From contig CAVURJ010000001.1 in NCBI GenBank assembly GCA_963743885.1, positions 140,949 through 204,948 of the forward strand: a stretch of DNA of 64,000 bases. Direction: 5' to 3'. Every line of letters begins with the position of its first letter. Position 1 is the stretch's first letter. The position numbers and the translations under genes were made by a program. Positions 1-64,000 of the stretch are shown here, piece by piece. This stretch comes from Candidatus Moraniibacteriota bacterium (GTDB taxonomy: Bacteria; Patescibacteriota; Minisyncoccia; Moranbacterales; UBA1568). Below the pieces are notes generated by a model. The model was given only the letters and a program-made list of their open reading frames with translations. It did no database searches and was not told the DNA's origin.

Positions 1-1644
1 GAGCAGGGTGGGCTCAAAGTGACAACGACGCTTGATTGGGATAAGCAACAGATCGCTGAGCAGGCGGTGCGCGAGGGTGCTGAGAAAAATAAGAAATGGA
101 AGGCGGCGAACGCAGCGCTGGTCGCGGCCGACCCAAAGACAGGACAGATCCTCGCGATGGTCGGGTCTAAGGATTATTTCGGGGCGCTTGAGCCGGCGGG
201 CTGCGTCGCGGGGAAGTCCTGCGCCTTCGAGCCGAATGTTAATGTCGCGGTCTCAGACCAGCAGCCGGGGTCATCCTTCAAGCCGTATGTCTACCTGACG
301 GCGTTTACAAAGGGGTATCTGCCGGAGACGATGCTCTATGATACCGAGACTGACTTCGAGACGGCGGAAGGGAAGAGCTACCGCCCGAATAATTATGATG
401 GCAAGTTCCATGGGCCGATCCCAATGATGAAGGCGCTTGGTGGATCGCTCAACGTGCCAGCAGTGAAGACGTTGTATCTGGTCGGTGTGAACGATGCGGT
501 CGAGGTAGCGCATAGCCTCGGCATCACGGGGATCAGGGATCCTGATCGCGTGGGCCTCTCGCTCGTTTTGGGTGGCGGCGAGGTGAAATTGACGGACCAT
601 GTGAATGCCTACGGGACGCTCGCTCAGGGTGGTATACGGCATGATCAAGTGGTGATTCTCAGGATTGAGGACCCGAAGGGGAATGTGCTTGAGGAGTACA
701 AACCATCCGCGGGCGAGCGCGTCATCGAAGAGAAGTATGTTGCGATGCTCGACTCTGTCATGTCGAACAATGAGAACCGAGCCTGGGTCTTCGGTGAACA
801 GAATCCACTCCGTTTCGATAGCCGGCAGGTGGCGGCTAAGACTGGTACGACGAATGAATTCCGCGATGGGTGGACGATTGGTTATACGCCATCCTTGGCG
901 GTTGGTGTCTGGGCCGGCAATAATGATAATACGCCGATGGCACCTGGTGCGGACGGTGTGAATGTCGCGGCTCCGATTTGGCGCACGTTCCTTGATAAGG
1001 CACTCGCAAATTATGCGGTGGAAGAATTTCCGAAGTATGATCCGGAAAGCGAGATCGGTGACGATGAGGGCAAGACAGATAAGCCGATGCTTGCCGGAAA
1101 GCTCGAGGAGAAGGAGGATGTGAAGGTCTGTGAGATCCCGGGTAAGGATGATAAGTATTGCTTAGCGAACAAGTATTGCCGTGATAAGGACGTCGACAAG
1201 AAGGACTTCGTCAGCCCACATGATATCCTCTATTACGTGAACCGTGAAGATCCTCGCGGACCAGTGCCGGATAAGCCGGACAAGGATGCCCAGTATAAGA
1301 ATTGGGAAGAGGGAGTGAAGGGCTGGTATAAGAAGCAGAAGGGAGTTGTTGTCGCTGAGCCGCCCAAGGATGAATGCGATAAGGATGATTTCGAGGGGTA
1401 TCTTCCGAAAGTGAGCCTGACGGTTCCGGGGAGCACAGGGGCATCACTATCCCTGAGTGCCGACATCGATGCGCCGTACGGTACCAAGAGTGTGAAGTAT
1501 ACCGTTGATGGCAGTGATGCTGGTTCTGGCGGATCATACGACGTGTCAGGAAAGAATGGCTCGTCGGTTACAGTGAAAGTGGAGGTGGAGGATGAGAATG
1601 GCAACAAGGCCTCCGACCAGAAATCCGTCAGCGTGAGCTTCTAA
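1..1644 (+). CDS. Penicillin-binding protein 1A-type transpeptidase, C-terminal part (5' end outside window) with acidic/Lys-rich C-terminal extension
   Basis: ORF open to position 1; KTGTTNEFRDGWTIGYTPSLAVGVWAGNNDN (KTG box) typical of class A PBP transpeptidase domain. Confidence 0.8.
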   Translation, partial: EQGGLKVTTTLDWDKQQIAEQAVREGAEKNKKWKAANAALVAADPKTGQILAMVGSKDYFGALEPAGCVAGKSCAFEPNVNVAVSDQQPGSSFKPYVYLTAFTKGYLPETMLYDTETDFETAEGKSYRPNNYDGKFHGPIPMMKALGGSLNVPAVKTLYLVGVNDAVEVAHSLGITGIRDPDRVGLSLVLGGGEVKLTDHVNAYGTLAQGGIRHDQVVILRIEDPKGNVLEEYKPSAGERVIEEKYVAMLDSVMSNNENRAWVFGEQNPLRFDSRQVAAKTGTTNEFRDGWTIGYTPSLAVGVWAGNNDNTPMAPGADGVNVAAPIWRTFLDKALANYAVEEFPKYDPESEIGDDEGKTDKPMLAGKLEEKEDVKVCEIPGKDDKYCLANKYCRDKDVDKKDFVSPHDILYYVNREDPRGPVPDKPDKDAQYKNWEEGVKGWYKKQKGVVVAEPPKDECDKDDFEGYLPKVSLTVPGSTGASLSLSADIDAPYGTKSVKYTVDGSDAGSGGSYDVSGKNGSSVTVKVEVEDENGNKASDQKSVSVSF

Positions 1645-1684
1645 GAAAGCCAATTAAAAACCCGCCTTAATCAGGAGGGTTTTT

Positions 1685-3574
1685 TTAGTGTTCATTGCCA
1701 GCGGGGTCGCTTTTCGTATATTCTTCTCGCATACGTTTCCATATTTCTAATGACTGGTATTTCGGTTGCTGTATATCAGAAGGATTAAGAAACCCTGATT
1801 TCATAAGGAAGACAAGGGTATTGAGATCAGCCCCGAGGACGAAAGCATATTTTTCCAATCCGTGTCCTTTCAGTTTTTGGAAAAGCCTGACCTGCTCGAG
1901 ATAGACGGTATCTTTACTGTTTGAGAGAGAGGCCTCTTGAGAAGAGAAGTCAGCTCCCTCGCGGAAGAGCCTTTTTGTTCGATTGATTGCTAATTTGAGA
2001 TTCTTCTCAGCTTGTTTTTTGAAATCTTCATCTGAGAGGCTGCCGATGGCCCGCTGCAGACGCGGCCCTTTCAGCGTGCTCTCATAGAAGGCCTCGAGAC
2101 ATTCGGCGTAGTTCCCACCTTCGAGCTTTTTCACCATGGCCCGGATGTAATGAGGATGGGTGGGGGAAGAATACCCGAAGGCTTGGCGAGAAACAGCATC
2201 TTGGTTGCTCATGGCGCCACATTCAGCGAAGATGTCTGTGCGGCCACTCCCAAGCTTCTTGAATAGCCGGAGAGGGATTTTCGATTTGTTTTCGTGTTGG
2301 AGGACATGTCCCTCAATTTCGTGTGCGAGAGTCACTGGTATGAGGGTAGCTGCGGATTGATTTTTTTTACTACAATGAACCACCTTTTGTTTACCGTTGA
2401 CGGACATGGTCTTAGATGTATCGCTTGCGATGAATTGCCATTTGCCGTCAGGTGCTGATCCAGTTCTGTCTGGGGAATAACTTTCAGCGGAGTGCTCGCT
2501 GAGCAATCCGTATGAGTTGAGGACTTCCTGAGCGAGACTCTCCACTTGCGCTATGGGGGTGGTTTCTGAGAAGAGTTTTTCCTGATCTAGTCCGGCAGCC
2601 TCTATCTGCTCGCGCCGCAGCACGAGGCTGGACACGTATTCGCCCTCAAATTCTTCGGCGAATCGGATCAGGTCAGTATCGACTTGCTTTCTCTGTTGAT
2701 CAGGCCCGTAGCCCGGGGCGGCACCGTTGATGAATTTGTCGTAGCGAGAAAGGTTTTTTTCGGGGGCTTCGGTGCCGGAAACGAGTTTGAGTATCGAGAC
2801 TTCATCTTCGGAGAGGGAGGTACCCCCGAGGCTTTTCCGTTTCTGTTCAATCGCGAAAGCGGCAGAGGCATTGTCGGCGAGCATATGGTTTACCCGGACG
2901 CGGTATATGCCGATGATGCCGGAGAGTACGGTTCTGAACGACGCGCTTTTCTTTGCAAGCTCCGATTCAAGTGATTCTTCGTAGTTGCGAAGTTGCGTTT
3001 TGAATTGCCTCAATGCGGAGAGTTTGGCAAGCGTTTTTTCCGGCGTCAATTGGATCTTGGCGATGACCGGGTTGTCCGAGGTCTCCGTTCGGATACTGCC
3101 GTCGGCGAGCATGGATGCAGAGATCTTCTCGAATAGCCTCTGTTCGCTCCAATCACGGGAGCGCCCACAAAGATCACTTCGTTTTTTGGAATCGATCTCC
3201 GCGAGAACTGGCGTCGCGGTGTAGAGGGCACGCAGAACATTTTCTGTGGAGGAGCCGTCTGATTCGAATGACCTCCCGACGACCGCTTCGAAGTCGGCAC
3301 GACCTTCATCACTAGAAAGATAATCGACGTAGAGCGAGGCTGTTTTGTGGGTGATTTCGAAGACCTTTTCAAGCGTTGATCCGAGAGCATCCTCGAGCGC
3401 GCTGATTTCCTTGCGCTCTTCGGGCGAAAGAGGGATTTTTTCAGCTTTGCCGGATTCAAAATCAGCGAGCTGTCGGAGCTTGCTTTCTATGTCGGATGAC
3501 GGACGCTCAGGGTAGAGCGGCCGACGGATGGGCTCGTGATCGGCGGTACCGGTGGTTTTTTCGATGATTTCCAT
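1685..3574 (-). CDS. Large conserved hypothetical protein (629 aa) with HEIEGH motif; possible metallopeptidase-like partner of ATP-grasp ligases
   Basis: Long ORF with GC3-rich codon usage, co-directional with upstream ATP-grasp genes; LAHEIEGHVLQHEN motif; no canonical HExxH. Confidence 0.55.
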   Translation of the reverse strand: MEIIEKTTGTADHEPIRRPLYPERPSSDIESKLRQLADFESGKAEKIPLSPEERKEISALEDALGSTLEKVFEITHKTASLYVDYLSSDEGRADFEAVVGRSFESDGSSTENVLRALYTATPVLAEIDSKKRSDLCGRSRDWSEQRLFEKISASMLADGSIRTETSDNPVIAKIQLTPEKTLAKLSALRQFKTQLRNYEESLESELAKKSASFRTVLSGIIGIYRVRVNHMLADNASAAFAIEQKRKSLGGTSLSEDEVSILKLVSGTEAPEKNLSRYDKFINGAAPGYGPDQQRKQVDTDLIRFAEEFEGEYVSSLVLRREQIEAAGLDQEKLFSETTPIAQVESLAQEVLNSYGLLSEHSAESYSPDRTGSAPDGKWQFIASDTSKTMSVNGKQKVVHCSKKNQSAATLIPVTLAHEIEGHVLQHENKSKIPLRLFKKLGSGRTDIFAECGAMSNQDAVSRQAFGYSSPTHPHYIRAMVKKLEGGNYAECLEAFYESTLKGPRLQRAIGSLSDEDFKKQAEKNLKLAINRTKRLFREGADFSSQEASLSNSKDTVYLEQVRLFQKLKGHGLEKYAFVLGADLNTLVFLMKSGFLNPSDIQQPKYQSLEIWKRMREEYTKSDPAGNEH

Positions 3575-3651
3575 AGGCTTCTTTCAGTATAGATGATAGA
3601 AACAAAAAGAGAAGCCGACGAGGCTTCTCTTTTCTAGCTATGGTCACGCGG

Positions 3652-4647
3652 CTAGCCTCTCTTCAACGACGGGAAAACGCTTTTCAAGAGGAGGAGTGAG
3701 ACGTCGGTGCCCCTGCCTTCCACGAGCGGTTTTTCGTTCATGTTGTAGAACGGATGAGGATTGATCTCGAGGATCACATAAGGAGCCTTCGGAGAAGCGA
3801 TGTTTTCAGCGAGGAAGTCGAGGCCGCCGTAGGTGAGGCCTACAGCCTCCATAGCTGCTACCGCCGCCTTCTTGAGAGATGGATGCATTTCTCTCGTCGT
3901 GTCGATTGCTCTGCCGCCATCGGACATGTTGAGATTGTTCCTGAATTTGAAGAAGTGACCTTTTTTAAGGATGGAGTCGAGCGTCAAGCCCGCCTCTTTA
4001 AGGGACGCATTCGCCGTATCGTCAAGCTTGATTTCGAATCCCTTGAGACGATTCTTATTGAAGGCCTTGATGAGCTTATTAATGGAGGTCTTCCCATCTC
4101 CAGTGACCCCAGCAGGAATCTTCTGCACGCAGGAGATGACTTTCCCACCAAATACGAGTACGCGGTATTCGTTCCCGACGAACATCTCTTCGACGATGAT
4201 GGATATATTCTTCCGTTTCCCGTAAGCGATGAGGGCGTGTTGGGTAGCCGCGCGGAGCTCTTTTTCAGAGCGGATGTTCCAAGTGACGCCTTTGGCGAGC
4301 GACCCATCAAGCGGCTTCGCGATGAGCGGGTAGCGGAGCTTGGCAGATCGGACTTCACGGATGGCTTCAGTATGCGACCGGGCAGTGATGCCGCGCGGTG
4401 TGCTGATGCCAATCTCTGTGAGGACAGCTTTTGTCAACGTCTTGCGTTTCGTGAAATTCCCCATATTCCTCTTGATGGGGAGGTTGTTCTTGTAGCAGAA
4501 AACAGTTTTCCCTTTGTAGGAGAGCTTGGTGAAGCGGATATCTCCATCGTGCATCACGGAGACGGAGATTCCGAGTTCGACGGCTTTTTTGAGGAAAGAG
4601 CGGAAGCCGCCGTGCTTGATCGCCTTGATGTATTCGTTCATGTCCAT
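3652..4647 (-). CDS. ATP-grasp family ligase (RimK/cyanophycin-synthetase-N-like)
   Basis: 331 aa; ATP-grasp hallmarks (IAKPLDGSLAKGV, EEMFVGNEYRVLVFGGKV, LDFLAENIASPKAPYVILEINPHP); 6-bp gap to next gene. Confidence 0.65.
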   Translation of the reverse strand: MDMNEYIKAIKHGGFRSFLKKAVELGISVSVMHDGDIRFTKLSYKGKTVFCYKNNLPIKRNMGNFTKRKTLTKAVLTEIGISTPRGITARSHTEAIREVRSAKLRYPLIAKPLDGSLAKGVTWNIRSEKELRAATQHALIAYGKRKNISIIVEEMFVGNEYRVLVFGGKVISCVQKIPAGVTGDGKTSINKLIKAFNKNRLKGFEIKLDDTANASLKEAGLTLDSILKKGHFFKFRNNLNMSDGGRAIDTTREMHPSLKKAAVAAMEAVGLTYGGLDFLAENIASPKAPYVILEINPHPFYNMNEKPLVEGRGTDVSLLLLKSVFPSLKRG

Positions 4648-4653
4648 ATGCGG

Positions 4654-6054
4654 CTAGATTGATTTATTAACGTCGATGAGGAACTTCCTGAGATGCTTTC
4701 GTCCGATGATAGCTCGGTATTCGAGGTGCGACCGATCGATGACGGAGACTTTGGCGGGAATAGCGAAGGTGTCGATGATGAGCGAAACGAGCACTTTTGG
4801 CCTATAGGATGTGCCGTGCGAGGATTTTACGGGGACGGTATCCGCAAGATCTGGAATGCCGGCAAAGAGTGATTCACGCTCTAACTTTGACATCTCAGTC
4901 ATGATGTCACGGCCGCCGATCTTTTCCTCGAATGTTCGTATTGCTTCTCCGAAACCGAGTTCGCGGGCGAGTTCGGTATCGATGGAAGTGGAGTCGGCGC
5001 CGGTGTCGATCTTGGCTTCAACTTCGATCTCTTTGCCGCCCTTGCCGATGAGCTTCACTTTCTCAACAGCACCGATGACGCGCTTGCCGGAGAGTTCCTC
5101 GACCGCCTCTTCGATCTCACCACCGAAGAGGTTTTGGCCGACGCGGATGCCACGATCAGTGGTCTTGATCTTGAGCCCGGCGACGCGATCGAGCCGGCCG
5201 CGGAGGCCGGAGAGGTTGGCCAGCTGGATGGAGAGGCCTGGGCGAGCGTTGAGCTCGAGGATGACCGGGCCACGCTCGCGGTCGATGGCGATGTCAGCAC
5301 CGAGGAAGCCAAGTCCTGAAAGATTCTGTGACTCGACGGACATGCGGAGGATCTCTTTCCAATAAGGGATGCGAATGCCGGAGAGGGCGAGGCGGGCGCC
5401 AGGGACGTACTCGATGATGTTGCCCTTGCCGAGGATGGCGGTCGTCGTCGTGCCGGTCGCGAGGTCGATGCCGACGCCGATAGCTCCCTGCTGGAGGTTG
5501 GCCTTGCCGTCGGAAGCGCGGGTCGGGAGGCGGAGCATCGCCATGACCGGGACGCGGTTGAAGACGATGACACGGATATCAGGAATGCCTTTGTAGGCGT
5601 AGGGCTTGAAGAGTTTGAGGAGCGTGAGCCGCTCTTCAAAGAAGGCAATATCAGGGATATTGGAAAGCGAGAAGGACCCGTCGAGGATGTTTTGGATATG
5701 CGTCTTCAAGTCCTCGATGGTGATGATGGAACCGTCGGCCTTGACCCAGGCGTCGGGTCGGTTCTTCTTCCTCGCGTAGACGACCAGGATGCCTTCGCCG
5801 CCAAAGCCGCGGTTCGGCTTGAGGGCGAAGCTTGCCGGCAGGGCGGTCCAGTCGAAATGCTCGAGCTCTTCGCGGGTGCTGATTTTAGCGATGAGACCAG
5901 GCACACCCAAGCCAGCCTTCTTCAGGGTGCGCTTGGAGAAGAGCTTGTTGTCGGCGAGCTCTCGGCTCCGTTTGCGATTGAGCGGGCGCACGTAGTCGAG
6001 GTTGCGCGCGTTCATGCCGAGCACCGAGCGGCTTTTTCGGAAGAAATCGAACAT
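4654..6054 (-). CDS. Alpha-L-glutamate ligase-like (RimK-related) ATP-grasp protein fused to C-terminal retropepsin-like (DUF785/RimB-like) domain
   Basis: N-term VLGMNARNLDYV...LADNKL resembles the alpha-L-glutamate-ligase-related family; C-term EVEAKIDTGADSTSID has the D-T/S-G-A aspartic-protease signature. Confidence 0.7.
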   Translation of the reverse strand: MFDFFRKSRSVLGMNARNLDYVRPLNRKRSRELADNKLFSKRTLKKAGLGVPGLIAKISTREELEHFDWTALPASFALKPNRGFGGEGILVVYARKKNRPDAWVKADGSIITIEDLKTHIQNILDGSFSLSNIPDIAFFEERLTLLKLFKPYAYKGIPDIRVIVFNRVPVMAMLRLPTRASDGKANLQQGAIGVGIDLATGTTTTAILGKGNIIEYVPGARLALSGIRIPYWKEILRMSVESQNLSGLGFLGADIAIDRERGPVILELNARPGLSIQLANLSGLRGRLDRVAGLKIKTTDRGIRVGQNLFGGEIEEAVEELSGKRVIGAVEKVKLIGKGGKEIEVEAKIDTGADSTSIDTELARELGFGEAIRTFEEKIGGRDIMTEMSKLERESLFAGIPDLADTVPVKSSHGTSYRPKVLVSLIIDTFAIPAKVSVIDRSHLEYRAIIGRKHLRKFLIDVNKSI

Positions 6055-6096
6055 ACGATGTGGGAGCTGAAAAGAATGGACTGTAGGAAGATGCAG

Positions 6097-6756
6097 TTAC
6101 TGCATGTTGCGGAAGACCTTGCGGAAGCGCAGGTATTCTGAGAGACGGAGGCCCGTCCATTTGCCGAGCGAAAAGTTGACTGCGAAGGTGAGGAGGACAG
6201 CCCACGGGTATTCGAGAATGAGCGCAGTGAGTGCGTCCCAGCTGATGAGGAAGTATCCTGCGACGGAGATGATGAGTGTTTCGAGTGCGAGGAGCGAGGC
6301 GACTTTGTTGCCCTTCTCGATCTGGGTCGCGACAAATTTTTCCGCGAGCGTAATCATGATGAGGAGCGGGAAGATGTCGATGCCGGCGAGGCCGGTGCGA
6401 TGAAATGATCCGCCAACGACCAGGATGCCGAGGATGGAAAGCGAAACGATAGAGAGCGTGATGGCAACGCGCGGAAGATAGAGCAACCGGAAGTATTTCA
6501 GGATGTAGCGCGAGATCATGCCGACCAGGATGACCGAGAGGAAGATCGCGATGCCGTACTTGAGTCCGTTCGGGTCGAAGGCGATGAGCGCAAAGGTGAT
6601 GATGGACGGTGTGTAGATGCCGAAGGCCTTGATGCCGACGACCTGGCGGAAGAAAGCGACGAGCGTCGCGACGATCGGCAGCATGAGAAGGAGCGCGACC
6701 GTTTCGAGCGGCACACCCTGTTCGACGAAATAGGCGATGAGAGGATGGTATTGCAT
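6097..6756 (-). CDS. Polytopic membrane protein (6-7 TM), 7TM partner of ATP-grasp ligase operon
   Basis: 219 aa, almost entirely hydrophobic helices; first gene of co-directional operon. Confidence 0.6.
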   Translation of the reverse strand: MQYHPLIAYFVEQGVPLETVALLLMLPIVATLVAFFRQVVGIKAFGIYTPSIITFALIAFDPNGLKYGIAIFLSVILVGMISRYILKYFRLLYLPRVAITLSIVSLSILGILVVGGSFHRTGLAGIDIFPLLIMITLAEKFVATQIEKGNKVASLLALETLIISVAGYFLISWDALTALILEYPWAVLLTFAVNFSLGKWTGLRLSEYLRFRKVFRNMQ

Positions 6757-6842
6757 ACTACGAGAAAGTTATTCCGTTAACGAGTTCACGAGTTAACGGG
6801 TTGGATGATAGTTTTGAACGCGTGAACGCGTTAACTGGTCAA

Positions 6843-7331
6843 CTATTTTTTTATCAGTTCCATTTTTCGGCGGCTGGCGTGGCAGACGGCGAGTGCGAGA
6901 GCGTCGGCAGCATCGTCCGGCTTCGGGATGCTCGTGAGCTTCAGGATATTCTTGACCATGAGCTGTACTTGGGCCTTGTCGGCGCGGCCGTAATTGGTGA
7001 GTGCTTGTTTGACTTCTAATGGAGTGTAACCAGCTATTCTAACACCAAAACGCTCCAAAGTCAAGAGTATGACGCCGCGGGATTGAGCCACGGAGATGAC
7101 GGTTTTCTGGTTGTTATAGAAGAAGAGCTCCTCAACTGCTGCTTCTTCTGGCGAAAATTGCTTAATAAGGGCCTCGATATCGTTGGCTATTTCAGCCAGG
7201 CGCTTCTCGGCGGGAAGGTCTTTGGAGGTGGAAATATGCCCGAAACTGACGGAAGAGACTTTCCCCCCGTCTGATTCGATGACGCCCCAGCCGACCGTCG
7301 CCGTGCCGGGATCGATACCAAGAATCCTCAT
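6843..7331 (-). CDS. ruvC: Holliday junction resolvase RuvC
   Basis: MRILGIDPGTATVGWGVIE N-terminus, 162 aa. Confidence 0.9.
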   Translation of the reverse strand: MRILGIDPGTATVGWGVIESDGGKVSSVSFGHISTSKDLPAEKRLAEIANDIEALIKQFSPEEAAVEELFFYNNQKTVISVAQSRGVILLTLERFGVRIAGYTPLEVKQALTNYGRADKAQVQLMVKNILKLTSIPKPDDAADALALAVCHASRRKMELIKK

Positions 7332-7371
7332 GTTTTTGCTAGCAATCTGATGAAGCGAGCGTAGCTATAAG

Positions 7372-8088
7372 CTAGGCGAGGTTGTCCCACACGGTCTGGA
7401 CGTCCTGGTGGTCTTCGAGGATTTCTTTGAGCTTCTCGTAGCTTTCGAGATCCTTGTCGTTCAGGGAGACCGTCTGTGTCGGCATATAGCCGAGCTCGGC
7501 GGATTCTGGAGCGATGTCTTTACCTTCGAAGTAAGCGCGGACAGCCTGGAGATCTTCCGGCTTGGTGATGACGAGGAAAACCTCTTCTTCGACGCGGAAG
7601 TCATCAGCCCCGGATTCGATCGTCTCCATCTCGAGCGTTTCGGCGGAGTGTTTGTCGAGCGAGAAGACGATGATGCCACATCGATGGAACATGAAAGAGA
7701 CAGACCCGGACGGAACGAACTTACCGTTGTTCTTCGTGAGAAGTGACTTCACTTCGCTGACGGTTCGGTTCTTGTTGTCGGTCAGTCCTTCGATAAGGAG
7801 TGCGACCTGGCCGGGGCCGTAAGCTTCGTAGACGACCTCTTCGAACTGTGCGCCATCTTTGCCCTCACCACTGCCGGCCTTGATGGCGCGCTCGATATTG
7901 TCTTTGGGCATGTTGTAGCTCCGGGCGTTGTCGATCGCGAGGCGAAGTTTGAAGTTCATCTCGGGGTCAGCCCCTTCGCGCGCGGCGATAGTGATGAGCC
8001 GGCCGAATTTGGTGAAGACGGCGGCGCGTTTGTTATCCTGTGCTTCTTTACGGTGCTTGATTCCGGACCACTTGTTATGTCCTGACAT
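7372..8088 (-). CDS. yebC: YebC/PmpR family DNA-binding regulator
   Basis: MSGHNKWSGIKHRKEAQDNKR...AIKAGSG signature; 238 aa. Confidence 0.9.
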   Translation of the reverse strand: MSGHNKWSGIKHRKEAQDNKRAAVFTKFGRLITIAAREGADPEMNFKLRLAIDNARSYNMPKDNIERAIKAGSGEGKDGAQFEEVVYEAYGPGQVALLIEGLTDNKNRTVSEVKSLLTKNNGKFVPSGSVSFMFHRCGIIVFSLDKHSAETLEMETIESGADDFRVEEEVFLVITKPEDLQAVRAYFEGKDIAPESAELGYMPTQTVSLNDKDLESYEKLKEILEDHQDVQTVWDNLA

Positions 8089-8310
8089 AGTATTATATCG
8101 TCTCGGCTGTCTGGCGCATTCCTTTGCCAGAACCTTACGGTGCGCGACACCGTATCCTACGGATACGCCTTACGGCGCTCCGCGGTTCTTTCGTGGACTG
8201 CATCCAGCCAACCAAGGCTCGGATTCCTGGAGATAATCGGTACTTTTTCGCTCTGTAACGAAGGAATTCTAGCCGGGAAAACAGAAAAAATCAACCCCTG
8301 CCAATAAGTA

Positions 8311-8877
8311 TCAAGCTTGATCTTTGATGGTGGCGACGGCGGCGCGTAGGTCGTGCTGACCGCGGTCGCGTGCGAGCTTGATCACCATGTCTTTGATGCT
8401 GTACGGATCGCCGACTTGTCGGAAGACGAAGCGTTCCGTCTCGGCGGCTGTCTGGATATAGACATCGCCGTAATTGAGTATGGTTGGGAGAATGCCTTTT
8501 ACCTCAGTTGTGACATCCTGTACCTGAGCGAGATTGAGCTCGCTCATGTGTCGGACGAAGAGGCCTTTCTGTTCGATATTGACGATGCGTTCGGTCGTGA
8601 CGACCCAGACGTCGAAGTAGTAATCGACCCAGATGAGGAAGGCATAGATCCAGACGAAGAGAAGGAGCGTGTTCTGCATGAACGAGAAGGCTCGGTAGTT
8701 ATTCGGATCGAGTGTTTCAGGAAAGATGACTGGAAGGGTGAGGAAACTTCCCGCGATGAGGAACGCGAAGGTGATGACGGCAAGGAAGTGTGAGAGCAGG
8801 TTGAACCAGTGGCGATGGATAATCCGGATCACCTCTTCGTCCTCATGCTGGCCGCGGAAATGGTAACTCTGGGACAT
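8311..8877 (-). CDS. Membrane protein with bacterial PH (bPH_2/YdbS-like) domain
   Basis: Two N-terminal TM helices followed by a PH-like region (GDVYIQTAAETERFVFRQVGDP). Confidence 0.5.
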   Translation of the reverse strand: MSQSYHFRGQHEDEEVIRIIHRHWFNLLSHFLAVITFAFLIAGSFLTLPVIFPETLDPNNYRAFSFMQNTLLLFVWIYAFLIWVDYYFDVWVVTTERIVNIEQKGLFVRHMSELNLAQVQDVTTEVKGILPTILNYGDVYIQTAAETERFVFRQVGDPYSIKDMVIKLARDRGQHDLRAAVATIKDQA

Positions 8878-8879
8878 AT

Positions 8880-9098
8880 TTAGAAATGCTTCGGGAGGAG
8901 CGAATCGAGCGGGAGCGAGAAGAAGAGCGCCATGTTCGAGAGGAGCAGTGTGATGAAGACTGAGAGGAAGAGTGTCAGCCCGAAGATCATCGCGGTCCGG
9001 CTCATGGAGTAGCGGACGATATGGAACGCGATGAAGAGCGCCGCCATGATGTAGCTGAAGAAGAGGATGAGGTAGAGCGATCCGAAGAGCGATTTCAT
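8880..9098 (-). CDS. Small 2-TM membrane protein
   Basis: 72 aa hydrophobic ORF ending 3 bp before next gene. Confidence 0.4.
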   Translation of the reverse strand: MKSLFGSLYLILFFSYIMAALFIAFHIVRYSMSRTAMIFGLTLFLSVFITLLLSNMALFFSLPLDSLLPKHF

Positions 9099-9160
9099 GT
9101 GTGTATGTGTTTCAGAGTGCCTTCATTCTACCATTTCGCGCACTTGATCCAAAGGCCCAG

Positions 9161-10174
9161 CTAGACCAGCTTGTCCTGGTGGTTCTCGGGGACATCGAGG
9201 CCGAGGTGCTGGTAGGCTTCCGGTGTGACGACGCGGCCGCGCGGGGTGCGGGCGAGGAAGCCGAGCTGGATGAGGTACGGCTCGTAGACGTCCTCGATCG
9301 TCTGGATCTCTTCACCGGCGACAGCGGCAATCGCCTGGATGCCAGCCGGTCCTCCGCGGAATTTCTTCATGATGCTTTCAAGGATATGCCTATCAGTCGG
9401 TTCGAGGCCGAGGCGGTCGATCTCATAGAGCGCGAGCGCTTCGCGAGCCGTCTCTTCATTGATGATGGCGATGTCCTTGATCTCCGCGTAGTCGCGGACG
9501 CGTTTGAGGATTCTATTGGCGACGCGCGGTGTCTGGCGGCTAGAATGAGCGATCGCGCTCGCTCCGGATGGGTCGATGCCGATGCCCAGGATGCGGGCGG
9601 AACGAGTGACGATCCTCTCGATTTCTTCTGGCGTGTAGAATTCGAGCCGGTGAGTGGAGCCGAAGCGGTTGCGGAGCGGGTTGGAGAGCGATCCGAGTCG
9701 GGTTGTGGCGCCGATTAGAGTGAAATGGGGCAGATCGAGCTGGATAGTGCGCGCGGCCGGGCCCTTTCCGATGATGATATCGAGCTTGTAGTCCTCCATG
9801 GCTGGGTAGAGGACCTCCTCAATCTGCTTGTTGAGGCGGTGGATCTCATCGATGAAGAGGACGTCACCGTCGTCGAGATTGGTGAGGATGGACCCGAGGT
9901 CTCCGACACGCTCGATGGCGGGGCCTGAGGTGACCTTGATGCTCACGCCCATCTCTTTAGCGATGATATTAGCGAGCGTGGTCTTACCGAGGCCAGCCGG
10001 CCCGTAGAGGAGGACATGATCAATGCTTTCCTCGCGCTTCTTGGCGGCGCGAATCACGATATCGAGGTTGCGCTTGATCTTTTCTTGGCCGACATAGTCG
10101 GTGAAGCACTGTGGCCGGAGCGTGATATCGAGCGTCTGCTCATCGAGTGGCGCTCCTTCGGCTGAATTTATCAT
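9161..10174 (-). CDS. ruvB: Holliday junction branch migration helicase RuvB
   Basis: [17 protein letters not shown] Walker A, RuvB-type AAA+ fold, 337 aa. Confidence 0.92.
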
Positions 10175-10403
10175 ACTAGTGGCTTGAATAAGGGAAGAAA
10201 TACTATGGCAGTCATCTTATTTTACCACCTCTTGACCCCGGTTACAAATTCAGAGAAAGATGTTTGTAATCGGGTATTTGAAGGCGAAGCCGTCTATCGG
10301 CTCAGCTGGGAGAATGTCTGGATTTCGGCCTAATTTGTAACGGGGTTGACAAAAAAACAAAGCCATGCTATCATCCAAAGTCGCTTTACAAAGAATTTAT
10401 GTT

Positions 10404-10446
10404 CCCGGCCCGCCCGCAACGCTTCGCGTAGCGATGCGGGCGGGGC
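10404..10446. repeat. GC-rich palindromic element copy A (CCCGCCCG-loop-GCGGGCGGG family)
   Basis: cccgcccgcaacgcttcgcgtagcgatgcgggcggg; homologous copies at 15398, 18216, 33190, 35541, 52163. Confidence 0.7.
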
Positions 10447-10636
10447 TGTCTCACATGTAGACAATTGGGGATTACTATCTTTTGTCCTCAATCATGGGGA
10501 TGGGCGGGCCTTCGGGTTCCCTAGTCAAGATCGGGTAGGGTGGTTCCGGCTGCGCTACACCTCGACACCATTCCTTTTCTCGGGCTCCTATGTCTGGGAT
10601 TTGTCTACAGCTGAGACAGTGACATAAGCGAACAAA

Positions 10637-10672
10637 AAGAGGCCCATCCGCCAGCCGGCGGAGGGCCTCTTT
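10637..10672. terminator. Bidirectional rho-independent terminator
   Basis: agaggccc-[ccgccagccggcgg]-gggcctct hairpin flanked by A/T runs; 3' of gspE-like gene. Confidence 0.6.
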
Positions 10673-10695
10673 TGCTTTGCCTGTGGAATGATTGG

Positions 10696-13600
10696 TCAGA
10701 GATTCGCGACGCGACGGACTTCGTCGAGTGACGTTTTGCCTTCGATGACCGAGAGTATGCCGTCCTGTGCGATGGTGATCATGCCGTTCTCGATGGCCTT
10801 CTCTTCAATCTCATGAGTGAGCGCTCCGCGGGCGATGAGGTCTTTGATGGTATTGTCGATAGGGATGGTTTCCGAAAGGACGAGCTGCCCCGCATGACCG
10901 GTTCCATTGCAATTCTGGCAACCGGCACCACTCCAGATTTTTAGTGCGTCCTTTGGTAGGGTATCAACGTGTTCCGGCGAGAGCGCAGAGAGGACTTTTG
11001 AGATGATGGCGTGTTCCTCATCGGTCGGTTTTCTCGGTTGTTTGCACTTCTCGCAGAGCCTACGGACGAGGCGCTGTGCGATGAGGAGACCACCGGCATT
11101 AGCGATATCATCACCGGAGATGCCCATTTTCATGAGGCGCGATATGGCTCCGGCAGCAGAATTGGCATGGAGTGTTGAGAGTACGAGGTGGCCGGTATTG
11201 GCGGCTTGTATAGCGATGCGCGCTGTATCATCGTCGCGGATTTCGCCTACCATGAGAACATCTGGGTTCTGACGGAGCAAGGCACTGAGAGCGGTTGAGA
11301 AAGTGTATCCTTCAGCTTCGTTTATCTGGGTCTGTAGAATGCCAGGCATCTGGTATTCGATCGGATCTTCGACGGTGATGATTTTCGTCTCTGGTTTATT
11401 AAGGAGTGCAAGCGTTCCGTAGAGCGTCGTTGTCTTTCCGGATCCTGTCGGTCCGGTATTGAGAATGATGCCGTTTGGAGCATGAATTGCGGAAAGAATC
11501 CTTTTCAAGTTTTGCGATCGGAGAGCGAGGTTTTCAAGGTTGAGCGCGGCATTTGATTGGTTCAGAAGGCGTATAACTGCGGTTTCGCCAAAACCTCCGA
11601 GTATGAGAGAAAGTCGAACATTGATTATTTTGTCCGGCGCGCCATCGGGTTGTTCAATAGCAATAGAGAAACGTTTATCGGTAATTCCGGCGCGCTCGCT
11701 TGTCTTGAGGCCCACTAGGTTCTTGATGTCATTGATAAAGCTCGGATATTCGTTGAGCGGGAAGCGTGCGATCGTTTGAAGCATGCCGTCTATGCGGAGC
11801 CTAATGGAAAAATCTTTGTCGGAGGGTTCGATATGGATGTCGCCAGCATGCATATGTATTGCCGCAGCGAAAACGATCTGTAATCTCGTTTTGGATTCTG
11901 AGTGCAAAACGTATTCCTCGAATACCTGGAAAGAAGAGAGGTGTCGCGCTGTTTCGGTGACGATATCGGATGGAATGAACGATGAGCGCGAAAGGTCGCT
12001 CGACATCAAATCGAGGTAGATATTTTTCAGCATATCAGATTGGTCGGTGACGCGGGAAATCTCCTCAAGTGTTGTGATTCCATCGAGCATCTTTAAGATG
12101 CCATCCTGAGTCATGGTGACCATGCCGTTTTCGAGAGCTGCACGAAAGAGCTCCTGTTCAGTTCCGAGATTTTCGATAATCTTGATGATATCCGGCGTCA
12201 TGGCGAAGACCTCAAAAATTCCGATGCGGCCTTTGTATCCCGTAAAATGACAATTTGGGCATCCAGATGCTTTCCAGAGAACCCGCACCTCTTTCGGAAG
12301 CACGATTTTTGCTTTGGGGGATATGATAGTGATGAGGCGGATGATGGAGTCGATAGTTCCTTTCGCTGGTTCGTATGATTGTTTGCATTGGTCGCAGAGT
12401 TTGCGGACGAGCCGTTGCGCGATAAGGACGTTGACTGAGGCAGCAAGGACCGAGGGCTTCACTCCGAGTTCGATAAATCTTGGGATGGCGCCAGGGGCAC
12501 TGTTGGCGTGGAGCGTCGACATGACGAGGTGGCCGGTGAGTGCGGCGTTGACAGCAATATCAGCCGTTTCGTCGTCTCGAATCTCGCCGATAAGAATGAT
12601 GTCCGGGTCTTGACGGACGATAGCTCGGAGCGCCGAAGCGAAAGTATAGGATTTGTCTTTTGAGACTTCAGTCTGTACGATGCCAGGAAGCGAATATTCG
12701 ATCGGATCTTCGACGGTGATGATCTTAGCCCCTGGCTGGTTGATGATATTGAGGAGAGTGTAGAGCGTCGTTGTCTTTCCGGATCCTGTCGGCCCGGTAT
12801 TGAGCACCATGCCGTTCGGCTTTTCAATCTGGCGGAGCACTTCCTCGCGGGCGAGCCCTCGCAGCCCGAGCGAGTCGATATCGACGATGACATCTTCGCC
12901 TGATAGAAGGCGCATATTTATGCTTTCCCCGTATTTTCCAGGGATGATGTTGACGCGGACATCGATGCGTTTTTGGTCGAGCGTGATGAAAAAGTGACCG
13001 TCTTGGGCTTTATCGCGGATATTGAGCCGCATTTTTCCGATCATTTTGATGCGGGAGATGAGTTGCCGGTAGACCGCCTGAGAAAGCGACCCGATATTTT
13101 GGAGTACGCCATCGACGCGATAACGGAGGCGTACAGTATCTTCTTCTGGCTCGAGGTGGATATCGCTTGCGTCGAGCTTTCTGGCGCCAGCAAGAACGAC
13201 CTCGATGGAATGCGAAGTGGTTGATGGCCGATTTTCTTTCAGGCTGATGAGTTCACCGAAATCCTTTTCGAATTGCTCAAGGTCATTGCCTTTGAGCGAG
13301 ACGCGGACGAGGTCAAGGCTATCGCTGACCGATTGTTTTGTATAAGCTTCCCAGGCGCTTTCAATGGATGGTTTTGAGACGACGTAGAGCTCTCGGCCGA
13401 ATCCTTTTTTCTCTACGAACGTATCGATATAGGAAAGCGCTTCTTGGTTTGCTGGGTCGGTAATCGCAAAGAGTGCCTGTAAGCCTTTCTTTTGGAAAAG
13501 GATAAAGCCGAGGCGTCGAGCGTCCGCCTCCGGGATAAGCAGGGCCTCTTCCGGTTCGACAGGAAAAAGACTGAGGTCTATATATGGGAGGCCGCATGAG

Positions 13601-13719
13601 GCGGCGAAACGAGCGGTAGTTTCCTCAATGGAGACCTCCTTCATCTTCTGTAGGAGCTCCTCTGTCTTCCCTGTTTTTTCATCAGGAAGCTGGCTGCTCT
13701 GATGGGTGACTTTCACCAT
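10696..13719 (-). CDS. Tandem-duplicated GspE/PilB-family secretion ATPase (two complete ATPase cores in one 1007-aa polypeptide)
   Basis: Two Walker A boxes (LNTGPTGSGKTTTLYTL and ILNTGPTGSGKTTTLYGTL), two tetracysteine motifs (CDQCKQ...GCPNCHFTG; CEKCKQ...GCQNCNGTG), N-terminal GSPII_E_N-like domain. Confidence 0.8.
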   Translation of the reverse strand: MVKVTHQSSQLPDEKTGKTEELLQKMKEVSIEETTARFAASCGLPYIDLSLFPVEPEEALLIPEADARRLGFILFQKKGLQALFAITDPANQEALSYIDTFVEKKGFGRELYVVSKPSIESAWEAYTKQSVSDSLDLVRVSLKGNDLEQFEKDFGELISLKENRPSTTSHSIEVVLAGARKLDASDIHLEPEEDTVRLRYRVDGVLQNIGSLSQAVYRQLISRIKMIGKMRLNIRDKAQDGHFFITLDQKRIDVRVNIIPGKYGESINMRLLSGEDVIVDIDSLGLRGLAREEVLRQIEKPNGMVLNTGPTGSGKTTTLYTLLNIINQPGAKIITVEDPIEYSLPGIVQTEVSKDKSYTFASALRAIVRQDPDIILIGEIRDDETADIAVNAALTGHLVMSTLHANSAPGAIPRFIELGVKPSVLAASVNVLIAQRLVRKLCDQCKQSYEPAKGTIDSIIRLITIISPKAKIVLPKEVRVLWKASGCPNCHFTGYKGRIGIFEVFAMTPDIIKIIENLGTEQELFRAALENGMVTMTQDGILKMLDGITTLEEISRVTDQSDMLKNIYLDLMSSDLSRSSFIPSDIVTETARHLSSFQVFEEYVLHSESKTRLQIVFAAAIHMHAGDIHIEPSDKDFSIRLRIDGMLQTIARFPLNEYPSFINDIKNLVGLKTSERAGITDKRFSIAIEQPDGAPDKIINVRLSLILGGFGETAVIRLLNQSNAALNLENLALRSQNLKRILSAIHAPNGIILNTGPTGSGKTTTLYGTLALLNKPETKIITVEDPIEYQMPGILQTQINEAEGYTFSTALSALLRQNPDVLMVGEIRDDDTARIAIQAANTGHLVLSTLHANSAAGAISRLMKMGISGDDIANAGGLLIAQRLVRRLCEKCKQPRKPTDEEHAIISKVLSALSPEHVDTLPKDALKIWSGAGCQNCNGTGHAGQLVLSETIPIDNTIKDLIARGALTHEIEEKAIENGMITIAQDGILSVIEGKTSLDEVRRVANL

Positions 13720-13785
13720 AGGTATTTGTGTTTCTTTCTTTTCTACACCTGGTATTGTACCTCAAATGCGCGCTCTTGGGAAAAC

Positions 13786-13815
13786 AGAAATCCCGCACCA
13801 TGTGGAGGTGCGGGA
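13786..13815 (-). terminator. Rho-independent terminator
   Basis: cccgcacc-atgtggag-gtgcggg hairpin with T-run on minus strand; 3' of DHH gene. Confidence 0.55.
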
Positions 13816-13847
13816 CGATAGCATCTGCTTGAGGATACGCTTCGCGA

Positions 13848-14984
13848 TCAGGCTTTCGGCTGGAGGGCGGCGATGACGATCTGCTCGGCCTCGTCGAGAC
13901 TCTGTGCGGTCTTGGTGAATCGGAAGATATCGCCTTGGATTTCGCCGTCGCCAATCTCGAGCGCAGCCTGGGAGAGGCCTTCTGGCGAAGCACTTTTGAT
14001 GATGCCAGTGATCGACCCAGGCGTTTCCGGAAAGAGAATCATGTAGTGGCTCGCGATGGAATAGTTACCGCGGATCTTTTCGAGGATGACGGGGAGGTCT
14101 TCGACACGGGCGCGTGACTGGACCAGGTCTTCGATGGATACGAGGGCCCAGATAAGCCTCAGTTGCTCATTCCAGCGGACGCCGGCCATGACGCGGCCCC
14201 AGAGCTTCAGGAGGTTGAGCGGCTGGGTCTTGTAGAGCGACCGGATAATCTTCTGCTGGTCGATACCGTGGTCCATGAGGCGTGAGGCGGTCTGGAGCGC
14301 CTTCGGTGTCGTGTTTTTCTTCTGGAAGCTTTCGGTCGCGGAGATGATGCCTGAGAGCAGGCTTTCGCCGACCTTTGTGTCGATGCGGTCCGGGAATGAT
14401 TGTTCGAGGATCTCCGCGAGGATCTCCGCGCTCGACGATGCGGTGATATCGACGAGGTTGATCTGGCCGAAGAGCTCGTTCTCTGGGTGGTTGTCGATGG
14501 TGATGACTGGCATCTCGTAGAAGATGTCCGGGTTGTTTTCGTAGACTCTGCCGAGGTGCTCCTTGTCCGGGCTGCCGATGACGATGGCGAGGTCAAATTT
14601 GAACTGCGCCGGGATAAACGAAAAGTCGCGCGGGTCGATGGAGCCGTGTTCGGGTGTGAGGTAGATGCGGAGCTCATCTCCGACCGTTTCTGACCGTACG
14701 TTGCTGATCTTGTTGTGCTCGGTATTGAAGGAGAGGACGAAGTCGCGAGCGCCGGTGATATCCGGAAGCAGCCGAGATGGCTCGCCGATGAAGGCGAGGA
14801 GCTCCTTGTCTTTCACGATGTTGTCGCCGGCAATATGAGGCTCCTGGCCGAGGCTTTCGAGCGCAAATGCAAGCGCAAATGCAGTAGCGACAGCATCGCG
14901 GCTCGGGTAGGCTGGTAGCAAAATGAGCGGCGTGCGGGATTTTTTGAGGAGTTCCTGGAATTGCTGGGCAGGAGAGAGGGACAT
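13848..14984 (-). CDS. DHH/DHHA1 family protein (NrnA-like; catalytic motifs appear partly substituted)
   Basis: 378 aa; GSPDKEHLG and ITIDNH (DNH instead of DHH) motifs. Confidence 0.5.
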   Translation of the reverse strand: MSLSPAQQFQELLKKSRTPLILLPAYPSRDAVATAFALAFALESLGQEPHIAGDNIVKDKELLAFIGEPSRLLPDITGARDFVLSFNTEHNKISNVRSETVGDELRIYLTPEHGSIDPRDFSFIPAQFKFDLAIVIGSPDKEHLGRVYENNPDIFYEMPVITIDNHPENELFGQINLVDITASSSAEILAEILEQSFPDRIDTKVGESLLSGIISATESFQKKNTTPKALQTASRLMDHGIDQQKIIRSLYKTQPLNLLKLWGRVMAGVRWNEQLRLIWALVSIEDLVQSRARVEDLPVILEKIRGNYSIASHYMILFPETPGSITGIIKSASPEGLSQAALEIGDGEIQGDIFRFTKTAQSLDEAEQIVIAALQPKA

Positions 14985-14995
14985 ACAGGGAAAAT

Positions 14996-15023
14996 ATCTA
15001 ATACCTAATATCTAATACCTAAT
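14996..15023. repeat. Tandem 14-bp direct repeat (atctaatacctaat x2) in promoter region of DHH gene
   Basis: Perfect tandem duplication directly upstream (minus strand) of start at 14984. Confidence 0.7.
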
Positions 15024-15184
15024 TTTTCGAGTCGCAAACGTGCTCAAAAAAGATGGATAGTCAAAGGTATCAGAGACTGGCAGCAGTGTCAAATATTCGG
15101 CTTTTCCTCGCCAAAAAACGGGTTTTACGCTAGGATGAATATGTTTTTCCTGTCATTCTGAGCGAAGCGAAGAATCTCGCATAT

Positions 15185-15664
15185 ATGATGCAAAATATCT
15201 TTACCACGCATTCGGCAGAGGAAACCAGGGGGCTGGCGAAGGAGCTGGCGCGGGAAATAGCGCCAGGGACGCTCCTGTGTCTCCGTGGTGATCTTGGTGC
15301 GGGCAAGACGACTTTTACACAAGGATTGCTTGAAGGCCTGGGTGCGGCGCGGCCATATGTCAGCCCAACTTTCGTCATCATGAAGCAATACGAGCTACCT
15401 GCCCGAAACACTTCGTATAGCGATGTGGGCGGGCCTGTGCCGACCGCGACTGGTATTGAGTGTATCTATCACGCCGATGCCTATCGCGTTGAAGCGAAGG
15501 ACTTCGAGGGGCTCGGATTTGCCGAGTGGTGCGCCGATCAGAGAGGCATCGTTATCCTTGAGTGGCCGGAGCGCATCGAGGCTATCCTGCCAGAAAAAAG
15601 GGTCGAGATCTCGCTCCAATCGCTTTCGGAAAATGAACGGGAAATCACGATAGAAAAAAAGTAG
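15185..15664 (+). CDS. tsaE: tRNA threonylcarbamoyladenosine biosynthesis protein TsaE, carrying an in-frame ~16-aa insertion from a GC-rich palindromic element
   Basis: LRGDLGAGKTTFTQGL P-loop, SPTFVIMKQY...YHADAYRVE; extra segment ARNTSYSDVGGPVPTATG encoded by element copy B. Confidence 0.8.
   Translation: MMQNIFTTHSAEETRGLAKELAREIAPGTLLCLRGDLGAGKTTFTQGLLEGLGAARPYVSPTFVIMKQYELPARNTSYSDVGGPVPTATGIECIYHADAYRVEAKDFEGLGFAEWCADQRGIVILEWPERIEAILPEKRVEISLQSLSENEREITIEKK
15398..15436. repeat. GC-rich palindromic element copy B, in-frame within tsaE
   Basis: cctgcccgaaacacttcgtatagcgatgtgggcgggcc, ~80% identical to copy A. Confidence 0.65.
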
Positions 15665-15690
15665 GCCGCCGAAAGGCGGTTTTTGCTTTT
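15663..15690 (+). terminator. Rho-independent terminator after tsaE
   Basis: ggccgccgaaaggcggttttt. Confidence 0.7.
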
Positions 15691-15717
15691 CTCTTGCTGC
15701 GGAAGTATACTGAAAAC

Positions 15718-18423
15718 ATGGAAAAGAAGCCGAAAATCCTGGTTTTATTGGATGGAAACGCGCTCATACATCGCGCGTATCATGCGTTGCCGCCGCTCAC
15801 GGATAAGGCGGGGCATCCGGTCAATGCGGTGTATGGGTTCGCCATGACGCTCCTCGCGGTGCTTGAGAAGTTCCATCCGGAATATATTGCGGCGTCTTTT
15901 GATCTTTCTGGCCCGACTTTCCGCGATGAGCTATACAAGGATTACAAAGCTACCCGGACGAAGGCGCCGGACGATCTATATGAGCAGATCCCGCGTGTGA
16001 AGGATGTGGTGCGCGCATTCAATATCCCAATCTATGAGAAGGAAGGGTACGAGGCGGATGATTGCGTGGGGACGATCGCACGGCAGGCAGAAAAAGAAGG
16101 TGTGCAGACGATTATCGTGACGGGGGACAATGATGCGCTTCAGTTGGTGACGCCGCTCGTCAACGTGTTTTCGATTCGCAAGGGCATCAAGGACCTCGTG
16201 CTCTATGATGAGGCGGCTGTGAGGGCGAAGTACGGCTTCAATCCGATGCAGCTCGTCGAATATAAGGGGTTGTGTGGGGATGCGTCGGACAATATCCCGG
16301 GCGTGAAGGGTATCGGCGCCAAGACAGCGACCGATCTCATCGCGGCGCACGGTACGCTCGAAGGCATCTATACGTCGCTTGAGACGCTCAAGCCAGCTGT
16401 GAAGGCCAAGCTTGAGGCGGACAAGGAGAATGCTTTCCTCTCGCGCACGCTTGGTACGATCGATACGTCGGCTCCGGTGACACTCGCGCTCACGGATGCA
16501 GTGACGCATGAGTATGACCGGGCGGCGGTCGTGGCGCTCTTTACTGAGCTTGGATTCTTCAGTTTGGTCAAAAGATTGCCGGGTGGCGAAGCCAAGAATC
16601 AAGAATCAAGAATCAAGAATCAAGAGGGGAAGAAGCCGAAAAAGACGAAAACGTTCAAGAATGCGGAAGAGCTTGAGGAGTGGCTTGAGGCGAACAAGGG
16701 GAAGGGTGTTGCGGTCTGGATCGAGAAGGGCGAGGCATCGCTCTTTGGCGGAGCTGGTATCGCAGAGGTGAGGCTTTCGATAGTGGAGGATGCGGAGGTG
16801 GTGGTTGTATGGAACAGCGAGACGAAGCCGGCTCTTAAGGGATTCTTCGAGGATGCGAAGCGCCCGAAGATTCTCTATGATTCGAAAGAAGCGATGCATC
16901 TTCTCGTGAATGAGTATATGGCGCTGGCTGGTGTGGCACGCGATGTGAAGCTCATCGCGTATCTCCTCGATGCCGGTGGTAATGTTGGTTTCGATGAACT
17001 ACTGCTCAAGGAGTTCGGTCTAGAGCATGCCGAAGCGAAGGCCGCTGCGCTCTACGCGCTCAATGCGCGGCTCGGCGAGCGGATCAAGGCAATTTCGGCG
17101 GAGCAGCCGGCGGGCCAGCCCGCAGGAGCTACGCCCACAGCGTTGCTGGCGGGAAAGTCGCTCCTTGATGTTTATGCGGATATCGAACTACCGCTCATCC
17201 CAGTGCTCTTCGAAGTAGAGGAGAATGGCATCTTTCTCAATACGGAAAAATTTAAGGTGCTGTCGGAGCAGCTCGCGGAGGAGCTCAAGACGCTCGAGCA
17301 GGATATCTATGCGTTCGCCGGTCGTGAGTTCAATATCAATTCTCCCAAGCAGCTCTCGGAGATTCTCTTTGAGGATCTTAAGATTCCGACGACGAATATC
17401 AAGAAGACGAAGACGGGTATCTCGACGGCTTCAGCTGAGCTTGCGAAGCTTGCTGAGTATCCGATCGTCGCGAAGATCGAGAGCTATCGCGAACTCTTCA
17501 AGCTGAAGACGACCTATCTTGATGCATTGCCGGCGCTCGTGGGAGCGGACGGGCGGTTGCACACGACCTTCCATCAGACGGTTGCGGCGACGGGGCGGCT
17601 CTCGTCATCTGATCCAAACTTGCAGAATATCCCCGCGAGGAACGCATGGAGCGAGCGTATCCGAGGAGCGTTCGAGGCGAAGCCTGGGTATCTCTTCGTC
17701 GGTGCGGACTATTCGCAGATCGAGCTTCGCGTCATGGCGCATCTTTCGGGAGATGAGTCGCTTGCCGAATCCTTCCGCAATGGTGAAGATGTCCATACGC
17801 GCACGGCTTCTGTGGTCTTCAAGGTGAAGCCGGAGGAGGTGACGGCCGATATGCGCCGGCAGGCCAAGGTCTTTAACTTCGGCATCATGTACGGTATGGG
17901 TAGCTTCGGCCTCGCACAGGCGGCTGGCATCAATCAGAAGACGGCAGCACAGTTTATCAAAGCATATTTCGAGAAATTCTCCGGCGTGACGCGATTTATT
18001 GAGGAGATGAAGGAAGGCGCGCGGAAGCATCACTTCGTTGAGACCGAGCTCGGACGTCGGCGCTATGTGCCGGAGATCGAGAGTGGCAATGTGCAGATAG
18101 CGCGTGCGGCCGAGCGCATGGCGATCAACATGCCGATTCAGGGATTGGCGGCTGATATCATGAAGCTCGCGATGCTCCGCGCGCAGAGAGTTGTCGATAG
18201 GTTTAATGATGCGAACCCGCCCCCGCCCGCATCCCGCTTGAAACGGGAAACGTGGCGGGCAAGGATGGTGCTCCAGGTGCATGATGAGCTCATCTTCGAA
18301 GTGAAGGCGGAGCTTGCGGAAACGTTCGCGAAGGAAGTGAAGGAAGCGATGGATGGAGCCTACCCGCTCCGCGTGCCGCTCATCGCTGCCGTCGAGATCG
18401 GGAAGAATTGGGGAGAGATCTAG
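15718..18423 (+). CDS. polA: DNA polymerase I
   Basis: N-terminus ILVLLDGNALIHRAYHA (5'-3' exo), Pol A motifs (RRQAKVFNFGIMYG, VHDELIFE); carries two in-frame repeat insertions (16594-16624 and 18216-18260). Confidence 0.9.
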   Translation: MEKKPKILVLLDGNALIHRAYHALPPLTDKAGHPVNAVYGFAMTLLAVLEKFHPEYIAASFDLSGPTFRDELYKDYKATRTKAPDDLYEQIPRVKDVVRAFNIPIYEKEGYEADDCVGTIARQAEKEGVQTIIVTGDNDALQLVTPLVNVFSIRKGIKDLVLYDEAAVRAKYGFNPMQLVEYKGLCGDASDNIPGVKGIGAKTATDLIAAHGTLEGIYTSLETLKPAVKAKLEADKENAFLSRTLGTIDTSAPVTLALTDAVTHEYDRAAVVALFTELGFFSLVKRLPGGEAKNQESRIKNQEGKKPKKTKTFKNAEELEEWLEANKGKGVAVWIEKGEASLFGGAGIAEVRLSIVEDAEVVVVWNSETKPALKGFFEDAKRPKILYDSKEAMHLLVNEYMALAGVARDVKLIAYLLDAGGNVGFDELLLKEFGLEHAEAKAAALYALNARLGERIKAISAEQPAGQPAGATPTALLAGKSLLDVYADIELPLIPVLFEVEENGIFLNTEKFKVLSEQLAEELKTLEQDIYAFAGREFNINSPKQLSEILFEDLKIPTTNIKKTKTGISTASAELAKLAEYPIVAKIESYRELFKLKTTYLDALPALVGADGRLHTTFHQTVAATGRLSSSDPNLQNIPARNAWSERIRGAFEAKPGYLFVGADYSQIELRVMAHLSGDESLAESFRNGEDVHTRTASVVFKVKPEEVTADMRRQAKVFNFGIMYGMGSFGLAQAAGINQKTAAQFIKAYFEKFSGVTRFIEEMKEGARKHHFVETELGRRRYVPEIESGNVQIARAAERMAINMPIQGLAADIMKLAMLRAQRVVDRFNDANPPPPASRLKRETWRARMVLQVHDELIFEVKAELAETFAKEVKEAMDGAYPLRVPLIAAVEIGKNWGEI
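16594..16624. repeat. (AAGAATC)4 heptanucleotide microsatellite in polA linker, encodes KNQESRIKNQE
   Basis: aagaatc x4 + aag; identical arrays at 26519 and 34554. Confidence 0.9.
18216..18260. repeat. GC-rich palindromic element copy within polA (in-frame)
   Basis: cccgcccccgcccgcatcccgcttgaaacgggaaacgtggcgggc; encodes ~NPPPPASRLKRETWRA inserted just before the VHDEL motif. Confidence 0.55.
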
Positions 18424-18488
18424 AGCGGCTTTTAGTTTGCAGCTTCGTTAGCTTTTAGGGGGGGGAATAATTCTTAGCGGATGATGGT

Positions 18489-19133
18489 ATGAGAATGGAA
18501 CTGATGCCAATGAAAAAGAACAACGAGTCCATGCGGCTCGCAGAGGCATTCAGGATTGCAAGAACGAATGAATTTATCAGCAAGGATTTGCTTTTGGATT
18601 TGGAGTTGGACCTTGAGAATGGGGGGTTTTTACTTGCGAAAACGAATGAGGTTTTCGAAAAAATGCACAATCAAGAATTGCTTTGTCGTAGTGAATCTTT
18701 CAGTGAAGTGATGAGCGCTGTTATTGATGGAAAGGATATTGAACTTAGGAATCCGGAAAATGATGCTAATATGTGTGTTGTAGCTGGCGGATCAGGTTTT
18801 CGTACGGCTATGATAGAGGGGTTTTCCGGTAAGGATGTCAGCGGAACAGTGAAAGCCGTTGTCACTTTCAGGAAGAATCATCTAGTATCTATTGATCCAA
18901 TAACGAGAGATTCTCGACTCTGGGAATTGAAGCCAGAAACAGCTCAGGTTTCATTGAGAGGAGAAGGAATAATATCTCCCGATGACATTGAGATGGTATC
19001 GTTGAGGTTTCCAGTAAGATTCTTTCCAGAAGAGATGCTGACGGAAGAGGAGGCTGATAGGCTGGGCGACGAACAGATACGGTTTATCGTGAGGCATTAC
19101 ATAAAAACAAAAAGCCGCCCCATACATCATTGA
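18489..19133 (+). CDS. Hypothetical protein (low-GC islet, ~42% GC)
   Basis: 214-aa ORF with markedly lower GC than flanks; G8 tract 23 bp upstream of ATG. Confidence 0.45.
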   Translation: MRMELMPMKKNNESMRLAEAFRIARTNEFISKDLLLDLELDLENGGFLLAKTNEVFEKMHNQELLCRSESFSEVMSAVIDGKDIELRNPENDANMCVVAGGSGFRTAMIEGFSGKDVSGTVKAVVTFRKNHLVSIDPITRDSRLWELKPETAQVSLRGEGIISPDDIEMVSLRFPVRFFPEEMLTEEEADRLGDEQIRFIVRHYIKTKSRPIHH

Positions 19134-19147
19134 TGATTGGTGCGGCC

Positions 19148-19417
19148 TTAATGTGTCTCGATGGATTTGGCGCATTTTGAGCAGAATGGCGTCTCAGGGA
19201 TGAGTTCCAATCGCTTTTCCTCAATTGGTGTTCCGCAGTTGGTGCAGAGGCCGTATTGTCCGTCTGCCAGGCGTCTGACAGCGAAGTCGATCCGCTTGAT
19301 ATCGTCGTAGGAATGCGACAGCGCTTGTTCTCCGCCTTTGTGCAAAATTCCAAGCTTTGATTTCCTGCGTATAGCGAGCCGCCTCCCTATTTGTACAAGG
19401 AACTCCTGCGTAAACAT
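19148..19417 (-). CDS. DksA/TraR-family C4-type zinc-finger protein
   Basis: 89 aa; YGLCTNCGTPI...PETPFCSKCA four-Cys zinc finger. Confidence 0.65.
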   Translation of the reverse strand: MFTQEFLVQIGRRLAIRRKSKLGILHKGGEQALSHSYDDIKRIDFAVRRLADGQYGLCTNCGTPIEEKRLELIPETPFCSKCAKSIETH

Positions 19418-19512
19418 GATAACTCCCGAGTTGTTAAGGAAAAAACAGGATAGTATATTTATAAAGCTTTGTCAACAGTGCTAATCATTTATTGTTTTAT
19501 ATAAGCCATAAT

Positions 19513-20364
19513 ATGCCGGAACTACCGGAAGCGCAGACAGTTGTATCGCAGCTTGGGAAGAAGGCTATCGGCAAGATGGTTTCTGGTTTTTCGAGTGAGT
19601 GGAAGAAGAATGTGCGGCCTTCTTTCGCTGCTTTTGTTCGTAGGGCGAAGAGTGGATCGGTCGTCGCAGTACGTCGTTTCGGCAAGCATATCGTCATCGA
19701 TCTCGATAATGGTTTCTCAATCGTCATCCATCTCAAGATGACCGGGCACCTGCTCTGGAAGACCGATGAGAATCGCGAGAGCAAAGCGTTCGTTGATGAT
19801 CCGTATAATGGTTTCATCCGACATACCCTTTCCTTCTCTGACGGGTCGACGCTTGAATTTTCTGATATGCGCAAGTTCGGCTGGCTCCATGTGATGCCGA
19901 CCAAGGAAGTGGAGGAGCTCCCGTCGATCAGTGGCCTTGGTATCGATGCGCTTTCGCCCGAGCTCACCACGAAGCGTTTCCGTGAGATCGTCTTGTCTCG
20001 GCCCAAGCGGACGATTGGTGAGGCACTGCTCGATCAGGACCGTATCGCTGGCATTGGCAATATCTACCGGAGCGAAGCGCTCTTCCTCGCGTGCGTGCGT
20101 CCAGATCGTATCGTCGCGAGTATTACTGATGAAGAATGGCAGCGGCTCCTGCCAGCAGTGAAACAAGTGCTCCGTCACGCAGCACGTCTTGGTGGACTCT
20201 CTGGTGGTGACTTCCGTGATACAGATGGCAGAGACGGGCGTTTCCAGCGTGCGGCGTATACGTATCAGCGCGACGGTGATCCGTGCAAGATATGTGGTAC
20301 AATTATAAAGCGTAAAAAACTCGGGCAGCGCAGTGTTTTCTATTGCGCGCATTGCCAAAAGTAA
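19513..20364 (+). CDS. mutM: Formamidopyrimidine-DNA glycosylase (Fpg/Nei family)
   Basis: MPELPEAQTV N-terminus (catalytic Pro2), C-terminal zinc finger CKICGTIIKRKKLGQRSVFYCAHCQK. Confidence 0.85.
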   Translation: MPELPEAQTVVSQLGKKAIGKMVSGFSSEWKKNVRPSFAAFVRRAKSGSVVAVRRFGKHIVIDLDNGFSIVIHLKMTGHLLWKTDENRESKAFVDDPYNGFIRHTLSFSDGSTLEFSDMRKFGWLHVMPTKEVEELPSISGLGIDALSPELTTKRFREIVLSRPKRTIGEALLDQDRIAGIGNIYRSEALFLACVRPDRIVASITDEEWQRLLPAVKQVLRHAARLGGLSGGDFRDTDGRDGRFQRAAYTYQRDGDPCKICGTIIKRKKLGQRSVFYCAHCQK

Positions 20365-20381
20365 CAGCTATCAAAAAACAT

Positions 20382-21515
20382 ATGGATGGAAGGAAGAAAG
20401 TCATCATCGCGGTCATCGCGATCGTTGTCGCTATCGCTGTGTGGTATTTTGCCTTCGGCAAGCAGGGCGCCCGCAAGCCGATCGAGCTCAATAACAAGCA
20501 GCAGTCGATGACAGAAGTGCAGACCTCCCCGGTGAATGAGGGCAATGTCAGCCCGCTCTCGGGTCTACCGTGCGACAACTGGAACCGTCGCCCGATCGCG
20601 GTCATGCAGCCTGGTGATGTGACGGCCCGTCCAGCTGCTGGTTTCTCTGAGGCAGACATGGTCTTCGAGATTCCGGTCATCACGTCGAGCATCACGCGGC
20701 TCATGGGCGTATACCTCTGCAACACGCCGGCGGAGACCGGATCAATGCGGAGTGCGCGCCATGACTTCATCAGCCTCGCCAAGGGTCTTGATGCCATCTT
20801 CGTCTCATGGGGACGCTCGGAGTCGCATGACGATTCTGATCCGGTCGGCCTCGCTAAGGGTATCCTCGATCGCGGTGAGGTTGAGAATATCAACTGCAAT
20901 GGCGATGCTGGCAAGTCGGCCAACGCCTGCCCGGAGAATCCTTGCTTCCGCAAGGACGGGATCGCCCGCGGTGTGGATAGCGGCTACGGCAAGCCGGCTG
21001 GGTTCTTCCAGTGCGCCAAGGATTTCGGGTACCGTCTTGAGAACAAGTTCGTTGGTTACAAGCATGTGGCTGAAGCGGCAGCTGATAGCCGGCCGAAGGG
21101 TGGACACTTGCGCGTAGCATTCGCTGGACCGTATGCGGCCGAGTATGACTATGACAAGGATACGAATAGCTATCTCCGTACCTGGGGCAATGTGCCGGAT
21201 ACCGATCGTAATACGAAGGCTCGTGTCGCTCCGAAGAACGTCGTGGTATTGATCGCACTTTCCGAGCAGATCGAGGGGCAGTACAACAATGTGCAGCTCG
21301 GTGATCCGTGGTACGACCGGACCGATAGCGGTGATGCTTTCTACTACGTGAACGGACAAGAGATCCGTGGTACTTGGAAGAAGGACAAGTCAAACATCTC
21401 GAGCAAGCTCTTCTTCTACGATCAGTCAGGTAAGGAAATGGAGTTTGTCCCAGGCCAGATCTGGGTCGAGGTGCTCGAGCCGGGCCAGACGCTCCGGTGG
21501 GAACCTGTGAACTAG
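20382..21515 (+). CDS. DUF3048-like (YerB-like) secreted/membrane-anchored protein
   Basis: N-terminal TM anchor; RPIAVMQPGDVTARPAAGFSEADMVFEIPV resembles the DUF3048 N-terminal motif. Confidence 0.5.
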   Translation: MDGRKKVIIAVIAIVVAIAVWYFAFGKQGARKPIELNNKQQSMTEVQTSPVNEGNVSPLSGLPCDNWNRRPIAVMQPGDVTARPAAGFSEADMVFEIPVITSSITRLMGVYLCNTPAETGSMRSARHDFISLAKGLDAIFVSWGRSESHDDSDPVGLAKGILDRGEVENINCNGDAGKSANACPENPCFRKDGIARGVDSGYGKPAGFFQCAKDFGYRLENKFVGYKHVAEAAADSRPKGGHLRVAFAGPYAAEYDYDKDTNSYLRTWGNVPDTDRNTKARVAPKNVVVLIALSEQIEGQYNNVQLGDPWYDRTDSGDAFYYVNGQEIRGTWKKDKSNISSKLFFYDQSGKEMEFVPGQIWVEVLEPGQTLRWEPVN

Positions 21516-21519
21516 CTTC

Positions 21520-21640
21520 TTAGCTTGTAGCTTCTTTAGCTTCGTTAGGGCAAAAACAGACCACAAGTCTGTTTTTTGCTATACTGAAGGGAGTTTTCTA
21601 GCTGAAAGCTAATGCAGCTAACGAAGCTAATGCAGCTACT
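21520..21640. repeat. Inverted pair of TAGCTTCGTTAGC-family repeats flanking a bidirectional terminator
   Basis: tagcttgtagcttctttagcttcgttag ... ctaatgcagctaacgaagctaatgcagcta around the acagac-cacaa-gtctgt-TTTTTT hairpin; a related copy lies at 18437-18458 after polA. Confidence 0.6.
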
Positions 21641-21643
21641 GTT

Positions 21644-22618
21644 ATGATTCTCTTCCTCCACGGTGATGATGATTTCTCGGTGAGCCGGCGCCGCCGGGAT
21701 TTGCAGAAAGCCTTTACGGAAAAATATCCACAGTCAGAAGTGTCCGTCTTCGATTTCGAAGATCAGTCCGGTCCGGAAGATCTGCGGCGGGCGTTTGGCG
21801 TCTGCGAGGGCGGCCTTTTCGCGACGCGCAAGATGATCGTCTTCCTCCATCCATGCGCGCTTGAGGACAAAGCGGAAGATATGCTCAAGGCCTTCCTCAA
21901 GGAGCAAGCGAAGAAGGAGGATGACGTCGTGCTCCTCTTCGTGGAGCCAGGAAAGATCAAGAAGACGCATCCGGTCGCGAGTTTTCTTCTCAAACATGCT
22001 GGCAAGGAAGAAGCGTTCCCGAAGCCGGATGCGAAGGACCAGTCCGCGCTCGCAAAGATCGCGGAGCGTGAGCTCGCGTCGGTCGCTTCTGGGGTGACCT
22101 TTTCGCGCGAGGCACTTCGTATGTTCGTTTCGATCATCGGGACTGATCGTGCCCGCATGGCTTCGGAATCGGAGAAGCTTGCGGCGTACAAGGGCGGAAA
22201 TGGGACTGTCGAGGCTGAAGATGTGGTACTCATGCTCGAGGGCGCGAAGGAGAGTGCTATCTTCGATGCGCTTGATGCGCTGGGGCAGGGTGATAGGGCG
22301 CGGGCACTTACGTTGCTTAGCCGTGAGACGGACGGTGGCGAAGGCGCGTATCCGGTGCTCGCCATGTGTGCGTGGCAGGTGCGGCGCATGCTCCTTGTGC
22401 GCGAGGCCTATGACCAAGGCATGCGGCGTGCGGGGGATATTGCTTCCGCTACCAAGCTCGCGCCGTTTGTCGTAGGGAAGGCACTCGGTACGATTGCGAA
22501 TTTTCCGCTCGTTCGGCTCAAGGCCGGGCTCGCGCTCCTTTCCGAATCCGACACCAAGCTCAAGACCGGCGCCATGGATCCGCAAGTAGCACTGAGTTTG
22601 TTCATTTGGAAATTTTGA
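21644..22618 (+). CDS. holA: DNA polymerase III delta subunit (HolA-like)
   Basis: 324 aa; MILFLHGDDDF N-terminus and overall delta-subunit architecture. Confidence 0.6.
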   Translation: MILFLHGDDDFSVSRRRRDLQKAFTEKYPQSEVSVFDFEDQSGPEDLRRAFGVCEGGLFATRKMIVFLHPCALEDKAEDMLKAFLKEQAKKEDDVVLLFVEPGKIKKTHPVASFLLKHAGKEEAFPKPDAKDQSALAKIAERELASVASGVTFSREALRMFVSIIGTDRARMASESEKLAAYKGGNGTVEAEDVVLMLEGAKESAIFDALDALGQGDRARALTLLSRETDGGEGAYPVLAMCAWQVRRMLLVREAYDQGMRRAGDIASATKLAPFVVGKALGTIANFPLVRLKAGLALLSESDTKLKTGAMDPQVALSLFIWKF

Positions 22619-22658
22619 GCTTTAGCTCATCCTGGTTTTTTGGTTGGTATTTTTGTTT

Positions 22659-22694
22659 TCCTCCTCCACTGCCAAGGGGAGGGTAGGGAGGGGT
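22659..22694. repeat. Hairpin repeat, left flank of DUF559 gene
   Basis: cctcctccactgccaaggggagggtagggagggg; inverted/near-identical partner at 23053-23087. Confidence 0.6.
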
Positions 22695-22700
22695 TATGAT

Positions 22701-23051
22701 ATGTACCGGATATTCAATAAAAAAGATACGACTGAATTCCGAAGGAAGCTTCGGAAAGAATCTACACCGCAAGAGATAATCCTCTGGTCGCGATTGCGGA
22801 GAAAAGCTCTTGGATATAAATTCCGTCGCCAGCAGGCTATAGACGGATATATCGTTGATTTTTTCTGCTCAGAAAGGAATCTCATCATAGAATTGGATGG
22901 GTGGCAGCACAAGGAATCGGTGAAGCATGATGAAAAGCGGACGGAGTATCTCAATGGTCTCGGTATGAGGGTTTTGCGTTTTTGGAATAATGAAGTCAAT
23001 GATGACTTGGAAGGGGTGGTGTTGAAGATTGAGGAGAGCCTGAAGAATTGA
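22701..23051 (+). CDS. DUF559 (Vsr-like endonuclease fold) domain protein, low-GC
   Basis: ESTPQEIILWSRLR...GYKFRRQQAIDGYIVDFFC...LIIELDGWQH; ~43% GC. Confidence 0.65.
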   Translation: MYRIFNKKDTTEFRRKLRKESTPQEIILWSRLRRKALGYKFRRQQAIDGYIVDFFCSERNLIIELDGWQHKESVKHDEKRTEYLNGLGMRVLRFWNNEVNDDLEGVVLKIEESLKN

Positions 23052-23052
23052 C

Positions 23053-23087
23053 CTCCCCTCAATCCCCTCCTTGGCAGGAGGGGAGGA
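23053..23087. repeat. Hairpin repeat, right flank of DUF559 gene
   Basis: cctcccctcaatcccctccttggcaggaggggagg. Confidence 0.6.
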
Positions 23088-23092
23088 AGAAC

Positions 23093-23122
23093 GAAAAAAC
23101 CTCCCGGAAGGGAGGTTTTGCT
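23093..23122. terminator. Bidirectional rho-independent terminator
   Basis: aaaaaacctcccggaagggaggttttg. Confidence 0.7.
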
Positions 23123-23148
23123 ATATACGGTATACGGTATACGATATA

Positions 23149-23418
23149 CTACTTTGTTGCTGCCTTCTTTACGAGGGCGTTCAAGCGGGACTTCTTGCGG
23201 GCAGCGGTGTTCTTCTTGATCACCTTCTTCTGCGCGGCCTTGTCGAGAGCCTTGATGGCCTTCTTGAGAGTCTCCTGCGCCTCGTCTACCTTGCCGGCAG
23301 CGATGGCTTCGCGAGTCTTCTTGACGGCGCTCTTCACGACACCGTTCACGACTTTGTTGCGGAGCGTGTTCTTGGCGGTGACGCGCATGTACTTCCTGGC
23401 GGCTTTCTTAATCGGCAT
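23149..23418 (-). CDS. rpsT: 30S ribosomal protein S20
   Basis: MPIKKAARKYMRVTAKNTLRNKV... Lys/Ala-rich 89 aa. Confidence 0.9.
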   Translation of the reverse strand: MPIKKAARKYMRVTAKNTLRNKVVNGVVKSAVKKTREAIAAGKVDEAQETLKKAIKALDKAAQKKVIKKNTAARKKSRLNALVKKAATK

Positions 23419-23563
23419 AGTAGCTATATCAAAATTAAAATATCAAAACGAAAAACTGATAAAACAAGGAACCTGAGACCTATTCTTTCTATCATGGTCC
23501 GAGTGTTTTGGCAAGAGTACGGCATTTTTTCGACTTTGTATATCAGGGGTATGTTATTGAAAT

Positions 23564-23612
23564 TACCGGGAATCCTGGTATATTTGACAAGTACCGGGAA
23601 TCCCGGTAAAAT
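23564..23612 (+). promoter_or_regulatory. Sigma70-type promoter (TTGACA-17-TAAAAT) with two copies of the 17-bp palindrome TACCGGGAATCCCGGTA; -10 abuts start codon
   Basis: taccgggaatcctggta (23564-23580), ttgaca (23584-23589), taccgggaatcccggta (23592-23608), taaaat (23607-23612). Confidence 0.6.
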
Positions 23613-23618
23613 ATGGTC

Positions 23619-24584
23619 ATGAAGATATCCATACCAAATAGCGCGTTTCTTGGCAATATTAACCCTTTTTTGAGGGGTTTTGACCCTAAGAATAAGGAAA
23701 TTTTTGAGATAGCAGCGAACGAGAAATGGATATCTGTCCATCCTGTCGCGCTGGCTATGATTGCCGCTATTGGGCTACCACTCAAGGCGAATGAGGTGTT
23801 CTTCGATAGGCTGACGGCGAAATCGGGGCACTATCTCGAAAGGATGGGATTATTCAAGTTTCTCGGGATCGATTCTGGGATAAAGATCAATGAGCATGAG
23901 CCGGCAGGAAGATTCATCCCGCTGACGCAGATAAACAATTCCGATGAGCTTTCAAAATTCGTAACGGACATCATCCCGTTGCTCCATCTCAATCCGCTCC
24001 AGACCGATGCACTCCGTTATGTCATCAGCGAACTCGTGAGGAATGTCATCGAGCATGCTGATTCCCCAATCGGAGCAATCGTCGCTGCTCAGTATTATCC
24101 GGATAACACTATACGGATCGGCATTGCCGATACCGGAGTAGGGATACGGTCTACCATCAGCAAGGCGCATCCGGCGAAAACCGATATTGATGCGATCAGG
24201 CTCGCTCTGACACCAGGGATAACCGGTACGACGAGCCGGGAAGGAGGCACGGAATCCAATGCCGGTGCCGGTCTGTTCTTTATAAAATCCATATCAAAGG
24301 TGAGTAGGGAATTCTTCATGATATACAGCGGCGACGCCATGTACAAGCTTCTCAAGGAGCCGCTCCGGGCGAAGAGACCAATAAGGCTTTTCGCGGATCC
24401 GTTCAATGATAGGTATACAGCCGAAGAAGGTTTGCCGGTCTGGCAAGGGACGGTTGTCGGGGTGGATATATCGCTTGATGACACGCAAGAATTCTCGGAC
24501 CTTTTAGATCTTATCAGGGACGTGTATGCGAAAACAGTGAGAGAACGGAGACGTGAAAAATATAAGAAACCGAAATTCATATGA
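23619..24584 (+). CDS. GHKL/histidine-kinase-like ATPase domain protein (low-GC), probable leaderless start
   Basis: ALRYVISELVRNVIEHADSP ... IGIADTGVGI ... GAGLFFIKSIS (N, G1, G2 boxes); alternative ATG at 23613. Confidence 0.6.
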   Translation: MKISIPNSAFLGNINPFLRGFDPKNKEIFEIAANEKWISVHPVALAMIAAIGLPLKANEVFFDRLTAKSGHYLERMGLFKFLGIDSGIKINEHEPAGRFIPLTQINNSDELSKFVTDIIPLLHLNPLQTDALRYVISELVRNVIEHADSPIGAIVAAQYYPDNTIRIGIADTGVGIRSTISKAHPAKTDIDAIRLALTPGITGTTSREGGTESNAGAGLFFIKSISKVSREFFMIYSGDAMYKLLKEPLRAKRPIRLFADPFNDRYTAEEGLPVWQGTVVGVDISLDDTQEFSDLLDLIRDVYAKTVRERRREKYKKPKFI

Positions 24585-24871
24585 TTATCGTAGAATTATT
24601 CGGGAAAACGGGAGCGTTCGCCGAAAACAAGGATATCGCGCGGGATATCCGGGTGCATACCATATTGCCGGCCCTCGATAAGGGTGAGGATATTATCCTT
24701 GACTTCAGTGGTGTCACCTCGGCGACACAATCGTTTGTCCATGCTATGATCAGTGATGCTCTTCGGAAACACGGAGACGTTGCTCTTGAGAGAATCTCGT
24801 TCAAATCCTGTAATGATGTTGTGCGGAAGATAATCGGCATAGTGGTTGATTATATGCAGGAGAGCAATTGA
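24581..24871 (+). CDS. STAS-like (DUF4325-like) small protein, translationally coupled to GHKL ATPase
   Basis: 96 aa; ATGA start/stop overlap with upstream gene. Confidence 0.5.
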   Translation: MIIVELFGKTGAFAENKDIARDIRVHTILPALDKGEDIILDFSGVTSATQSFVHAMISDALRKHGDVALERISFKSCNDVVRKIIGIVVDYMQESN

Positions 24872-24883
24872 TTAATATCGCTT

Positions 24884-25453
24884 ATGATAGGAAGATTGGA
24901 AGGAAAAATCGCCGGAATCCGCGGAAATGCCGCTATCGTCATGGTTGGAGGCGTGGGCTATCTCGTGGCTGCGTCTGCCTATACGCTCGGCAAGATCGCC
25001 GGAGAGAGCGAAGTGTCACTCCATATCCATACGCATGTACGAGAGGACCAGCTGGCGCTTTATGGCTTCTTGTCCGAGGAGGAGCTTTCTATGTTTGAGC
25101 TTCTCATCTCTATCTCCGGCATTGGGCCGAAGGTCGCGCTTTCTATTCTCTCTATCGCTGATCCCAAGACTATCCGCACTGCAATCGTGAACAAGGATCC
25201 GTCCATCCTGACGCGCGTGTCGGGGGTCGGCAAGAAGACGGCCGAGCGCGTCATCGTGGAGCTTCAGAACAAGGTGGATGCGATCGGCATCGAAGACCAG
25301 GGGACAGCACTGGCTGGCCAGGACGCTATCGAAGCGCTGGTCTCGCTCGGCTACTCTGTCACAGAGTCCCGCGAAGCGCTCAAGCAGGTGCCGGCCGATA
25401 TCACGGATGTCAGCACGCGTATCCGCCAGGCTTTGAAAAATCTGGGGAAGTAG
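24884..25453 (+). CDS. ruvA: Holliday junction DNA helicase RuvA
   Basis: MIGRLEGKIAGIRGNAAIVMVGGVGYLV ... HhH motifs GIGPKVAL / GVGKKTAERV. Confidence 0.9.
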   Translation: MIGRLEGKIAGIRGNAAIVMVGGVGYLVAASAYTLGKIAGESEVSLHIHTHVREDQLALYGFLSEEELSMFELLISISGIGPKVALSILSIADPKTIRTAIVNKDPSILTRVSGVGKKTAERVIVELQNKVDAIGIEDQGTALAGQDAIEALVSLGYSVTESREALKQVPADITDVSTRIRQALKNLGK

Positions 25454-25461
25454 GGCTGATA

Positions 25462-25486
25462 TTTCAGCTAAATAGCATAAAATATG
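25462..25486 (+). terminator. Rho-independent terminator after ruvA
   Basis: ggctc-tgat-gagcc + tattttt. Confidence 0.55.
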
Positions 25487-25633
25487 GCTCTGATGAGCCT
25501 ATTTTTGTTTATCACTCTCGACAGAATCGATAAAAAGTGCTATAATGGAACGTTACTGGGACTGTCGAAAGATTGTTTTGGAACCGCCATCTTCCCGGGC
25601 GCAATGGGAATGTACTTTGAGAAGGAGCGAACC

Positions 25634-26194
25634 ATGGCTAACGCCGTGAATCTGCCGGGCGATCGTCTGGCGGGCATGATGATGGATCTTTGCGCGAAGT
25701 TGCGTGCGGAAAACCTCACGCTTGACCAATTCGATCTCTTTTTGCAGCACAAGAATCCGTTCGAAAAGATGGGCGATGATATGTTCATCCGTCATGTCAC
25801 TGTGAGTCGTACCCGGACCCCGATGGAAGCGATTGATGCGACTGGTCGGAACAAGTATCTCACCAATGATGCCATCAAGACGATGCCGCGAGGTGAGGGC
25901 GACGAAGCATACGTGATCTTTTTTAAGCTCGGCCGCGAGGTGAGCGACGCCGATCTGGACAAGGAATACGAACTGCGCGACCTCAAGCCTGCCGACCCGT
26001 ATACGCTTGCTGCTGTCAACGAAGCCGACCCCGCCTTTGCTGACGAGCATCCCAATGGTACCCACTGGCAGGATGTGCATGGCAACTGGTGCTATGCGGC
26101 CTTCGGTCGGTGGCGCGACGAGCGTCACGTGGGCGTCTACCGGATCGACGACGGCTGGGGTGACCACTGGTGGTTCGCTGGCCTGCGCAAGTAG
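25634..26194 (+). CDS. Hypothetical protein
   Basis: 187-aa ORF with SD gagaaggagcg; promoter-like tcgaca-17-tataat at ~25521-25550. Confidence 0.45.
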   Translation: MANAVNLPGDRLAGMMMDLCAKLRAENLTLDQFDLFLQHKNPFEKMGDDMFIRHVTVSRTRTPMEAIDATGRNKYLTNDAIKTMPRGEGDEAYVIFFKLGREVSDADLDKEYELRDLKPADPYTLAAVNEADPAFADEHPNGTHWQDVHGNWCYAAFGRWRDERHVGVYRIDDGWGDHWWFAGLRK

Positions 26195-26257
26195 TCCTCT
26201 GGACTTCGGATTCTGCTCTGACCTTTGAGCTTGGTCCTTAGTCCTTTGACCCCGCAT

Positions 26258-26296
26258 TTTACCAACATGGTAGTGCGGGGTTTCATTTTTTCAATT
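26258..26296 (+). terminator. Rho-independent terminator
   Basis: ccccgca-(17-nt loop)-tgcgggg followed by tttcatttttt. Confidence 0.5.
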
Positions 26297-26361
26297 TCTT
26301 GCTTTTTTATATATCGCATCTTGGATTGCCTCAGTATGCGAATGACTATACACTAGGAAAT

Positions 26362-27375
26362 ATGAATACAAGCGAATTCCTCCAATCAGAAGCCTGGGCG
26401 AAGCTGCAGGTCGCGGCTGGACATGAAGCGGTGCGTATCGGGGACGATGCGTATGGTTTTGTGCATGTGTTGCCGCTGGTTGGGCGTTACCTCTATACGC
26501 CGAGATGGCCGGCAGATGGAATCAAGAATCAAGAATCAAGAATCAAGAATCTACTTGCGGAAGCGGAGAAAGTCGGAGCGAAATGGATACGGATTGAGCC
26601 GGAGACGGAGGGGATGAAAGAGATACTTCTCCGCCAGCTGGCGGATCAGAATGGTACTGTTTCGGTAGAAAAATCTCCACATGACATGCAGCCGCGGGAG
26701 ACTTTTGTCATTGATATCGCGAAGAGCGAGGATGAGTTGCTCGCAGCAATGAAGCCGAAGACTCGCTACAATATCCGACTGGCAGAGAAGAAGGGTGTTC
26801 GGGTCTTCGCGACACAGGAAAAGAAATATCAAGAAGCCTTTCTTGATCTCATTACCGCGACCGCTGAGCGCAAGGACATCGTGCCGCATCCAAGGAGCTA
26901 TTATGAGAAATTCTTTACCGAGCTACCGGAGGAGATGTGTCACCTCTTCGTCGCGGAATATGAGGGTGTCGTCGTTGCGGCCAATCTCGTGATGATCTAT
27001 GGTGATACGGCGACGTACCTTCATGGCGGGTCAGGCGACCGGTATCGCGAGGCGATGGCGCCGTTCCTCCTCCAGTGGGAGCAGATCAAGTTCGCGAAAA
27101 GCAAGGGTTGTGCGAAGTACGACTTCGGAGGAGTGAGGACAGTCAACAGTCAACAGTCAACAGTCAACGGAGAAACTACAAACTACAAACTACAAACTAC
27201 AAGCTCGTGGGGAGGAATCACGAGATTCAAAACGGGATTTTCGCCGAAGACCGAGCCGACCGTCTTTCCTGGATGCTATGATATCGTACTCGACAAGAAA
27301 GCGTACTGTCTCTATGGGAAGCTGCGGCTGATCCAGGGTGTTCTCGTGCGGATAAGGAGGCTTTTCGGTCTGTAG
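26362..27375 (+). CDS. FemAB-family peptidoglycan aminoacyltransferase, with three in-frame heptamer arrays
   Basis: FemAB-like architecture (FVAEYEGVVVAANLVMIYGDTATYLHGG); arrays at 26519-26551, 27141-27168, 27174-27201. Confidence 0.65.
   Translation: MNTSEFLQSEAWAKLQVAAGHEAVRIGDDAYGFVHVLPLVGRYLYTPRWPADGIKNQESRIKNLLAEAEKVGAKWIRIEPETEGMKEILLRQLADQNGTVSVEKSPHDMQPRETFVIDIAKSEDELLAAMKPKTRYNIRLAEKKGVRVFATQEKKYQEAFLDLITATAERKDIVPHPRSYYEKFFTELPEEMCHLFVAEYEGVVVAANLVMIYGDTATYLHGGSGDRYREAMAPFLLQWEQIKFAKSKGCAKYDFGGVRTVNSQQSTVNGETTNYKLQTTSSWGGITRFKTGFSPKTEPTVFPGCYDIVLDKKAYCLYGKLRLIQGVLVRIRRLFGL
26519..26551. repeat. (AAGAATC)4 heptanucleotide microsatellite in femAB, encodes IKNQESRIKN
   Basis: gaatcaagaatcaagaatcaagaatcaagaatc. 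Confidence 0.9.
27141..27201. repeat. Adjacent (AGTCAAC)4 and (AACTACA)4 heptanucleotide arrays in femAB
   Basis: agtcaac x4 (27141-27168), ggagaa spacer, aactaca x4 (27174-27201); encode TVNSQQSTVNGETTNYKLQTT. Confidence 0.9.
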
Positions 27376-27619
27376 AAGAAACTCAATCGAAAACGAGACT
27401 TTACACGGCCTCTTTTTGTATGTTTTTATCCGCGGTGCTTTACGGGAAGACAGAAGAGTACTATACTCAGCTGTTCGTTAAAAACTGAAGAGTTTTTGCA
27501 ACAGAGAGCATCGGTTGTTGTGCGCGGCAGATTTTGTAGCTAATGACCGGATAAGGGAGGGGAACCACAGCATGACGCCCCTTTCATTCAGGGGGGGGCA
27601 TCATTTTGAGGAGAATAAC

Positions 27620-28243
27620 ATGATAAATATCCATGATTTCCCCGAAGAGCTTGTGTGTCAATTCATAGAAGCGCTTGAGAAGATCGGGCGCGGGCCGAAA
27701 GATCTTGAGAATCTTGTTCATAATGAACGGCTGTTGCGAAGCGCTTTCACGAAAGGAGATGATGAGTCGGGTATAATCGCAACGGATTTTTTTCCGGAAT
27801 TCGATCCGGTCGAGTGTATGGGCAAGGGCTGGAAACATGGTCATCATTCAGCATTATGCAACGGCATATGGGAGGAGCGCCGTCGCGGACATCCGTTCGG
27901 GCATTCCTGCGTAGATATCTCCGCCATCCTTCTGGAGCATGCGCTGTCAGATGATGAATCAGAAATATCTGGTATAGAAATGAAGCGGCGTCTCAAAGGA
28001 AGCGGGCGTGTCTGTCTCGGGGCGAAGGTATGCATGATTTTTTGGAAGTTCAGGATCCTCATTCCACAGAGTTGGAAAAAGAACGGGTGGGTCATTTATT
28101 TCGATGGCTCGTACGTTATCGATCCGCTTGGTCATCCATACACACTGTATCTGTGGTGCGTGTGCAATAAGTGGCGTTTGGGGTGGCGTTCAGTGTTCGA
28201 TAATCGGGGAAGGGATCATCGTTCCGCCGTGCTTAAGATCTAA
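27620..28243 (+). CDS. Hypothetical Cys/His-rich protein (low-GC islet); alternative start 27572 would place a G8 tract inside the CDS
   Basis: 208 aa from ATG 27620 (SD gaggag); upstream ATG 27572 also has SD gggagg; G8 at 27591-27598. Confidence 0.45.
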   Translation: MINIHDFPEELVCQFIEALEKIGRGPKDLENLVHNERLLRSAFTKGDDESGIIATDFFPEFDPVECMGKGWKHGHHSALCNGIWEERRRGHPFGHSCVDISAILLEHALSDDESEISGIEMKRRLKGSGRVCLGAKVCMIFWKFRILIPQSWKKNGWVIYFDGSYVIDPLGHPYTLYLWCVCNKWRLGWRSVFDNRGRDHRSAVLKI

Positions 28244-28343
28244 TCTCTGAATCGAAGCGCCTTTTCGCATATTCCGTGTCTTGGTATCCGCCTCGGCACG
28301 GGATTTTCTTTTTTTAAGAAATATCTATACACTAGGAAGTACT

Positions 28344-29600
28344 ATGAAACGATTCATTTCGCGGCTTCTGCCGCAGCAGGCCAAGAATTGGTATCATTTC
28401 GCGCAGGCGGTCGTCGCATGCGTCTTCTTCGGCTTTCCTGGGAAGAAGCTTCGGGTGATCGGTGTGACTGGGACGAACGGTAAGACGACCACGACGCAGA
28501 TGATCGCGCGCATTCTCGACAAGGCCGGGAAAAAAATAGCGATGGCCTCGACAATCAATTTTCAGATTGGAGAGAGGAAGTGGACCAATGCCTCGAAGTT
28601 CACGACACTCTCGCCGTGGAAGCTGCAGAAGTTTCTTTCCGAGGCGGTGGCGGCTGGTTGCGAATATGCGATCGTCGAGACATCGTCGCATGCACTCGAT
28701 CAGGGCCGGGTATGGGGTATTCCGTACGCGATTGCTGTCATGACCAATGTGACGCGCGAGCATCTCGACTATCACAAAACGATGGAAGGATATCGTGCGG
28801 CCAAGCGGAAGCTTTTCGAGATGGCGGACAAAGCGGTCATCAATGCTGATATGGAGGAGCCGGAGTACTTCCGTATCCCTGGAAGAGAGTCTATCGCGTA
28901 TAGTGTAAAGGACGTGAGCGCACATCTCTTTGCCCAGCATGTCGAGCTCGATTTCAAGGGGACGGAGTTTGCAGTCGATGGGACAGAGTTCCGTTTGCAT
29001 CTTCCGGGACTTTTCAATATCGAGAATGCGCTCGCAGCACTCGGTGTCGCTCGGCTGCTCCAGATTGATTTCTCGGTCGCTCGGGAAGCGCTTGAGAGCA
29101 TCGCGGGTGTGTCGGGGCGCATGGAGCTTGTGCCGAACGCGGTCGAGGCGGATATCTTGATTGACTACGCGGTGACGCCAGACGCTTTCGAGAAGCTCTA
29201 TGCCTCTATCATTCCGCTCAAGATCCCGGGTTCGAAGATCATCCATGTTTTCGGTGTGTGTGGCGAGCGCGATCGGGGCAAGCGGCCGATGCTCGGCGAG
29301 ATCGCTTCGTCCAATGCGGATATCATCATCCTGACGAACGAGGACCCGTACTATGAGGATCCGGAACAGATCATTGATGATATAGAAAAAGGAGTGACGA
29401 AGAAAAAGGATAAGGACTATTTCCGTGTCTTCGACCGGCGCGAAGCGATCCGGAAGGCGCTTTCGATCATGGAGATCGGCGACATCGTGCTCATCACTGG
29501 CAAGGGCGCGGAGGAGACGATGGCGCTCGGTGGCAAGCGCATCCCGTGGAATGAACGCAGGGTGGTTGAGGAAGAACTCTCACAGTTATCAAGTTTGTAA
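28344..29600 (+). CDS. murE: Mur ligase family enzyme, MurE-like (UDP-MurNAc-tripeptide synthetase)
   Basis: GVTGTNGKTTTTQMIARIL P-loop, Mur ligase middle/C domains. Confidence 0.75.
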   Translation: MKRFISRLLPQQAKNWYHFAQAVVACVFFGFPGKKLRVIGVTGTNGKTTTTQMIARILDKAGKKIAMASTINFQIGERKWTNASKFTTLSPWKLQKFLSEAVAAGCEYAIVETSSHALDQGRVWGIPYAIAVMTNVTREHLDYHKTMEGYRAAKRKLFEMADKAVINADMEEPEYFRIPGRESIAYSVKDVSAHLFAQHVELDFKGTEFAVDGTEFRLHLPGLFNIENALAALGVARLLQIDFSVAREALESIAGVSGRMELVPNAVEADILIDYAVTPDAFEKLYASIIPLKIPGSKIIHVFGVCGERDRGKRPMLGEIASSNADIIILTNEDPYYEDPEQIIDDIEKGVTKKKDKDYFRVFDRREAIRKALSIMEIGDIVLITGKGAEETMALGGKRIPWNERRVVEEELSQLSSL

Positions 29601-29654
29601 AGTTTTTAAAGTCATAAAGTCTGCGAGTCTGAAAGACGGAGAAAAAAAAGAAAA

Positions 29655-29692
29655 GCCGCCCGACGATGAGTCGAAGGGCGGTTTTTGTTTGG
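29655..29692. terminator. Bidirectional rho-independent terminator
   Basis: aaagccgcccgacgatgagtcgaagggcggttttt. Confidence 0.7.
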
Positions 29693-29707
29693 CGCGTTGG
29701 CCGTGGA

Positions 29708-30100
29708 TCAGCCGGACGCGTTTTGAGCGAGCAACTGAGCCGCAAGAGTGGGAGGGCTTGTATCGCTGTCTTTTTCAGGATCAACGATGGCGGGCTGGGT
29801 CGGTCGGGAACTGAGTGTGATGGCGCCTTCCATGGCGCGGCACAGAAGGTCCCGAGTCGTACTGTCGGTCTGTTGTTTCGGAAGTCCATCGTAGAGCTTC
29901 TGGATCAGCATCGAGTAGACGAAGTCTTCTTCAAGAGAAGTAAGACTGTAGATTTCTTCGCCTGCGATTTTCAAGACCTCTTTCGGGGTCAGCTTTTGAC
30001 GATGCTTCATGCCCTCATCGGTTACTTGAGCGGCATAGAAGAAGTAAGACGGGTTGTCGTTACGATGCCGTTTGCCGAAGCAGTAGAAAATACGGATCAT
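29708..30100 (-). CDS. Hypothetical protein
   Basis: 130-aa ORF convergent on terminator; downstream of PAP2 gene on same strand; weak coding signal. Confidence 0.35.
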   Translation of the reverse strand: MIRIFYCFGKRHRNDNPSYFFYAAQVTDEGMKHRQKLTPKEVLKIAGEEIYSLTSLEEDFVYSMLIQKLYDGLPKQQTDSTTRDLLCRAMEGAITLSSRPTQPAIVDPEKDSDTSPPTLAAQLLAQNASG

Positions 30101-30219
30101 AGGGCCCTCCTTTCGGGCGTTTGGTTGTTAAGGAAGGGGTTCGCTTTGTGAGGCTTTGTGGACAAAAAAAACGATGAGAGCAGTATGCGCTCCCATCGTG
30201 GCTCTTGTCAAGATTGGCT

Positions 30220-30666
30220 CTAAGCGAGGACGGCGATGAAGAGAAGAGTGAGGAAGAAGCCGATGATGGCGCCGCCGATGACCTCGCTCGTGCGATGACC
30301 GACGCGCTCCTTGAGGCGGGGGAACTTCTCTTCGTCGATCTCGCCTTTCAGCTGGTCGATGAGCATATTGAGGTAGCGGCCCTGGTCGCCTAAGTGCATG
30401 CGGATGCGAGCGGCGTCATCGACGACGATGAAGGCGAGGACGGCCGCGAGGGCGAAGGTGCCGGAATGGATGCTTTCGTAATAGCCGACCGTCGTGAGGA
30501 GTGAGACGACGAGCGCGGTGTGGGCACTTGGCATGTGGCCGTGGGTGAAGACATATTCCGGCTGCCACCCGTGCTTCATGGTGAAGAGGATGAACTTGAT
30601 GATTTGGGCGATGACACCAACTGTGATCGGGATCGCGAAGAGGTAGTATGTCTGCACAGAATCCAT
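30220..30666 (-). CDS. Divergent PAP2-family (YuiD-like) membrane protein
   Basis: HGHMPSAHTALVVSL motif, 4 TM. Confidence 0.6.
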   Translation of the reverse strand: MDSVQTYYLFAIPITVGVIAQIIKFILFTMKHGWQPEYVFTHGHMPSAHTALVVSLLTTVGYYESIHSGTFALAAVLAFIVVDDAARIRMHLGDQGRYLNMLIDQLKGEIDEEKFPRLKERVGHRTSEVIGGAIIGFFLTLLFIAVLA

Positions 30667-30739
30667 AGCCTTTTTGGTTAATGTTTCGTTTTTAGTATAG
30701 CATTTTTGGTGTGGTATAATAAGGGTGTCTTAAATCGTA

Positions 30740-31306
30740 ATGTCAAATCATATGGGTATTGGATTGATCCTGCTGATAGTTCTGGCAGTCGTCGTGCTGT
30801 ACGTGGTCGGTGCATACAACGGCTTGGTTCGCCTCAAGAACCGTGCCGGGGAAGCCTGGAGCGATATTGATGTGCAGCTCAAGCGTCGTTATGATCTCAT
30901 CCCGAACCTCGTGAGTACGGTGAAGGGGTATGCCGCGCATGAGAGTGGTGTTTTCGAGAAGGTGACTGAGGCGCGTACTAAGGCTATGTCAGCGACCGGT
31001 GTCGCCGAGAAGGGTGAGGCGGAGAATATGCTTGCCGGCGCACTCAAGTCTGTCTTTGCGATCGCGGAAGCATATCCGGATCTCAAGGCGAACCAGAACT
31101 TCCTCGAGCTGCAGCGCGAGCTCTCCGATACGGAGAACAAGATCCAGGCGTCCCGCCGCTTCTACAATGGCAACGTCATGGAGCTCAACACTAAGATCGA
31201 GATGTTCCCGTCGAATATCATCGCGGGCATGTTCAACTTCGCGAAGCGCGAGTTCTTCGAACTGAACGAAGAGGCAGCCAAGGAGCCGGTCAAGGTCGAG
31301 TTCTAA
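30740..31306 (+). CDS. lemA: LemA family protein
   Basis: N-terminal TM + VVGAYNGLVRLKNRAGEAWSDIDVQLKRRYDLIPNLV; extended -10 (tggtataat) upstream. Confidence 0.85.
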   Translation: MSNHMGIGLILLIVLAVVVLYVVGAYNGLVRLKNRAGEAWSDIDVQLKRRYDLIPNLVSTVKGYAAHESGVFEKVTEARTKAMSATGVAEKGEAENMLAGALKSVFAIAEAYPDLKANQNFLELQRELSDTENKIQASRRFYNGNVMELNTKIEMFPSNIIAGMFNFAKREFFELNEEAAKEPVKVEF

Positions 31307-33035
31307 TTGCTGGCTATGAGCCTTCTCAATAAGGCATTAAAAGGGAGTCTTGGACTTATTGCCCTCGGCTTCCTTTTCTTTTGTGCGGAACCGGTGCGAG
31401 CCGAGGAAATCAGCCGTTTCTCTACCGATATCGTGGTAGGGAGCGATGCATCGATGGCTGTTGTTGAGACCATTGACTATGATTTTGGCGAGGAGATGCG
31501 TCATGGCATTTATCGTGATATCCCGACGGAGTACGTGACGAAGCTCGGGGCGGATCAGAGTATCGATATCAACGTAGAGGGCGTGGAAGACGCTTCTGGG
31601 AAGAGCTATACGTATGAGACGTCCTCTTCTGGTGGTGTCTTGAAGATCAAGATTGGCGATGCCGATACGCTGATCACTGGGCGGCATACGTATGTCATCC
31701 GTTACCGGGCCCGGTATGCATTCGGATATTTCGATGGCTTTGATGAGCTCTATTGGAATGCGACGGGCAATGGTTGGCAGGTGCCAATAGGTCGAGCCGA
31801 AGCGAGGCTGACGCTGCCCGAGAATGTGCCGTCGGACAAGATCCAGACGAGTTGTTATCTCGGCGCATACGGGAGCAGTGAATCCTGCGACGACGCCGCT
31901 CATTTCGATGGACGTGCCTACGTCGCTTCTGCTTCTCGGGTCCTCCAGCCGAGTGAAGGACTGACGATCGCGGTCGGTTTTCCAAAGGGGGTCATTCGTG
32001 AGGTCGGTACGCTTGAGCGGATCTGGAATTTCATCAAGGATAATCCGGTCTCGCTCCTGCCACTTCTCGTCTTCGGGTATATGTTCCGGCACTGGTATCG
32101 CTACGGGCGCGACCCGGAAGGTCGTGGGACGGTCATCCCAGAATACGATATGCCGGGAAGGACTGTCTGTTATCGAGGTGGCGGGACTGATGAAGAGCTC
32201 TGTCTCGGCTGAGCAGGTCTCGGCGGGTATCGTCGACCTTGCCGTGCGCGGCTATTTGAAGATTGCGAAGACTGAGAAAAAGGTCCTCGTTTTCTCAAGC
32301 GATGAGTATGTCTTTACCCGGACGGAGAAGCCAGCTGAGGATGCTATCGATCGAGCATTCCTTGAGGCACTTTTCGGCGAAGCGGACGGTTTTGGCAAGG
32401 CGGTCGAGCTCTCGTCGCTCAAGCAGAAGTTCTACAAGTCCATCCCGGAGATAGAGAAGCTCGCTATGGGGCGGCTCGTCGAGAAGGGATACTTCCCGAA
32501 GAACCCGAAGGATGTCATCGGTAAATACATCTTGTTCGGGGTCTTAGGTATCTTTGCGGCTGTTTTCGTTTTTCCGGGTGGTCCGGTGGCGGTCATCTCG
32601 GTCATTATCTCGTTCGTCGCCTATTTCGTTTTTGCTGCGCTCATGGGTACCGTGACGAAGGACGGGGCGATCGTGAAGGAGCACATCTTGGGTCTCAAGG
32701 ATTATCTTTCCATTGCGGAGAAGAATCGTATCGAGTTTCACAACGCTCCTGAGAAGCGGCCGGAGCTCTTTGAGAAGCTCCTGCCGGCTGCGATGATCCT
32801 CGGTGTGGAGAAGCTTTGGGCTAGGGAATTCGAGGATATGTATATGGCGGAGCCACAGTGGTATAGCGGTGCGCATGGGGCGGCGTTTTCGGCATCAGCG
32901 TTCGCATCGGATCTCGGCGGCTTCCAGACGGCAGCATCGCAGACGCTCGCTTCTGCTCCGGGCGGATCGAGCGGCTCTGGTGGCGGTGGATTCTCCGGCG
33001 GAGGTGGCGGCGGAGGTGGCGGTGGGAGCTGGTAA
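31307..33035 (+). pseudogene. DUF2207 (TPM-associated) membrane protein split by a frameshift near 32153-32157
   Basis: ORFs 31307-32212 and 31998-33035 are N and C halves (EYDMP | EGLSVIEVAGL...DLAVRGYLKI; Gly-rich tail); deleting one G in ccggg restores the frame. Confidence 0.55.
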
Positions 33036-33078
33036 TCCACTGGCGTTTCAGGTAAAATTTCTGTTTTTAGGGTATACT

Positions 33079-33118
33079 GGATGTCGCAGAGTATACCCTT
33101 TTCATTTTTTTATCTTGA
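33079..33118 (+). terminator. Rho-independent terminator
   Basis: gggtatact-ggatgtcgcag-agtataccc + ttttcattttttt. Confidence 0.6.
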
Positions 33119-33137
33119 ATTGTGAAACCTCTTTTTC

Positions 33138-33239
33138 TGTCATCCCGGGCTCGACCCGGGATCCAGAAATATGACTAAATAAAGAAGTCCTGGATTCCCG
33201 CCTGCGCCAGCCTCGACGTCTAGGCGGGCGGGAATGACA
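33138..33239. mobile_element. MITE-like ~100-bp element with terminal inverted repeats TGTCATCCCGG / CGGGAATGACA, containing GC-palindrome copy D
   Basis: tgtcatcccgggctcgacccgggatccagaaa ... cccgcctgcgccagcctcgacgtctaggcgggcgggaatgaca. Confidence 0.5.
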
Positions 33240-33278
33240 ACTGAAAGCGGAGCTTCATAATCCAAAGTTTTTACGCCT

Positions 33279-34172
33279 ATGGCAACTCTCTATACAAGTT
33301 ATGATCGGAACAGCCGGCTGACCTGGGTCTATCTGACCGGGTTCCTCGTCTTCGTGATCGGCGTTGGCTATGTCTTCGCTGGTGCGATGCAGTCGAGTGC
33401 GATTCTTTATGGCGCGGTGGCTTTTTCAATCATCATGAGCGTCTCGTCGTACTGGTATAGCGATCGGATCGTGCTCTCGATGAGCGACGCGAAGCTGGTT
33501 GAATTTGAAAGCAACAAAGAGCTGTACCGTCTCGTGGAGAATCTCGCCATCACAGCGGGCCTGCCGACGCCAAAGATCTATGTCATCGAGGATACGGCGA
33601 TGAACGCCTTCGCGACGGGGCGTGATCCGGAGCACGGCGTGATCTGTTTCACGACTGGCATCCTCTCGCGGCTCGATCGTGCGGAGCTTGAGGGTGTCGC
33701 CGCACACGAGCTCTCGCATATTGGCAACCGGGATACGCTTGTCGCGACTGTTGTCGTCATTCTGGTCGGCTTCGTGGCGCTCCTCGCTGATTGGTTCCGA
33801 CACTGGGCCTGGTATGGCAGTCGGGATAATGACAACCGTGATGGTCGGCTACAGCTGATCTTGTTCGTGGCGGCAATCATCCTTTCGCTCTTGGCGCCGC
33901 TCGCAGCGACCCTCATGCAACTTGCCATCTCGCGGAAGCGCGAATTCCTGGCAGATGCATCAGGAGCTCTCCTGACGCGTTATCCAGAAGGATTGGCCCG
34001 CGCTCTTGAGAAGATTTCGGGCGATACTGAACCGCTCGAAGCTGCCAACCGTGCCACCGCTTCGCTCTATATATCGAATCCTTTCAAGGGAAAGAAAGTG
34101 TCCAAGTTTTTCATGACCCATCCGCCGATGGAAGAACGTATTGCGGCGCTCCGGGGGATGAACCTTAAGTAG
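33279..34172 (+). CDS. htpX: Zinc metalloprotease HtpX (peptidase M48)
   Basis: HELSHIGNRD HExxH motif, 4 TM, 297 aa. Confidence 0.85.
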   Translation: MATLYTSYDRNSRLTWVYLTGFLVFVIGVGYVFAGAMQSSAILYGAVAFSIIMSVSSYWYSDRIVLSMSDAKLVEFESNKELYRLVENLAITAGLPTPKIYVIEDTAMNAFATGRDPEHGVICFTTGILSRLDRAELEGVAAHELSHIGNRDTLVATVVVILVGFVALLADWFRHWAWYGSRDNDNRDGRLQLILFVAAIILSLLAPLAATLMQLAISRKREFLADASGALLTRYPEGLARALEKISGDTEPLEAANRATASLYISNPFKGKKVSKFFMTHPPMEERIAALRGMNLK

Positions 34173-34262
34173 AATTATTATTCGGCTAACGGGTTTTGCG
34201 GGTTAACGAGTTCGTATTTAACCCGTTAACGCGTTAACTCGTGAACTGATCAATTTCTAATT

Positions 34263-34775
34263 ATGGCATCTCCATATCAAGATTTCGTCGCGAAGGCTCG
34301 GGAGCGTTTCGAGGCCAAGCGGCAGGCGAAAGCACAGAGTACTGGCCAGTATCGTTTCACGCTGCATGCGCAGTTCAAGATGCAGCAGTACGGGTTGTCG
34401 GATCAGAAGGTGCGGAGTGTCATCCGCAATCCGCGTCGCCGCGAGGAAGGCATTGTGAAAGACACGGTCGCGGTGATGCAGCCGGTTTCGGTGAAGCGGG
34501 GTGCTGATGGCAAGGATACCTGGAAGCAGGAAATCTGGGTGATGTTCGTTTTGAAGAATCAAGAATCAAGAATCAAGAATCAAGAACAAAAGAAGAAAAA
34601 GGCTGGAAGCGACCAATCGGAGTCTCATGATTCTCAATTCTCAATTCTTAATTCTGCGGGCCGACAGGTCCGCATTATAAGTGCCTGGCGGTATCCGGGA
34701 ATCAGCCCGAAAAGGAACCCTATACCAGAGGATATTCTTTTGGAGCTTGAGAGAGAAGATGTTCTGGAGGGCTGA
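34263..34775 (+). CDS. Hypothetical protein (DUF4258-like N-terminus) containing an (AAGAATC)4 array
   Basis: YRFTLHAQFKMQQYGLSDQKVRSVIRNP; array at 34554-34587 encodes KNQESRIKNQEQ. Confidence 0.45.
   Translation: MASPYQDFVAKARERFEAKRQAKAQSTGQYRFTLHAQFKMQQYGLSDQKVRSVIRNPRRREEGIVKDTVAVMQPVSVKRGADGKDTWKQEIWVMFVLKNQESRIKNQEQKKKKAGSDQSESHDSQFSILNSAGRQVRIISAWRYPGISPKRNPIPEDILLELEREDVLEG
34554..34587. repeat. (AAGAATC)4 heptanucleotide microsatellite, third copy
   Basis: aagaatc x4 + aagaac; inverted degenerate (GATTCTY)4 at 34629-34656. Confidence 0.9.
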
Positions 34776-35003
34776 CGGAAGCCTGTCTCTGCCTGCCCAC
34801 TTCGATTGATGTTTCATCGAGGCGAGCAGGTAGGCGCCTTTGACGGGATATTTTGCGGGAAATCGAAGAGGGGGATATAATAGAGGTAGGAGAATAGTGG
34901 GTGCTTCCCGCTCCGTCAGTAAGATAATTAATCGGTATCGCGCCGAATCCGTCTGTTATCCGCCAACTAGCGGAGGCGGAGGAGAGGTGGTGGACCAATA
35001 CGT

Positions 35004-35519
35004 ATGGAAAGTATAAATAATGAAGGACAGGCCGCTCCGGCTCCAGAGACACCAGCCGCTGCGCCGGTCAACAAGGAGCAGATGAAGTCGGATGTGAAGG
35101 GTATGCTTGGCCAGCTTGAGGCATGGCTCGAGGGTGTGATGGTCAAGAAAGCTCCGTTTCAGATCCCGATGGGCGGCAAGAATTTCCTGGCGATGGTCGC
35201 TCCGTATCTCGTGATCATCGGCATTGTGCTCGCCATTCCGGCGACGCTCTTCGTGCTGGTAACTTCACCGATTCTCATATTGGGTGGTGGGGGCATGGCT
35301 ATTGTGAGCTTCCTGTTTTCCATTGCTGCACTCGTCATCGAGGCAATCGCGCTTCCAGGACTCTTCAAGCGCACCCAAGCGTCGTGGCGGTTGCTCTTCT
35401 ATGCGTCTGTCGTCAGTGTCCTCGGCAGCATCGTCAGCTTTCAGATCGTCAGCGCCCTTATCGGTGCTATCGTCGGCTGGTACATCATCTTCCAGGTCAA
35501 GGAAGTGTACAAGAACTGA
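35004..35519 (+). CDS. Hypothetical membrane protein (3-4 TM)
   Basis: 171-aa ORF with hydrophobic core; TATAAT at ~34872. Confidence 0.5.
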   Translation: MESINNEGQAAPAPETPAAAPVNKEQMKSDVKGMLGQLEAWLEGVMVKKAPFQIPMGGKNFLAMVAPYLVIIGIVLAIPATLFVLVTSPILILGGGGMAIVSFLFSIAALVIEAIALPGLFKRTQASWRLLFYASVVSVLGSIVSFQIVSALIGAIVGWYIIFQVKEVYKN

Positions 35520-35531
35520 CACTTTCCAAAA

Positions 35532-35622
35532 TGTCATCCCGGACTCCTGCCCGAATCGCTACGCGAAGCGTTGCGGGCGGGTGATCCGGGATCCAGAAAC
35601 GGGCCTTTAGCCCGTTTTTTGG
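35532..35622. repeat. TGTCATCCCGG-type element carrying GC-palindrome copy C, fused to a terminator hairpin
   Basis: tgtcatcccggactcctgcccgaatcgctacgcgaagcgttgcgggcgggtgatccgggatccagaaa + gggcctttagcccgtttttt. Confidence 0.6.
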
Positions 35623-35666
35623 TTTCAAATAATGCTTTGTTTAAGCAATAAACACGATAATATGCT

Positions 35667-35698
35667 TGACTTTTTTTATTTTTGGGTGTATAATGTTT
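35667..35698 (+). promoter_or_regulatory. Strong sigma70 promoter TTGACT-17-TATAAT
   Basis: gcttgactttttttatttttgggtgtataatg upstream of 35773 CDS. Confidence 0.6.
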
Positions 35699-35772
35699 AG
35701 TCAAGTAGTTTTTTGACAACCCATTCGATTTCGGCACTGCTTGTGCCATCCACTTTGTCCAAGGAGGACATT

Positions 35773-36189
35773 ATGAACGGTTCAATTCGCCGTATTTCCA
35801 CCGCTGTCATCATCGGTTTCACGTTGGTCATGATCGGCACTATCGGTCTTCCGACCAGGTCGTACGCCGCACAGGACCTCGAGACCTTGGTAGCGATCTC
35901 TGCTGTTGCCGGTGTAGAGGGTGCTTCGTGCGCCATCGAAGCCAATATCAATCGGATTGGTCGTGGCAATTATGTCGGCAGTCGCTCCATGCGCGCCGCT
36001 GACTACGATCGTTGCAAGTGGCAAGCTGAAGCTCGTCGCCAGCAAGCGTACCACCAGCAGCAAGCAGAACTGCGGCAGGCGCGGTACGAAGCCCGGCAGA
36101 ATGCTCCGCGTTGCCGGTACTATGAGCAGAATGGTCAGCAGTATCGCACGTGCACCGAAACGGTGTATGGTCAGTGGCGGCAGCGATAA
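35773..36189 (+). CDS. Small secreted Gln/Arg-rich hypothetical protein
   Basis: Signal peptide-like N-terminus; SD ccaaggagg; 138 aa. Confidence 0.5.
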   Translation: MNGSIRRISTAVIIGFTLVMIGTIGLPTRSYAAQDLETLVAISAVAGVEGASCAIEANINRIGRGNYVGSRSMRAADYDRCKWQAEARRQQAYHQQQAELRQARYEARQNAPRCRYYEQNGQQYRTCTETVYGQWRQR

Positions 36190-36376
36190 CATCACGACTC
36201 GTCGAACGATCGGTCGGTTTCAAAGAAGATAACTCTTCTGCGAGACCGGCCGCTTTTCTTTTTCCGAAACTTCTTTTGCGGTATACTTGTATGTGTCATC
36301 CTGAGCTCGTTGGGGGATGACAAAAAAAGTTGTATCTTTTCTATACCCTATTCCCTAAACCCTAATCCCTACAAAA

Positions 36377-37807
36377 ATGAAGCAGACAAAAATCGTCGCG
36401 ACTATCGGGCCGGCATCGGAATCGAAGGAGATGCTCAGGAAGCTCGTCGAGGCCGGCATGAACGTCGTGCGGCTCAATTTTTCCCATGGCGAGCATGCGT
36501 GGCACAAGGAAGTGATCAACCGCGTGCGCGAATTGTCGCATGAGATGGGCTTGCCGATTGGTATCTTGGCCGACCTCCAGGGTCCGCGTATCCGTACCGA
36601 GGTGAAGGAAGCGTTCGACGTGAAGAAGGGCGATAAGATACGCGTGAGCGATATCTTTGAGAAGGACCGGTTGCCGTCTGATGAGAGCTTGCCGACGATT
36701 CTTCTCGATATGTCCGGCATCTCCCGCGGCCTCGAGCCGGGGCACGCTATCCTTATCGAGGACGGCCTCATCGAGCTCACGACCGTGGAGCGCAAGGAGA
36801 ACTATGTCATCGCCGAGGCCAAGAACGACGGCACGATCAAGGGCCGCAAGGGTGTGATCCTGCCGGACTCCAAGCTTGATCTGGCTATCCTTTCGGAGAA
36901 GGACCGCAAGGATCTACGCTTCGTGCTTGAGGAGGGTGTCGACTTTGTCGGCCTCTCGTTCGTTGGTTCCGTGGATGATATCAAGGATGCCCGGGCGGAG
37001 ATGCGTTCGGTGCTCGGCGAGGATGCTCGGCTGCCGCAGATCGTCTCAAAGATTGAGCGCAAGGAAGCAATCAAGAACCTTGAGTCCCTCGTGAAGGAAA
37101 GCGATGCTGTGATGGTGGCGCGCGGCGATCTCGGTATCGAGATGCCGGAGAGCGAAGTGGCCATCCTGCAGAAGCGCATCATCGCGGAGAGTCTGCGCTC
37201 GGCCAAGCCGGTGATCGTGGCGACGCAGATGATGAAGAGTATGATGGATAATCCGCGCCCGACCCGCGCCGAGGTTAGCGATGTCTCGAATGCGGTCATC
37301 GACCATGCCGATGCCGTGATGCTCTCAGAAGAGTCTGCGATGGGCAAGTATCCGGTGGAGACGGTCGCTATGATGGCGGAGATTATCGGCAAGACGGAAG
37401 AGTCCCCATTCGATGACCTCTACAAGGCGCTCGACCTCAATTTCAGCAATGACTACGCCACGATGATCCGGAGCGTCTACGAGCTCGCGCAGAGCTTCGG
37501 TACCAAGGCGATCCTCCTCCTCTCGATGAGCGGGCTGACCGCACGGCTCATCTCGCATTTCCGTCCGGAGAGCAAGATCCTCGTCGCGACCAATAGTCGG
37601 GAGACCTGGAACGGGCTCGCGCTCGTCTGGGGCGTCGTGCCGTACCTCTATGAGGATGACAAAAATCTCGAGGGTTTCATCGGTCGGATGATCGATGATG
37701 CCAAGAAGGGTGGTCGGCTCGCTGCGGGGGAGAAAGCGGTTGTCTTCCATGGCCGCACTCCGGACCATGATACCTTGAAGCTTGTCGGAATCCGGGAAAT
37801 CAGGTAG
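36377..37807 (+). CDS. pyk: Pyruvate kinase
   Basis: MKQTKIVATIGPASESKEMLRKLVEAGMNVVRLNFSHG. Confidence 0.92.
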   Translation: MKQTKIVATIGPASESKEMLRKLVEAGMNVVRLNFSHGEHAWHKEVINRVRELSHEMGLPIGILADLQGPRIRTEVKEAFDVKKGDKIRVSDIFEKDRLPSDESLPTILLDMSGISRGLEPGHAILIEDGLIELTTVERKENYVIAEAKNDGTIKGRKGVILPDSKLDLAILSEKDRKDLRFVLEEGVDFVGLSFVGSVDDIKDARAEMRSVLGEDARLPQIVSKIERKEAIKNLESLVKESDAVMVARGDLGIEMPESEVAILQKRIIAESLRSAKPVIVATQMMKSMMDNPRPTRAEVSDVSNAVIDHADAVMLSEESAMGKYPVETVAMMAEIIGKTEESPFDDLYKALDLNFSNDYATMIRSVYELAQSFGTKAILLLSMSGLTARLISHFRPESKILVATNSRETWNGLALVWGVVPYLYEDDKNLEGFIGRMIDDAKKGGRLAAGEKAVVFHGRTPDHDTLKLVGIREIR

Positions 37808-38048
37808 AATCATTTCTCAGTGAACAGCTAGCAGTTAACGGGGATAAGGAATTTCCTGATTCGTTTCTTGTTGATTGCTGATTGTTGACTGATAAAGGAA
37901 AGGTGGCCCCAGCCCAAGGCTGGTCCGCCTCGGGCGGAGAGTCCCGCCAGGGGCGGGCAGGGGTTTAAGGCAAGCGTAGGGAGAAACTTTACCTGTCGGC
38001 GGCAGGCCTACCGAGGAGATGTAAAAACAATTGATTTCTGGTCAGAGC

Positions 38049-38135
38049 GGAAAGGTGGCCGAGTGGTTGAAGGTACTTGCTTGGAAAGCAAGCGTAGGGG
38101 AAACCCTACCGAGGGTTCGAATCCCTCCCTTTCCG
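38049..38135 (+). tRNA. tRNA-Ser (anticodon GGA), long variable arm, no encoded CCA
   Basis: GGAAAGG/CCTTTCC acceptor, GCCGAGTGGTTGAAGG D-arm, anticodon loop ttGGAaa, GAGGGTTCGAATCCCTC T-arm. Confidence 0.85.
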
Positions 38136-38171
38136 CTCTGTTCAGAAAATTTTCAAAAAACCTTGCTTTCT

Positions 38172-38618
38172 ATGGCGAGGTTTTTGGTTTATAGTGAGGG
38201 GAAAGAGAGGTTAATATTGGTTTTTAGAAAAAAGAAATTATCAAGGATGTCTATTAAATTTGATAAATTAAGAAAGGACTGGAAGGAGGCTGGATATACC
38301 GGGTACTTGATGCTTCCGATTAAAATAGATGATAATCAGGAAGAAATTAGAAAAGAGATGCTGAACGTTTCACTGGGCTTAGGCGATTACCATAAATTTA
38401 TGGATTTCTATCAGAAAAGCGGAAAGCAAAGAGTGGGCGAGTATCTGAATCGGATATGTAGAGATGCAGTTGCTCATGGTAAGCTTTCTTCGAAAACAAT
38501 TAAGTCGCAAGAAAACTTTAAGGATTATTTTGAAATGTATTTTGCAAATCAATTCATCAAATCAGCAGCGTTTTTGGCTATAATGGAGCATCTTAATACA
38601 GAGATTACTGTTGAATAG
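38172..38618 (+). CDS. Hypothetical protein in low-GC islet adjacent to tRNA-Ser
   Basis: AT-rich ORF (~38% GC) immediately 3' of tRNA; alternative start 38247. Confidence 0.4.
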   Translation: MARFLVYSEGKERLILVFRKKKLSRMSIKFDKLRKDWKEAGYTGYLMLPIKIDDNQEEIRKEMLNVSLGLGDYHKFMDFYQKSGKQRVGEYLNRICRDAVAHGKLSSKTIKSQENFKDYFEMYFANQFIKSAAFLAIMEHLNTEITVE

Positions 38619-38641
38619 CGTTCATAATAAATTGTTTTTTT

Positions 38642-38959
38642 ATGAAAAAATATTTTTCTTTCACCTTGGCGTTTATGATTGTTGTAGGTATTACTGGGTA
38701 CTATTTGTTTTTTGCAAAACCATCCGTAGCGCCGGTAGCGGCACCTGAGGGTGTGACCAATAATGACGGCCAGCCCGCAGCAACCACTCCTGCTCAGACC
38801 GGGCTCGCCAATCCTGCGTCGGTCAATTGTGTGAAGACCAAGGGTGGGACGCTTGAGATAGTTGATATGCTGGAGGGTCAGCAGGGCATATGCCATCTGC
38901 CGGACGGCACGACGTGCGAAGAATGGGCGCTCATGCGTGGCACGTGCGGTAGCAAATAG
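38642..38959 (+). CDS. DUF333-like small secreted protein
   Basis: Signal peptide; NPASVNCVKTKGGTLEI...CHLPDGTTCEEWALMRGTCG. Confidence 0.55.
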   Translation: MKKYFSFTLAFMIVVGITGYYLFFAKPSVAPVAAPEGVTNNDGQPAATTPAQTGLANPASVNCVKTKGGTLEIVDMLEGQQGICHLPDGTTCEEWALMRGTCGSK

Positions 38960-38973
38960 TTTTTACAGAAGAT

Positions 38974-39975
38974 ATGCACCTACGCTTCCTTTTCCTGCTG
39001 ATGATAATCGTGGCCTTGGCCGGATTTTTTTTCGCGTTTCGCCACATGCATCGGGTGGCCGCGAATGAGGACTCTTCTTCTATTGTTGCTCATAGTAGTA
39101 GTCAGGTCACTCCGACTCAGGCGATCAAACCCGTAATCGCTCCGGGTGAACATAGGATCGACATGCCGGATGGGCGGAAATACATCCTCTTCGTACCTCG
39201 GACCTACGATCCATCTCTGCCGGCACCGCTCGTGCTCTTTTTCCATGGTGGTATGGGAGATATGGAACAGGCGGCTGCCGAGTATGGCTGGGAAGAAAAA
39301 GCGGAACAGGCAGGATTCATCCTGGCCTTTCCCAATGGCTCGAGCCCGCTGCCGCGTCAGCATCTCGCGACGTGGAATGCGGGCAATTGCTGCGGGTATG
39401 CCATGGATAAGGCTATCGATGATGTCGCTTTTGCCCGGTCGGTCGTGAAGGATATACAGGAGCGCGCGAATATCGATGCCGGAAAGGTCTATGCAGCCGG
39501 GATGTCGAACGGCGGAATGATGGTGCATCGGCTGGCGTGCGAGATGGCGGATACATTCCGTGCGGTGGCATCGGTCGCGGGAACCGATAATACGATAGCC
39601 TGTTCTCCGTCGAAACCGATATCGGTCATGCATATCCATGCGAAGGATGATACGCACGTGCTCTTCAATGGTGGGGCCGGCAAGGATGCTTTCAGGGACA
39701 ATACGAAGGTGACTGATTTCACATCGGTCGCTGAGACGGCGGATCGCTGGATCAGGCGTGATCGTCTCAATCCGAGCCCGAAGAGGGTACTCGAGGTGCC
39801 TGGCGCCTATGCCGATCTCTATATTTCCTCTCAGAATGAGTCGCGCTTCGAACTAGTCGTGACGGAAACGGGCGGGCATTCTTGGCCCGGGAAGAAGACA
39901 GTCAATGGCAAGTCTTCATCCCAGGCTGTTGTCGCGAACGATTTCATCTGGGATTTTTTCGTGTCTGCGAAGTGA
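38974..39975 (+). CDS. Secreted alpha/beta-hydrolase esterase (PHB-depolymerase/LpqC-like)
   Basis: Signal anchor; HGGMGDMEQ and GMSNGGMMVHRLA (GxSxG) motifs. Confidence 0.55.
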   Translation: MHLRFLFLLMIIVALAGFFFAFRHMHRVAANEDSSSIVAHSSSQVTPTQAIKPVIAPGEHRIDMPDGRKYILFVPRTYDPSLPAPLVLFFHGGMGDMEQAAAEYGWEEKAEQAGFILAFPNGSSPLPRQHLATWNAGNCCGYAMDKAIDDVAFARSVVKDIQERANIDAGKVYAAGMSNGGMMVHRLACEMADTFRAVASVAGTDNTIACSPSKPISVMHIHAKDDTHVLFNGGAGKDAFRDNTKVTDFTSVAETADRWIRRDRLNPSPKRVLEVPGAYADLYISSQNESRFELVVTETGGHSWPGKKTVNGKSSSQAVVANDFIWDFFVSAK

Positions 39976-40239
39976 GTGACAGGAACATGGGGTTGAATAC
40001 CCCACGGCTTACTTGCCTCGATTCGAGTCGAAGCGGGCCCGCCTAGTTGTCGAGGCCGGCCGCGGTAAATACCCGTTATTTCGTCTTTTCGATAGCCATC
40101 GCTATATGTGTTATTGATACCCGCTTAGCGCGGTTATTTGTCTAAAATTACGCATTTGTCTGTTGAAACGCGTATTGGGCCATTTTTTATAGTATGGTAG
40201 ACTAGGAAGGCAATAAAGCCATTAATTAGACAAGTTCGT

Positions 40240-40935
40240 ATGGAAATCATAGAAGAGGGGACATTGAAGGAAGCAGTGACAGAAAGTAAAGCGGAGGCTG
40301 TGGTTGAGGAGAAGTCGAAGTGGTCGAGGTTTCCGATGCCCAATCTCAAGCGGAAGACGTTGATTGTCATTGCTCTTATCGTGGCAGTCGTTGCCGGGGC
40401 GTCGTACGTCGCGTACGCGAAGCGTGGCTGGTTCGTAGCGGCGACAGTGAACGGCGGATCAATCAGTCGTCTCGCGGTCATAAAGGATCTTGAGAAACAG
40501 GCTGGCAAGCAGGCGCTCGATGCGCTCATCACCAAGAAGCTGATTATCGATGAAGTGAAGAAGCTTGGAATATCTGTGAAGACCGAGGATGTCGATGCTG
40601 AGATAAAGAAGGCTGGGGAGCAGGTGTCGGCGCAGGGCGGTACACTTGAGGAAGTGCTCGCGCAGCAGGGCATGACGGAGGCCGATCTTCGTGAACAGAT
40701 CATGATTAAGAAAGAGCTTGAGCAGATCCTAGCTGACAAGGTTTCGGTGAGCGATGCAGATGTCGATCAGTACATCAAGGACAACAAGATGGTGCCGGCC
40801 AAGGGTGCGGTCTCGGAAACGCTCAAGGCCCAGGTCCGCGAACAGCTCCAGTCTCAGCAGTTCAATGCCGCGGCACAGGGGTATATCGCTGATCTTCGGG
40901 CGCAGGCATTGATCGTCAAGTACGTCGAGTACTAG
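40240..40935 (+). CDS. SurA N-terminal-domain-like periplasmic chaperone-like protein
   Basis: TM anchor then helical domain resembling SurA_N/PpiD N-terminal region; no PPIase domain evident. Confidence 0.45.
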   Translation: MEIIEEGTLKEAVTESKAEAVVEEKSKWSRFPMPNLKRKTLIVIALIVAVVAGASYVAYAKRGWFVAATVNGGSISRLAVIKDLEKQAGKQALDALITKKLIIDEVKKLGISVKTEDVDAEIKKAGEQVSAQGGTLEEVLAQQGMTEADLREQIMIKKELEQILADKVSVSDADVDQYIKDNKMVPAKGAVSETLKAQVREQLQSQQFNAAAQGYIADLRAQALIVKYVEY

Positions 40936-41141
40936 CATCAAGGTGTACCGAGGAGGATTTTTCGGAAATACCAACAAAAACCAGCTTCGAAGGCTCGAGG
41001 CTGGTTTTTTTGCACGCAAAATCTGGAGCCGAAGTATCTTTTGGGGCCGTATCGTGGTAGGATGCCTTACTTGGGAAGACGGAGAGGCCTTTGAAAACAC
41101 CGGAAGATAAAGAGCGATTCTTGCATAATATAGAGCGGAGT

Positions 41142-42687
41142 ATGGCGAAGAATCATCACGCCGCATCCGAATGGCATATCGCGCACATCGCGTCAGAAGT
41201 GGATCCGTTTTCGAAAACGGGCGGACTGGCGAGCGTGCTCGGTTCTTTGCCGCGTGCGCAGCAGGTGCTCGGGACGGATACGATCATCATCACGCCGTAT
41301 TATGGTAAACATATCGATGCCGAGGCGTATGGGCTCGAGAGCATCGGTAAGTCGGAGAGGATAGAGGTGGAGCCAGGAGTCTTCGAGCGAGTCGCTTTCC
41401 GCAAAGGATTTCTCGGGGACGAGAAGATTCCAGTGTATTTTATAGAGAACAAAAAGTTTTTCGGATCACGCAAGAAATTTTACGGAGCGGACAATGATAA
41501 CGCGCGGTTTCTCTTTTTTGATAGGGCCGCGCTTTTTCTTTTGAAAAAGATCGATTTTAGGCCAACGGTCATTCACTGTCATGATTGGCATGCTGGTCTC
41601 GTGCCTTTTCTCCTCAAGACCCGGTATGCGGAGGATTCATTTTTCGAGCAAGACAGCGACGCTCTTTACGATTCACAATCTGTCTTTCCAGCTCGGTCAT
41701 GATTGGCGCGATATTCCGGAGAGAGAACATGATGACGGATATTCCGAGTTGCCTCTGGTTTCGGATACACGAAGGATAGAGCGGCTCAACTTTGCGAAGC
41801 GAGCCATCCTTTTCGCCGACGCCATCAATACCGTCTCGGAGACGTATCGTGAGGAGATACTGACCAAAGCTTTCGGGGAGGAATTGCATCGCCTACTCAA
41901 GGAGCGCAAACGCAGCGTTTTCGGTATCGTCAACGGCATTGATTATCATGATTTCAATCCACTCACGGACCCAGGTCTCGTGCGGCACTACAGCAATCGG
42001 TCCGTTCAGCTCCGCAAGTACAACAGGAAAGCGCTGCAGAGGCGCTATGGGTTGGCCGAGGATGCGTATGCTCCGATCCTTTGTACGACGTCTCGTATTA
42101 GCGAGCAGAAGGGGTTCAAACTCATACTGCAGGTCATCCGTCCGGTGCTCGAGCGGGGCGCACAGTTCATCATCATGGGCGACGGCGATGGGCAGACCAT
42201 CCGCGCACTTCAGGTGCTCGAGCGGGAGTTTCCTGGGCAGTTTGTCTATACGCCTTTTGATCACGAGCAAGAGACGCTGCTGTATGCCGGAGCGGAGATA
42301 TTCCTCCTGCCTTCGCGTTTCGAGCCGTGCGGCATCAACCAGATGATTGCGCTTCGTTATGGCTGCATCCCTATCGTCCGTCATATCGGCGGCCTGGCGG
42401 ATACTATCGAGGACTACGATCCTCGGACCAAGACTGGCAACGGATTTGTCTTCAAACAATACGACTCGACGAGTCTGTTTATCGCTATCATCCGGGCGCT
42501 CGAAAATTTCAAGCATGCGCGTGCCTGGCGTGATCTGTGCGTTATGGGTCTTAATGAGGCACATTCATGGAAGATACCGGCTCAGAAATATATCGACCTC
42601 TACGGCGTGACGCTTCGCCTCAAGCAGCGTCATGGGCGTGAGTGGTCGAGGCGCTCTGTCGCATCGCAGCATCCATCACCCGTATGA
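41142..42687 (+). pseudogene. glgA: Glycogen synthase GlgA interrupted by a frameshift in a T5 run (41640-41644)
   Basis: ORF1 ...EVDPFSKTGGLASVLGSLP...HCHDWHAGLVPFLLK; ORF2 (+1 frame) KTATLFTIHNL... through C-terminus; removing one T joins LK..SSKTATLFTIHNL. Confidence 0.6.
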
Positions 42688-43847
42688 TCACCTGGATCAA
42701 TTTTTTGCATTTGTATCAGCCGCCGACCCAGACGAGGGGGTCGGTGGATCGGATTGTCCGTGAGTCCTATGCTCTCATCCCGGAGCTTCTCAAGCGGTAT
42801 TCGAAGCTCCGGCTCACGCTCAATATCTCAGGGTCGCTTCTCGAGCTTCTTGAAGACTACGGGTATCAGTCTTTGCTCGTGGAGTATCGCGAGCTTGCGG
42901 TAGCTGGGAGGATCGAGTTCGTCGGCAGTGCTATGTATCATCCGATCCTCGCGCTGCTTCCCGAGGCGGAGGTGCGTCGGCAGATGGCGCTTCATACAGA
43001 GATCAGTCAGAGAATCTTCGGTTCGGTGTATCAGCCGAAGGGATTTTTCATTCCCGAGATGGCCTATGGCCGGGCAGTGGCGGATACCGTACGATCTCTC
43101 GGCTTCCAGTGGATCATATTGGATGACGTACATTTCCCATCAGGAAAGCCGGATCCATCCATCCACTACCAGATCGGCGATAGCGGATTGACCGCGCTCT
43201 TTCGGAATCGCGCCCTCTCGAAGACGTTCCCGCCGGAATATGTTTATGAGCACCGTCGAGACTTGGATGGCCAGATAGTCATCACGGCCCACGATGGTGA
43301 GCTCTACGGACATTGGCATTCGGATGATCGCGGATATTATGAGCGGGCCTTTGCTCATCCGGATATCGCATTCCTCACAGTATCGGAATACCTTGGTATG
43401 CTTGGGAAGACGGAAAGCATCGAGCCGCGGCATGCGAGCTGGGAGTCGAGCGAGGAAGAGATTGCTCAGCATGAGCCGTATGCGCTCTGGGATGCTCGTG
43501 GCAATGCAATCCATCGGGAGCTTTGGCAGTTTGTTCGCTATGTGCTCGATGCTGTGAACGCTCGTGCGGAGGATGACAATTTTGTATCGGCGCGCCGGCA
43601 TGCGGATCGCGGGCTGGCTAGCTGTGCATGGTGGTGGGCGACGGGCGCGAAGCTTGGAGCGTTCGGACCGGTCTCTTGGAATCCGACTGAGATAGAGAAG
43701 GGGGCTCGGGAGCTGCTTTTGTCGCTTCGTTCAATCGAGGTGATGCCTCTTGAAACAAGATTGGCAGCGGAAGCGATGTACGCGCGGCTCAGCCGGCGGA
43801 TCTGGGAGACGCATTGGAAAACAGGGGCCTCCGTATCTTCTCCATAG
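42684..43847 (+). CDS. GH57-like glycoside hydrolase (glycogen metabolism)
   Basis: MITWINFLHLYQPP N-terminus and AHDGELYGHWH motif; ATGA overlap with glgA stop. Confidence 0.5.
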   Translation: MITWINFLHLYQPPTQTRGSVDRIVRESYALIPELLKRYSKLRLTLNISGSLLELLEDYGYQSLLVEYRELAVAGRIEFVGSAMYHPILALLPEAEVRRQMALHTEISQRIFGSVYQPKGFFIPEMAYGRAVADTVRSLGFQWIILDDVHFPSGKPDPSIHYQIGDSGLTALFRNRALSKTFPPEYVYEHRRDLDGQIVITAHDGELYGHWHSDDRGYYERAFAHPDIAFLTVSEYLGMLGKTESIEPRHASWESSEEEIAQHEPYALWDARGNAIHRELWQFVRYVLDAVNARAEDDNFVSARRHADRGLASCAWWWATGAKLGAFGPVSWNPTEIEKGARELLLSLRSIEVMPLETRLAAEAMYARLSRRIWETHWKTGASVSSP

Positions 43848-43860
43848 AGCTGGCTTTTTG

Positions 43861-44070
43861 TGATAAACTGTTTTAGTAACTGTTCAGTCTCTCATCGCCT
43901 GTATAAAAACAAAAAAGTTGCTTGTCTGATAAACTGTTTGGATTTCGGCTGGAAACCCCTCAAAGCTCGTCGGGTTATCTCGATAGCCCTTCTCACTTTT
44001 CACGGTTTCTATCACGAAATCCAAACAGTTTCTCAAGACATGAGATACTGAACAGTTACTTGGAAACAAA
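43861..44070. repeat. ~200-bp AT-rich nested imperfect palindrome
   Basis: Outer arms agtaactgttcagtctctcat (43875-43895) / atgagatactgaacagttact (44040-44060); inner arms tgataaactgtttggatttc (43927-43946) / gaaatccaaacagtttctca (44016-44035); direct repeat tgataaactgttt at 43861 and 43927. Confidence 0.65.
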
Positions 44071-44080
44071 AAGGAAACGT

Positions 44081-44164
44081 ATGAAATACATTATCATTAC
44101 TCTAGCGCTCGCGATTGTTGGGAGCATCACTGGTTATGGGTATTTCCTGTTGACCGAGTGGTAG
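44081..44164 (+). CDS. Candidate 27-aa hydrophobic peptide ORF upstream of mscL
   Basis: SD aaaaaggaaacgt; MKYIIITLALAIVGSITGYGYFLLTEW. Confidence 0.25.
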   Translation: MKYIIITLALAIVGSITGYGYFLLTEW

Positions 44165-44203
44165 AGGTGGTATACTAGAAAGCGTAAGAGTAGTTTTTAT
44201 CCT

Positions 44204-44518
44204 ATGAAAAAGCATATTACGGGGTTTTTGGAGTTTGTGAGGAAGCAGGGCGTGGTCGGCCTCGCGGTCGGCTTTCTGCTTGGTGGTGCGGTGTCAAAGG
44301 TAGTGACAGCGCTCGTGACCGATATCATCAACCCGCTCGTCGGGATGGTGCTCGGTTCGGCGGAGGGTCTCAAGGCTGCCAGCTGGACCGTCGGCGATGC
44401 GACCATCATGTGGGGTGATTTCGCGGCCGTTTTGGTTGACTTCATCATCATCGCTGCCGTGGTGTATTTCGGTGTGAAAGGTCTGGGTCTGGATAAGCTG
44501 GATAAGGCCAAAGATTAA
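44204..44518 (+). CDS. mscL: Large-conductance mechanosensitive channel MscL
   Basis: GFLEFVRKQGVVGLAVGFLLGGA...IINPLVG. Confidence 0.9.
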   Translation: MKKHITGFLEFVRKQGVVGLAVGFLLGGAVSKVVTALVTDIINPLVGMVLGSAEGLKAASWTVGDATIMWGDFAAVLVDFIIIAAVVYFGVKGLGLDKLDKAKD

Positions 44519-44577
44519 GGGGAAGGATAAGTGATGTAGGATAAGAGATAAAAGATAGGGGACTGAAGCGATAGGAG

Positions 44578-44612
44578 AGAGCCCCGCACTTTCAGAAAGT
44601 GCGGGGTTTTGA
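44578..44612 (+). terminator. Rho-independent terminator after mscL
   Basis: agccccgcacttt-cag-aaagtgcggggtttt. Confidence 0.75.
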
Positions 44613-44661
44613 TTGTCTGTCTTCGGCGGGGTATACTATGGAGGTCTCATCTGTTAATGAT

Positions 44662-45810
44662 ATGGCTATGAAAAAGGTTGATTATGGGAAGAAAGCGCTT
44701 GCAATCCACAAGAAGCTCCGCGGCAAAGTCGAGGTGACACCGAAGGCGAAAGTGAGGAACAAAGCGGATCTTTCCGTCTATTATACGCCTGGCGTCGGCG
44801 CCGTCTCGACGTATCTTGCGGAACACAAGGACAAGACGCGTGACTATACGATGAAGCGCAATATGGTAGCAGTCGTCTCAGATGGATCGGCTGTTCTCGG
44901 TCTCGGCAATATCGGCCCGGAGGGGGCGCTGCCGGTCATGGAAGGCAAGGCGATGCTCTTCAAGGCGCTCGCGGGGGTGGATGCGTTTCCGATCGTACTC
45001 TCGACGCAGGATACGGAAGAGATTATCCGGACGGTGAAGCATATCGCTCCTGGCTTTGGTGGCATCAACCTTGAGGATATCGCTGCGCCGCGCTGTTTTG
45101 AGATTGAAGAACGGCTGCGTGACGAGCTGGATATTCCGGTTATGCATGACGATCAGCACGGGACGGCCATGGTGGTGCTTGCGGGGCTTATCAATGCTTT
45201 CAAAGTAGTCGGTAAGAATCCAAAGAAGGCGAAGGTAGTCATCGCCGGAGCAGGGGCGGCTGGCAATGCGATTGCGGAGTTGCTCATCCTGTTTGGGGTA
45301 GGGGACCTGCTTATGGTGGACAGCCAAGGCATCATCTGCGGAGAACGCGCGGATCTGAGTGGATACAAGCGCGATATCCTGAAACGGACCAACAAACAGG
45401 GTATCTGTGGGACTTTAGCTGGTGCACTTCAGGGCGCGGATGTCTTTATTGGCGTTTCGAAGGGAAATACAGTGACGGCGGAGCATGTAGGGAGCATGGC
45501 GTCTGGTGCTATCGTCTTCGCGCTGGCTAATCCGGTGCCAGAAATCATGCCGGACATCGCCCTTTCGGCTGGGGCGGCGGTTGTCGCGACTGGGCGGTCT
45601 GATTTTGCCAACCAAATCAACAACTCGCTCGGTTTCCCGGGTATCTTCCGTGGAGCGCTCGATCGCCAGGTGCGGCGGATCACTGATGAGATGCTTATCC
45701 GGGCCGCCAAGAATCTTGCAGCGCTCGTGAAACAGCCGAAAGCTGATGCGATTATTCCGGATACTTTTGACAAGCGTGTCGTCATAGCCGTCTCGAAGGC
45801 GATTCGATAG
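44662..45810 (+). CDS. NAD(P)-dependent malic enzyme (short form)
   Basis: VRNKADLSVYYTPGVGAV..., Rossmann GAGAAGNAIA; start uncertain (44638-44668). Confidence 0.8.
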   Translation: MAMKKVDYGKKALAIHKKLRGKVEVTPKAKVRNKADLSVYYTPGVGAVSTYLAEHKDKTRDYTMKRNMVAVVSDGSAVLGLGNIGPEGALPVMEGKAMLFKALAGVDAFPIVLSTQDTEEIIRTVKHIAPGFGGINLEDIAAPRCFEIEERLRDELDIPVMHDDQHGTAMVVLAGLINAFKVVGKNPKKAKVVIAGAGAAGNAIAELLILFGVGDLLMVDSQGIICGERADLSGYKRDILKRTNKQGICGTLAGALQGADVFIGVSKGNTVTAEHVGSMASGAIVFALANPVPEIMPDIALSAGAAVVATGRSDFANQINNSLGFPGIFRGALDRQVRRITDEMLIRAAKNLAALVKQPKADAIIPDTFDKRVVIAVSKAIR

Positions 45811-45882
45811 CATATCGTAAGTTGAAGCATAGTCGCAAGTACAGATCGTGTGATATAATCTGAGTATTGTTAACGCGATCGT

Positions 45883-47064
45883 ATGAGCTTGCGTCTTAAG
45901 GCGTTTCTCGTTCTTGGTGTCGTCATGACGGCGCTCTTTTTCATCGCCAACCAGGCGCTCTCACGTCTCATGGTGAGTGAGTTTGTTGTCCTTGAGCGCC
46001 AAGAGATGGAAACCGATGTTGCGCGCGCGGCTGAGATGATGCGTTTCCGTATGGACGATCTTTCAGTCAAGCTTACCGATTGGGCACAGTGGGATGATAC
46101 ATATCAGTATGTTTCTGACCAGAACGAGGAATATCGAGGAGAATATGTCGAATCCAATCTTACGGATGAGACATTCGGAACGCTTCGGGTCGATCTGATT
46201 GTGATTGGTGACCGTTCCGGCGCACCGATCTATGCGAGACAGATGATAAATGGCGAAGAGAAGCCATTTCCTGAGAGTTTCAAGGAACATCTAGCCGAAG
46301 ATGTCCCGGAATTGTTCGATGATCGGAGAGAGCGTTTTGAGGAAGTTATCAGTCTACCCGAAGGACTACTCGTCTACGCTGTCCGGCCGGTGACGTCGAG
46401 CGATGGCAAGGCCGAGACGAACGGTTTTATGGTGTTCGGCTATTTCTTCGATCAGGCTGATGCTGATGTGCTCGGAAGCATGGCACACCTCCGTGTGCGG
46501 TATGCGCCGCTTTCGTTTGACCAGCCGCTTCCAGATGATTTTGCTAGCGCTAATGAACACCTTTCTCGCGAGCATCCGGTCTATGTGCCAGACCCAGGGG
46601 AGGCCGACAAAGTGTCCGGATACATGCTTGTCGAGGGCGGGCATGGCAAGCCAGTGATGCTCTTCCGTGTCGAGAAGACCCGCGATATCTATGATAAGGG
46701 CCAGGAAAGCATCGCGCTGTTTGCGAAGTTTCTCGCGGCATCTTCAGCAGTTCTCGTTTTGGCGTTGTTTTTCATCTCCGATTGGTTGGTGCTACGAAAA
46801 ATTGCTCGTCTTGCTATCCAGGTGAAGAAGGTTCGGGAGAGCGGCGATCTTGAGGCATCGGTGCGTCTGCCAGGCAAAGATGAGTTCGCAAAGCTGGCTC
46901 AGGAAGTGGACGGTATGCTCGAGTCGATGCGTGAGACTGAGGCACGGAGGCAGCAACAGATGGACGAGGTAGAGAAGCTCAACCGGCTCATGGTGAACCG
47001 CGAGCTCAAGATGATTGAACTCAAGCAGCAGATCCGCGAGATGAACAAGAAAAAAGATGAATAG
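45883..47064 (+). CDS. Sensor histidine kinase N-terminal part: TM-periplasmic sensor-TM-HAMP
   Basis: Two TM segments flanking ~270-aa extracytoplasmic region, then HAMP-like LRKIARLAIQVKKV...; ends at A6 run. Confidence 0.6.
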   Translation: MSLRLKAFLVLGVVMTALFFIANQALSRLMVSEFVVLERQEMETDVARAAEMMRFRMDDLSVKLTDWAQWDDTYQYVSDQNEEYRGEYVESNLTDETFGTLRVDLIVIGDRSGAPIYARQMINGEEKPFPESFKEHLAEDVPELFDDRRERFEEVISLPEGLLVYAVRPVTSSDGKAETNGFMVFGYFFDQADADVLGSMAHLRVRYAPLSFDQPLPDDFASANEHLSREHPVYVPDPGEADKVSGYMLVEGGHGKPVMLFRVEKTRDIYDKGQESIALFAKFLAASSAVLVLALFFISDWLVLRKIARLAIQVKKVRESGDLEASVRLPGKDEFAKLAQEVDGMLESMRETEARRQQQMDEVEKLNRLMVNRELKMIELKQQIREMNKKKDE

Positions 47065-48739
47065 CACCGAAGAAGAAAAGAAGGCGCTGGACGGAGCAGC
47101 TGCTCGTCCGGCCGCAGCGGATATCGATCGGCTCAAGGAGCAGAATCGATTCCTTGAGGATGCTCGCCAGGCAATCGGCAATATTCTTGAGGATATCGCC
47201 GAATCCGAGGCAAATCTCCGCAAGCAGACGGAAGAACTTAAGAAATTCCAGGAAATTGCTGATTCCAGCTTCGACCAGATCATCATTACGGATCCAGATG
47301 CGGTTATTCTCTATGCCAATCATGCGACAGAAATATTGACTGGTTATTCGAAGGAAGAGCTTGTTGGGAAGAAGCCGTCTATTTGGGGCGGAAAGATGCC
47401 GCAAGAGGTGTATCAGAAGCTTTGGAAGACGATCAAGGAGGAGAAACTGCCGTACGCGGGAGAATTCACGAATCAACGCAAGAATGGTGAGAAGTACCTG
47501 GCGAGCACGCGTATCTCTCCGCTTTTGGATAAGAATGGCGATGTGAAGTTTTTCGTGGCGGTGCAGCGCGATATCACTGAGGAGCGCAAGTCGCAGGCGA
47601 GAATTGTCAGGCACGCTGCAGAGCTCGAAAGCGCCAATGCTAGGATTGAGGCTGAGAAGGAACGTGCTGAGAGTATCCTTGGCTTCCTCAAATCGATTGG
47701 CGAGGGCGTCTTCGCGACTGATCTTGAAGGCAAGGTCATATTCATGAACGAGGCGGCGGAGCTTCTGACGGGCACGACGTTCGCCGAGGCGGAGCACAAG
47801 CTTTCCAAGGAAGTATTTCGTTTCGTTGAGGAGACCGGGGCGGAAGGTCACCCGTTCTATTTGGTCGACAACGTCCTCGGCAAGCGCCGAGCGAAGAACC
47901 TCTCGAGCAAGGTATTCATCATCCGTGGTGAGAAGAAGATTCCGGTTTCTGGTACGTGCTCTCTCATCCGTGATGCGCAGGATCAGATCATTGGTGCGAT
48001 TGCCGTCTTCCAGGATATCACCAAGAAGCATGAGCTTGATCAGATGAAGGACAGCTTCCTTTCGGTGGCGGCGCATCAGCTGCGGACACCGCTCGGCAGC
48101 ATGCGCTGGAGCATGGAACTCCTGCTCAATGGCGATCTCGGGGAGCTGCCGCCGGATGCCAAGGAAGCCGTGACGCAGCTGTATGACAACAGCCAGCGCA
48201 TGGTGATGCTCGTGAATGACCTCTTGGATGTGTCGCGCATCGATCAGAACAAGGGCAAGGAGGAGAAAAAGACAGTCGATGTCATCTCAGTCATCCGGGA
48301 TGCTGTGGCATCACTTGCAGCCGAGGCAGAGAAACGGTCGGTCACAGTACATCTTTCCGTACCGGAGGCATCTGTTCCGGGAATCATGGCTCCGCCCAAG
48401 CGGCTCTATGAGGCCTTCGAGAATCTTATCTCGAACGGTATCAAGTACAACCGGAAGGATGGCCGGTTGGATATCGCTGTCACGCAGGATGATAAGGGCA
48501 TCGAAGTGATGATCAAGGATACTGGCATCGGTATCCCGAAGGACGACCAGTCAAAGATTTTTTCGAAGTTCTTCCGCGCCTCGAACGCCGTCCTCAAGGA
48601 GACGGAAGGTAGCGGATTGGGGCTTTCGGTGGTAAAATCCTATCTGGAAGAGGCGGATGCACGTATCTTTTTTGAGAGCGTCGAAGAAGTCGGGACGACA
48701 TTCATGATTCGGTTCCCGTTCAATCCGCTGGATACCTAA
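47057..48739 (+). CDS. Histidine kinase cytoplasmic part: coiled coil-PAS-PAS-HisKA-HATPase_c
   Basis: DSFLSVAAHQLRTPL (H-box), DTGIGIP / GSGLGLSVV (G-boxes); start overlaps upstream stop (ATGAATAG). Confidence 0.8.
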   Translation: MNSTEEEKKALDGAAARPAAADIDRLKEQNRFLEDARQAIGNILEDIAESEANLRKQTEELKKFQEIADSSFDQIIITDPDAVILYANHATEILTGYSKEELVGKKPSIWGGKMPQEVYQKLWKTIKEEKLPYAGEFTNQRKNGEKYLASTRISPLLDKNGDVKFFVAVQRDITEERKSQARIVRHAAELESANARIEAEKERAESILGFLKSIGEGVFATDLEGKVIFMNEAAELLTGTTFAEAEHKLSKEVFRFVEETGAEGHPFYLVDNVLGKRRAKNLSSKVFIIRGEKKIPVSGTCSLIRDAQDQIIGAIAVFQDITKKHELDQMKDSFLSVAAHQLRTPLGSMRWSMELLLNGDLGELPPDAKEAVTQLYDNSQRMVMLVNDLLDVSRIDQNKGKEEKKTVDVISVIRDAVASLAAEAEKRSVTVHLSVPEASVPGIMAPPKRLYEAFENLISNGIKYNRKDGRLDIAVTQDDKGIEVMIKDTGIGIPKDDQSKIFSKFFRASNAVLKETEGSGLGLSVVKSYLEEADARIFFESVEEVGTTFMIRFPFNPLDT

Positions 48740-48781
48740 TATATTTCTTCTCGAGGTGATTATCTTTTAATACATAAGACT

Positions 48782-49159
48782 ATGAGCCAGGAAAAATTTG
48801 TTCTCGTCGTCGAAGACGATCCGTTCTATTCCAAGATTTATAAGACGAAGCTTGCGAAGGAGAATATCCATGCCGAGATCGTGAGCAATGGCAATGAGGC
48901 CATCAAGCTGTCGCGTGAGAAGCAGCCGGCGCTCGTGTTGCTCGATCTCATCATGCCGGGCAAGGACGGTTTCGAGACACTGGCCGAGCTCAAGGCTGAC
49001 CCGGTGCTCAAGAACATCCCGGTCATTATCCTCTCCAACCTGAGCCAGGAGGAGGATATCAAGAAGGTCATGGACCTCGGAGCTGCCGAGTATCTCATCA
49101 AGGCCAACGTCCCGATCAGCCAGGTCGTCGAGAAGGTGAAGAACGCTCTCGGAGCCTAG
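48782..49159 (+). CDS. Stand-alone response regulator receiver (CheY-like)
   Basis: VLVVEDDPF...LLDLIMPGKDGFE...KA; 125 aa. Confidence 0.85.
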   Translation: MSQEKFVLVVEDDPFYSKIYKTKLAKENIHAEIVSNGNEAIKLSREKQPALVLLDLIMPGKDGFETLAELKADPVLKNIPVIILSNLSQEEDIKKVMDLGAAEYLIKANVPISQVVEKVKNALGA

Positions 49160-49229
49160 CCTATTTCACCTAGGCGGTGATTTTAACGGTTATTTGGGCG
49201 CCCGGACGTCTTTTTTGCATAATTCCAGC

Positions 49230-50942
49230 ATGTATATCAGGGATATGGAGGATGTCCTCGGACATGATGAACTCAAGGCGCTCCTGCTTGATGCAGGGCT
49301 CGTAGAGGAGAAGGACCTCGAGATGGCCGAGGAGCATTTCCGCACGAGCGGTGGGACGTTCGCGCAGGCTATTCTTTGGTATAGTCTCGTCTCGGATGAA
49401 GAGCTCGGCCGCCTTATGGCGGATGCGCTTGGTGTGCCGTTCGCCGATCTTTCGCAGAAGTCGATATCGGACGAGGTGCTTCGTATTGTTCCTGAGGCGA
49501 TCGCGAAGCATCGCCATGTGATCGCCTTTTCCGTCGATAGTGATGGTCTTCATGTGGCCATGGCTGATCCTCGCGACCTTGAGATGCGAGGGTTCCTCGA
49601 GAAGAAATCAGGGATGCCTGTCATCGTCTCGTACGCATCCGAACGCGGATTGGAGAATGCGCTTTCGCTCTATCAAAAGGGAGTGACCCAGGCGTTCGAT
49701 GATCTCATCGCTTCCGATCTCGAGGCGGCCGGCAAAGCTGGCAAGGAGACTGATCCTCCGATCATCCGCATCGTCGATACGCTCATCGCCTATGCGTACC
49801 AGAATCGTGCATCCGATATCCATCTCGAGCCGCGCGAGCGCGATATGCTGGTGCGTTTCCGCATCGACGGCATGCTCGTCGATATTGTGAAGCTGCCGCC
49901 GGAGCTCCATCCACAGATCCTTTCGCGCATCAAGGTGCTCGGTGGGTTGCGCACCGATGAGCATAAGGTGCCGCAGGACGGCAAGGTAGAATTTCCGATT
50001 GAAGGCCGCGAGCATCTCGATGTCCGCGTCTCCATCATCCCGACGACCGAAGGGGAAAAGGCAGTGCTCCGGTTGCTGTCCGACCGATCGCGTCAGTTCT
50101 CGCTCGCCAATCTTGGTTTTTCCCAGGATACGCTCGAGATACTCAAGACGGCCTACCGCAAGCCGTATGGCATGGTGCTGGTCACTGGTCCGACCGGCTG
50201 CGGCAAGACGACGACGCTGTATTCCGTGCTCAAGCTACTCAACCGCCGCGATGTGAATATCGTGACGATCGAGGATCCGGTGGAGTACGACATGGAAGGC
50301 GTGAGCCAGATCCAGGTCAACCCGGAGGTGAATCTTACGTTCGCTACGGGTCTCCGGAGTATCCTGCGCCAGGACCCGAATATTATTCTGGTCGGCGAGA
50401 TCCGCGACAAGGAGACTGCCGGCATCGCCGTGAATCTCGCGATGACGGGCCATCTCGTCCTCTCGACGCTCCATACGAACGACGCCGCGACGTCCATCCC
50501 GCGCCTGATCGATATGGGCATCGAGCCGTTCCTTATCGCATCGACCGTCAATATCATCATCGCACAGCGACTTGTGCGCAAGATTCATGAGCCGTGCCGC
50601 GTGAGCGAGGAGGCTGACAGTGAGGAGATCCGGAAGCGGATCGGTGACGAATCGTTCAGGGCGATCTTCGGCTCGGATTGCCAGAGCAAGACGGTGCGCG
50701 TCTATCGTGGTAAGGGTTGTGACGCCTGTCATGGTACTGGTTATGAGGGTCGCTCCGGCATCTTTGAGGCGCTCGTACTCGATGATGCTTTGCGTGAAGC
50801 GGTAGCGGATTCCAAGGATGCTGGCATTATCCGCGACCTCGCGGTGCGCGCCGGGATGCTGACGATGTTCGAAGATGGCTTGCTCAAGGCATTCCAGGGT
50901 CTGACGACGCTCGATGAAGTCATGCGCGCCACTAAAGAGTAA
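49230..50942 (+). CDS. pilB: Type IV pilus assembly ATPase PilB (GspE family)
   Basis: GSPII_E_N-like N-terminus, LVTGPTGCGKTTTLYSVL Walker A, CRVSEE...GCDACHGTG tetracysteine; start could be 49194. Confidence 0.85.
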   Translation: MYIRDMEDVLGHDELKALLLDAGLVEEKDLEMAEEHFRTSGGTFAQAILWYSLVSDEELGRLMADALGVPFADLSQKSISDEVLRIVPEAIAKHRHVIAFSVDSDGLHVAMADPRDLEMRGFLEKKSGMPVIVSYASERGLENALSLYQKGVTQAFDDLIASDLEAAGKAGKETDPPIIRIVDTLIAYAYQNRASDIHLEPRERDMLVRFRIDGMLVDIVKLPPELHPQILSRIKVLGGLRTDEHKVPQDGKVEFPIEGREHLDVRVSIIPTTEGEKAVLRLLSDRSRQFSLANLGFSQDTLEILKTAYRKPYGMVLVTGPTGCGKTTTLYSVLKLLNRRDVNIVTIEDPVEYDMEGVSQIQVNPEVNLTFATGLRSILRQDPNIILVGEIRDKETAGIAVNLAMTGHLVLSTLHTNDAATSIPRLIDMGIEPFLIASTVNIIIAQRLVRKIHEPCRVSEEADSEEIRKRIGDESFRAIFGSDCQSKTVRVYRGKGCDACHGTGYEGRSGIFEALVLDDALREAVADSKDAGIIRDLAVRAGMLTMFEDGLLKAFQGLTTLDEVMRATKE

Positions 50943-51066
50943 TTTCCAATGATCAATTCGCAATTTACATTGAATTTCCAATGAGACAATGATCAATTTT
51001 TGAAAATCACAACATTGGAATTTGAAAATTGATTGAAAATTGGAAATTGAAAATTTCTTAAAATAT
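50943..51066. repeat. AT-rich direct-repeat region (ttccaatga / caatttt / tgaaaat units) between pilB and pilC
   Basis: tttccaatgatcaattcgcaatttacattgaatttccaatgagacaatgatcaatttttgaaaatc...gaaaattgattgaaaattggaaattgaaaatttc. Confidence 0.55.
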
Positions 51067-52119
51067 ATGTTCTCTTCCGTATCTCATATCGACAAGCTGC
51101 TCTTCACCCGCGAGCTCTCGGTCATGCTCCGAAGCGGCGTGCCGATCGGCGAGGCGCTCGCGTCATTTTCTTCGCAGGCGAAGCGCGGACCGATGAAGCG
51201 ACTCGTCCTCTCGCTCCTCTCTGACATCGAGAACGGACAGCTTTTTTCAGCTGCGCTCACCAAATTTCCGAAGGCGTTCGATGCGCTTTATATCAACCTC
51301 GTGCGTATCGGCGAGACATCCGGGACATTACCAGAAAATCTCGCTTTCCTCTCGCGCGAGATGGATAGCTCGTACGCATTTCGGAGGAAGATCCAGGGCA
51401 TCATTCTGTATCCGGCGCTCGTCCTTTCGATGGCGCTCGTCCTTGGTGCTGCTATCAGCATCTTCATCCTGCCGAGGCTCATTCGGCTCTTTGATTCGTT
51501 CGATATTGTGCTGCCGCTCTCGACGCGCATCCTGCTTTCCATCGCATCCGTCATGGATCGGTACGGCATCATCGTTTTCGCGCTGCTTTTTGCTGCCATC
51601 ATGCTTTGGCGCATCATCATCGCACTGCCGGCCGTGAAGCCATTCTGGCATCGGCTGCTCCTGTCACTCCCTGTATTCGGTAGTTTTTCCCGCGATGTCG
51701 CGCTCGCGCATTTCTGTCGCGATATGGGGGTGATGCTCCGGAGCGGCTTGCCGCTTTTCGAAGCGCTTACTACCGAGTCGGCAGCCATGGAGAATAGGGC
51801 GTTCGCCCGTCTCGCTCAGTCGCTTGCACTCGCTGTCTCACAGGGGCGTTCGCTCGCTCTAGAGCTTGTGCGTCCTCAGTATGCTGTCATTCCGCCAATC
51901 GTCGTCCGGATGATCACGGCCGGTGAGAAGACGGGGCGTCTCGCAGAGACATTTGCCTATCTCGAGGAATTTTATGAGGCAGAGACTGATCGCCGCATCA
52001 AGGGGATGACAGTGATCTTCGAGCCGCTGCTCCTGGTTGTCATTGGTCTCATCGTCGCGTTCCTCGCCACGGCTATCATGACGCCTATCTATTCCCTTAC
52101 AGGCTCCATCCACCGGTAG
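51040..52119 (+). CDS. pilC: Type IV pilus inner-membrane platform protein PilC (GspF family), N-terminally short
   Basis: Two T2SSF repeats; alternative start 51067 (MFSSVSHIDKLLF). Confidence 0.75.
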   Translation: MEIENFLKYMFSSVSHIDKLLFTRELSVMLRSGVPIGEALASFSSQAKRGPMKRLVLSLLSDIENGQLFSAALTKFPKAFDALYINLVRIGETSGTLPENLAFLSREMDSSYAFRRKIQGIILYPALVLSMALVLGAAISIFILPRLIRLFDSFDIVLPLSTRILLSIASVMDRYGIIVFALLFAAIMLWRIIIALPAVKPFWHRLLLSLPVFGSFSRDVALAHFCRDMGVMLRSGLPLFEALTTESAAMENRAFARLAQSLALAVSQGRSLALELVRPQYAVIPPIVVRMITAGEKTGRLAETFAYLEEFYEAETDRRIKGMTVIFEPLLLVVIGLIVAFLATAIMTPIYSLTGSIHR

Positions 52120-52162
52120 GACTCGGAGATTCGGCGCGCTTCTTCGTTGCAAGCTCTGGTAC

Positions 52163-52197
52163 CCCGCCCGAAGCGTACCGCTCCGGTGCGGGCGGGT
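52163..52197. repeat. GC-rich palindromic element copy E
   Basis: ccccgcccgaagcgtaccgctccggtgcgggcggg. Confidence 0.65.
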
Positions 52198-52229
52198 CGC
52201 CGCGGTGTTGAGTTGATAAGTATGGAAAA

Positions 52230-52658
52230 ATGAAAGGATTTACACTTATTGAAGTCATACTTGTCGTCGGGCTCGCCATAGCGATCGCGGCGGTTGCTCT
52301 GCCATCGCCGGCGCGTTTTGTCTTTTCGCAGCAGGCAGCAGTCGTCGCGGATGAGCTTTCGGGGAGCCTACGTAAGGCCCAAGGCTATGCCATGTCTGGC
52401 AAGGGCGGGGCGTCATGGGGAGTCGCTGTCCGGGATGGTTACATCGTGCTGTTTCAGGGCGGCTCGTACGATAGCCGGGATGTGTCCTTTGATGAAACGT
52501 ATACTATACCCGATCGGATCAATGTTTCCGGTATTGATGAAGTGATTTTTGTGGGGCCATCCAGCCATCCGTCGGCGACACCAGAGGTAACGATAACTTG
52601 GAGGGATGACAGCTGGTCATATGTGCTGAATGCCGAAGGCGTCTTGGAGGAACGTTGA
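52230..52658 (+). CDS. Type IV pilin-like (pseudopilin) protein
   Basis: MKG/FTLIEVILVVGLAIAIAAVAL class III signal peptide. Confidence 0.75.
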   Translation: MKGFTLIEVILVVGLAIAIAAVALPSPARFVFSQQAAVVADELSGSLRKAQGYAMSGKGGASWGVAVRDGYIVLFQGGSYDSRDVSFDETYTIPDRINVSGIDEVIFVGPSSHPSATPEVTITWRDDSWSYVLNAEGVLEER

Positions 52659-52662
52659 ACTT

Positions 52663-53124
52663 ATGCGGACCGTACAAAAAGGATTTTCGCTGATTGAGCT
52701 GCTCCTGGCGGGAGCGATTTTTTCCGTGTCCGCCTGGGGGATGGCGGAGGTGCTTATGTCGGCGCTCACGACTGATCGGCTGAGTGAGGAGACAGCGATT
52801 GCGTCTTTGTACGCCGAAGAGGGGATTGAGGCGGTCCGGTCGATCCGGGCAGGGAGCTTCGATGCGCTCGTTGAGACGGGGTCTTCGGGAGTCGCCGTTT
52901 CGGGTGATCATTGGGAATTCGCTGGCTCTGAAGATACGTATGGGAAATACAGGCGCGTCATTGGGGTCGCCGAAGTGCGCCGCGATGCCAGTGGGAATAT
53001 TGTGGAGAGCGGTGGCGATGCGGATCCTGATACTCGCAAGGTGACAGCGACGGTCACATGGAATGTCACGTCATCCAGAGAGGATTCGGTGGTGTTGGAA
53101 ACATATCTCACACGCTGGAAGTAA
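52663..53124 (+). CDS. Type IV pilin-like (minor pilin) protein
   Basis: MRTVQKG/FSLIELLLAGAIFSV. Confidence 0.7.
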   Translation: MRTVQKGFSLIELLLAGAIFSVSAWGMAEVLMSALTTDRLSEETAIASLYAEEGIEAVRSIRAGSFDALVETGSSGVAVSGDHWEFAGSEDTYGKYRRVIGVAEVRRDASGNIVESGGDADPDTRKVTATVTWNVTSSREDSVVLETYLTRWK

Positions 53125-53160
53125 TATACAATCGGTGTATCATCACACCTGAGAAACTTT

Positions 53161-53697
53161 ATGGACTTGAGGGGCTTTACGAACTTGCGTGGCTTTACTC
53201 TCTTCGAAGTGCTGCTCTACCTGGGCATCTTTTCGATTATGTCCCTCGGGCTGCTTATGTTTAATTGGAATATTTCTGATCTCGGCGTGAAGGAGAATGT
53301 GAGCCGGCAGACCGCATCCGATGCGCGTTTCGTCGCCATGAGGCTGGAGACACTCATCCGCGAGGCGGCTTCCGTTGATGAGGGAGCATCGGTCTTCGAT
53401 GATGCGGACGGACGGCTCGTGCTCGGGCAGCCTGGATCGTCCGATACAGTGACTATAAGCGTCGCAGGCGGCCGCGTGACGCTCATGGGGACAAACATCG
53501 ATCCGGTGGCGTTCCATTCTTCTGCAGCAGCTGTTTCTGAACTCCGATTCGAGCATCACGGAGCAGCCTCGGATGGATCCGAATACGTCGGTTTTGTCCT
53601 GACGCTCGGTTCTGTCCAGTCCGGCCATACCCGCGCATCGTATGATGCCGCTACGACCGTACGTTCGGGAGCTTTTCTAAGGAATCAGGACCTATGA
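53161..53697 (+). CDS. Type IV pilin-like (minor pilin) protein
   Basis: ...LRG/FTLFEVLLYLGIFSIMSL. Confidence 0.65.
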   Translation: MDLRGFTNLRGFTLFEVLLYLGIFSIMSLGLLMFNWNISDLGVKENVSRQTASDARFVAMRLETLIREAASVDEGASVFDDADGRLVLGQPGSSDTVTISVAGGRVTLMGTNIDPVAFHSSAAAVSELRFEHHGAASDGSEYVGFVLTLGSVQSGHTRASYDAATTVRSGAFLRNQDL

Positions 53698-54182
53698 GTC
53701 CCGTTAGAAAAAAACAGATACTACCGATTACAGCAGTGACGCCCCGTGATTCCGGCGAGGGGGGCGCTTCTTTTGGTCGAGCGTTTTTTTCTAACGGGAT
53801 GAGACAACAGGGATTTGTCGCCATGATTGTTGTGCTTTCCATGCTCGTCTTTTCGGCGGTGCTCATCTTGGGCGCGACGTATCTTTCCATTGGTGAGGCA
53901 CAGGTCTCGCTCGCTCTTGTGGAGGGGGAGGCGGCATTCACTGCTGCCGAAGGATGTGCGGAGAATGCACTCCTCCTCTCGCTCCGCGATGAAGCCTATG
54001 ACGGCGGGACATATGATTTGCTCGGCGCTACCTGTACGGTGGATGTCGCGATTGACGGTGTGCGGTATACGTTTTCCGTGGCGGCTGAAAAGGACGGCTT
54101 TGCGCGTTCTGTCGAGATAGCGGCCGATCGTGAGGTGGGGCCACCGGCTGCCTTTTCCGCTGTGCGCTGGCTCGAGCGGTAA
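53694..54182 (+). CDS. PilX-like minor pilin / pilus-associated protein
   Basis: MRQQG/FVAMIVVLSMLVFSAVLILG hydrophobic segment (alternative start ~53799). Confidence 0.5.
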   Translation: MSPVRKKQILPITAVTPRDSGEGGASFGRAFFSNGMRQQGFVAMIVVLSMLVFSAVLILGATYLSIGEAQVSLALVEGEAAFTAAEGCAENALLLSLRDEAYDGGTYDLLGATCTVDVAIDGVRYTFSVAAEKDGFARSVEIAADREVGPPAAFSAVRWLER

Positions 54183-54205
54183 AAACGCGCTAGAATGGGA
54201 TATAT

Positions 54206-55051
54206 ATGCTGTTCCCCAAGAAACGATACACACTATTCATCGGGAAGGATCGCATCGATCCTGGACTCGTCGTACTTCGTGACGAGCCTGTTTTTTATGC
54301 TGATGAAGCGTTCGCGTATACCGAAGAAACGTTCGCCTCGGTGCTTGCGGATGTCGGCCGGCTGGCGAAGGGCAGGAAGGCCCGCATCGTCCTCTCCGAG
54401 AGCCTGGTCTATGTGACGACGCTCCGGTTGCCGGCAGGGACAGCTCTCACTCGCGAACGTATCAGACAGGAGGCTGAAACATCGATACCGGAGGATTTGC
54501 AGGTGACAGACTGGGATTTCCAGGCGATCCGTTATGCATCCAAGCCGGGAGCGGATGGCGATGTGACGGTCCAGATAGCGGTTGTCCAGTCCGCATTCTC
54601 GCGGATGCTTCGGGAGGCATTGCCTGGAAGCGGCCTTTCCGTCGAGAGTATCGTGCCGGAATCATACGCACTCGCTCTCCTCGAGCCATCTCTCGCAGAG
54701 CTCTCAGTCATCATCGCGCAAAACGGTCCGGCGACGCTTCTGGCTGCTGTTCATGATGGATTTGTCGTCGCTTCCGAAACGAAGCGTGCTCTCATACCTG
54801 GAGATATCGAAGTATTTATCGCATTCGCTGAGCGGAAATCCGGTTTGTCTGTCGCGCGTCTTATGTGTTCTGGTGCCGATCTGCCGCTTCCGACCGCGTA
54901 TGCTCGCGAAAGCCGTGATCTGAATCCGCTCATCGGGGCGGCATCCGAGGAAAAAGTCTCAGGTGATGACGAAGCCGTGCTCAACCTCGCTTCAGCGGGA
55001 TCATTCCGCCGTACAGCACTCGGTTTCATCTCTTGGAATTCACGCCCCTAG
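54206..55051 (+). CDS. Hypothetical protein in pilus cluster (possible divergent PilM-like)
   Basis: 281-aa ORF between minor pilins and major pilin; no clear motif. Confidence 0.35.
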   Translation: MLFPKKRYTLFIGKDRIDPGLVVLRDEPVFYADEAFAYTEETFASVLADVGRLAKGRKARIVLSESLVYVTTLRLPAGTALTRERIRQEAETSIPEDLQVTDWDFQAIRYASKPGADGDVTVQIAVVQSAFSRMLREALPGSGLSVESIVPESYALALLEPSLAELSVIIAQNGPATLLAAVHDGFVVASETKRALIPGDIEVFIAFAERKSGLSVARLMCSGADLPLPTAYARESRDLNPLIGAASEEKVSGDDEAVLNLASAGSFRRTALGFISWNSRP

Positions 55052-55086
55052 CTGGTATCATGGACTCATGTAACCGATCGGACTAT

Positions 55087-55551
55087 ATGCAGCAGAAACA
55101 GAAAGGCTTTACTCTCATCGAGATCCTCCTCGTTATTGGCATCATCGCGGTTTTGGCGACGGTTGTTATCGTCGCACTCGATCCGGCTAAACGTTTTGCA
55201 GATGCTCGTGATGCGCGGAGACTGTCCGATATCCAGAGTATTCTTAATGCCACCCAGCAGTACATTATCGATAACAAGGGAGTGCTGCCATCGGGGCTTG
55301 ATACGACAGAGCGGCAGCTCGGTACGGCGAGTTCTGGCTGCAGCATCAGTGGTAACTGCGGTGTTTCTGGTGATGGGGATTGCCTCGATCTTTCGGGAGG
55401 ACTCGCCAAGTATTTGAAAGAGATGCCGTATGATCCACAGAATGGATCTTCTAGCACTACGCATTACTCCATCGTCGCTGATAGCAATGGTATCGTGACT
55501 GTGACCGCATGCGATTCTGTTGATACGACCATCGCATCGGTTTCCCGCTGA
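55087..55551 (+). CDS. pilA: Type IVa major pilin (PilA-like)
   Basis: MQQKQKG/FTLIEILLVIGIIAVLATVVIVAL; C-terminal Cys pair. Confidence 0.8.
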   Translation: MQQKQKGFTLIEILLVIGIIAVLATVVIVALDPAKRFADARDARRLSDIQSILNATQQYIIDNKGVLPSGLDTTERQLGTASSGCSISGNCGVSGDGDCLDLSGGLAKYLKEMPYDPQNGSSSTTHYSIVADSNGIVTVTACDSVDTTIASVSR

Positions 55552-55561
55552 TATCCTTTTT

Positions 55562-56131
55562 ATGCCAGAAAACGAATCAATCGAACAACCAGCAGTCTCC
55601 GATATCCCGGCCTCGAGGCCGTCCCGCGAGCCGCTTCTTGGGGCACTTCTTTTCGGCGTACTTATCATTGTGACGCTTGCTGCGGTGGCTGGCGCTGGAT
55701 ATGCCGCATACTCCGGATGGAAATCAGGCAAAGAACGCTCCGCCCGCCCGTCGATTGCTGAGCTTGCCGTGAAAGAGCGAGAGGCTGATCCGGCTCCGCA
55801 GGCCGCCGCACCAGCTGTCGAGACACCTGCTCAGCCCGCAGCCGATGCCAAGAGCAAGGAGATAAGTGTCATGAACGGCGGTGCAGCGAAGGGAACAGCT
55901 GGCACAGTCGCTGAGATGCTCAAGCAAGCAGGCTATACCAAGGTGACGCCCGGCAATACGGTGAAGGACTATTCCGGCACGGTCATCTATCATGCCGCCG
56001 GTCTCGAGCAAGAAGCCGCCGCGCTCAAGGAAGCGCTTATCAAGAAATATCCCACCGTCTCGATAAGCCCAGCTGTCGCCGGTAACAAGGAGACGAGCAT
56101 GGCACCGCTTACAGTCATCATCGGGAAATAG
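55562..56131 (+). CDS. LytR_C (LytR cell-envelope-related C-terminal) domain membrane protein
   Basis: TM + KEISVMNGGAAKGTAGTVAEMLKQAGYTKV...TVIYHAAGLEQEAAALKEAL. Confidence 0.6.
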   Translation: MPENESIEQPAVSDIPASRPSREPLLGALLFGVLIIVTLAAVAGAGYAAYSGWKSGKERSARPSIAELAVKEREADPAPQAAAPAVETPAQPAADAKSKEISVMNGGAAKGTAGTVAEMLKQAGYTKVTPGNTVKDYSGTVIYHAAGLEQEAAALKEALIKKYPTVSISPAVAGNKETSMAPLTVIIGK

Positions 56132-56177
56132 CGCCGGTCCTCGGGAGGGGCCGGCTTTTGTCTTGTATCAAGAGAGT

Positions 56178-57692
56178 ATGTCCGCACGAGCATATTCCGC
56201 CGCGACCATTGGCCTCGAGAGCGTTCTTGTTGAAGTGGAAGCCGATGTGCTTCCGCAGGGGCTGCATCATTTCAATCTGGTCGGTTTGCCGGATACGGCG
56301 ATCAAGGAATCGCGCGACCGCGTGGGAGCGGCGCTCAAGAACAGTGGCTTCCGTCCGCTCCATCAGTCCGGCCGCGTCACGGTCAACCTGGCGCCGGCGG
56401 ACCTGCCGAAGAATACGCCGATCTATGATCTGCCGATGGCGCTCTGTCTGCTCCTTGCGACCGAACAACTCTCGTTCGATCCTAGGCAGAAGCTTTTCAT
56501 CGGCGAGCTGGCGCTCGACGGAACGCTCCGACGCGTCCAGGGTGCGCTACCGATCGCGCTCTTCGCTCGGGAGAAGGGGTTTGCTGAAATCTATGTGCCA
56601 GAGGAGAATGCCAAGGAAGCAGCACTTGTTTCTGGCGTCGATGTCATACCAGTGAAAAGCCTGTTTGAGACGGTCCGGCATCTGAAAGGAGAGGCTCAAG
56701 TAAAGCCTTTTATCCGGGAAGACCGGACAGCAGCGCGCGCGGATGCTATGCTGGATATGGCCTATGTGCGCGGTCAGGAGCACGCCAAGCGAGCGCTTGA
56801 GATCGCCGCCGCTGGCGGACACAATGTGCTTTTCGTCGGACCGCCTGGGAGCGGCAAGACACTTCTTGCCAAGACACTTCCGACTATTCTGCCGGATCTC
56901 GATTTTGAAGAGAGTCTTGAGGTGACGAAGATCTTTTCGGTTGCGGGCCGTCTACCGAAAGACGCGCCGCTTGTCTCGACCCGGCCGTTCCGCGCGCCGC
57001 ACCATACAGCGAGCGCCGTCTCGCTCATCGGCGGCGGAGCCTTCCCCAAGCCCGGCGAGATCAGTCTCGCTCACAGGGGCGTACTGTTCCTCGACGAGTT
57101 TGCTGAGTTCTCGCGTCCTGTGCTCGAGAACCTGCGGCAGCCACTCGAAGACGGCACCGTGACGGTCTCACGTGTTCGGGGTTCGCTCGATTTTCCGGCG
57201 CGATTTATGCTCATTGCGGCGATGAATCCCTGTCCGTGCGGATACGCCGGCGACCCGGAGCGCATGTGCTCGTGCGCACCGCACCAAGCTGCCCGGTACA
57301 AGCAGAAGATTTCGGGGCCGATCATGGATCGTATCGATCTCCATGTCGAGGTGCCGCGGCTCAAGGTGGAGAAACTCCATGATGCGACGGAATCAGGTGA
57401 ACGGAGTGAAAGTATTCGGGAGCGCGTCGAGCGGGCGAGAGCCTTCCAGAAGCGGCGGTTCGAGAGTCCTCGCACCAATGCCGAGATGTCTTCGCAGATG
57501 GTGAAGGAACACTGTTCCCTCGATCCGGCTGCGAGCGATCTTCTCCGGAATGCCGTCTCACAGATGAAGCTGTCCGCCCGCGGCTATATGCGTGTGCTCA
57601 AGGTAGCGCGGACCATCGCGGATATCGAGGAGACGGAACGGATCAGCCAGTCGCATATCGCTGAGGCGTTGCAATACAGATTCAAAGAATGA
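56178..57692 (+). CDS. comM: YifB/ComM family Mg-chelatase-like AAA+ ATPase
   Basis: ARAYSAATIGLESVLVEVEADV..., VLFVGPPGSGKTLLAK Walker A. Confidence 0.85.
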   Translation: MSARAYSAATIGLESVLVEVEADVLPQGLHHFNLVGLPDTAIKESRDRVGAALKNSGFRPLHQSGRVTVNLAPADLPKNTPIYDLPMALCLLLATEQLSFDPRQKLFIGELALDGTLRRVQGALPIALFAREKGFAEIYVPEENAKEAALVSGVDVIPVKSLFETVRHLKGEAQVKPFIREDRTAARADAMLDMAYVRGQEHAKRALEIAAAGGHNVLFVGPPGSGKTLLAKTLPTILPDLDFEESLEVTKIFSVAGRLPKDAPLVSTRPFRAPHHTASAVSLIGGGAFPKPGEISLAHRGVLFLDEFAEFSRPVLENLRQPLEDGTVTVSRVRGSLDFPARFMLIAAMNPCPCGYAGDPERMCSCAPHQAARYKQKISGPIMDRIDLHVEVPRLKVEKLHDATESGERSESIRERVERARAFQKRRFESPRTNAEMSSQMVKEHCSLDPAASDLLRNAVSQMKLSARGYMRVLKVARTIADIEETERISQSHIAEALQYRFKE

Positions 57693-58663
57693 CGATGTAC
57701 GGAAGAACTACAAAAGCAGAGCTCTGGAAAAAAAGAGGGATGTATTCTCTCTTTTTCATCCTGCTCGTATCTGTGATTTTCTTTTTCATGCACGATAATC
57801 AGACAGTATGGGATACTGATGTGGTGAAGCAGGCGGTCATCGTCGATGACGGGTCGGCGTACCGAGTCTCTTTTTCCGGGACACCGAACATCAGTGATCT
57901 GCTCGCGTCTTCTGGTGTGCCAGCGGGCGAGCATGATGATGTGTTCCCGGCTCGGGATGCGAGGGCTTTGCCGGGCATGGTGGTGTCTGTAAAGCGCGCG
58001 AAGCCGCTCTTGGCATCCGTCGACGGTGGGACGAAGGAGTGGGAGACGCTTTTTGGTACTGTGGAAGAGGCACTGGCCGATGCCGGGATCGCGCTCGATG
58101 AGGACGATATCGTGAAGCCTGGCCGAGACGAAGCGGTGCATGACGGCATGAATATCACGATCATCCGGGTCGAGGTGCGCGAGGAATCCGTCGAGAAAGC
58201 GGTTGCCTTCGACAAGAAGGCGAATGAGGATGACAAGCTCTCCTGGAGGAAGACGGTAGTGACACAGAAAGGGGAGAAAGGCGTTGATCGTCTCACGTAT
58301 AGGGTGAGTTCACATGACGGCAAGGAGGTGGCGCGCAAACTTATCAAAACGGAGCGGATTAAGGAGCCGGTGACGGAGATCACGACCCAGGGGACGTATG
58401 TGAAGACAGGTAAGAGTCACACAGGCGCGGCTTCGTGGTATGCTTGGACTGGGACGATGGCCGCCGCCAACCCATGGCTTCCTATGGGGAGCTATGTGCG
58501 GGTGACCAACGTCGATAACGGCAAGTCGGTCATCGTGAAGATCAATGATCGTGGGCCATTCGTACCGGGACGCATCATCGACCTCGACAAGGTGGCTTTC
58601 CAGAAGATCGCTTCTATCGGCGCTGGTGTCATCAATGTGAAGATGGAAGAGATAGTCAATTAA
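57689..58663 (+). CDS. G5 + RlpA-like double-psi beta-barrel (3D/YabE-like) cell-wall protein
   Basis: TM anchor; C-terminal GAASWYAW...MAAANPWLPMGSYVRVTNVDNGKSVIVKINDRGPF. Confidence 0.55.
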   Translation: MTMYGRTTKAELWKKRGMYSLFFILLVSVIFFFMHDNQTVWDTDVVKQAVIVDDGSAYRVSFSGTPNISDLLASSGVPAGEHDDVFPARDARALPGMVVSVKRAKPLLASVDGGTKEWETLFGTVEEALADAGIALDEDDIVKPGRDEAVHDGMNITIIRVEVREESVEKAVAFDKKANEDDKLSWRKTVVTQKGEKGVDRLTYRVSSHDGKEVARKLIKTERIKEPVTEITTQGTYVKTGKSHTGAASWYAWTGTMAAANPWLPMGSYVRVTNVDNGKSVIVKINDRGPFVPGRIIDLDKVAFQKIASIGAGVINVKMEEIVN

Positions 58664-58679
58664 CAGTGAACAGCGAACA

Positions 58680-59486
58680 ATGAACATGGAACAAATGCCA
58701 GTACGGGCGAAGAAATCATTAGGGCAGAATTTTCTCAACGATGCCGAAGTCATCGAGCAGATCTTCGAGGCGGCCGGGCTCGTGAAGACTGACCACGTGC
58801 TTGAGATCGGCCCCGGGACGGGCGCGATGACCTTTCGCCTTTCTGATCGGGTAGAGAAGTTGGTCGCGATCGAGCTCGACCATCAGCTGGTGGAGCGTTT
58901 GCAGCAGCACTTCATCGATTCGAAGAGCGTCTCTATTCTCGAGGGAAATATTCTCGACGTGCATCTCGAAGAACTGCTCCATAGTGTCGGCTTTGCTGAC
59001 CATCCATACAAGATCGTCGCCAATATCCCGTACTACATCACGGCGCCGATCATCCGGACGCTCCTTTCGCTCGAGCATCAGCCACTCTCGATGACGCTCA
59101 TGGTTCAGAATGAAGTCGCTGACCGGCTCTCGGCCAAGCCGGGGGATATGAGCCTGCTCTCGATGATGGCGCAGTACTATGCTGAGGTCGAGAAGAAATT
59201 CGTCGTTCCGAAGGAAGCATTCGATCCGATACCGAAAGTGGATAGCGCTATCGTGCATATCACTCCAAGGCGGCCATATGATCCCGAAGAGGATCGCAAG
59301 GTGTTCAGATTGGCGCGGGCCGGCTTCGCAGCGCGGCGCAAGACCTTGGCCAATAATCTCGCCACGAGCCTTTCTGTGCCGCGCGAGGAGATCGAGCGCG
59401 GGCTTGAGTCAGTGGGACTACGGAAGGATATCCGCGCTCAAGCGCTTTCAGTGGCTGATTGGGAGGCTCTAAGGAAGATATGGTAA
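58680..59486 (+). CDS. rsmA: 16S rRNA (adenine1518/1519-N6)-dimethyltransferase RsmA/KsgA
   Basis: KSLGQNFLND...VLEIGPGTGAMT...IVANIPYYIT. Confidence 0.9.
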   Translation: MNMEQMPVRAKKSLGQNFLNDAEVIEQIFEAAGLVKTDHVLEIGPGTGAMTFRLSDRVEKLVAIELDHQLVERLQQHFIDSKSVSILEGNILDVHLEELLHSVGFADHPYKIVANIPYYITAPIIRTLLSLEHQPLSMTLMVQNEVADRLSAKPGDMSLLSMMAQYYAEVEKKFVVPKEAFDPIPKVDSAIVHITPRRPYDPEEDRKVFRLARAGFAARRKTLANNLATSLSVPREEIERGLESVGLRKDIRAQALSVADWEALRKIW

Positions 59487-59521
59487 GATAGGATACCAAG
59501 AGAGTCAGAGAGCTTCTGCTT

Positions 59522-60055
59522 ATGCGCTCCCAAGCGACCGAACAACTTTTTCTCGAGGTCTATGATGAGCATGCTGATGCTATCTATCGTTTTTGCTATT
59601 TCAAGCTGTTCGACAAGGAGAAGGCGGAAGAGCTGACACAGGAGGCTTTCATGCGGACGTGGGAGTACCTCGCTTCCGGCAAGGAGGTAGATAACCTCCG
59701 CGCGTTCGTCTACCGCGTGGCGCGCAACAGCATCGTCGATTATTTCCGCAAGAAGAAAGAGCTCTCGCTTGATGAGCTTCATGAGCAGGGCTTCGATGCT
59801 TCGATTGAAGATGCATCCCGCTGGGAGAATATCATCGATGGCGCCGACGCCATCCAGGCAATCCGGCTTCTGGATGAGAAGTACCGTGAGGCGCTCCTTC
59901 TGCGGCATGTCGACGGGATGGCGGTCAAGGAGATCGCTCTCCTGTGCGGAGAGACGGAAAACGCCATCTCGGTGCGGCTGCACCGGGGGCTCAAGCAGCT
60001 CAAGGAGGTCCTGCGGCCGGTACCCCGTAAGGAAAGCCGTCCCGGAACGTTGTAA
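59522..60055 (+). CDS. ECF-type sigma-70 family RNA polymerase sigma factor
   Basis: Region 2 (FMRTWEYL, VYRVARNSIVDYFRKK) and region 4 (AVKEIALLCGETENAISVRLHRGLKQLK). Confidence 0.8.
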   Translation: MRSQATEQLFLEVYDEHADAIYRFCYFKLFDKEKAEELTQEAFMRTWEYLASGKEVDNLRAFVYRVARNSIVDYFRKKKELSLDELHEQGFDASIEDASRWENIIDGADAIQAIRLLDEKYREALLLRHVDGMAVKEIALLCGETENAISVRLHRGLKQLKEVLRPVPRKESRPGTL

Positions 60056-60057
60056 CT

Positions 60058-61047
60058 GTGTTGTTATCAGGCCGTATTACTATGGATGAGGGATTTTTTA
60101 TACAAATCGTGAAGAAGGCTGGTGAAATGAGGCTTTCTCCCGAGAAGAAGGCCGCGTTCCGCCAGGAGCTCGAGCTAGCGATGGCGGTGCAGCCGCTGCC
60201 TCGCCGCGAATCAGTTGTCTTTGCTGTGCCGGATTGGCTTCGCGCCCATGGGTTGGCCTTCGCCTGCTCGATGGCTGGTGTCGTCGTCATCGTTTCCGGG
60301 ACAGGTGTCAGCTTGGCGGCCGAGCAGTCGCTTCCGGGTGATCGGCTCTATCCAGTGAAGACAGAAGTGAATGAGCGGTTGAAAGGAGCCTTTTTGCTAA
60401 CGCCTGAAGCGAAGATCACTTGGGAGATGGAGCGGGTGGAACGTCGCCTCACTGAAGCGGATGAGCTTTCTTCTGAGGGCCGGCTAGCTGACGATGTCCG
60501 CTCCATGATCGAGGATGATGCGACTGAACATGCTGACCGGGCCGAAGAGCTCGCTTCGGATGATGAGAAGGGGCATGTCGAAGAGCAGATCAAGGAGATG
60601 CTTGAGAGCCGGACGCGGGTCAAAGCGTCCTTCGAGAAGCGCAAGATAATCATCTCGGAGCGCGAGGAGGGCGAGCACGATGAGGAGAGCGAGCCATATG
60701 ATGACGAGGAGAATGATGAACGCGAACATCGCGGGTCTGAGGAAGAGAGCGATGATCAGCGGACCGCCTCTGTGAAGAGATCAGTGACAGGCGCCTCAGG
60801 GGTGACTGTCAGATCGGCCAGCGATAAGCGTGACGATAAGCATGATGAGGAGAAGCCGCCTACGAATGAGTCGTCTTTCGGTACGGCGGAGAAGAGTGGT
60901 GAGATTGAGAGCCATGCGTCATCAGGCGATTCTGATAAGGATGGAGGAGGAGATTCTGCGGATAGTGGAGATAAGGATGGGCATGGCGATGAGGATCAGG
61001 GGAACGAGAGTTCTGATGGATCCGGCAGCGATACGAGGAACGAGTAA
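60058..61047 (+). CDS. Putative anti-sigma factor-like membrane protein with acidic low-complexity C-terminus
   Basis: Immediately follows ECF sigma gene; single TM (LAFACSMAGVVVIVSG); alternative start 60082. Confidence 0.45.
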   Translation: MLLSGRITMDEGFFIQIVKKAGEMRLSPEKKAAFRQELELAMAVQPLPRRESVVFAVPDWLRAHGLAFACSMAGVVVIVSGTGVSLAAEQSLPGDRLYPVKTEVNERLKGAFLLTPEAKITWEMERVERRLTEADELSSEGRLADDVRSMIEDDATEHADRAEELASDDEKGHVEEQIKEMLESRTRVKASFEKRKIIISEREEGEHDEESEPYDDEENDEREHRGSEEESDDQRTASVKRSVTGASGVTVRSASDKRDDKHDEEKPPTNESSFGTAEKSGEIESHASSGDSDKDGGGDSADSGDKDGHGDEDQGNESSDGSGSDTRNE

Positions 61048-61055
61048 AGAAAAAA

Positions 61056-61090
61056 ATCAGCTCCAGCGAAGGAGCTGATTTTTTTTGAGA
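61056..61090. terminator. Bidirectional rho-independent terminator
   Basis: aaaaaaatcagctcc-agcgaa-ggagctgattttttttg. Confidence 0.75.
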
Positions 61091-61096
61091 CAGTGG

Positions 61097-62734
61097 TCAT
61101 TTGAAGAGCATCACCGCGATGATAGTGCCATAGCAGGTGATGAGTCCGAGGACGATACCAGGAAGCCGGCGGAATGTGAAGAAAGATTGCTCATCAGCGT
61201 TTCCTTGCTGGAGCGCCCAGAAGACAAGCGTACCGAAGAGGAAGGCGAAGAGGAAGAGCGATCGAGCGCTTAGGATGATCGGACTGGCCATGAAGAGGAT
61301 GAAGAACAGGCTGCCGATTAGGAGCTTGGCGATCGGTGCACCGAGTAGCACGGGAAGCGTATAGACATGGTCGAGTGCATCGCCCGCGATGTCTTTGAAA
61401 TCCTTGAGCGGGATGCAGAGCGCGTAGCCGATGAAGAGAAAGGAAAGAATCGGCAGGGGCAGCGTGTGGAGGCTATGTTCCGGTGAGACCGTGAGGAATC
61501 CCGTGATGAGCACGAGGAGTCCGGCGAAGGCGGCGAGGAGCGTGGCGATGCCGGGGAGGCGTTTGAGACGGAAGGGTGGAGCCGAATAGAGCCAGGCAAG
61601 CGCCTGATAGGCGAGCATGATGAGGAGCGCCGTGAAGCTCATGATGCCGGCGAAGAGGAGCGAAGCGATGAAGAAGAGGACCCCGAACGCCTTATAATGG
61701 TCGAGCGGGATAGTGTCTTTGATGAGCGGTCGCGTCGCGTTGGTCTTTTCGTCTATGCGTATGTCGTAGATGTCATTAGCGATCACCGAGGCGAGCCAGG
61801 CGCTTTCGACGGCCGCGAGGAGGACGAGGGCTCCTGTGATATGGAAGAAATCGATTTTAAAATCGGCGCCGGCGAAGACGGAAGCGAATCCCATGCCGAG
61901 AAAGAGTAATCCGCCATGCCAGATCATCTGCGGGAGCCTCGCGTTCTTCCAGAGAGCGATGAAATACCCGCGACATCCGCTCCAGAGAAGCTGGCCGACG
62001 AGCAGGACGGAGAGGGCGGCATAGATGATGCTCATCTTGGTGTTCAGGACACTGCGGAAATCGGAGAGGTCCCTCGCGAAGATATGTTCCGGTGTGAGGA
62101 AGAGTGCGGCGACGTCGGTTGCACTGATAGCGAGAAGACTCTTTTGGAAGACGAGGATACCGAGCGTAATCCATGACGGAAAGGTACCGAGTACGAAAAG
62201 TATGGCATAGGCCAAGAGAGCGACCAGGAGCGCCTTGCCGGGCTTCTCTGATTTGATGTAGGCATAAAGACCGAGGAGGATGGTCACGATGACGACTTCG
62301 ACGCGCACGCCATAGGTGATGCCGATGTCCGGCGTGTCGCCGAAGAGCGTGAAGAATCGGAGGATGAGCCCGCGGAGCCCATCGAATTCATAGAAGCTCC
62401 AAAAGTAGGATCCTTGGAAGATGAGGGTATCGATGATGGGTGGCGTGAGGATGATGAGGAAACCGAAGAGGAGGACATTTGCAGCTTTCCGGAAGTCGAC
62501 ACGGCCGGCGAAGCGGACGAGCGGCAGGATGAGAAGGAACGAGCAGAGGAAGAAGAGGAAGGTATGGGTGAACTCGAAGAAGTAGAAGAAGAACGAACGC
62601 GCTTCGAAGAGTCCGAGCGTATTCTCGACGGTGAGCCGGGCGATGATGAGCGCGAAAAACGCCGCGACGAACGTCGGTAGCGTGAGGGGTGTGTCTTCGA
62701 TGTTTTTGATGACGGAATCGACGAATCGACGCAT
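61097..62734 (-). CDS. Polytopic membrane protein with C-terminal UbiA-family prenyltransferase domain
   Basis: NDIYDIRIDEKTNATRPL matches UbiA NDxxDxxxD...RPL signature; start re-assigned to Met148 of the 61097-63175 ORF (MRRFVDSV), the N-terminal 147 aa being non-coding-like and overlapping a divergent gene. Confidence 0.6.
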   Translation of the reverse strand: MRRFVDSVIKNIEDTPLTLPTFVAAFFALIIARLTVENTLGLFEARSFFFYFFEFTHTFLFFLCSFLLILPLVRFAGRVDFRKAANVLLFGFLIILTPPIIDTLIFQGSYFWSFYEFDGLRGLILRFFTLFGDTPDIGITYGVRVEVVIVTILLGLYAYIKSEKPGKALLVALLAYAILFVLGTFPSWITLGILVFQKSLLAISATDVAALFLTPEHIFARDLSDFRSVLNTKMSIIYAALSVLLVGQLLWSGCRGYFIALWKNARLPQMIWHGGLLFLGMGFASVFAGADFKIDFFHITGALVLLAAVESAWLASVIANDIYDIRIDEKTNATRPLIKDTIPLDHYKAFGVLFFIASLLFAGIMSFTALLIMLAYQALAWLYSAPPFRLKRLPGIATLLAAFAGLLVLITGFLTVSPEHSLHTLPLPILSFLFIGYALCIPLKDFKDIAGDALDHVYTLPVLLGAPIAKLLIGSLFFILFMASPIILSARSLFLFAFLFGTLVFWALQQGNADEQSFFTFRRLPGIVLGLITCYGTIIAVMLFK

Positions 62735-62911
62735 ATGTATGGCTATAATCCATTGAATATATGCTCTTATAGTAGCATCGCTTGGCGGTCTGGACAAAAT
62801 CGTTATTTTCTGGTATAAAGGACAGTTCGCATCAGATAGGGGAAATCCCTGAAAATGCGATATGGGTAGTTCGTGAACAATTTCTTTTGCAGTTTTTTCG
62901 AGGAGAAGACC

Positions 62912-64000
62912 ATGGCCGGAAAAACGAAGTATTCTGAGCACGTTCTCATGTTTGCTGTACAGCAGTTGCGTATGTTGGGAATCTCGATTTCTATCATCGC
63001 AGAGTTGCTTGATGTTGCGATCGGGACGGTCCAGAAGCGCGTCAAGGATATCGTGCCGCAGACAGGCAGTGTATTCGCGGCCGCATGGGAACGGTTCTGC
63101 AAGCTCGAGGAGGAGGCTATTTCGCATAGGGAGCCTTCTACACAGGAATTGACTCTCTATACTGCGCTCCGCCAATACCTGGATATCGATTCATGTCTAG
63201 TGGTAGTGGATCAGGTACTGCTTACGATGCGGGAGCTTATGCTGCCGCATGTACCGGAGAGCGAGATGGGCTATTTCGACCTTCTGGATAAAGCGTTCGA
63301 GTTGTCGGAAGAAAAAATCTCACTGCCCAAGGTGGGTGATCGACAGGTCAGCGAGCCTATCGATTACCTGATTCTCTATGCTCCGAAGCAGCCGGTGTCG
63401 ATGAAGGACATCATGGCGGCATTCCGGACCGGTATCGCGGATTTGCGCCGTGTCCAGGTAGCTGTGCCGTGGCCGGAGAATGCTAGGCAGGTCGTGGAAG
63501 ACACTCTCCTCACGCTCCCTTTGCGTGAGAGCAAGGTGCTAGCCGATCGTTTCGGGCTTTACGGCGGACGCAAGAAGACGTTTCGGGAAATAGGCCAGGA
63601 CTTCGGCCTGACGTCCGAGAGCATCCACCGGATCGAGTCTATCGCGATTCGGAAACTGCTGCGTTCGCCTTGCTGGGAATTATTGGCGCCATTGGTTGCG
63701 GATTTCAGCGTGGTACTCGAGGAGCGTGATTCCTTGAAGCAGAAGAATGGCGAGCTCGAAAGCGCGATGATGAGCTGCCGCTCCCTGATTGCGAAGCTGA
63801 CCCGGGGAATGAGCGAGGCGGGCATGTCCGTGGACAAGTCGGTCAAGGTCGACCCGGTCCTTCTCCGATCGATAGACAGTCTCGATCTCACGATCCGTTC
63901 GTCGAACTGCCTTGTGGCTGAGAACATCCGTTGCATCGGTCAATTAGTGCAGCGCAGCGAATTCCAGCTTCTCAGGTTGCCGAATCTCGGACGCAAGAGT
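62912..64000 (+). CDS. Protein combining sigma-70 region-4-like HTH and RNA polymerase alpha C-terminal domain (alpha-CTD), 3' end outside window
   Basis: SD aggag; [42 protein letters not shown] (sigma r4.2-like) and [50 protein letters not shown] (near-identical in pattern to E. coli alpha-CTD); open to window end. Confidence 0.6.

Follow-up and report, generated by a model that had tools for sequence, protein, structure and literature searches.

A candidate Rlo/Rim-type glutamate ligase-peptidase locus in a Candidatus Moraniibacteriota bacterium

Genes and features of the locus

Four ORFs were verified on the minus strand of a 64,000-nt stretch of DNA (the window) from a Candidatus Moraniibacteriota bacterium, at the coordinates first noted in an earlier, sequence-only reading (Table 1). 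Genes 1, 2, 3 and 4 encode proteins of 219, 466, 331 and 629 aa, respectively. The gaps between genes 1 and 2, 2 and 3, and 3 and 4 are 42, 6 and 77 nt; the earlier reading had the last two right and gave 40 for the first. Because a terminator-like hairpin precedes gene 4, a single transcript of all four genes is doubtful. The related locus L009 has a different hairpin and T-run in the same position between genes 3 and 4. Gene 4 and the class A PBP gene converge, and the hairpin between their 3' ends looks, from its sequence, like a bidirectional terminator. Genes 2–4 have no predicted transmembrane segment or signal peptide, and their chemistry should therefore all be cytoplasmic.

Table 1. 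Features of the locus and its class A PBP neighbour, in window coordinates.
Feature	Coordinates	Strand	Basis
Gene 1, RloB-type 7TM membrane protein, stand-alone	6097..6756	-	Profile and protein matches
Gene 2, whole (ligase and retropepsin fusion, 466 aa)	4654..6054	-	
Gene 2 N-terminal part, RloC-type ATP-grasp ligase, residues ~7-293	5176..6036	-	TIGR02291, ATPgrasp_ST
Gene 2 C-terminal aspartic peptidase domain (retropepsin-like, RloA/RimB-type), residues ~322-464	4663..5091	-	
Gene 3, stand-alone accessory ATP-grasp ligase, 331 aa	3652..4647	-	Profile and PDB matches
Terminator-like hairpin, gene 3/gene 4 gap	3604..3634	-	13-bp stem, then T-run TTTTTGTTT
Gene 4, long-form MATCAP/DUF1704-like HExxxH zinc (carboxy)peptidase, 629 aa	1685..3574	-	
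HEIEGH motif of gene 4 (H418, E419, H423)	2306..2323	-	Conserved across homologues
Hairpin with flanking A-run and T-run, between convergent gene 4 and PBP 3' ends	1645..1684	.	Sequence AAAAACCCTCCTGATTAAGGCGGGTTTTT
Class A PBP, C-terminal part; neighbour, not shown as system member	19..1644	+	Homology to related loci

The 7TM protein proposed for gene 1 was recovered by profile search (Pfam 7TM_transglut, E 1.4e-27), and seven helices are predicted. It covers positions 306–506 of the 508 in the NCBIfam RloB model and is 28% identical (E 2e-19) to residues 310–501 of a Legionella "inactive transglutaminase family protein". It consists of the 7TM part only, without the ~300-aa N-terminal inactive transglutaminase domain of RloB. 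Its identity among 120 Moranbacteria clusters is 74–96%. The AF2 model is poor (pLDDT 58).

The two-part make-up proposed for gene 2, an alpha-L-glutamate-ligase-like ATP-grasp with a C-terminal retropepsin-like domain, was borne out by profile matches to both halves. The ligase part matches TIGR02291 ("alpha-L-glutamate ligase-like") over model positions 8–291 of 317 (E 6.2e-86) with 288 bits, slightly under the curated cutoff of 314 bits, and ATPgrasp_ST with E 2.3e-66. It is 42% identical (E 4e-76) to a Legionella RloC-type protein from a canonical three-gene operon. A RimK-type assignment was ruled out by its score of 42.6 bits with TIGR00768 (RimK family; cutoff 143.4), a model with which gene 3 scores 54.2 bits. 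The putative preference of the ligase for glutamate is an extrapolation from RimK and from what the peptidases are specific for.

Residues 327–464 of gene 2 match the Pfam Zn_protease/RimB-like family (E 2.4e-7), and the domain also matches the NCBIfam models RloA3, RloA2 and RloA. The motif KIDTGADSTSID spans residues 348–359, and the predicted catalytic residue, D350, lies within AKIDTGA (catalytic DTG). In the alignment of the domain with chain 9g58_A ([quoted passage not shown]), K348, D350, R418 and R441 fall on chain positions 26, 28, 94 and 117. If 9g58_A starts 20 residues in, these four would correspond to K46, D48, R114 and R137 of RloA, whose Lys and Arg residues bind polyE (PMC12239564). 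D350, R418 and R441 are invariant in all 12 diverged fusion proteins compared, and Lys occupies position 348 in 11 of them, with Arg in the remaining one. The alignment thus indicates that the catalytic Asp and the basic positions aligned to the polyE-binding residues of RloA are kept.

Gene 3 is a RimK-type ATP-grasp by profile search. Its matches to the NCBIfam models for cyanophycin synthetase (positions 213–474 of 871, E 1e-55, 189 bits vs a cutoff of 877), GshAB (E 4e-45) and N-acetylglutaminylglutamine synthetase (Ngg; E 2e-38) are all far under the full-length cutoffs. It also matches residues 220–481 of CphA1 in the PDB (E 1e-34). By these similarities its closest counterparts are the G domain of cyanophycin synthetase, which elongates the backbone, the C-terminal GshAB domain and the ATP-grasp portion of Ngg. 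The alignment spans the full ATP-grasp domain, the one which in CphA1 attaches an amino acid to a C-terminal alpha-carboxylate; the CphA N domain, the Mur-ligase-like M domain, the GshA module of GshAB and the GNAT of Ngg are absent. A full cyanophycin synthetase was ruled out, the G-domain region alone being matched, with no N-G-M architecture. The profile searches that had been set as the test of the ligase assignments placed both 4654–6054 and 3652–4647 in ATP-grasp families.

Gene 4 had been described by its HEIEGH motif and a guessed kinship to DUF1704, now Pfam MATCAP, and both held when homologues were aligned. The protein is predicted to be cytoplasmic and has a helical N-terminal domain of ~370 aa. 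HEIEGH occupies residues 418–423, and H-E-x-x-x-H (H418, E419, H423) is invariant in 35 homologues. The putative third zinc ligand, E451 (within FAECGAM), is conserved in at least 90% of the 35 and invariant in 16 closer ones. The zinc motif and E451 line up with HEIxxH and EEG in a canonical member of the MATCAP family; HExxxH and EEG motifs have been described for TMCP1/MATCAP (PMC10499314). Gene 4 itself reaches no Pfam threshold and does not match the MATCAP model (PF08014) even at E 10, and the model is matched by three of the 35 family members, two of them with at least 27 bits. A Foldseek search against the PDB gave nothing significant. Homology and the fold common to characterised MATCAP members were found, and gene 4 is, by sequence, a long-form, divergent relative of the MATCAP/DUF1704 HExxxH zinc carboxypeptidases, with predicted activity. 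Relatives include MATCAP/TMCP (KIAA0895L, PF08014, formerly DUF1704) and bacterial "QEGLA motif proteins".

Related loci and gene neighbourhood

A synteny search, also proposed in the sequence-only reading, showed the gene order to be conserved in other Patescibacteria. The succession of 7TM gene, fusion, one to three ATP-grasps and an optional MATCAP-like gene recurs in ~12 further loci. A MATCAP-type gene is present in L001, L003, L009, L010, L016, L018, L020, L021, L025, L027 and L029, and missing from L028 and L030, which are otherwise identical. Gene-4 identity in syntenic loci is as low as 28%. A canonical Pfam MATCAP protein fills the gene 4 slot in L029, unrelated genes replace the accessory ligases in L016, and in L021 and L027 the gene 3 orthologue and gene 4 are separated by a GNAT acetyltransferase gene. 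About half of the occurrences of gene 4 homologues elsewhere are stand-alone. The link between gene 4 and the ligases is frequent yet facultative, given these stand-alone genes, the two loci without it and the hairpin, and the term "four-gene operon" was too strong.

Genes 1 and 2 are adjacent in all related loci examined. In well over 100 Moranbacteria protein clusters this 7TM and fusion core is ~75–96% identical, which indicates strong constraint. In relatives, the core pair is flanked by ruvC on one side and a class A PBP gene on the other, and the block around the locus (RuvB, YebC, RuvC and PBP, with DnaN and DnaA in relatives) is conserved in many genomes. The PBP ORF of the window matches the Transgly+Transpeptidase genes after the cluster in 11 related loci with E 1e-150 to 1e-270; the PBP gene directly follows the cluster in nine of these and lies a few kb off in L018 and L025. 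In L003 and L016 the cluster lacks a nearby PBP. The PBP gene runs in the opposite direction to the cluster, converging on it. It does stand beside the cluster, as had been noted, but since the ruvC adjacency is conserved equally well, this is weak evidence for a functional link.

Comparison with characterised systems

The rloABC operon (7TM, ATP-grasp and retropepsin) was characterised in Pseudomonas aeruginosa (Lormand et al., 2025, mBio; PMC12239564), where it is involved in biofilm and in tolerance of antibiotics and of hypo-osmotic conditions. Deletion of rloB or rloC suppresses the defects of rloA1-3 mutants (PMC12239564), which places all three in a single pathway, where RloA removes a product and RloB and RloC act upstream of that product. 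These three protein families, and with them three functions encoded together, are clustered here too. RloA is a secreted, stand-alone protein with a signal peptide, whereas the retropepsin here follows the ligase in one polypeptide, has no signal peptide and is hence cytoplasmic. One more ATP-grasp and the MATCAP-like peptidase are present beyond rloABC, and the host phylum is Patescibacteria, in contrast to RloB, reported to be 96% proteobacterial (PMC12239564). A canonical rloABC copy is annotated on the Legionella adelaidensis plasmid NZ_LR134414.

Ligase-retropepsin hybrids (RimBK) have been described as well (Little et al., 2025, JBC; PMC11957791). RimB boosts poly-alpha-Glu synthesis by RimK and cleaves polyE, and an active RimB-RimK hybrid exists (PMC11957791). 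The likeness lies in a cytoplasmic ATP-grasp glutamate ligase physically joined to a retropepsin-like polyE endopeptidase, in RimBK one proteolytically active polypeptide. The domain order differs, with the peptidase preceding the ligase in RimBK (PMC11957791) and the ligase (7–293) preceding the peptidase (322–464) here. The ligase here is RloC-type and has a 7TM partner; the Rim ligase is RimK-type and has none. Reports of RimBK come mainly from Flavobacteriales and Rhodobacterales (PMC11957791).

No paper on the cluster in CPR was found in the library searched. The system does have precedents in rloABC and RimBK: the kind is already known, and the architecture and phylum are new.

Proposed mechanism and alternatives

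The reading favoured here, with somewhat more confidence than doubt, is that the locus represents the Rlo/Rim alpha-glutamate ligase-peptidase systems in Patescibacteria (Moranbacteria), in a variant form that is cytoplasmic and membrane-coupled and that builds and self-trims a Glu-rich alpha-peptide, which may be free or form a protein tail. The ligases, the two proteases and the membrane protein probably make and trim an acidic peptide. The RloC-type ligase would polymerise L-glutamate or a similar acidic residue, alpha-linked, at the cytoplasmic face of the membrane, and the accessory ligase may place a different residue on the C-terminal carboxylate as a primer or cap. The one to three accessory ligases of relatives suggest a lineage-specific peptide composition. 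The fused retropepsin, presumably dimeric like other retropepsins, would cleave long acidic runs internally; by analogy with the action of RimB on RimK, this cutting could limit, and possibly stimulate, synthesis. TMCP1/2 of the MATCAP family take off C-terminal Tyr and Glu and shorten polyglutamate chains, and the MATCAP-like enzyme may likewise remove C-terminal residues, as TMCP/MATCAP do on Glu-rich tubulin tails. The 7TM partner might link the product or the enzymes to the membrane, via export or anchoring. The physiological role would, by analogy with Rlo, be envelope or osmotic homeostasis.

A bolder version is quite unlikely. It holds that the 7TM protein and the self-editing fusion form a membrane-coupled acidic alpha-peptide synthase, making a cell-surface polymer or an envelope-associated tail, which is near-essential in Moranbacteria. 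If it were true, the bacterial pairing of ATP-grasp and MATCAP-like enzymes would be a prokaryotic counterpart of the eukaryotic tubulin-tail cycle, possibly a precursor of the tyrosination and glutamylation of tubulin tails and of their removal.

The RimK/RimB-like logic of ligation and removal put forward in the sequence-only reading was a fair one, and its observations were confirmed; its interpretation is partly supported. Peptide tagging was the candidate function there. Protein tagging, as against the making of a free peptide, would be one possible reading, and no substrate was found. Under tagging, a Glu-rich tail would be put on the C-terminus of a specific protein and shortened or removed by the peptidases, as a reversible post-translational mark. 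The best-studied relatives, RimK/RimB and TTL(L)/MATCAP, do act on protein C-termini, RimK on ribosomal protein S6, and the soluble components here are all cytoplasmic. Polyglutamylated proteins are also left possible as RloA substrates by the authors of the Rlo paper (PMC12239564). This explanation is nevertheless unlikely, as no acceptor is identified and none of the ORFs of the 64-kb window has an acidic C-terminal tail, the gene 2 ligase is RloC-type and not RimK-type, and modification of a soluble protein leaves the obligate 7TM partner unaccounted for.

Still less probable is cell-wall peptide chemistry, in which the ligases would extend the stem peptide or cross-bridge of peptidoglycan precursors and the peptidases would edit these, in concert with the class A PBP. 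The PBP adjoining the cluster speaks for it, as do the altered cell shape and beta-lactam sensitivity of P. aeruginosa Rlo mutants (PMC12239564) and the presence of V. cholerae orthologues in the VxrAB cell-wall-damage regulon; the variable number of ligases may recall cross-bridge diversity. The ruvC side is equally conserved, however, so that the adjacency may be plain small-genome synteny, and the two clusters without a nearby PBP also count against it. For none of the ligases is a Ddl or Mur-associated family the best profile match, and the retropepsin retains residues for binding polyE, not a D-amino-acid peptide.

Equally slim is the chance of two separate neighbouring modules, genes 1–2 being Rlo-like and genes 3–4 an independent synthase and hydrolase of a small, osmolyte-like peptide of the NAGGN type. 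Gene 3 resembles the ATP-grasp part of Ngg, and the GNAT gene beside its orthologue in L021 and L027 echoes the GNAT and ATP-grasp make-up of Ngg, but the 64-kb window has no GNAT gene. Photobacterium has consecutive locus tags for an ATP-grasp (annotated "GshB") and a QEGLA/DUF1704 protein, which at low salinity are induced 38-fold and 27-fold, respectively, with rimK induced 52-fold; the pairing also counts in favour of the main reading above, but no Rlo genes are stated beside it. The hairpin before gene 4 and the solitary gene 4 homologues fit the two-module division too. Gene 3, however, groups with genes 1–2 and not with gene 4, since a mere 6 nt separate it from gene 2 and the hairpin lies downstream of it. 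The accessory ligases, moreover, always lie between the fusion and the MATCAP-like gene, in loci with 28–55% gene-4 identity.

Protease-bearing multi-enzyme clusters are common in defence islands, but anti-phage defence or mobile-element cargo is effectively refuted here: PADLOC models are matched by none of the four proteins, no plasmid homologues of gene 4 were found, and the locus sits in a stable, conserved housekeeping block with core genes 75–96% conserved.

The cluster and the Rlo system

Four minus-strand ORFs are present as the sequence-only reading described, encoding a 7TM protein, a ligase-retropepsin fusion, an accessory ATP-grasp ligase and a MATCAP-like protein (genes 1–4). The gaps between them are, in order, 42, 6, and 77 nt. 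The products of genes 2–4 are cytoplasmic, having neither a hydrophobic N-terminus nor a TM segment.

Features of the cluster and its surroundings in the window
Feature	Position	Strand	Size or detail
Gene 1 (7TM)	6097-6756	-	219 aa
Gene 2 (ligase-retropepsin fusion)	4654-6054	-	466 aa
Gene 3 (ATP-grasp)	3652-4647	-	331 aa
Gene 4 (MATCAP-like)	1685-3574	-	629 aa
Hairpin, 13-bp stem, then TTTTTGTTT	3634..3604	-	in the 77-nt gap before gene 4
Hairpin flanked by A-run and T-run			between gene 4 and the PBP gene, whose 3' ends converge
PBP gene	19-1644	+	class A PBP
ruvC/gene 1 spacer	6757-6842		86 nt; palindrome CCGTTAAC-N10-GTTAACGG; repeated CGTTCA/GTTAAC words
Promoter-like site, weak	6834..6805		in the ruvC/gene 1 spacer
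Housekeeping genes upstream of the cluster	6843-13719	-	part of a conserved block
tRNA gene	38049-38135	+	sole Rfam match in the 64-kb window

The hairpin and T-run between genes 3 and 4 have a counterpart of different sequence at the same place in the related locus L009. No conserved non-coding element was found upstream of gene 1, the spacer sequence not being kept in five related loci.

A trio of 7TM, ATP-grasp and retropepsin proteins constitutes the rloABC operon (PMC12239564). The RloA proteases, which are retropepsins and are secreted, cut runs of at least 8 Glu. A strain lacking all three dies under hypo-osmotic conditions and is impaired in cell shape, biofilm formation and antibiotic tolerance, and these defects are suppressed by deletion of rloB or rloC (PMC12239564). 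In Pseudomonas the Rlo system has effects on the tolerance of antibiotics, on the formation of biofilms and on cell shape, and the distribution of RloB was reported to be 96% proteobacterial (PMC12239564). RimB stimulates RimK to make poly-alpha-Glu and also cuts S6 that is polyglutamylated, and an active RimB-RimK hybrid is known, in which the peptidase is N-terminal (PMC11957791).

The window cluster represents a kind of system already known, and four of its features are new. These are the phylum, the fusion of ligase and then peptidase, two losses (transglutaminase domain and protease secretion), and the modular extra ligases with a MATCAP-like peptidase. The fusion reverses the domain order of RimBK and, unlike rloABC, the Patescibacterial version carries ligase and peptidase on one chain; the last two features also distinguish it from rloABC. 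The literature searched contained no account of such a cluster in CPR.

Families of the four proteins

The gene 1 protein has about seven hydrophobic helices and matches Pfam 7TM_transglut (E 1.4e-27); the NCBIfam RloB model is covered over its last 200 positions only. It is 28% identical (E 2e-19, residues 310–501) to a 508-aa 'inactive transglutaminase family protein' encoded on a Legionella plasmid. Its AF2 model is poor (pLDDT 57.6). Kinship with CapC/PgsC of poly-gamma-glutamate synthase is unsupported (hhalign E 0.08–0.5 and probability <1% in three set-ups with shallow alignments, the last of them weakened by one mistranslated CapC-side sequence, L033), and Pfam CapC is matched by no 7TM member. 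By eye, the motifs GIxxxGxxxP, LYxxR, and QxxKG are colinear between gene 1 and the CapC/PgsC sequences of L031, L032, and L034.

Gene 2 joins a probable RloC-type ligase to an RloA/RimB-type retropepsin domain. Residues 7–293 match TIGR02291 'alpha-L-glutamate ligase-like' (E 6e-86, 288 bits against a cutoff of 314) and ATPgrasp_ST (E 2e-66), and this part shares 42% identity with the Legionella ligase whose gene adjoins that of the transglutaminase protein. Residues 322–464 match the Pfam Zn_protease/RimB-like and NCBIfam RloA models. Full-length gene 2 has no match among PDB sequences; its isolated C-terminal domain matches retropepsin-like chains weakly but over the full length, aligning end to end with 9g58_A ('Putative ATP-dependent zinc protease domain-containing protein'), in which K348, D350, R418, and R441 line up with positions 26, 28, 94, and 117. 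We infer that 9g58_A is RloA without some 20 residues at the N-terminus; shifted by 20, the four positions would correspond to K46, D48, R114, and R137 of P. aeruginosa RloA, which comprise the catalytic Asp and residues that polyglutamate cleavage requires (PMC12239564). Across 12 diverged fusions, D350, R418, and R441 are invariant, and K348 is Lys in all but one, which has Arg.

Related ligases occur on plasmids. The Legionella adelaidensis plasmid NZ_LR134414 carries a canonical three-gene rlo-type operon (L035, 2993-5921) encoding a 152-aa retropepsin annotated 'RimK/LysX family protein', the 508-aa inactive transglutaminase protein and a 314-aa ligase, with two C1 peptidase genes after it. 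This retropepsin seems to begin right at the first beta-strand, i.e., without a signal peptide. An unannotated relative of the RloC-type ligase (35% identical, tblastn E 7e-38) lies at 106170-107009 on the Halobacterium sp. DL1 plasmid CP007061 (L036), adjoined by transposase genes.

Gene 3 encodes an ATP-grasp enzyme. It matches the G-domain region of the NCBIfam cyanophycin synthetase (positions 213–474, E 1e-55), CphA1 structures in PDB (residues 220–481, E 1e-34), the C-terminal domain of GshAB (E 4e-45) and the ATP-grasp part of N-acetylglutaminylglutamine synthetase (E 2e-38). All scores are far under the full-length cutoffs, so gene 3 is a stand-alone domain.

MATCAP/TMCP enzymes are HExxxH/EEG carboxypeptidases that take Tyr and Glu off tubulin tails and shorten polyglutamate chains (PMC10499314). 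Gene 4 alone has no match in Pfam, NCBIfam or PDB sequence searches, and a PDB profile search with a 35-sequence alignment of its family gave only noise. Indirect but consistent evidence suggests that its product is a divergent, long-form relative of the MATCAP/DUF1704 zinc carboxypeptidases, extended at the N-terminus by a helical domain, since the motif is invariant, PF08014 is matched within the family, and the family profile aligns with a clear member. Thus, H418, E419, and H423 of HExxxH are invariant in homologue alignments and E451 is nearly so; Pfam MATCAP (PF08014, formerly DUF1704) is matched by 3 of the 35 family members, two of which pass the gathering score; and the profile aligns over 291 columns (probability 96.3%, E 1.7e-9) with a 455-aa PF08014 protein (65.6 bits), the HExxxH, EEG, and SKDxxY motifs being in register. 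An exhaustive profile search (E <= 0.001) found 593 clusters at 50% identity. The close homologues (n = 77) are all from Patescibacteria, mostly Moranbacteria. By the best matches of all the proteins, the window comes from a Moranbacterium.

Conservation in related loci

The order RuvB, bPH_2, YebC, RuvC, 7TM, fusion, accessory ATP-grasp(s), optional MATCAP-like gene and class A PBP is found again in the related loci L001, L009, L010, L018, L020, L021, L025, L027, L028, L029, and L030, and in L003 and L016 the cluster lies among other neighbors. The middle of the cluster, scored from the fusion gene to the MATCAP-like gene (to the PBP gene in loci that lack the latter), is modular. It holds one CphA-G-like ligase (window, L009, L028), the same with a GNAT (L021, L027), two RimK-like ligases (L001, L010, L029), three ligases (L003, L018, L025), one ligase with YdjC (L020), one RimK-like ligase (L030) or unrelated genes (L016). 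The GNAT acetyltransferase gene follows the gene 3 orthologue and precedes the MATCAP-like gene (L021, 9258-9722; L027, 9452-9955), recalling the GNAT and ATP-grasp make-up of N-acetylglutaminylglutamine synthetase, and in L020 its place is taken by the YdjC-like gene.

The long-form MATCAP-like gene is present in the window and ten related loci; it is absent from L028 and L030, and in L029 its slot holds a gene for a canonical PF08014 protein, encoded on the other strand. Gene 4 homologues are solitary in roughly half of their loci; among some 15 GTDB loci with sufficient flanking sequence, 8 have the cluster. Over more than 100 clusters, identity is about 75–96% for the 7TM and fusion proteins, and for gene 4 it is about 50% in the same lineages. 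By these identities the conserved core comprises genes 1 and 2 with at least one extra ligase, and gene 4 is a frequent accessory. That the core pair is so conserved in a stripped-down cluster, and in genomes near 1 Mb in size, suggests that the ancient functional core is the 7TM-ligase pair.

Housekeeping genes around the cluster form a block conserved across Moranbacteria (window and L028–L030), running from a 1007-aa double T2SSE/PilB-like ATPase through RuvB, a bPH_2 protein, YebC, RuvC and the cluster to the class A PBP. DciA, DnaN, and DnaA come next in relatives, so that in those genomes the locus is close to the replication origin. The PBP gene and the cluster are convergent in the window and co-directional in 11 of 11 related loci. 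Several GTDB/TPA records with a Moranbacteria-type locus (among L008–L010, L013, L015, L017, L018, L025, and L026) carry the MAG titles 'uncultured Bdellovibrionales', 'Micavibrio sp.', 'Pseudobdellovibrionaceae' or 'Saccharibacteria' and are probably mislabelled bins.

Proposed mechanism and alternatives

A cytoplasmic, membrane-coupled system is proposed, since the characterized relatives of the four soluble modules all make or cut alpha-linked acidic chains. The RloC-type ligase would polymerize Glu or a similar acidic residue, the accessory ligase(s) would join other residues to the C-terminal carboxylate, the fused retropepsin would cut long chains internally, and the MATCAP-like enzyme would trim them from the C-terminus. 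The 7TM protein may export or anchor the product or the enzymes. The families, motifs, fusion, cytoplasmic location and synteny are established by the sequence analysis; amino acid specificity, the nature of the acceptor, the 7TM role and the physiological role are inferred.

Protein tagging is a possible but doubtful alternative; among the window ORFs no convincing candidate acceptor, with an acidic C-terminal tail or polyE run, was found. That the cluster acts in peptidoglycan peptide chemistry linked to the PBP, whose gene lies beside gene 4, is improbable. The chance that it consists of two independent modules is judged to be small. A defense system is effectively excluded, since there are no PADLOC matches and gene 4 has no plasmid homologue, the latter also counting against a mobile element.

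As an Rlo-type system, the window cluster extends the group well beyond Proteobacteria. The Patescibacterial version may be regarded as a stripped-down natural experiment, lacking both a periplasmic transglutaminase domain and a secreted protease; it offers simple soluble proteins for finding the Rlo-type product. A bacterial MATCAP-family peptidase beside ATP-grasp ligases also provides a testable hypothesis for uncharacterized DUF1704/QEGLA proteins. In Photobacterium, an ATP-grasp protein annotated GshB and a QEGLA/DUF1704 protein have consecutive locus tags and are up 38-fold and 27-fold, respectively, at low salinity, alongside rimK (PMC10308900).

Follow-up and report, generated by a model that had tools for sequence, protein, structure and literature searches.

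The 64-kb window, that is, the whole stretch of DNA analysed here, derives from an uncultured Moranbacteria-type bacterium and contains a gene for a fusion protein in which a RloC-type ATP-grasp ligase domain, an acidic linker and a RimB/RloA-type retropepsin-like domain follow one another. A first-pass annotation had placed a ligase and a retropepsin-like domain in one polypeptide at this position, and this is confirmed by PF14397, PF05618, the predicted fold and the conserved architecture. The gene of a 7TM membrane protein ends 42 bp upstream of the fusion ORF, and the gene of a second ATP-grasp ligase begins 6 bp past the fusion stop codon. The features of the locus are as follows.

6097..6756, minus strand: 7TM membrane protein of 219 aa (PF14402), homologue of the 7TM half of RloB
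4654..6054, minus strand: fusion ORF of 466 aa comprising a RloC-type ATP-grasp domain, the acidic linker and a retropepsin-like domain of RimB/RloA type (ORF call, Pfam, NCBIfam, conservation)
5125..6036, minus strand: ATP-grasp ligase domain of the fusion, residues 7-310 (PF14397; TIGR02291-like; RloC alignment)
5086..5124, minus strand: acidic linker GGEIEEAVEELSG, residues 311-323, fusion-specific, consensus GGEIEEEIEE[IL]SG
4663..5085, minus strand: retropepsin-like domain (PF05618/DUF785, RimB-like), residues 324-464 (Pfam, predicted fold)
4996..5007, minus strand: codons for the catalytic aspartate motif D350-T-G-A353, which all 80/80 fusions share
3652..4647, minus strand: second ATP-grasp ligase of 331 aa, nearest to the ATP-grasp part of cyanophycin synthetase, GshAB and N-acetylglutaminylglutamine synthetase
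3604..3634, minus strand: strong terminator-like hairpin with a 13-bp stem and a T run, after the second ATP-grasp gene
1685..3574, minus strand: divergent MATCAP/DUF1704-like metallopeptidase of 629 aa with a HEIEGH (HExxxH) motif (alignment to MATCAP-domain proteins of related loci)

The hairpin is the probable end of a 7TM-fusion-ligase transcription unit. A Pfam scan of the 629-residue metallopeptidase gave no match even at E <= 10, so its relationship to MATCAP is drawn from pairwise alignments only.

A search of 5.8 billion proteins yielded more than 120 clusters, of proteins about 464 aa long, with the fusion architecture (74-92% identity), for nearly all of which both PF14397 and PF05618 are precomputed. 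The clusters with a named source belong to Candidatus Moranbacteria or Patescibacteria and are annotated only as [quoted passage not shown]. With one genome scanned per species, 593 relatives came to light; the best 80 of these 593 are all fusions at 50-81% identity, 78 of them cover the query essentially end to end, and they come from MAGs of Moranbacteria, Paceibacteria, Parcubacteria, Kerfeldbacteria and other Patescibacteria. When the C-terminal 157 residues were used as the query, a search of representative proteins retrieved more fusions at 32-48% identity. The fusion is present in at least 80 Patescibacteria species. The possibility that neighboring genes were merged through a sequencing frameshift, a lost stop codon or a misassembly has nothing in its favor except that it is a general one with metagenome-derived sequence, and it is for practical purposes ruled out, as the architecture runs without interruption through over 120 protein clusters and through 80 species-level genomes obtained independently in many studies. 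Residue conservation was assessed on a set of 80 sequences, namely the window protein and 79 species-level fusions (50-81% identity).

In the ligase half, PF14397 (ATPgrasp_ST) matches residues 17-291 with an E value of 2e-66 and 224 bits against a cut-off of 31.4. PF14397 and PF14402 were reportedly defined by Iyer et al. in 2009 (Mol BioSyst). The best NCBIfam match of the fusion is TIGR02291 (alpha-L-glutamate ligase-like), which scores 288.3 bits, just under its cut-off of 314.2. The first-pass annotation had described the ligase as RimK-like; its membership in the ATP-grasp ligase family stands, whereas RimK proper is ruled out, as TIGR00768 (RimK) reaches 42.6 bits, far under the cut-off of 143.4. 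PF08443 gives 23.4 bits with no single stretch significant by itself. The ligase is instead a RloC/TIGR02291 paralogue. A plasmid of Legionella adelaidensis (NZ_LR134414) carries the classical three-gene rloABC operon, which consists of a RloA-like gene, an inactive-transglutaminase/7TM gene and an alpha-L-glutamate ligase-like gene. The ligase half shares 42% identity with the RloC of this operon over residues 7-283 (E 4e-76), and homology to stand-alone RloC stops near F310, where stand-alone RloC ends. The residues K79, G86, G88, D254, E267 and N269 are each found in 80/80 fusions and R271 in 78/80; the catalytic and Mg/ATP-binding residues of the ATP-grasp domain are therefore retained, and K79, D254, E267 and N269 as strictly as the DTGA motif of the protease. 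In the full-length AlphaFold model, the ligase half is poor (pLDDT ~30-70) and residues 330-460 are confident. The N-terminal half of this model matches RimK, ArgX and LysX in Foldseek, and the link to these enzymes comes from the fold search only, since phmmer gave no PDB sequence match to the ligase half at E <= 0.01. No substrate or activity is reported for RloC itself (PMC12239564).

The retropepsin-like half is matched by PF05618 over residues 327-464 (31.2 bits against a cut-off of 27, E 2.4e-7, profile positions 2-129 of 138), and weaker Pfam matches to generic aspartyl-protease families are centred on the DTG. PF05618 was formerly known as DUF785 or “Zn_protease” and is now named “RimB-like”. 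Alignment to the DUF785 and TIGR02291 models had been suggested with the earlier claim, and it yields a DUF785 match above the cut-off, with TIGR02291 as the top NCBIfam match at 288 against 314. The peptide EVEAKIDTGADSTSID begins at residue 344 of the fusion, and the aspartate of the DTG is residue 350, 116 residues before the C-terminus, in line with the distance of about 120 aa noted at first reading. Weak NCBIfam matches to three RloA retropepsin models (NF052262-NF052264) span residues 322-464 with 31.9 bits against a cut-off of 210 for RloA3, 22.1 against 250 for RloA2 and 18.8 against 280 for RloA. Membership in the RloA equivalogs is ruled out by these scores far under the cut-offs and by the lack of a signal peptide or cysteine. 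Residues 324-464 nevertheless align end to end with the RloA-like protein of the Legionella operon.

Structure prediction of the C-terminal part, also suggested with the earlier claim, gave a retropepsin fold. The domain-only AF2 model (residues 319-466) has a pLDDT of 84.2 and a pTM of 0.78, and all 50 PDB matches listed by Foldseek are of retropepsin type with probability 1.00 and TM-scores of 0.43-0.72 normalised to the target, including Ddi1, the DUF785 protein 2pma, Rickettsia APRc, the proteases of HIV, HTLV and FIV, RloA (9g58) and RloA2 (9g59). The C-terminal half of the full-length model likewise matches DUF785 (2pma), RloA, Ddi1 and retroviral proteases. The protease part is thus predicted to have a retropepsin half-barrel fold. 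The model also places a helical insert of ~40 residues (about residues 360-398) in the flap region of the domain; this region is variable and is missing from some shorter fusions.

The motif D350-T-G-A353 is found in 80/80 fusions, which excludes the case, named with the first claim as one that would speak against it, of a DTG unconserved in orthologues. A lysine or arginine two positions before the aspartate, R418, R441 and G451 are each kept in 80/80 as well, and D350, G352, A353, R418, R441 and G451 are still invariant in fusions at only 41-53% identity. In RloA, K46 (two before D48), R114 and R137 line the poly-glutamate-binding channel, and the R114A and R137A substitutions abolish function/poly-Glu cleavage (PMC12239564). 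The alignment to the RloA crystal sequence, together with the R418-R441 spacing of 23 residues, which equals that of R114/R137, identifies K348, R418 and R441 as the equivalents of K46, R114 and R137. By this sequence comparison, the basic residues of the fusion protease would be the poly-glutamate-binding positions of RloA. An alternative is that the retropepsin-like domain is mainly a regulatory or substrate-binding module that binds the acidic product and activates the ligase allosterically, rather than a working protease. RimB, which trims Glu tails, also binds RimK and raises its ATPase activity and poly-Glu synthesis (PMC11957791, PMC10092738), and a fusion would fix an interaction of the RimB-RimK type permanently. 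The conservation of DTGA in 80/80 fusions, and of its D, G and A at 41-53% identity, is however hard to explain without catalysis, and the isolated RimB domain of the published RimBK hybrid is catalytically active (PMC11957791). A mainly regulatory role is accordingly judged improbable, and it is compatible with the adding and trimming of a peptide tail rather than exclusive of it.

The linker GGEIEEAVEELSG starts at the end of stand-alone RloC, and its conservation almost equals that of the catalytic sites: L309-F-G-G is found in 80/80 fusions, E313 in 77/80, E315 in 78/80, E319 in 79/80 and S322-G323 in 80/80. Retroviral proteases cut themselves out of polyprotein precursors. The fusion could likewise be a polyprotein precursor whose retropepsin domain frees itself at the acidic linker GGEIEEEIEELSG to give separate RloC-like and RimB-like proteins. 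The exact coincidence of the linker start with the end of stand-alone RloC, the near invariance of the linker across 80 fusions and its acidic character, which the substrates of RimB and RloA share, would agree with such processing. However, RimB requires an unbroken run of 5-6 or more glutamates and RloA one of 8 or more (PMC11957791; PMC12239564), and the longest Glu run in the linker is three, so that the linker is unlikely to be a canonical RimB/RloA substrate. In addition, several distant fusions (P0177, P0186) have a non-acidic linker, and the short amphipathic helix that AF2 predicts at the linker could be purely structural. Release of a separate protease is for these reasons considered unlikely, and as a minor rival reading the linker might be a self-cleavage site or a pseudosubstrate.

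The 466-aa fusion protein lacks a signal peptide, TM helices and cysteines. The one segment of strong hydrophobicity corresponds to two beta-strands predicted in the core of the protease; a TM helix at residues 421-439, the peak of hydrophobicity, was considered and ruled out, as AF2 puts these residues in core beta-strands. As the protease domain is internal and follows a cytoplasmic ATP-grasp domain in a protein without signal peptide, TM helix or cysteine, it must be cytoplasmic as well.

The match of the 219-aa 7TM protein to the RloB model (508 positions) is confined to positions 306-506, and the protein aligns with residues 310-501 of Legionella RloB at 28% identity; no transglutaminase part was found in it by Pfam, NCBIfam or the Legionella RloB alignment. 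The RloC/TIGR02291 paralogue together with the adjacent RloB-type 7TM gene indicates that the relevant system is Rlo and not Rim, and on gene content and homology the locus can be assigned to a Rlo-type system with RloC and RloA joined in one protein and a RloB that has lost its external domain. The 7TM gene lies immediately upstream of the fusion, often overlapping its start, in each of the 80 loci that include the upstream flank. Nearly all of the 80 related loci share the gene order RuvC, 7TM, fusion, variable genes and PBP1A. The variable part contains zero to two cyanophycin-synthetase-like ATP-grasp genes, MATCAP-like genes or DUF3541; as a rule, a cyanophycin-synthetase-like ligase and/or a MATCAP-like metallopeptidase comes after the fusion. 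At a distant fusion locus in another genomic neighborhood (L005), the 7TM gene is again upstream and a RimK-like ligase is downstream, from which it follows that the core linkage is functional and goes beyond inherited synteny. In most of the 80 loci PBP1A is encoded a few kb downstream of the fusion, but at least one distant locus, L005, lacks this linkage, which may therefore reflect nothing more than shared gene order around the replication origin.

These neighbors bear on a further alternative, in which the ATP-grasp domain puts an amino acid other than glutamate on a non-protein acceptor, such as a precursor of the cell wall or of a surface glycan, or else a small molecule, and the peptidase processes this conjugate or an unrelated envelope protein. 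The name of PF14397 in Pfam (“sugar-transfer associated”), the PBP1A gene downstream, the cell-shape, beta-lactam and osmotic phenotypes of Rlo mutants (PMC12239564), the cyanophycin-synthetase-like ligase among the accessory genes and a fusion that includes YdjC (P0128) are in keeping with such chemistry. On the other hand, the poly-Glu-binding basic residues of RloA are conserved in the fusions, the nearest solved folds of the ligase (RimK, ArgX and LysX) extend the C-termini of proteins or peptides, and the PBP1A linkage fails at L005. We regard this different chemistry as unlikely.

As both domain assignments hold and both catalytic motifs are invariant across orthologues, a bifunctional ligase-protease that adds and trims a peptide tail, as the first-pass annotation had proposed, is the best reading of the profiles, the predicted fold and the conserved motifs. 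It appears reasonably probable that the fusion is a cytoplasmic, membrane-associated two-enzyme polypeptide of a Rlo-type system that adds and trims acidic peptide tails; its activities and substrate, as well as the ligated residue, target, dimerisation and physiological role, are those that we infer from sequence and model. The RloC-type ATP-grasp domain would ligate amino acids, with an acidic residue such as alpha-L-glutamate as the likeliest, to a carboxylate acceptor, which could be the C-terminus of a peptide or protein or a growing free peptide. The RimB/RloA-type domain would have to meet its counterpart in a second subunit to build a two-aspartate active site, and the paired domains would cut the acidic oligomer endoproteolytically, by which its length would be limited or the oligomer recycled. 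The upstream RloB-like 7TM protein would be the membrane partner and could serve as an anchor, conduit or substrate carrier, and among the accessory enzymes the cyanophycin-synthetase-like ligase would act as a writer and the MATCAP-like carboxypeptidase as an eraser. Such adding and trimming mirrors RimK/RimB and the RimBK hybrid (PMC11957791). By analogy with the Rlo phenotypes, and with PBP1A as a conserved neighbor, the system may have a role in the cell envelope.

Several observations count against this proposal. The protease domain has low identity (~16-22%) to characterised RloA and RimB, with a PDB phmmer E value of 0.016, and the predicted helical insert at the usual flap region could change specificity. 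The TIGR02291 score of the ligase falls slightly short of the curated cut-off, and the Pfam name of PF14397 leaves room for non-peptide chemistry. No target protein with an acidic or poly-Glu C-terminus was found in the 64-kb window, where only spurious short ORFs end in this way. In addition, RloA proteases are secreted and disulfide-bonded in Pseudomonas (PMC12239564), whereas the protease here must be cytoplasmic, so that the site of action, and possibly the substrate, differ.

Other fusions of the same families were also found. P0125 and P0248 are triple fusions of ligase, protease and MATCAP, the latter located in an enlarged gene cluster that comprises four ligases and two MATCAP domains, and P0128 joins ligase, protease and YdjC. 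In P0163, P0191, P0255, P0242, P0225 and P0206, one or two retropepsin domains are fused to a 7TM protein; as the protease sits between an N-terminal signal/anchor sequence and the 7TM domain, it lies outside the cell. These retropepsin-7TM_transglut fusions covalently join the same protease and 7TM families as those of the window, but their protease is extracellular, whereas that of the window protein is attached to a cytoplasmic ligase. A true RimBK-type protein (P0197) was found as a comparison. The occurrence of the protease family on either face of the 7TM family, as a ligase-fused, outer 7TM-fused or secreted form, raises the speculative idea of an acidic peptide, made non-ribosomally, that is carried or threaded through the membrane by the 7TM protein. 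The Patescibacteria module, which consists of the 7TM protein, the ligase-protease fusion, the cyanophycin-synthetase-like ligase and the MATCAP-like carboxypeptidase beside PBP1A, would then be a length-controlled machine for envelope peptide tails or polymers, with the linker as a built-in pseudosubstrate or self-cleavage switch. We give this idea a small chance of being correct.

Pseudomonas needs Rlo to tolerate hypo-osmotic conditions and antibiotics, to form biofilms and to keep a normal cell shape (PMC12239564). A puzzle of the system is that a single pathway uses a cytoplasmic ligase (RloC) yet secreted proteases (RloA). The conservation of a RloC-RloA fusion beside a minimal RloB speaks for a single target molecule of ligase and protease, and the fusion shows that the protease can work on the cytoplasmic side. 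The fusion is a natural experiment on the Rlo mechanism and provides a compact single protein for probing Rlo activity and substrate. It also extends the Rlo system well past Proteobacteria, with a wide distribution in Patescibacteria, and its retention in very small genomes suggests an important role.

Among the known systems, the closest is RloABC of P. aeruginosa (Lormand et al., mBio 2025, PMC12239564) and of the Legionella plasmid (L087), which comprises the same three families in adjacent, co-oriented genes. The ligase and the protease are separate genes in RloABC and a single polypeptide in the window; RloA is secreted with disulfide cysteines, whereas the window protease is cytoplasmic and has neither signal peptide nor cysteines; and RloB carries an external inactive transglutaminase domain fused to the 7TM part, whereas its homologue in the window is 7TM only. 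RloB was reported to be 96% from Proteobacteria, in contrast to the Patescibacteria host here, and the window locus adds the ligase and MATCAP-like genes. The RimK and RimB of Pseudomonas fluorescens, encoded by separate genes, share a writer-eraser logic with the fusion: the ATP-grasp enzyme extends a C-terminus with alpha-Glu, and the dimeric retropepsin, also in the cytoplasm, both shortens this extension and modulates the ligase. The window ligase, however, fails the RimK model (42.6 against 143.4 bits), and RpsF is not implicated here. The earlier statement that RimK and RimB are separate genes applies to Pseudomonas but not in general, as the RimBK hybrid of Desulfotalea psychrophila (DP2392; Little et al., JBC 2025, PMC11957791) also joins a RimB-type retropepsin and an ATP-grasp domain of the glutamate-ligase family in a single polypeptide, and its protease part is experimentally active on poly-Glu tails. 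In RimBK, RimB is N-terminal and RimK C-terminal, whereas the window fusion has the ligase before the protease; the RimBK ligase is a true RimK (PF08443/TIGR00768) and that of the window is of RloC type; and RimBK has no linked 7TM gene and occurs mainly in Flavobacteriales and Rhodobacterales, whereas the window fusion is 7TM-linked and found in Patescibacteria. These differences in order, ligase, linkage and taxa imply independent fusion events. As ligase-protease hybrids of the sister Rim system have already been published, no new principle is involved, and databases already hold fusion proteins with both Pfam domains; a literature search found no paper describing a ligase-then-protease fusion. 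The RloABC system (2025) and the RimB-RimK hybrid (2025) are known, and the RloC-type fusion of a ligase followed by a protease rearranges such a ligase-plus-trimmer system rather than founding a new kind. It differs from both published systems in combining a RloC paralogue, the ligase-then-protease order, a cytoplasmic protease and a 7TM-only partner.

Downstream of the fusion gene and the second ATP-grasp gene, two features of the window concern a further putative enzyme encoded next to the ligases.

1685..3574, minus strand: 629-aa protein with an HEIEGH (HExxxH) motif, MATCAP/DUF1704-like by pairwise alignment
3604..3634, minus strand: strong terminator-like hairpin (13-bp stem and T run) that separates the MATCAP-like gene from the second ATP-grasp gene

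No Pfam match was obtained for the 629-aa protein, even at E <= 10; MATCAP/DUF1704-domain proteins of related loci align with it in pairwise comparison (E 8e-7 and 2e-5). As judged from sequence, the protein is related, though very distantly, to the tubulin-detyrosinating carboxypeptidase family. The hairpin suggests that its gene is transcribed either separately or via read-through. The gene adjoins those of the peptide ligases. In two other proteins, P0248 (locus L006, 3474-5876; 800 aa) and P0125 (916 aa), ATP-grasp, retropepsin-like and MATCAP domains are united in one protein. The cluster encoding P0248 lies between RuvC and PBP1A; besides three further ATP-grasp genes, it contains another MATCAP gene and the gene of a protein combining a PKD domain with 7TM.

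The window also encodes a tandem secretion ATPase protein, which is kept in the related Moranbacteria locus L001.

10696..13719, minus strand: 1007-aa protein whose single chain holds two type II/IV secretion ATPase (T2SSE/PilB-like) modules, both complete, and two Walker A motifs, each reading GPTGSGKTT

GC skew is positive in all 2-kb blocks but one across the whole 64 kb, and dnaN and dnaA lie a few kb from the module in related genomes (L001 and L003), so that the locus is probably near the replication origin. The Moranbacteria-type locus, with 51-80% identity and the same synteny, occurs in many metagenome-assembled genomes titled otherwise (L012, L014, L018 and others, L043, L021), namely as "uncultured Bdellovibrionales", "Micavibrio", "Candidatus Saccharibacteria", "Bathyarchaeia archaeon" or "Fimivivens"; these taxonomic labels are probably wrong.

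Retropepsin-like domains are found in several other settings. In one Patescibacteria genome (L083, 4332-4805), a stand-alone gene directly 3′ of the fusion gene encodes a 157-aa retropepsin-like protein that carries DTGA, lacks a signal peptide and could serve as a heterodimer partner. Unexpectedly, in P0171 (539 aa) a RimB-like retropepsin domain at the C-terminus is paired with a class I lysyl-tRNA synthetase domain (PF01921). Six further proteins combine an N-terminal signal or anchor sequence, retropepsin-like and 7TM_transglut domains in a single chain, with two retropepsin-like domains in tandem in P0163 and one each in P0191, P0255, P0242, P0225 and P0206. No description of this architecture was found in the literature searched. 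The protease of such proteins would be outward-facing, and the retropepsin-like domain stands where RloB of the Rlo system has, in contrast, an inactive transglutaminase domain.

Follow-up and report, generated by a model that had tools for sequence, protein, structure and literature searches.

Hairpin repeats in the genome of a CPR bacterium and their linkage in other genomes to miniature GIY-YIG nuclease genes

A modular, nested system of short hairpin repeats is scattered along a 64-kb window (the whole stretch of DNA analysed here) within the 652-kb genome of a Moranbacteria-like CPR bacterium. With moderate confidence, these repeats are best explained as orphan, non-autonomous copies of two selfish hairpin families, each tied elsewhere to its own subfamily of GIY-YIG nucleases, which would mobilise it in trans. 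That a system of this kind exists was proposed in an earlier note on this DNA, and it is real; the sequences quoted there are all present, either where the note placed them or a few bases away, and its observation is partly confirmed and its interpretation partly supported, as set out below. No description of these hairpin repeats was found in the searchable literature, and no Rfam family matches them. The features of the window are collected in Table 1.

Table 1. Hairpin repeats and related features in the 64-kb window
Feature	Position	Strand	Description
Core copy 1	10409-10444	+	Identical to cross-phylum consensus; intergenic
Pre-tsaE insertion	15140-15184	+	45 nt, window-specific; TGTCATTCTGAGCGAAGCGAAGAATCTC at 15151-15178
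Core copy 2	15398-15433	+	AAACACTT..TATAGCGATGTGGGC variant; in-frame in tsaE (15185-15664)
Core copy 4	17115-17153	-	39 nt, diverged; in-frame in polA (15694-18423)
polA hairpin insert	18212-18260	.	Arms CCCGCCCGCATC / ACGTGGCGGGC match 36-mer; centre differs
MITE-like unit	33138-33239	+	102 nt; TGTCAT-hairpin-ATCCAGAAA, A-rich spacer, CTGGAT-hairpin-ATGACA
Right-hand hairpin of MITE-like unit	33195-33234	.	TTCCCGCCTGCG..GCGGGAA plus ~21-nt insert CCAGCCTCGACGTCTAGGCGG
Interrupted module	35532-35599	+	TGTCATCCCGG...CCGGGATCCAGAAA hairpin carrying core copy 3
Core copy 3	35546-35581	-	2 mismatches to consensus; in loop of TGTCAT module
Minimal hairpin	36294-36322	+	TGTCATCC...GGATGACA; module ends plus short loop; intergenic
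Relative of insert 33206-33229	40037-40060	-	88% complementary; intergenic
34-nt hairpin	52163-52196	.	Exact 8-nt consensus arms CCCGCCCG / CGGGCGGG; unrelated centre

The first family has at its core a sharply bounded 36-nt imperfect palindrome (CCCGCCCGCAACGCTTCGCGTAGCGATGCGGGCGGG), in which a stem of 10+4 bp holds A.A and T.T mismatches, the ends are CCC or CCT and GGG, and GTAG occurs in the central loop only. Its flanks are random, background conservation is reached exactly 3 nt beyond a 30-nt core, and the block is inserted in both orientations; no flank complementarity, target motif or target-site duplication pointing to a specific enzymology was found at its sites. Using nhmmer and repeat finding, four significant copies were called in the window. 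The occurrence is above chance: the paired arms CCCGCCCG-N14-24-CGGGCGGG were observed twice against 0.00 expected, and the 30-nt core pattern with at most 3 mismatches at three sites against 0.01, while CGGGCGGG by itself was found 9 times (3.2 expected) and TGTCATYCYGR 4 times (0.39 expected). The earlier note had listed at least six copies as one family; three of them (10409, 15398 and 35546) do align by nhmmer and repeat finding, the other three (18212, 33195 and 52163) have GC-rich arms in common with these but are without provable homology, and the fourth core copy, in polA, had been missed. The copies are solitary and kilobases apart, not the regular direct repeats with unique spacers of the CRISPR type, and no intrinsic-terminator T-run directly follows any palindrome in the window.

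The near-identity of the 36-mer across phyla, which the earlier note also missed, makes it a striking example of a tiny sequence that is nearly invariant. Among GTDB species representatives it is found at 118 loci or more, ~95-100% identical and frequently intragenic, and even its unconstrained positions are 83-100% identical among the matches listed. The 80 matches listed, counted from their titles, comprise ~31 from Patescibacteria and ~35 from Verrucomicrobiota, the remainder being from other phyla, and contigs of 3.6-5 Mb are included. A Moranbacteria MAG (L038) has a copy that matches the 30-nt core of copy 2 exactly, and copy 3 is 94% complementary to copy 1. Copy 1, whose DNA hairpin folds with -18.5 kcal/mol (z = -4.7), is flanked by a sigma70-like promoter (TTGACA at 10346-10351, TATCAT at 10369-10374) and by the 5' helix of a candidate structured RNA. 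A relative that is ~70% identical (L004) has a decayed ortholog of copy 1 at the same site, so some copies are evidently old fossils and not active elements.

Two of the four core copies, together with a 45-nt variant, lie inside genes, in tsaE or polA, and their in-frame character, which the earlier note did not report, emerges from comparison with two close relatives (L001 and L002). Over ~10 kb of synteny, all four window-specific insertions of at least 30 nt are these modules, and among them are in-frame additions of 36 nt to TsaE and of 39 and 45 nt to DNA polymerase I. Copy 2 is an exact 36-nt, 12-codon addition, translated PARNTSYSDVGG, that is absent from both relatives and aligns to a gap in the solved TsaE protein 5np9; copy 4 (nhmmer E = 4.7e-5) is a 13-codon insertion missing in the PolA of both. 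Elsewhere, 21 of 126 copies of the 36-mer have a reading frame that stays open for 100 codons or more on each side, and the hosts include LeuRS, TsaD and some large kinases; the PARNASRSDAGG frame is used by 13 of the 21 and the stop-containing frame by none. Insert lengths in multiples of three and avoidance of the stop frame fit translation through the insert. Persistence in essential genes may be attributed to the block being 12 codons long, stop-free in five of six frames, and encoding a hydrophilic loop of Pro/Ala/Arg/Ser/Gly, which comes to lie in surface loops that are permissive. The 36-mer would in this way reshape surface loops of essential proteins (TsaE, PolA, LeuRS, TsaD), and larger indels between closely related CPR genomes appear to stem mainly from the hairpin modules. 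They probably also explain many odd low-complexity peptides and spurious small ORFs in annotations of CPR and Verrucomicrobiota, and could be used as strain-level markers.

Two hairpins of the window share only their arms with the 36-mer and are possible superfamily variants of it. The insert at 18212, whose left arm agrees with that of the 36-mer over 12 nt and whose right arm does so over ~10 nt, is an in-frame 45-nt, 15-codon insertion into polA directly before motif C (ANPPPPASRLKRETW); L001 and L002 lack it, the homolog P0123 has a related one, and the hairpin at 18212 folds with -13.8 kcal/mol (z = -2.1). The hairpin at 52163 is flanked by a pilC-like gene on one side and a pilin-like gene on the other, and variant-centre palindromes with the same arms adjoin GIY-YIG-A genes elsewhere. 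Compared with 1.1 Mb of fetched loci, the centres of the hairpins at 18212, 33195 and 52163 found no relative.

The second family consists of TGTCAT-ended hairpin modules. Terminal inverted repeats had been described for the unit at 33138-33239, and these are real and imperfect (TGTCATCCCGG / CGGGAATGACA); the unit is without coding capacity, and its architecture recurs in other Patescibacteria (L017, L061 and L099). Together with a version carrying a GIY-YIG gene in L227, these properties bear out its description as MITE-like, and it looks like a derivative that arose by internal deletion. By inspection, no target-site duplication was seen at this unit or at the minimal hairpin. The right-hand hairpin of the unit was rejected as a copy of the GC palindrome, being a TGTCAT-family hairpin that is not homologous to the 36-mer; its uninterrupted form (CTGGATTCCCGCCTGCGCGGGAATGACA) is found 3' of a GIY-YIG-B gene in L052, and the only relative of its insert is at 40037-40060. 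The nesting of elements described in the earlier note is borne out at 35532-35599, where the 36-mer occupies the loop of a hairpin that is also present, uninterrupted, at 33138-33169. This composite (-20.6 kcal/mol, z = -4.9) begins 13 nt past the stop of the ORF at 35004-35519, and a GC hairpin with a T-run follows just downstream (~35600-35622). The insertion at 15140 abuts the tsaE start codon upstream, is absent from L001 and L002, and has an ambiguous ATATG as target-site duplication; a module of its type adjoins a GIY-YIG-B gene in L217.

It is in other genomes that the repeats are linked to GIY-YIG genes at tRNA and tmRNA genes, a connection that the earlier note had missed. In an unbiased clustering of palindrome neighbours, a GIY-YIG ORF was the top family (13 loci, median 33 nt away) and no transposase family appeared; PF01541 was matched at E = 1e-10 to 1e-19 in the GIY-YIG ORFs beside repeats. 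The only recurrent neighbour of the 36-mer is a gene for a ~80-aa GIY-YIG nuclease, which itself lies beside tRNA or tmRNA genes. The 64-kb window has no GIY-YIG ORF at E<1e-3, and its hairpin copies are thus orphans. An independent sample of GIY-YIG relatives separated the subfamilies: tRNA or tmRNA genes lie within 150 nt at 26 of 38 subfamily A loci as against 1 of 42 in the other subfamily, and strict arm-type palindromes at 7/38 as against 0/42. At ~14 of 20 tRNA-linked loci the order is tRNA 5' fragment, palindrome, ORF and intact tRNA, the palindrome interrupting the duplicated fragment in its D-loop or where the variable loop meets the T-stem. CPR loci have the order smpB - GIY-YIG - palindrome - tmRNA. 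Four tandem tRNA-Val fragments occur at the locus L063. For subfamily B, TGTCATYC/GRATGACA modules, whose background is 1 per 6.7 kb, occur within 150 nt in 5 of 6 distinct loci and in none of 77 of other subfamilies, and L227 holds a full TIR-ORF-TIR element in which the module sequence of the window, present twice in inverted orientation, encloses a GIY-YIG-B ORF. Counting against linkage as mechanism, ~90% of palindrome loci are without a GIY-YIG gene in the nearest 1.5 kb, and only some subfamily A genes carry the consensus 36-mer. The linkage could also come about because GIY-YIG cassettes make dead tRNA fragments that merely tolerate palindromes.

The insertions and their exact edges, the tolerance of them in frame, the conservation between phyla and the linkage to GIY-YIG genes are observed; from these we infer that GIY-YIG nucleases mobilise the hairpins in trans. 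The first family, taken as the 36-bp palindrome and longer variants with common CCCGCCCGC/GCGGGCGGG arms, enters new sites as a complete unit, whichever way round and with no target-site duplication, and can insert in the loops of second-family modules, which in turn pair as inverted repeats to give MITE-like units of ~100 nt. In other genomes each family is physically linked to genes of ~80-95 aa in its own subfamily, A beside tRNA/tmRNA genes with the palindrome in a duplicated tRNA fragment, and B between inverted TGTCAT modules. The nucleases may nick DNA at stem-loop junctions; a possible route is that the hairpin, once excised or copied, is joined to a nick by ligation of its paired ends and becomes fixed at the next replication. 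A bolder proposition, which we regard as tentative and rather doubtful, is that miniature GIY-YIG nucleases (~80-95 aa) power a class of mobile DNA in bacteria that has not been described, with a cognate hairpin moved by each subfamily. Subfamily A would then move the 36-bp palindrome, target tRNA/tmRNA genes and spill in-frame into essential proteins, and subfamily B would move the TGTCAT-ended modules that form MITEs. For both, the mechanism would be transposition-like, possibly via hairpin oligonucleotides ligated into nicks. To our knowledge, the GIY-YIG nuclease fold is not represented in known transposases. If linkage does reflect mechanism, the long-missing enzyme for RPE-like in-frame palindromic insertions would be identified, and GIY-YIG nucleases would join the enzymes that move DNA in bacteria.

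Mobilisation in trans has to be weighed against readings in which the hairpins do not move as selfish elements. The palindromes might be filler left at cuts of GIY-YIG homing endonucleases, for example by abortive copying, in break repair, of the hairpin that ends the cassette, with tRNA D-loops as on-target cuts and random genes as off-target ones. In the disrupted tRNA fragment they lie at D-stem/loop junctions, with ~10 nt between them and the cassette/tRNA junction, which agrees with this reading and recalls I-TevI, a GIY-YIG enzyme that reportedly cuts at a distance from its insertion site; both orientations and the lack of target-site duplication agree with it as well. Such scars would nevertheless need a fixed 36-nt template at sites without donor homology, and most copies are distant from any cassette; this reading is unlikely. 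Selection by the host, for RNA stabilisers, processing or insulator signals in stable-RNA leaders, or protein-binding sites, would account for the extreme conservation of all 36 positions across phyla, for copies adjoining the 5' ends of tmRNA and tRNA genes, and for the settings of copy 1, with a conserved promoter on one side and a candidate structured RNA on the other, and copy 3, just 3' of an ORF. It is very unlikely as a general account, given that the same block is in-frame in TsaE, PolA, LeuRS, TsaD and other genes in both orientations, that close relatives do without it at those sites, that neither a T-tract after the block nor an Rfam match exists, and that in L004 the copy-1 ortholog has decayed while the adjacent RNA is still 100% conserved. 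Exaptation of individual copies is possible.

Membership of the REP/BIME families, to which the earlier note had likened the repeats, does not hold up, and movement by a RAYT or an IS200/IS605-type HUH tyrosine transposase is highly improbable. What the repeats share with REPs is small size (20-40 nt), a GC-rich and imperfectly palindromic sequence in which the mismatches are conserved, and presence in many copies. REPs, however, are species-specific and extragenic with an HUH Y1 partner, whereas one sequence is here common to several phyla, is intragenic as well and has a GIY-YIG partner. In the model for REP spread, the cognate enzyme gene is flanked by repeats; no RAYT-like or Y1-transposase family was present in the neighbours of 121 loci, nor a cognate RAYT (HUH Y1) family in ORFs within 1.5 kb of 126 copies, and BIME-type pairs are absent. 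The ends here are CCC/GGG and lack the terminal GTAG or CGTC tetranucleotide that is reported at one end of REPs across their superfamilies (PMC3733652). Chance GC-rich hairpins or an assembly artefact are scarcely credible, and for the four core copies are refuted by the expected counts given above and by the presence of the 36-mer in short-read and long-read assemblies that many laboratories made independently, with reading frames always kept. The three non-core hairpins, whose fold z-scores are modest (-2.1 to -2.8) and which have no relatives, offer chance some room, but one of them is a clean in-frame insertion of 45 nt when compared with L001 and L002.

The analogy with RPEs holds for behaviour, as the exact in-frame insertions in TsaE and PolA, set against relatives lacking them, make plain: in both cases a palindromic repeat stands in-frame in protein genes and is tolerated as a surface peptide segment, with no enzyme demonstrated. 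RPEs are ~100-150 bp long and confined to Rickettsia, whereas the element here, set apart by length and lineage, is 36 bp, near-identical across phyla, hosted in the window by a CPR bacterium and linked to a candidate nuclease family. The mobile GC clusters and byp elements of yeast mitochondria, likewise GC-rich palindromic insertions of 30-50 nt that also enter protein genes, are organellar, target AT-rich DNA and are in some cases bypassed in translation; the inserts here are instead multiples of three and avoid the stop-containing frame. The 102-nt unit resembles MITEs such as Correia/NEMIS and the Coxiella QMITEs (PMC5896051) in its terminal inverted repeats, its non-coding character and its longer gene-carrying relative (L227). 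It differs in that its putative parent encodes a GIY-YIG nuclease in place of a transposase of the DDE or another known type, that target-site duplications are not seen, and that its ends are themselves hairpins. In gene context the nucleases resemble SegB of phages T4/T6, a free-standing homing endonuclease, where a GIY-YIG nuclease gene likewise lies beside tRNA genes and duplicated or amplified tRNA segments. SegB is phage-borne, larger and equipped with a DNA-binding domain, whereas the genes here are ~80 aa, chromosomal and accompanied by a conserved palindrome in the tRNA fragment. As a precedent, SegB is reported to occur alongside tRNA genes and to cause them to be amplified in segments (PMC13096335). 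Small GIY-YIG genes were found at 1 viral locus as against at least 590 metagenome loci.

The palindromic repeats of the window constitute a real repeat system, which is only partly the one described in the earlier note; it works in the manner of the Rickettsia palindromic elements (RPEs) and of MITEs, with a probable tie to selfish genes of the GIY-YIG nuclease type. All the sequences quoted in that note are present in the window (G+C content 54%). Repeat finding, together with a small profile search of the window, showed that one imperfect palindrome of 36 nt, CCCGCCCGCAACGCTTCGCGTAGCGATGCGGGCGGG (hereafter the 36-mer), is present in four significant copies, where chance would provide 0.00-0.01 matches to the core-palindrome patterns. 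The folding energy of the consensus as single-stranded DNA is -18.5 kcal/mol (z = -4.7). The proposal that six listed copies form one family thus holds for those at 10409, 15398 and 35546, while those at 18212, 33195 and 52163 differ in their centres or belong to a second family, hairpin modules with TGTCAT ends. The centres of these three hairpins do not recur in 1.1 Mb of fetched DNA. Nevertheless, tRNA-linked palindromes elsewhere have common arms and differing centres, which lends some support to the arm-based grouping at the level of a superfamily, with 52163 and 18212 as variants.

Palindromic and hairpin features of the window
Feature	Position	Orientation	Basis or remark
Core palindrome, copy 1	10409-10444	+	repeat finding/profile search
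Core palindrome, copy 2; 36-nt in-frame insertion in tsaE	about 15398-15433	+	profile search; alignment to relatives L001, L002 (insertion 15397-15432)
Core palindrome, copy 3	35546-35581	reverse	repeat finding/profile search
Core palindrome, copy 4; 39 nt, in polA; missed by the earlier note	about 17115-17153	reverse	profile search; alignment to L001, L002 (insertion 17116-17154)
Palindrome with identical 8-nt arms, other centre	52163-52196		comparison to 36-mer
Hairpin sharing 12 nt of left arm and ~10 nt of right arm with 36-mer	18212-18260		comparison to 36-mer
TGTCAT-family hairpin carrying ~21-nt insert	33195-33234		sole relative of insert at 40037-40060
Window-specific insertion holding TGTCATTCTGAGCGAAGCGAAGAATCTC, directly upstream of tsaE start	15140-15184		alignment to L001, L002
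Window-specific 45-nt insertion in polA	18212-18256		alignment to L001, L002

The window encodes RuvB, a two-domain PilB, TsaE, DNA polymerase I, PilC and further housekeeping proteins, and its best-named PolA homologs are from Candidatus Moranbacteria/Moraniibacteriota (60-66% identity), which places the host in the candidate phyla radiation (CPR). Two syntenic relatives, L001 and L002 (~76-83% nucleotide identity, 79% PolA identity), allowed a blind alignment of ~10 kb of synteny in which window-specific insertions of at least 9 nt were listed; all four of those of at least 30 nt are hairpin modules. Hairpin insertions are tolerated in reading frames, adding 12 codons to tsaE and 13 and 15 codons to polA with the frame intact. 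The TsaE insert, which includes the peptide PARNTSYSDVGG, aligns only to a gap in the solved TsaE 5np9. Other CPR lineages carry different, unrelated palindromic inserts in the same loops of TsaE (residues ~72-90 of the window protein) and of PolA, there ahead of motif C (residues ~838-856; for example, PVKSAEGG..FNGV), and these loops are therefore recurrent, permissive sites of insertion. Some copies are old, since L004, a more distant relative, retains an ortholog of copy 1 in decayed form. Read from its sequence, the 36-mer amounts to 12 codons and is open in five of the six frames. Among 126 copies, 56 sit in frames that stay open for 40 codons or more to either side; of the 21 for which this distance is 100 codons or more, 13 use the frame PARNASRSDAGG and none the stop-containing one. 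Host genes include those for LeuRS, TsaD and large kinases. Such frame usage fits translation through the insert rather than its removal.

With 10 of the 30 core positions left free in the search pattern, a scan covering one genome for each species placed the 36-mer in at least 118 loci, including contigs of 3.6 and 5.0 Mb. Among the 80 record titles listed, ~31 are Patescibacteria of many classes and ~35 Verrucomicrobiota, the remainder being Kiritimatiellia, Lentisphaerae, Bdellovibrionales, Gammaproteobacteria, Terriglobales and Margulisiibacteriota. Even the positions left free are 83-100% identical across loci, and conservation ends exactly 3 nt beyond the 30-nt core, with random flanks. 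The element is inserted as an exact block, in both orientations, and a scan of the flanks of the 36-mer loci found no target-site duplication. Complementarity between these flanks was likewise absent, and insertion into hairpin loops is seen in some cases and is not a general rule. Variation within the element consists of CpG transitions; C9T is found together with G17A in 16 loci, the two preserving a base pair beside the GCGAAGC/GCTTCGC core, a sequence known as a very stable DNA mini-hairpin. The variant in copy 2 was considered as proof of a separate master copy and dropped, since CpG transitions could recur independently. Another short palindrome, CCTGCCTGCCGGCAGGCAGG (20 nt), recurs across L014, L017, L050, L052, L086, L102, L165, L194 and L004 (L004:10207 and 5259-5280); it is inserted in tRNA fragments beside GIY-YIG genes in L102 and L165, and the TsaE loop of L004 holds a variant in duplicate (PTRQTGLPTRQTGL).

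Clustering of ORFs within 1.5 kb of the palindromes yielded as its top family a protein of ~80 aa consisting of the GIY-YIG catalytic domain only (13 palindrome loci, median distance 33 nt), followed by SmpB; no transposase family emerged among these ORFs. CPR genomes show the order smpB, GIY-YIG, palindrome, tmRNA, in which the palindrome directly adjoins the 5' end of the tmRNA, and Verrucomicrobiota the order tRNA-Val, GIY-YIG, duplicated tRNA 3' fragment. Within such a fragment in L010, the 36-mer lies exactly between GGGGTCACA and GGTTCGAACC, and other loci are alike with small junction differences. Each hairpin family is linked to its own GIY-YIG subfamily. In an independent sample of 80 metagenome loci selected by the GIY-YIG protein and not by the palindrome, subfamily A (..KTGFGRxYLKxR) has a tRNA or tmRNA within 150 nt in 26 of 38 loci, against 1 of 42 for the other subfamily, and strict arm-type palindromes in 7 of 38 against 0 of 42. 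The tRNA-linked loci involve at least five isotypes and palindromes with the same arms and different centres; about 14 of 20 read as a tRNA 5' fragment ending at the D-stem/loop junction, the palindrome, a few tRNA bases, the ORF and the intact tRNA.

The TGTCAT modules flank five of the six distinct loci of subfamily B (..KQLKxWxRxWKxxL..) and none of 77 loci of other subfamilies, the background frequency being one module in 6.7 kb. The presence of GIY-YIG-B proteins on many contigs was rejected as a sign of multiple copies, being the same locus in many samples. Locus L227 reads TGTCATCCCGGACTTGATCCGGGATC - ORF - GATCCCGGGTCAAGCCCGGGATGACA, with the module found at 33138 and 35532 of the window. 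Given this ORF between the same modules, the 102-nt MITE-like unit at 33138-33239 looks, from sequence, like an internal-deletion derivative, as do the corresponding units of L017, L061 and L099. Nesting of the 36-mer in a module loop is seen at 35532-35599 and in L017 and L061. A subfamily-B gene follows holA in L001 (L001:10820-11222), where the window has a DUF559 (PF04480) nuclease-like ORF (22701-23051) flanked by inverted repeats (region 22655-23086), making this site an apparent hot spot for small selfish nuclease genes.

We infer that GIY-YIG nucleases may act in trans, cutting DNA at stem-loop junctions and thereby mobilising the hairpins. More speculatively, ligation might join a hairpin with paired ends to the DNA at any nick, and the next round of replication would fix it there; exact boundaries, absence of duplication and weak target choice would all follow. 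A close rival sees the palindromes as filler that stays behind where a nuclease has cut. A small HMM detected no GIY-YIG ORF in the 64 kb of the window, so the copies there are orphans or depend on a gene elsewhere in the genome. Phages do not stand out as carriers, as just three viral contigs have the 36-mer and one a GIY-YIG-A gene.

Of the known systems, REP/BIME, suggested in the earlier note, fails on location, given the intragenic copies, and on the end tag reported for REP superfamilies (PMC3733652), and no RAYT-like gene was found among the ORFs within 1.5 kb of the palindromes. The likeness to RPEs, of which 53 lie in genes and one in the R. bellii tmRNA gene (PMC1458961), holds in behaviour, whereas the 36-mer differs in size, lineage and conservation. 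The phage nuclease SegB co-localises with tRNAs and amplifies them (PMC13096335); the arrangement of GIY-YIG and tRNA is alike, but the genes described here are chromosomal and much smaller. In a Chthoniobacterales MAG (L063:4430-5000), an intact tRNA-Val and a GIY-YIG-A gene are preceded by a tandem array of four 136-nt units, in each of which a 5' fragment of tRNA-Val is joined to the 36-mer; this resembles SegB-type segmental amplification. The searchable literature yielded no account of the 36-mer or the TGTCAT modules, nor of their link to GIY-YIG genes.

Beside copy 1 (region 10346-10670), a candidate structured non-coding RNA, possibly 6S-like, lies at about 10446-10619 (+) behind a sigma70-like promoter (TTGACA 10346-10351, 17-nt spacer, TATCAT 10369-10374), with a terminator-like hairpin downstream (10638-10670). 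Its 38-nt block 10456-10493 is 100% conserved with L004, which has a compensatory change within the long terminal helix. Rfam, searched over the whole window at gathering score and at E<=1 around copy 1, returned tRNA-Ser only, and no credible tmRNA beside copy 1 was called by ARAGORN with its thresholds relaxed.

Many Moranbacteria PolA homologs are partial or short entries (~390-430 aa) despite long contigs, which suggests that polA is split or interrupted in this lineage. The PilB-like protein (10696-13719, minus strand; 1007 aa) has two T2SSE ATPase domains, and DNA repeats inside its gene (11330-11478 versus 12671-12819) are 79-92% identical. Nine short arrays of 7-nt units occur at 14993, 16593, 23124, 26519, 27139, 27173, 34554, 34630 and 51014; five are perfect (~4.3-4.7 copies), that at 51014 is imperfect, and the CAAGAAT type is found at three places, including the polA linker (16593-16625). 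Another small repeat family, with direct and inverted repeats of the GTTAACGCGTTAAC type, is common to the intergenic sites 6766-6845 and 34214-34256.
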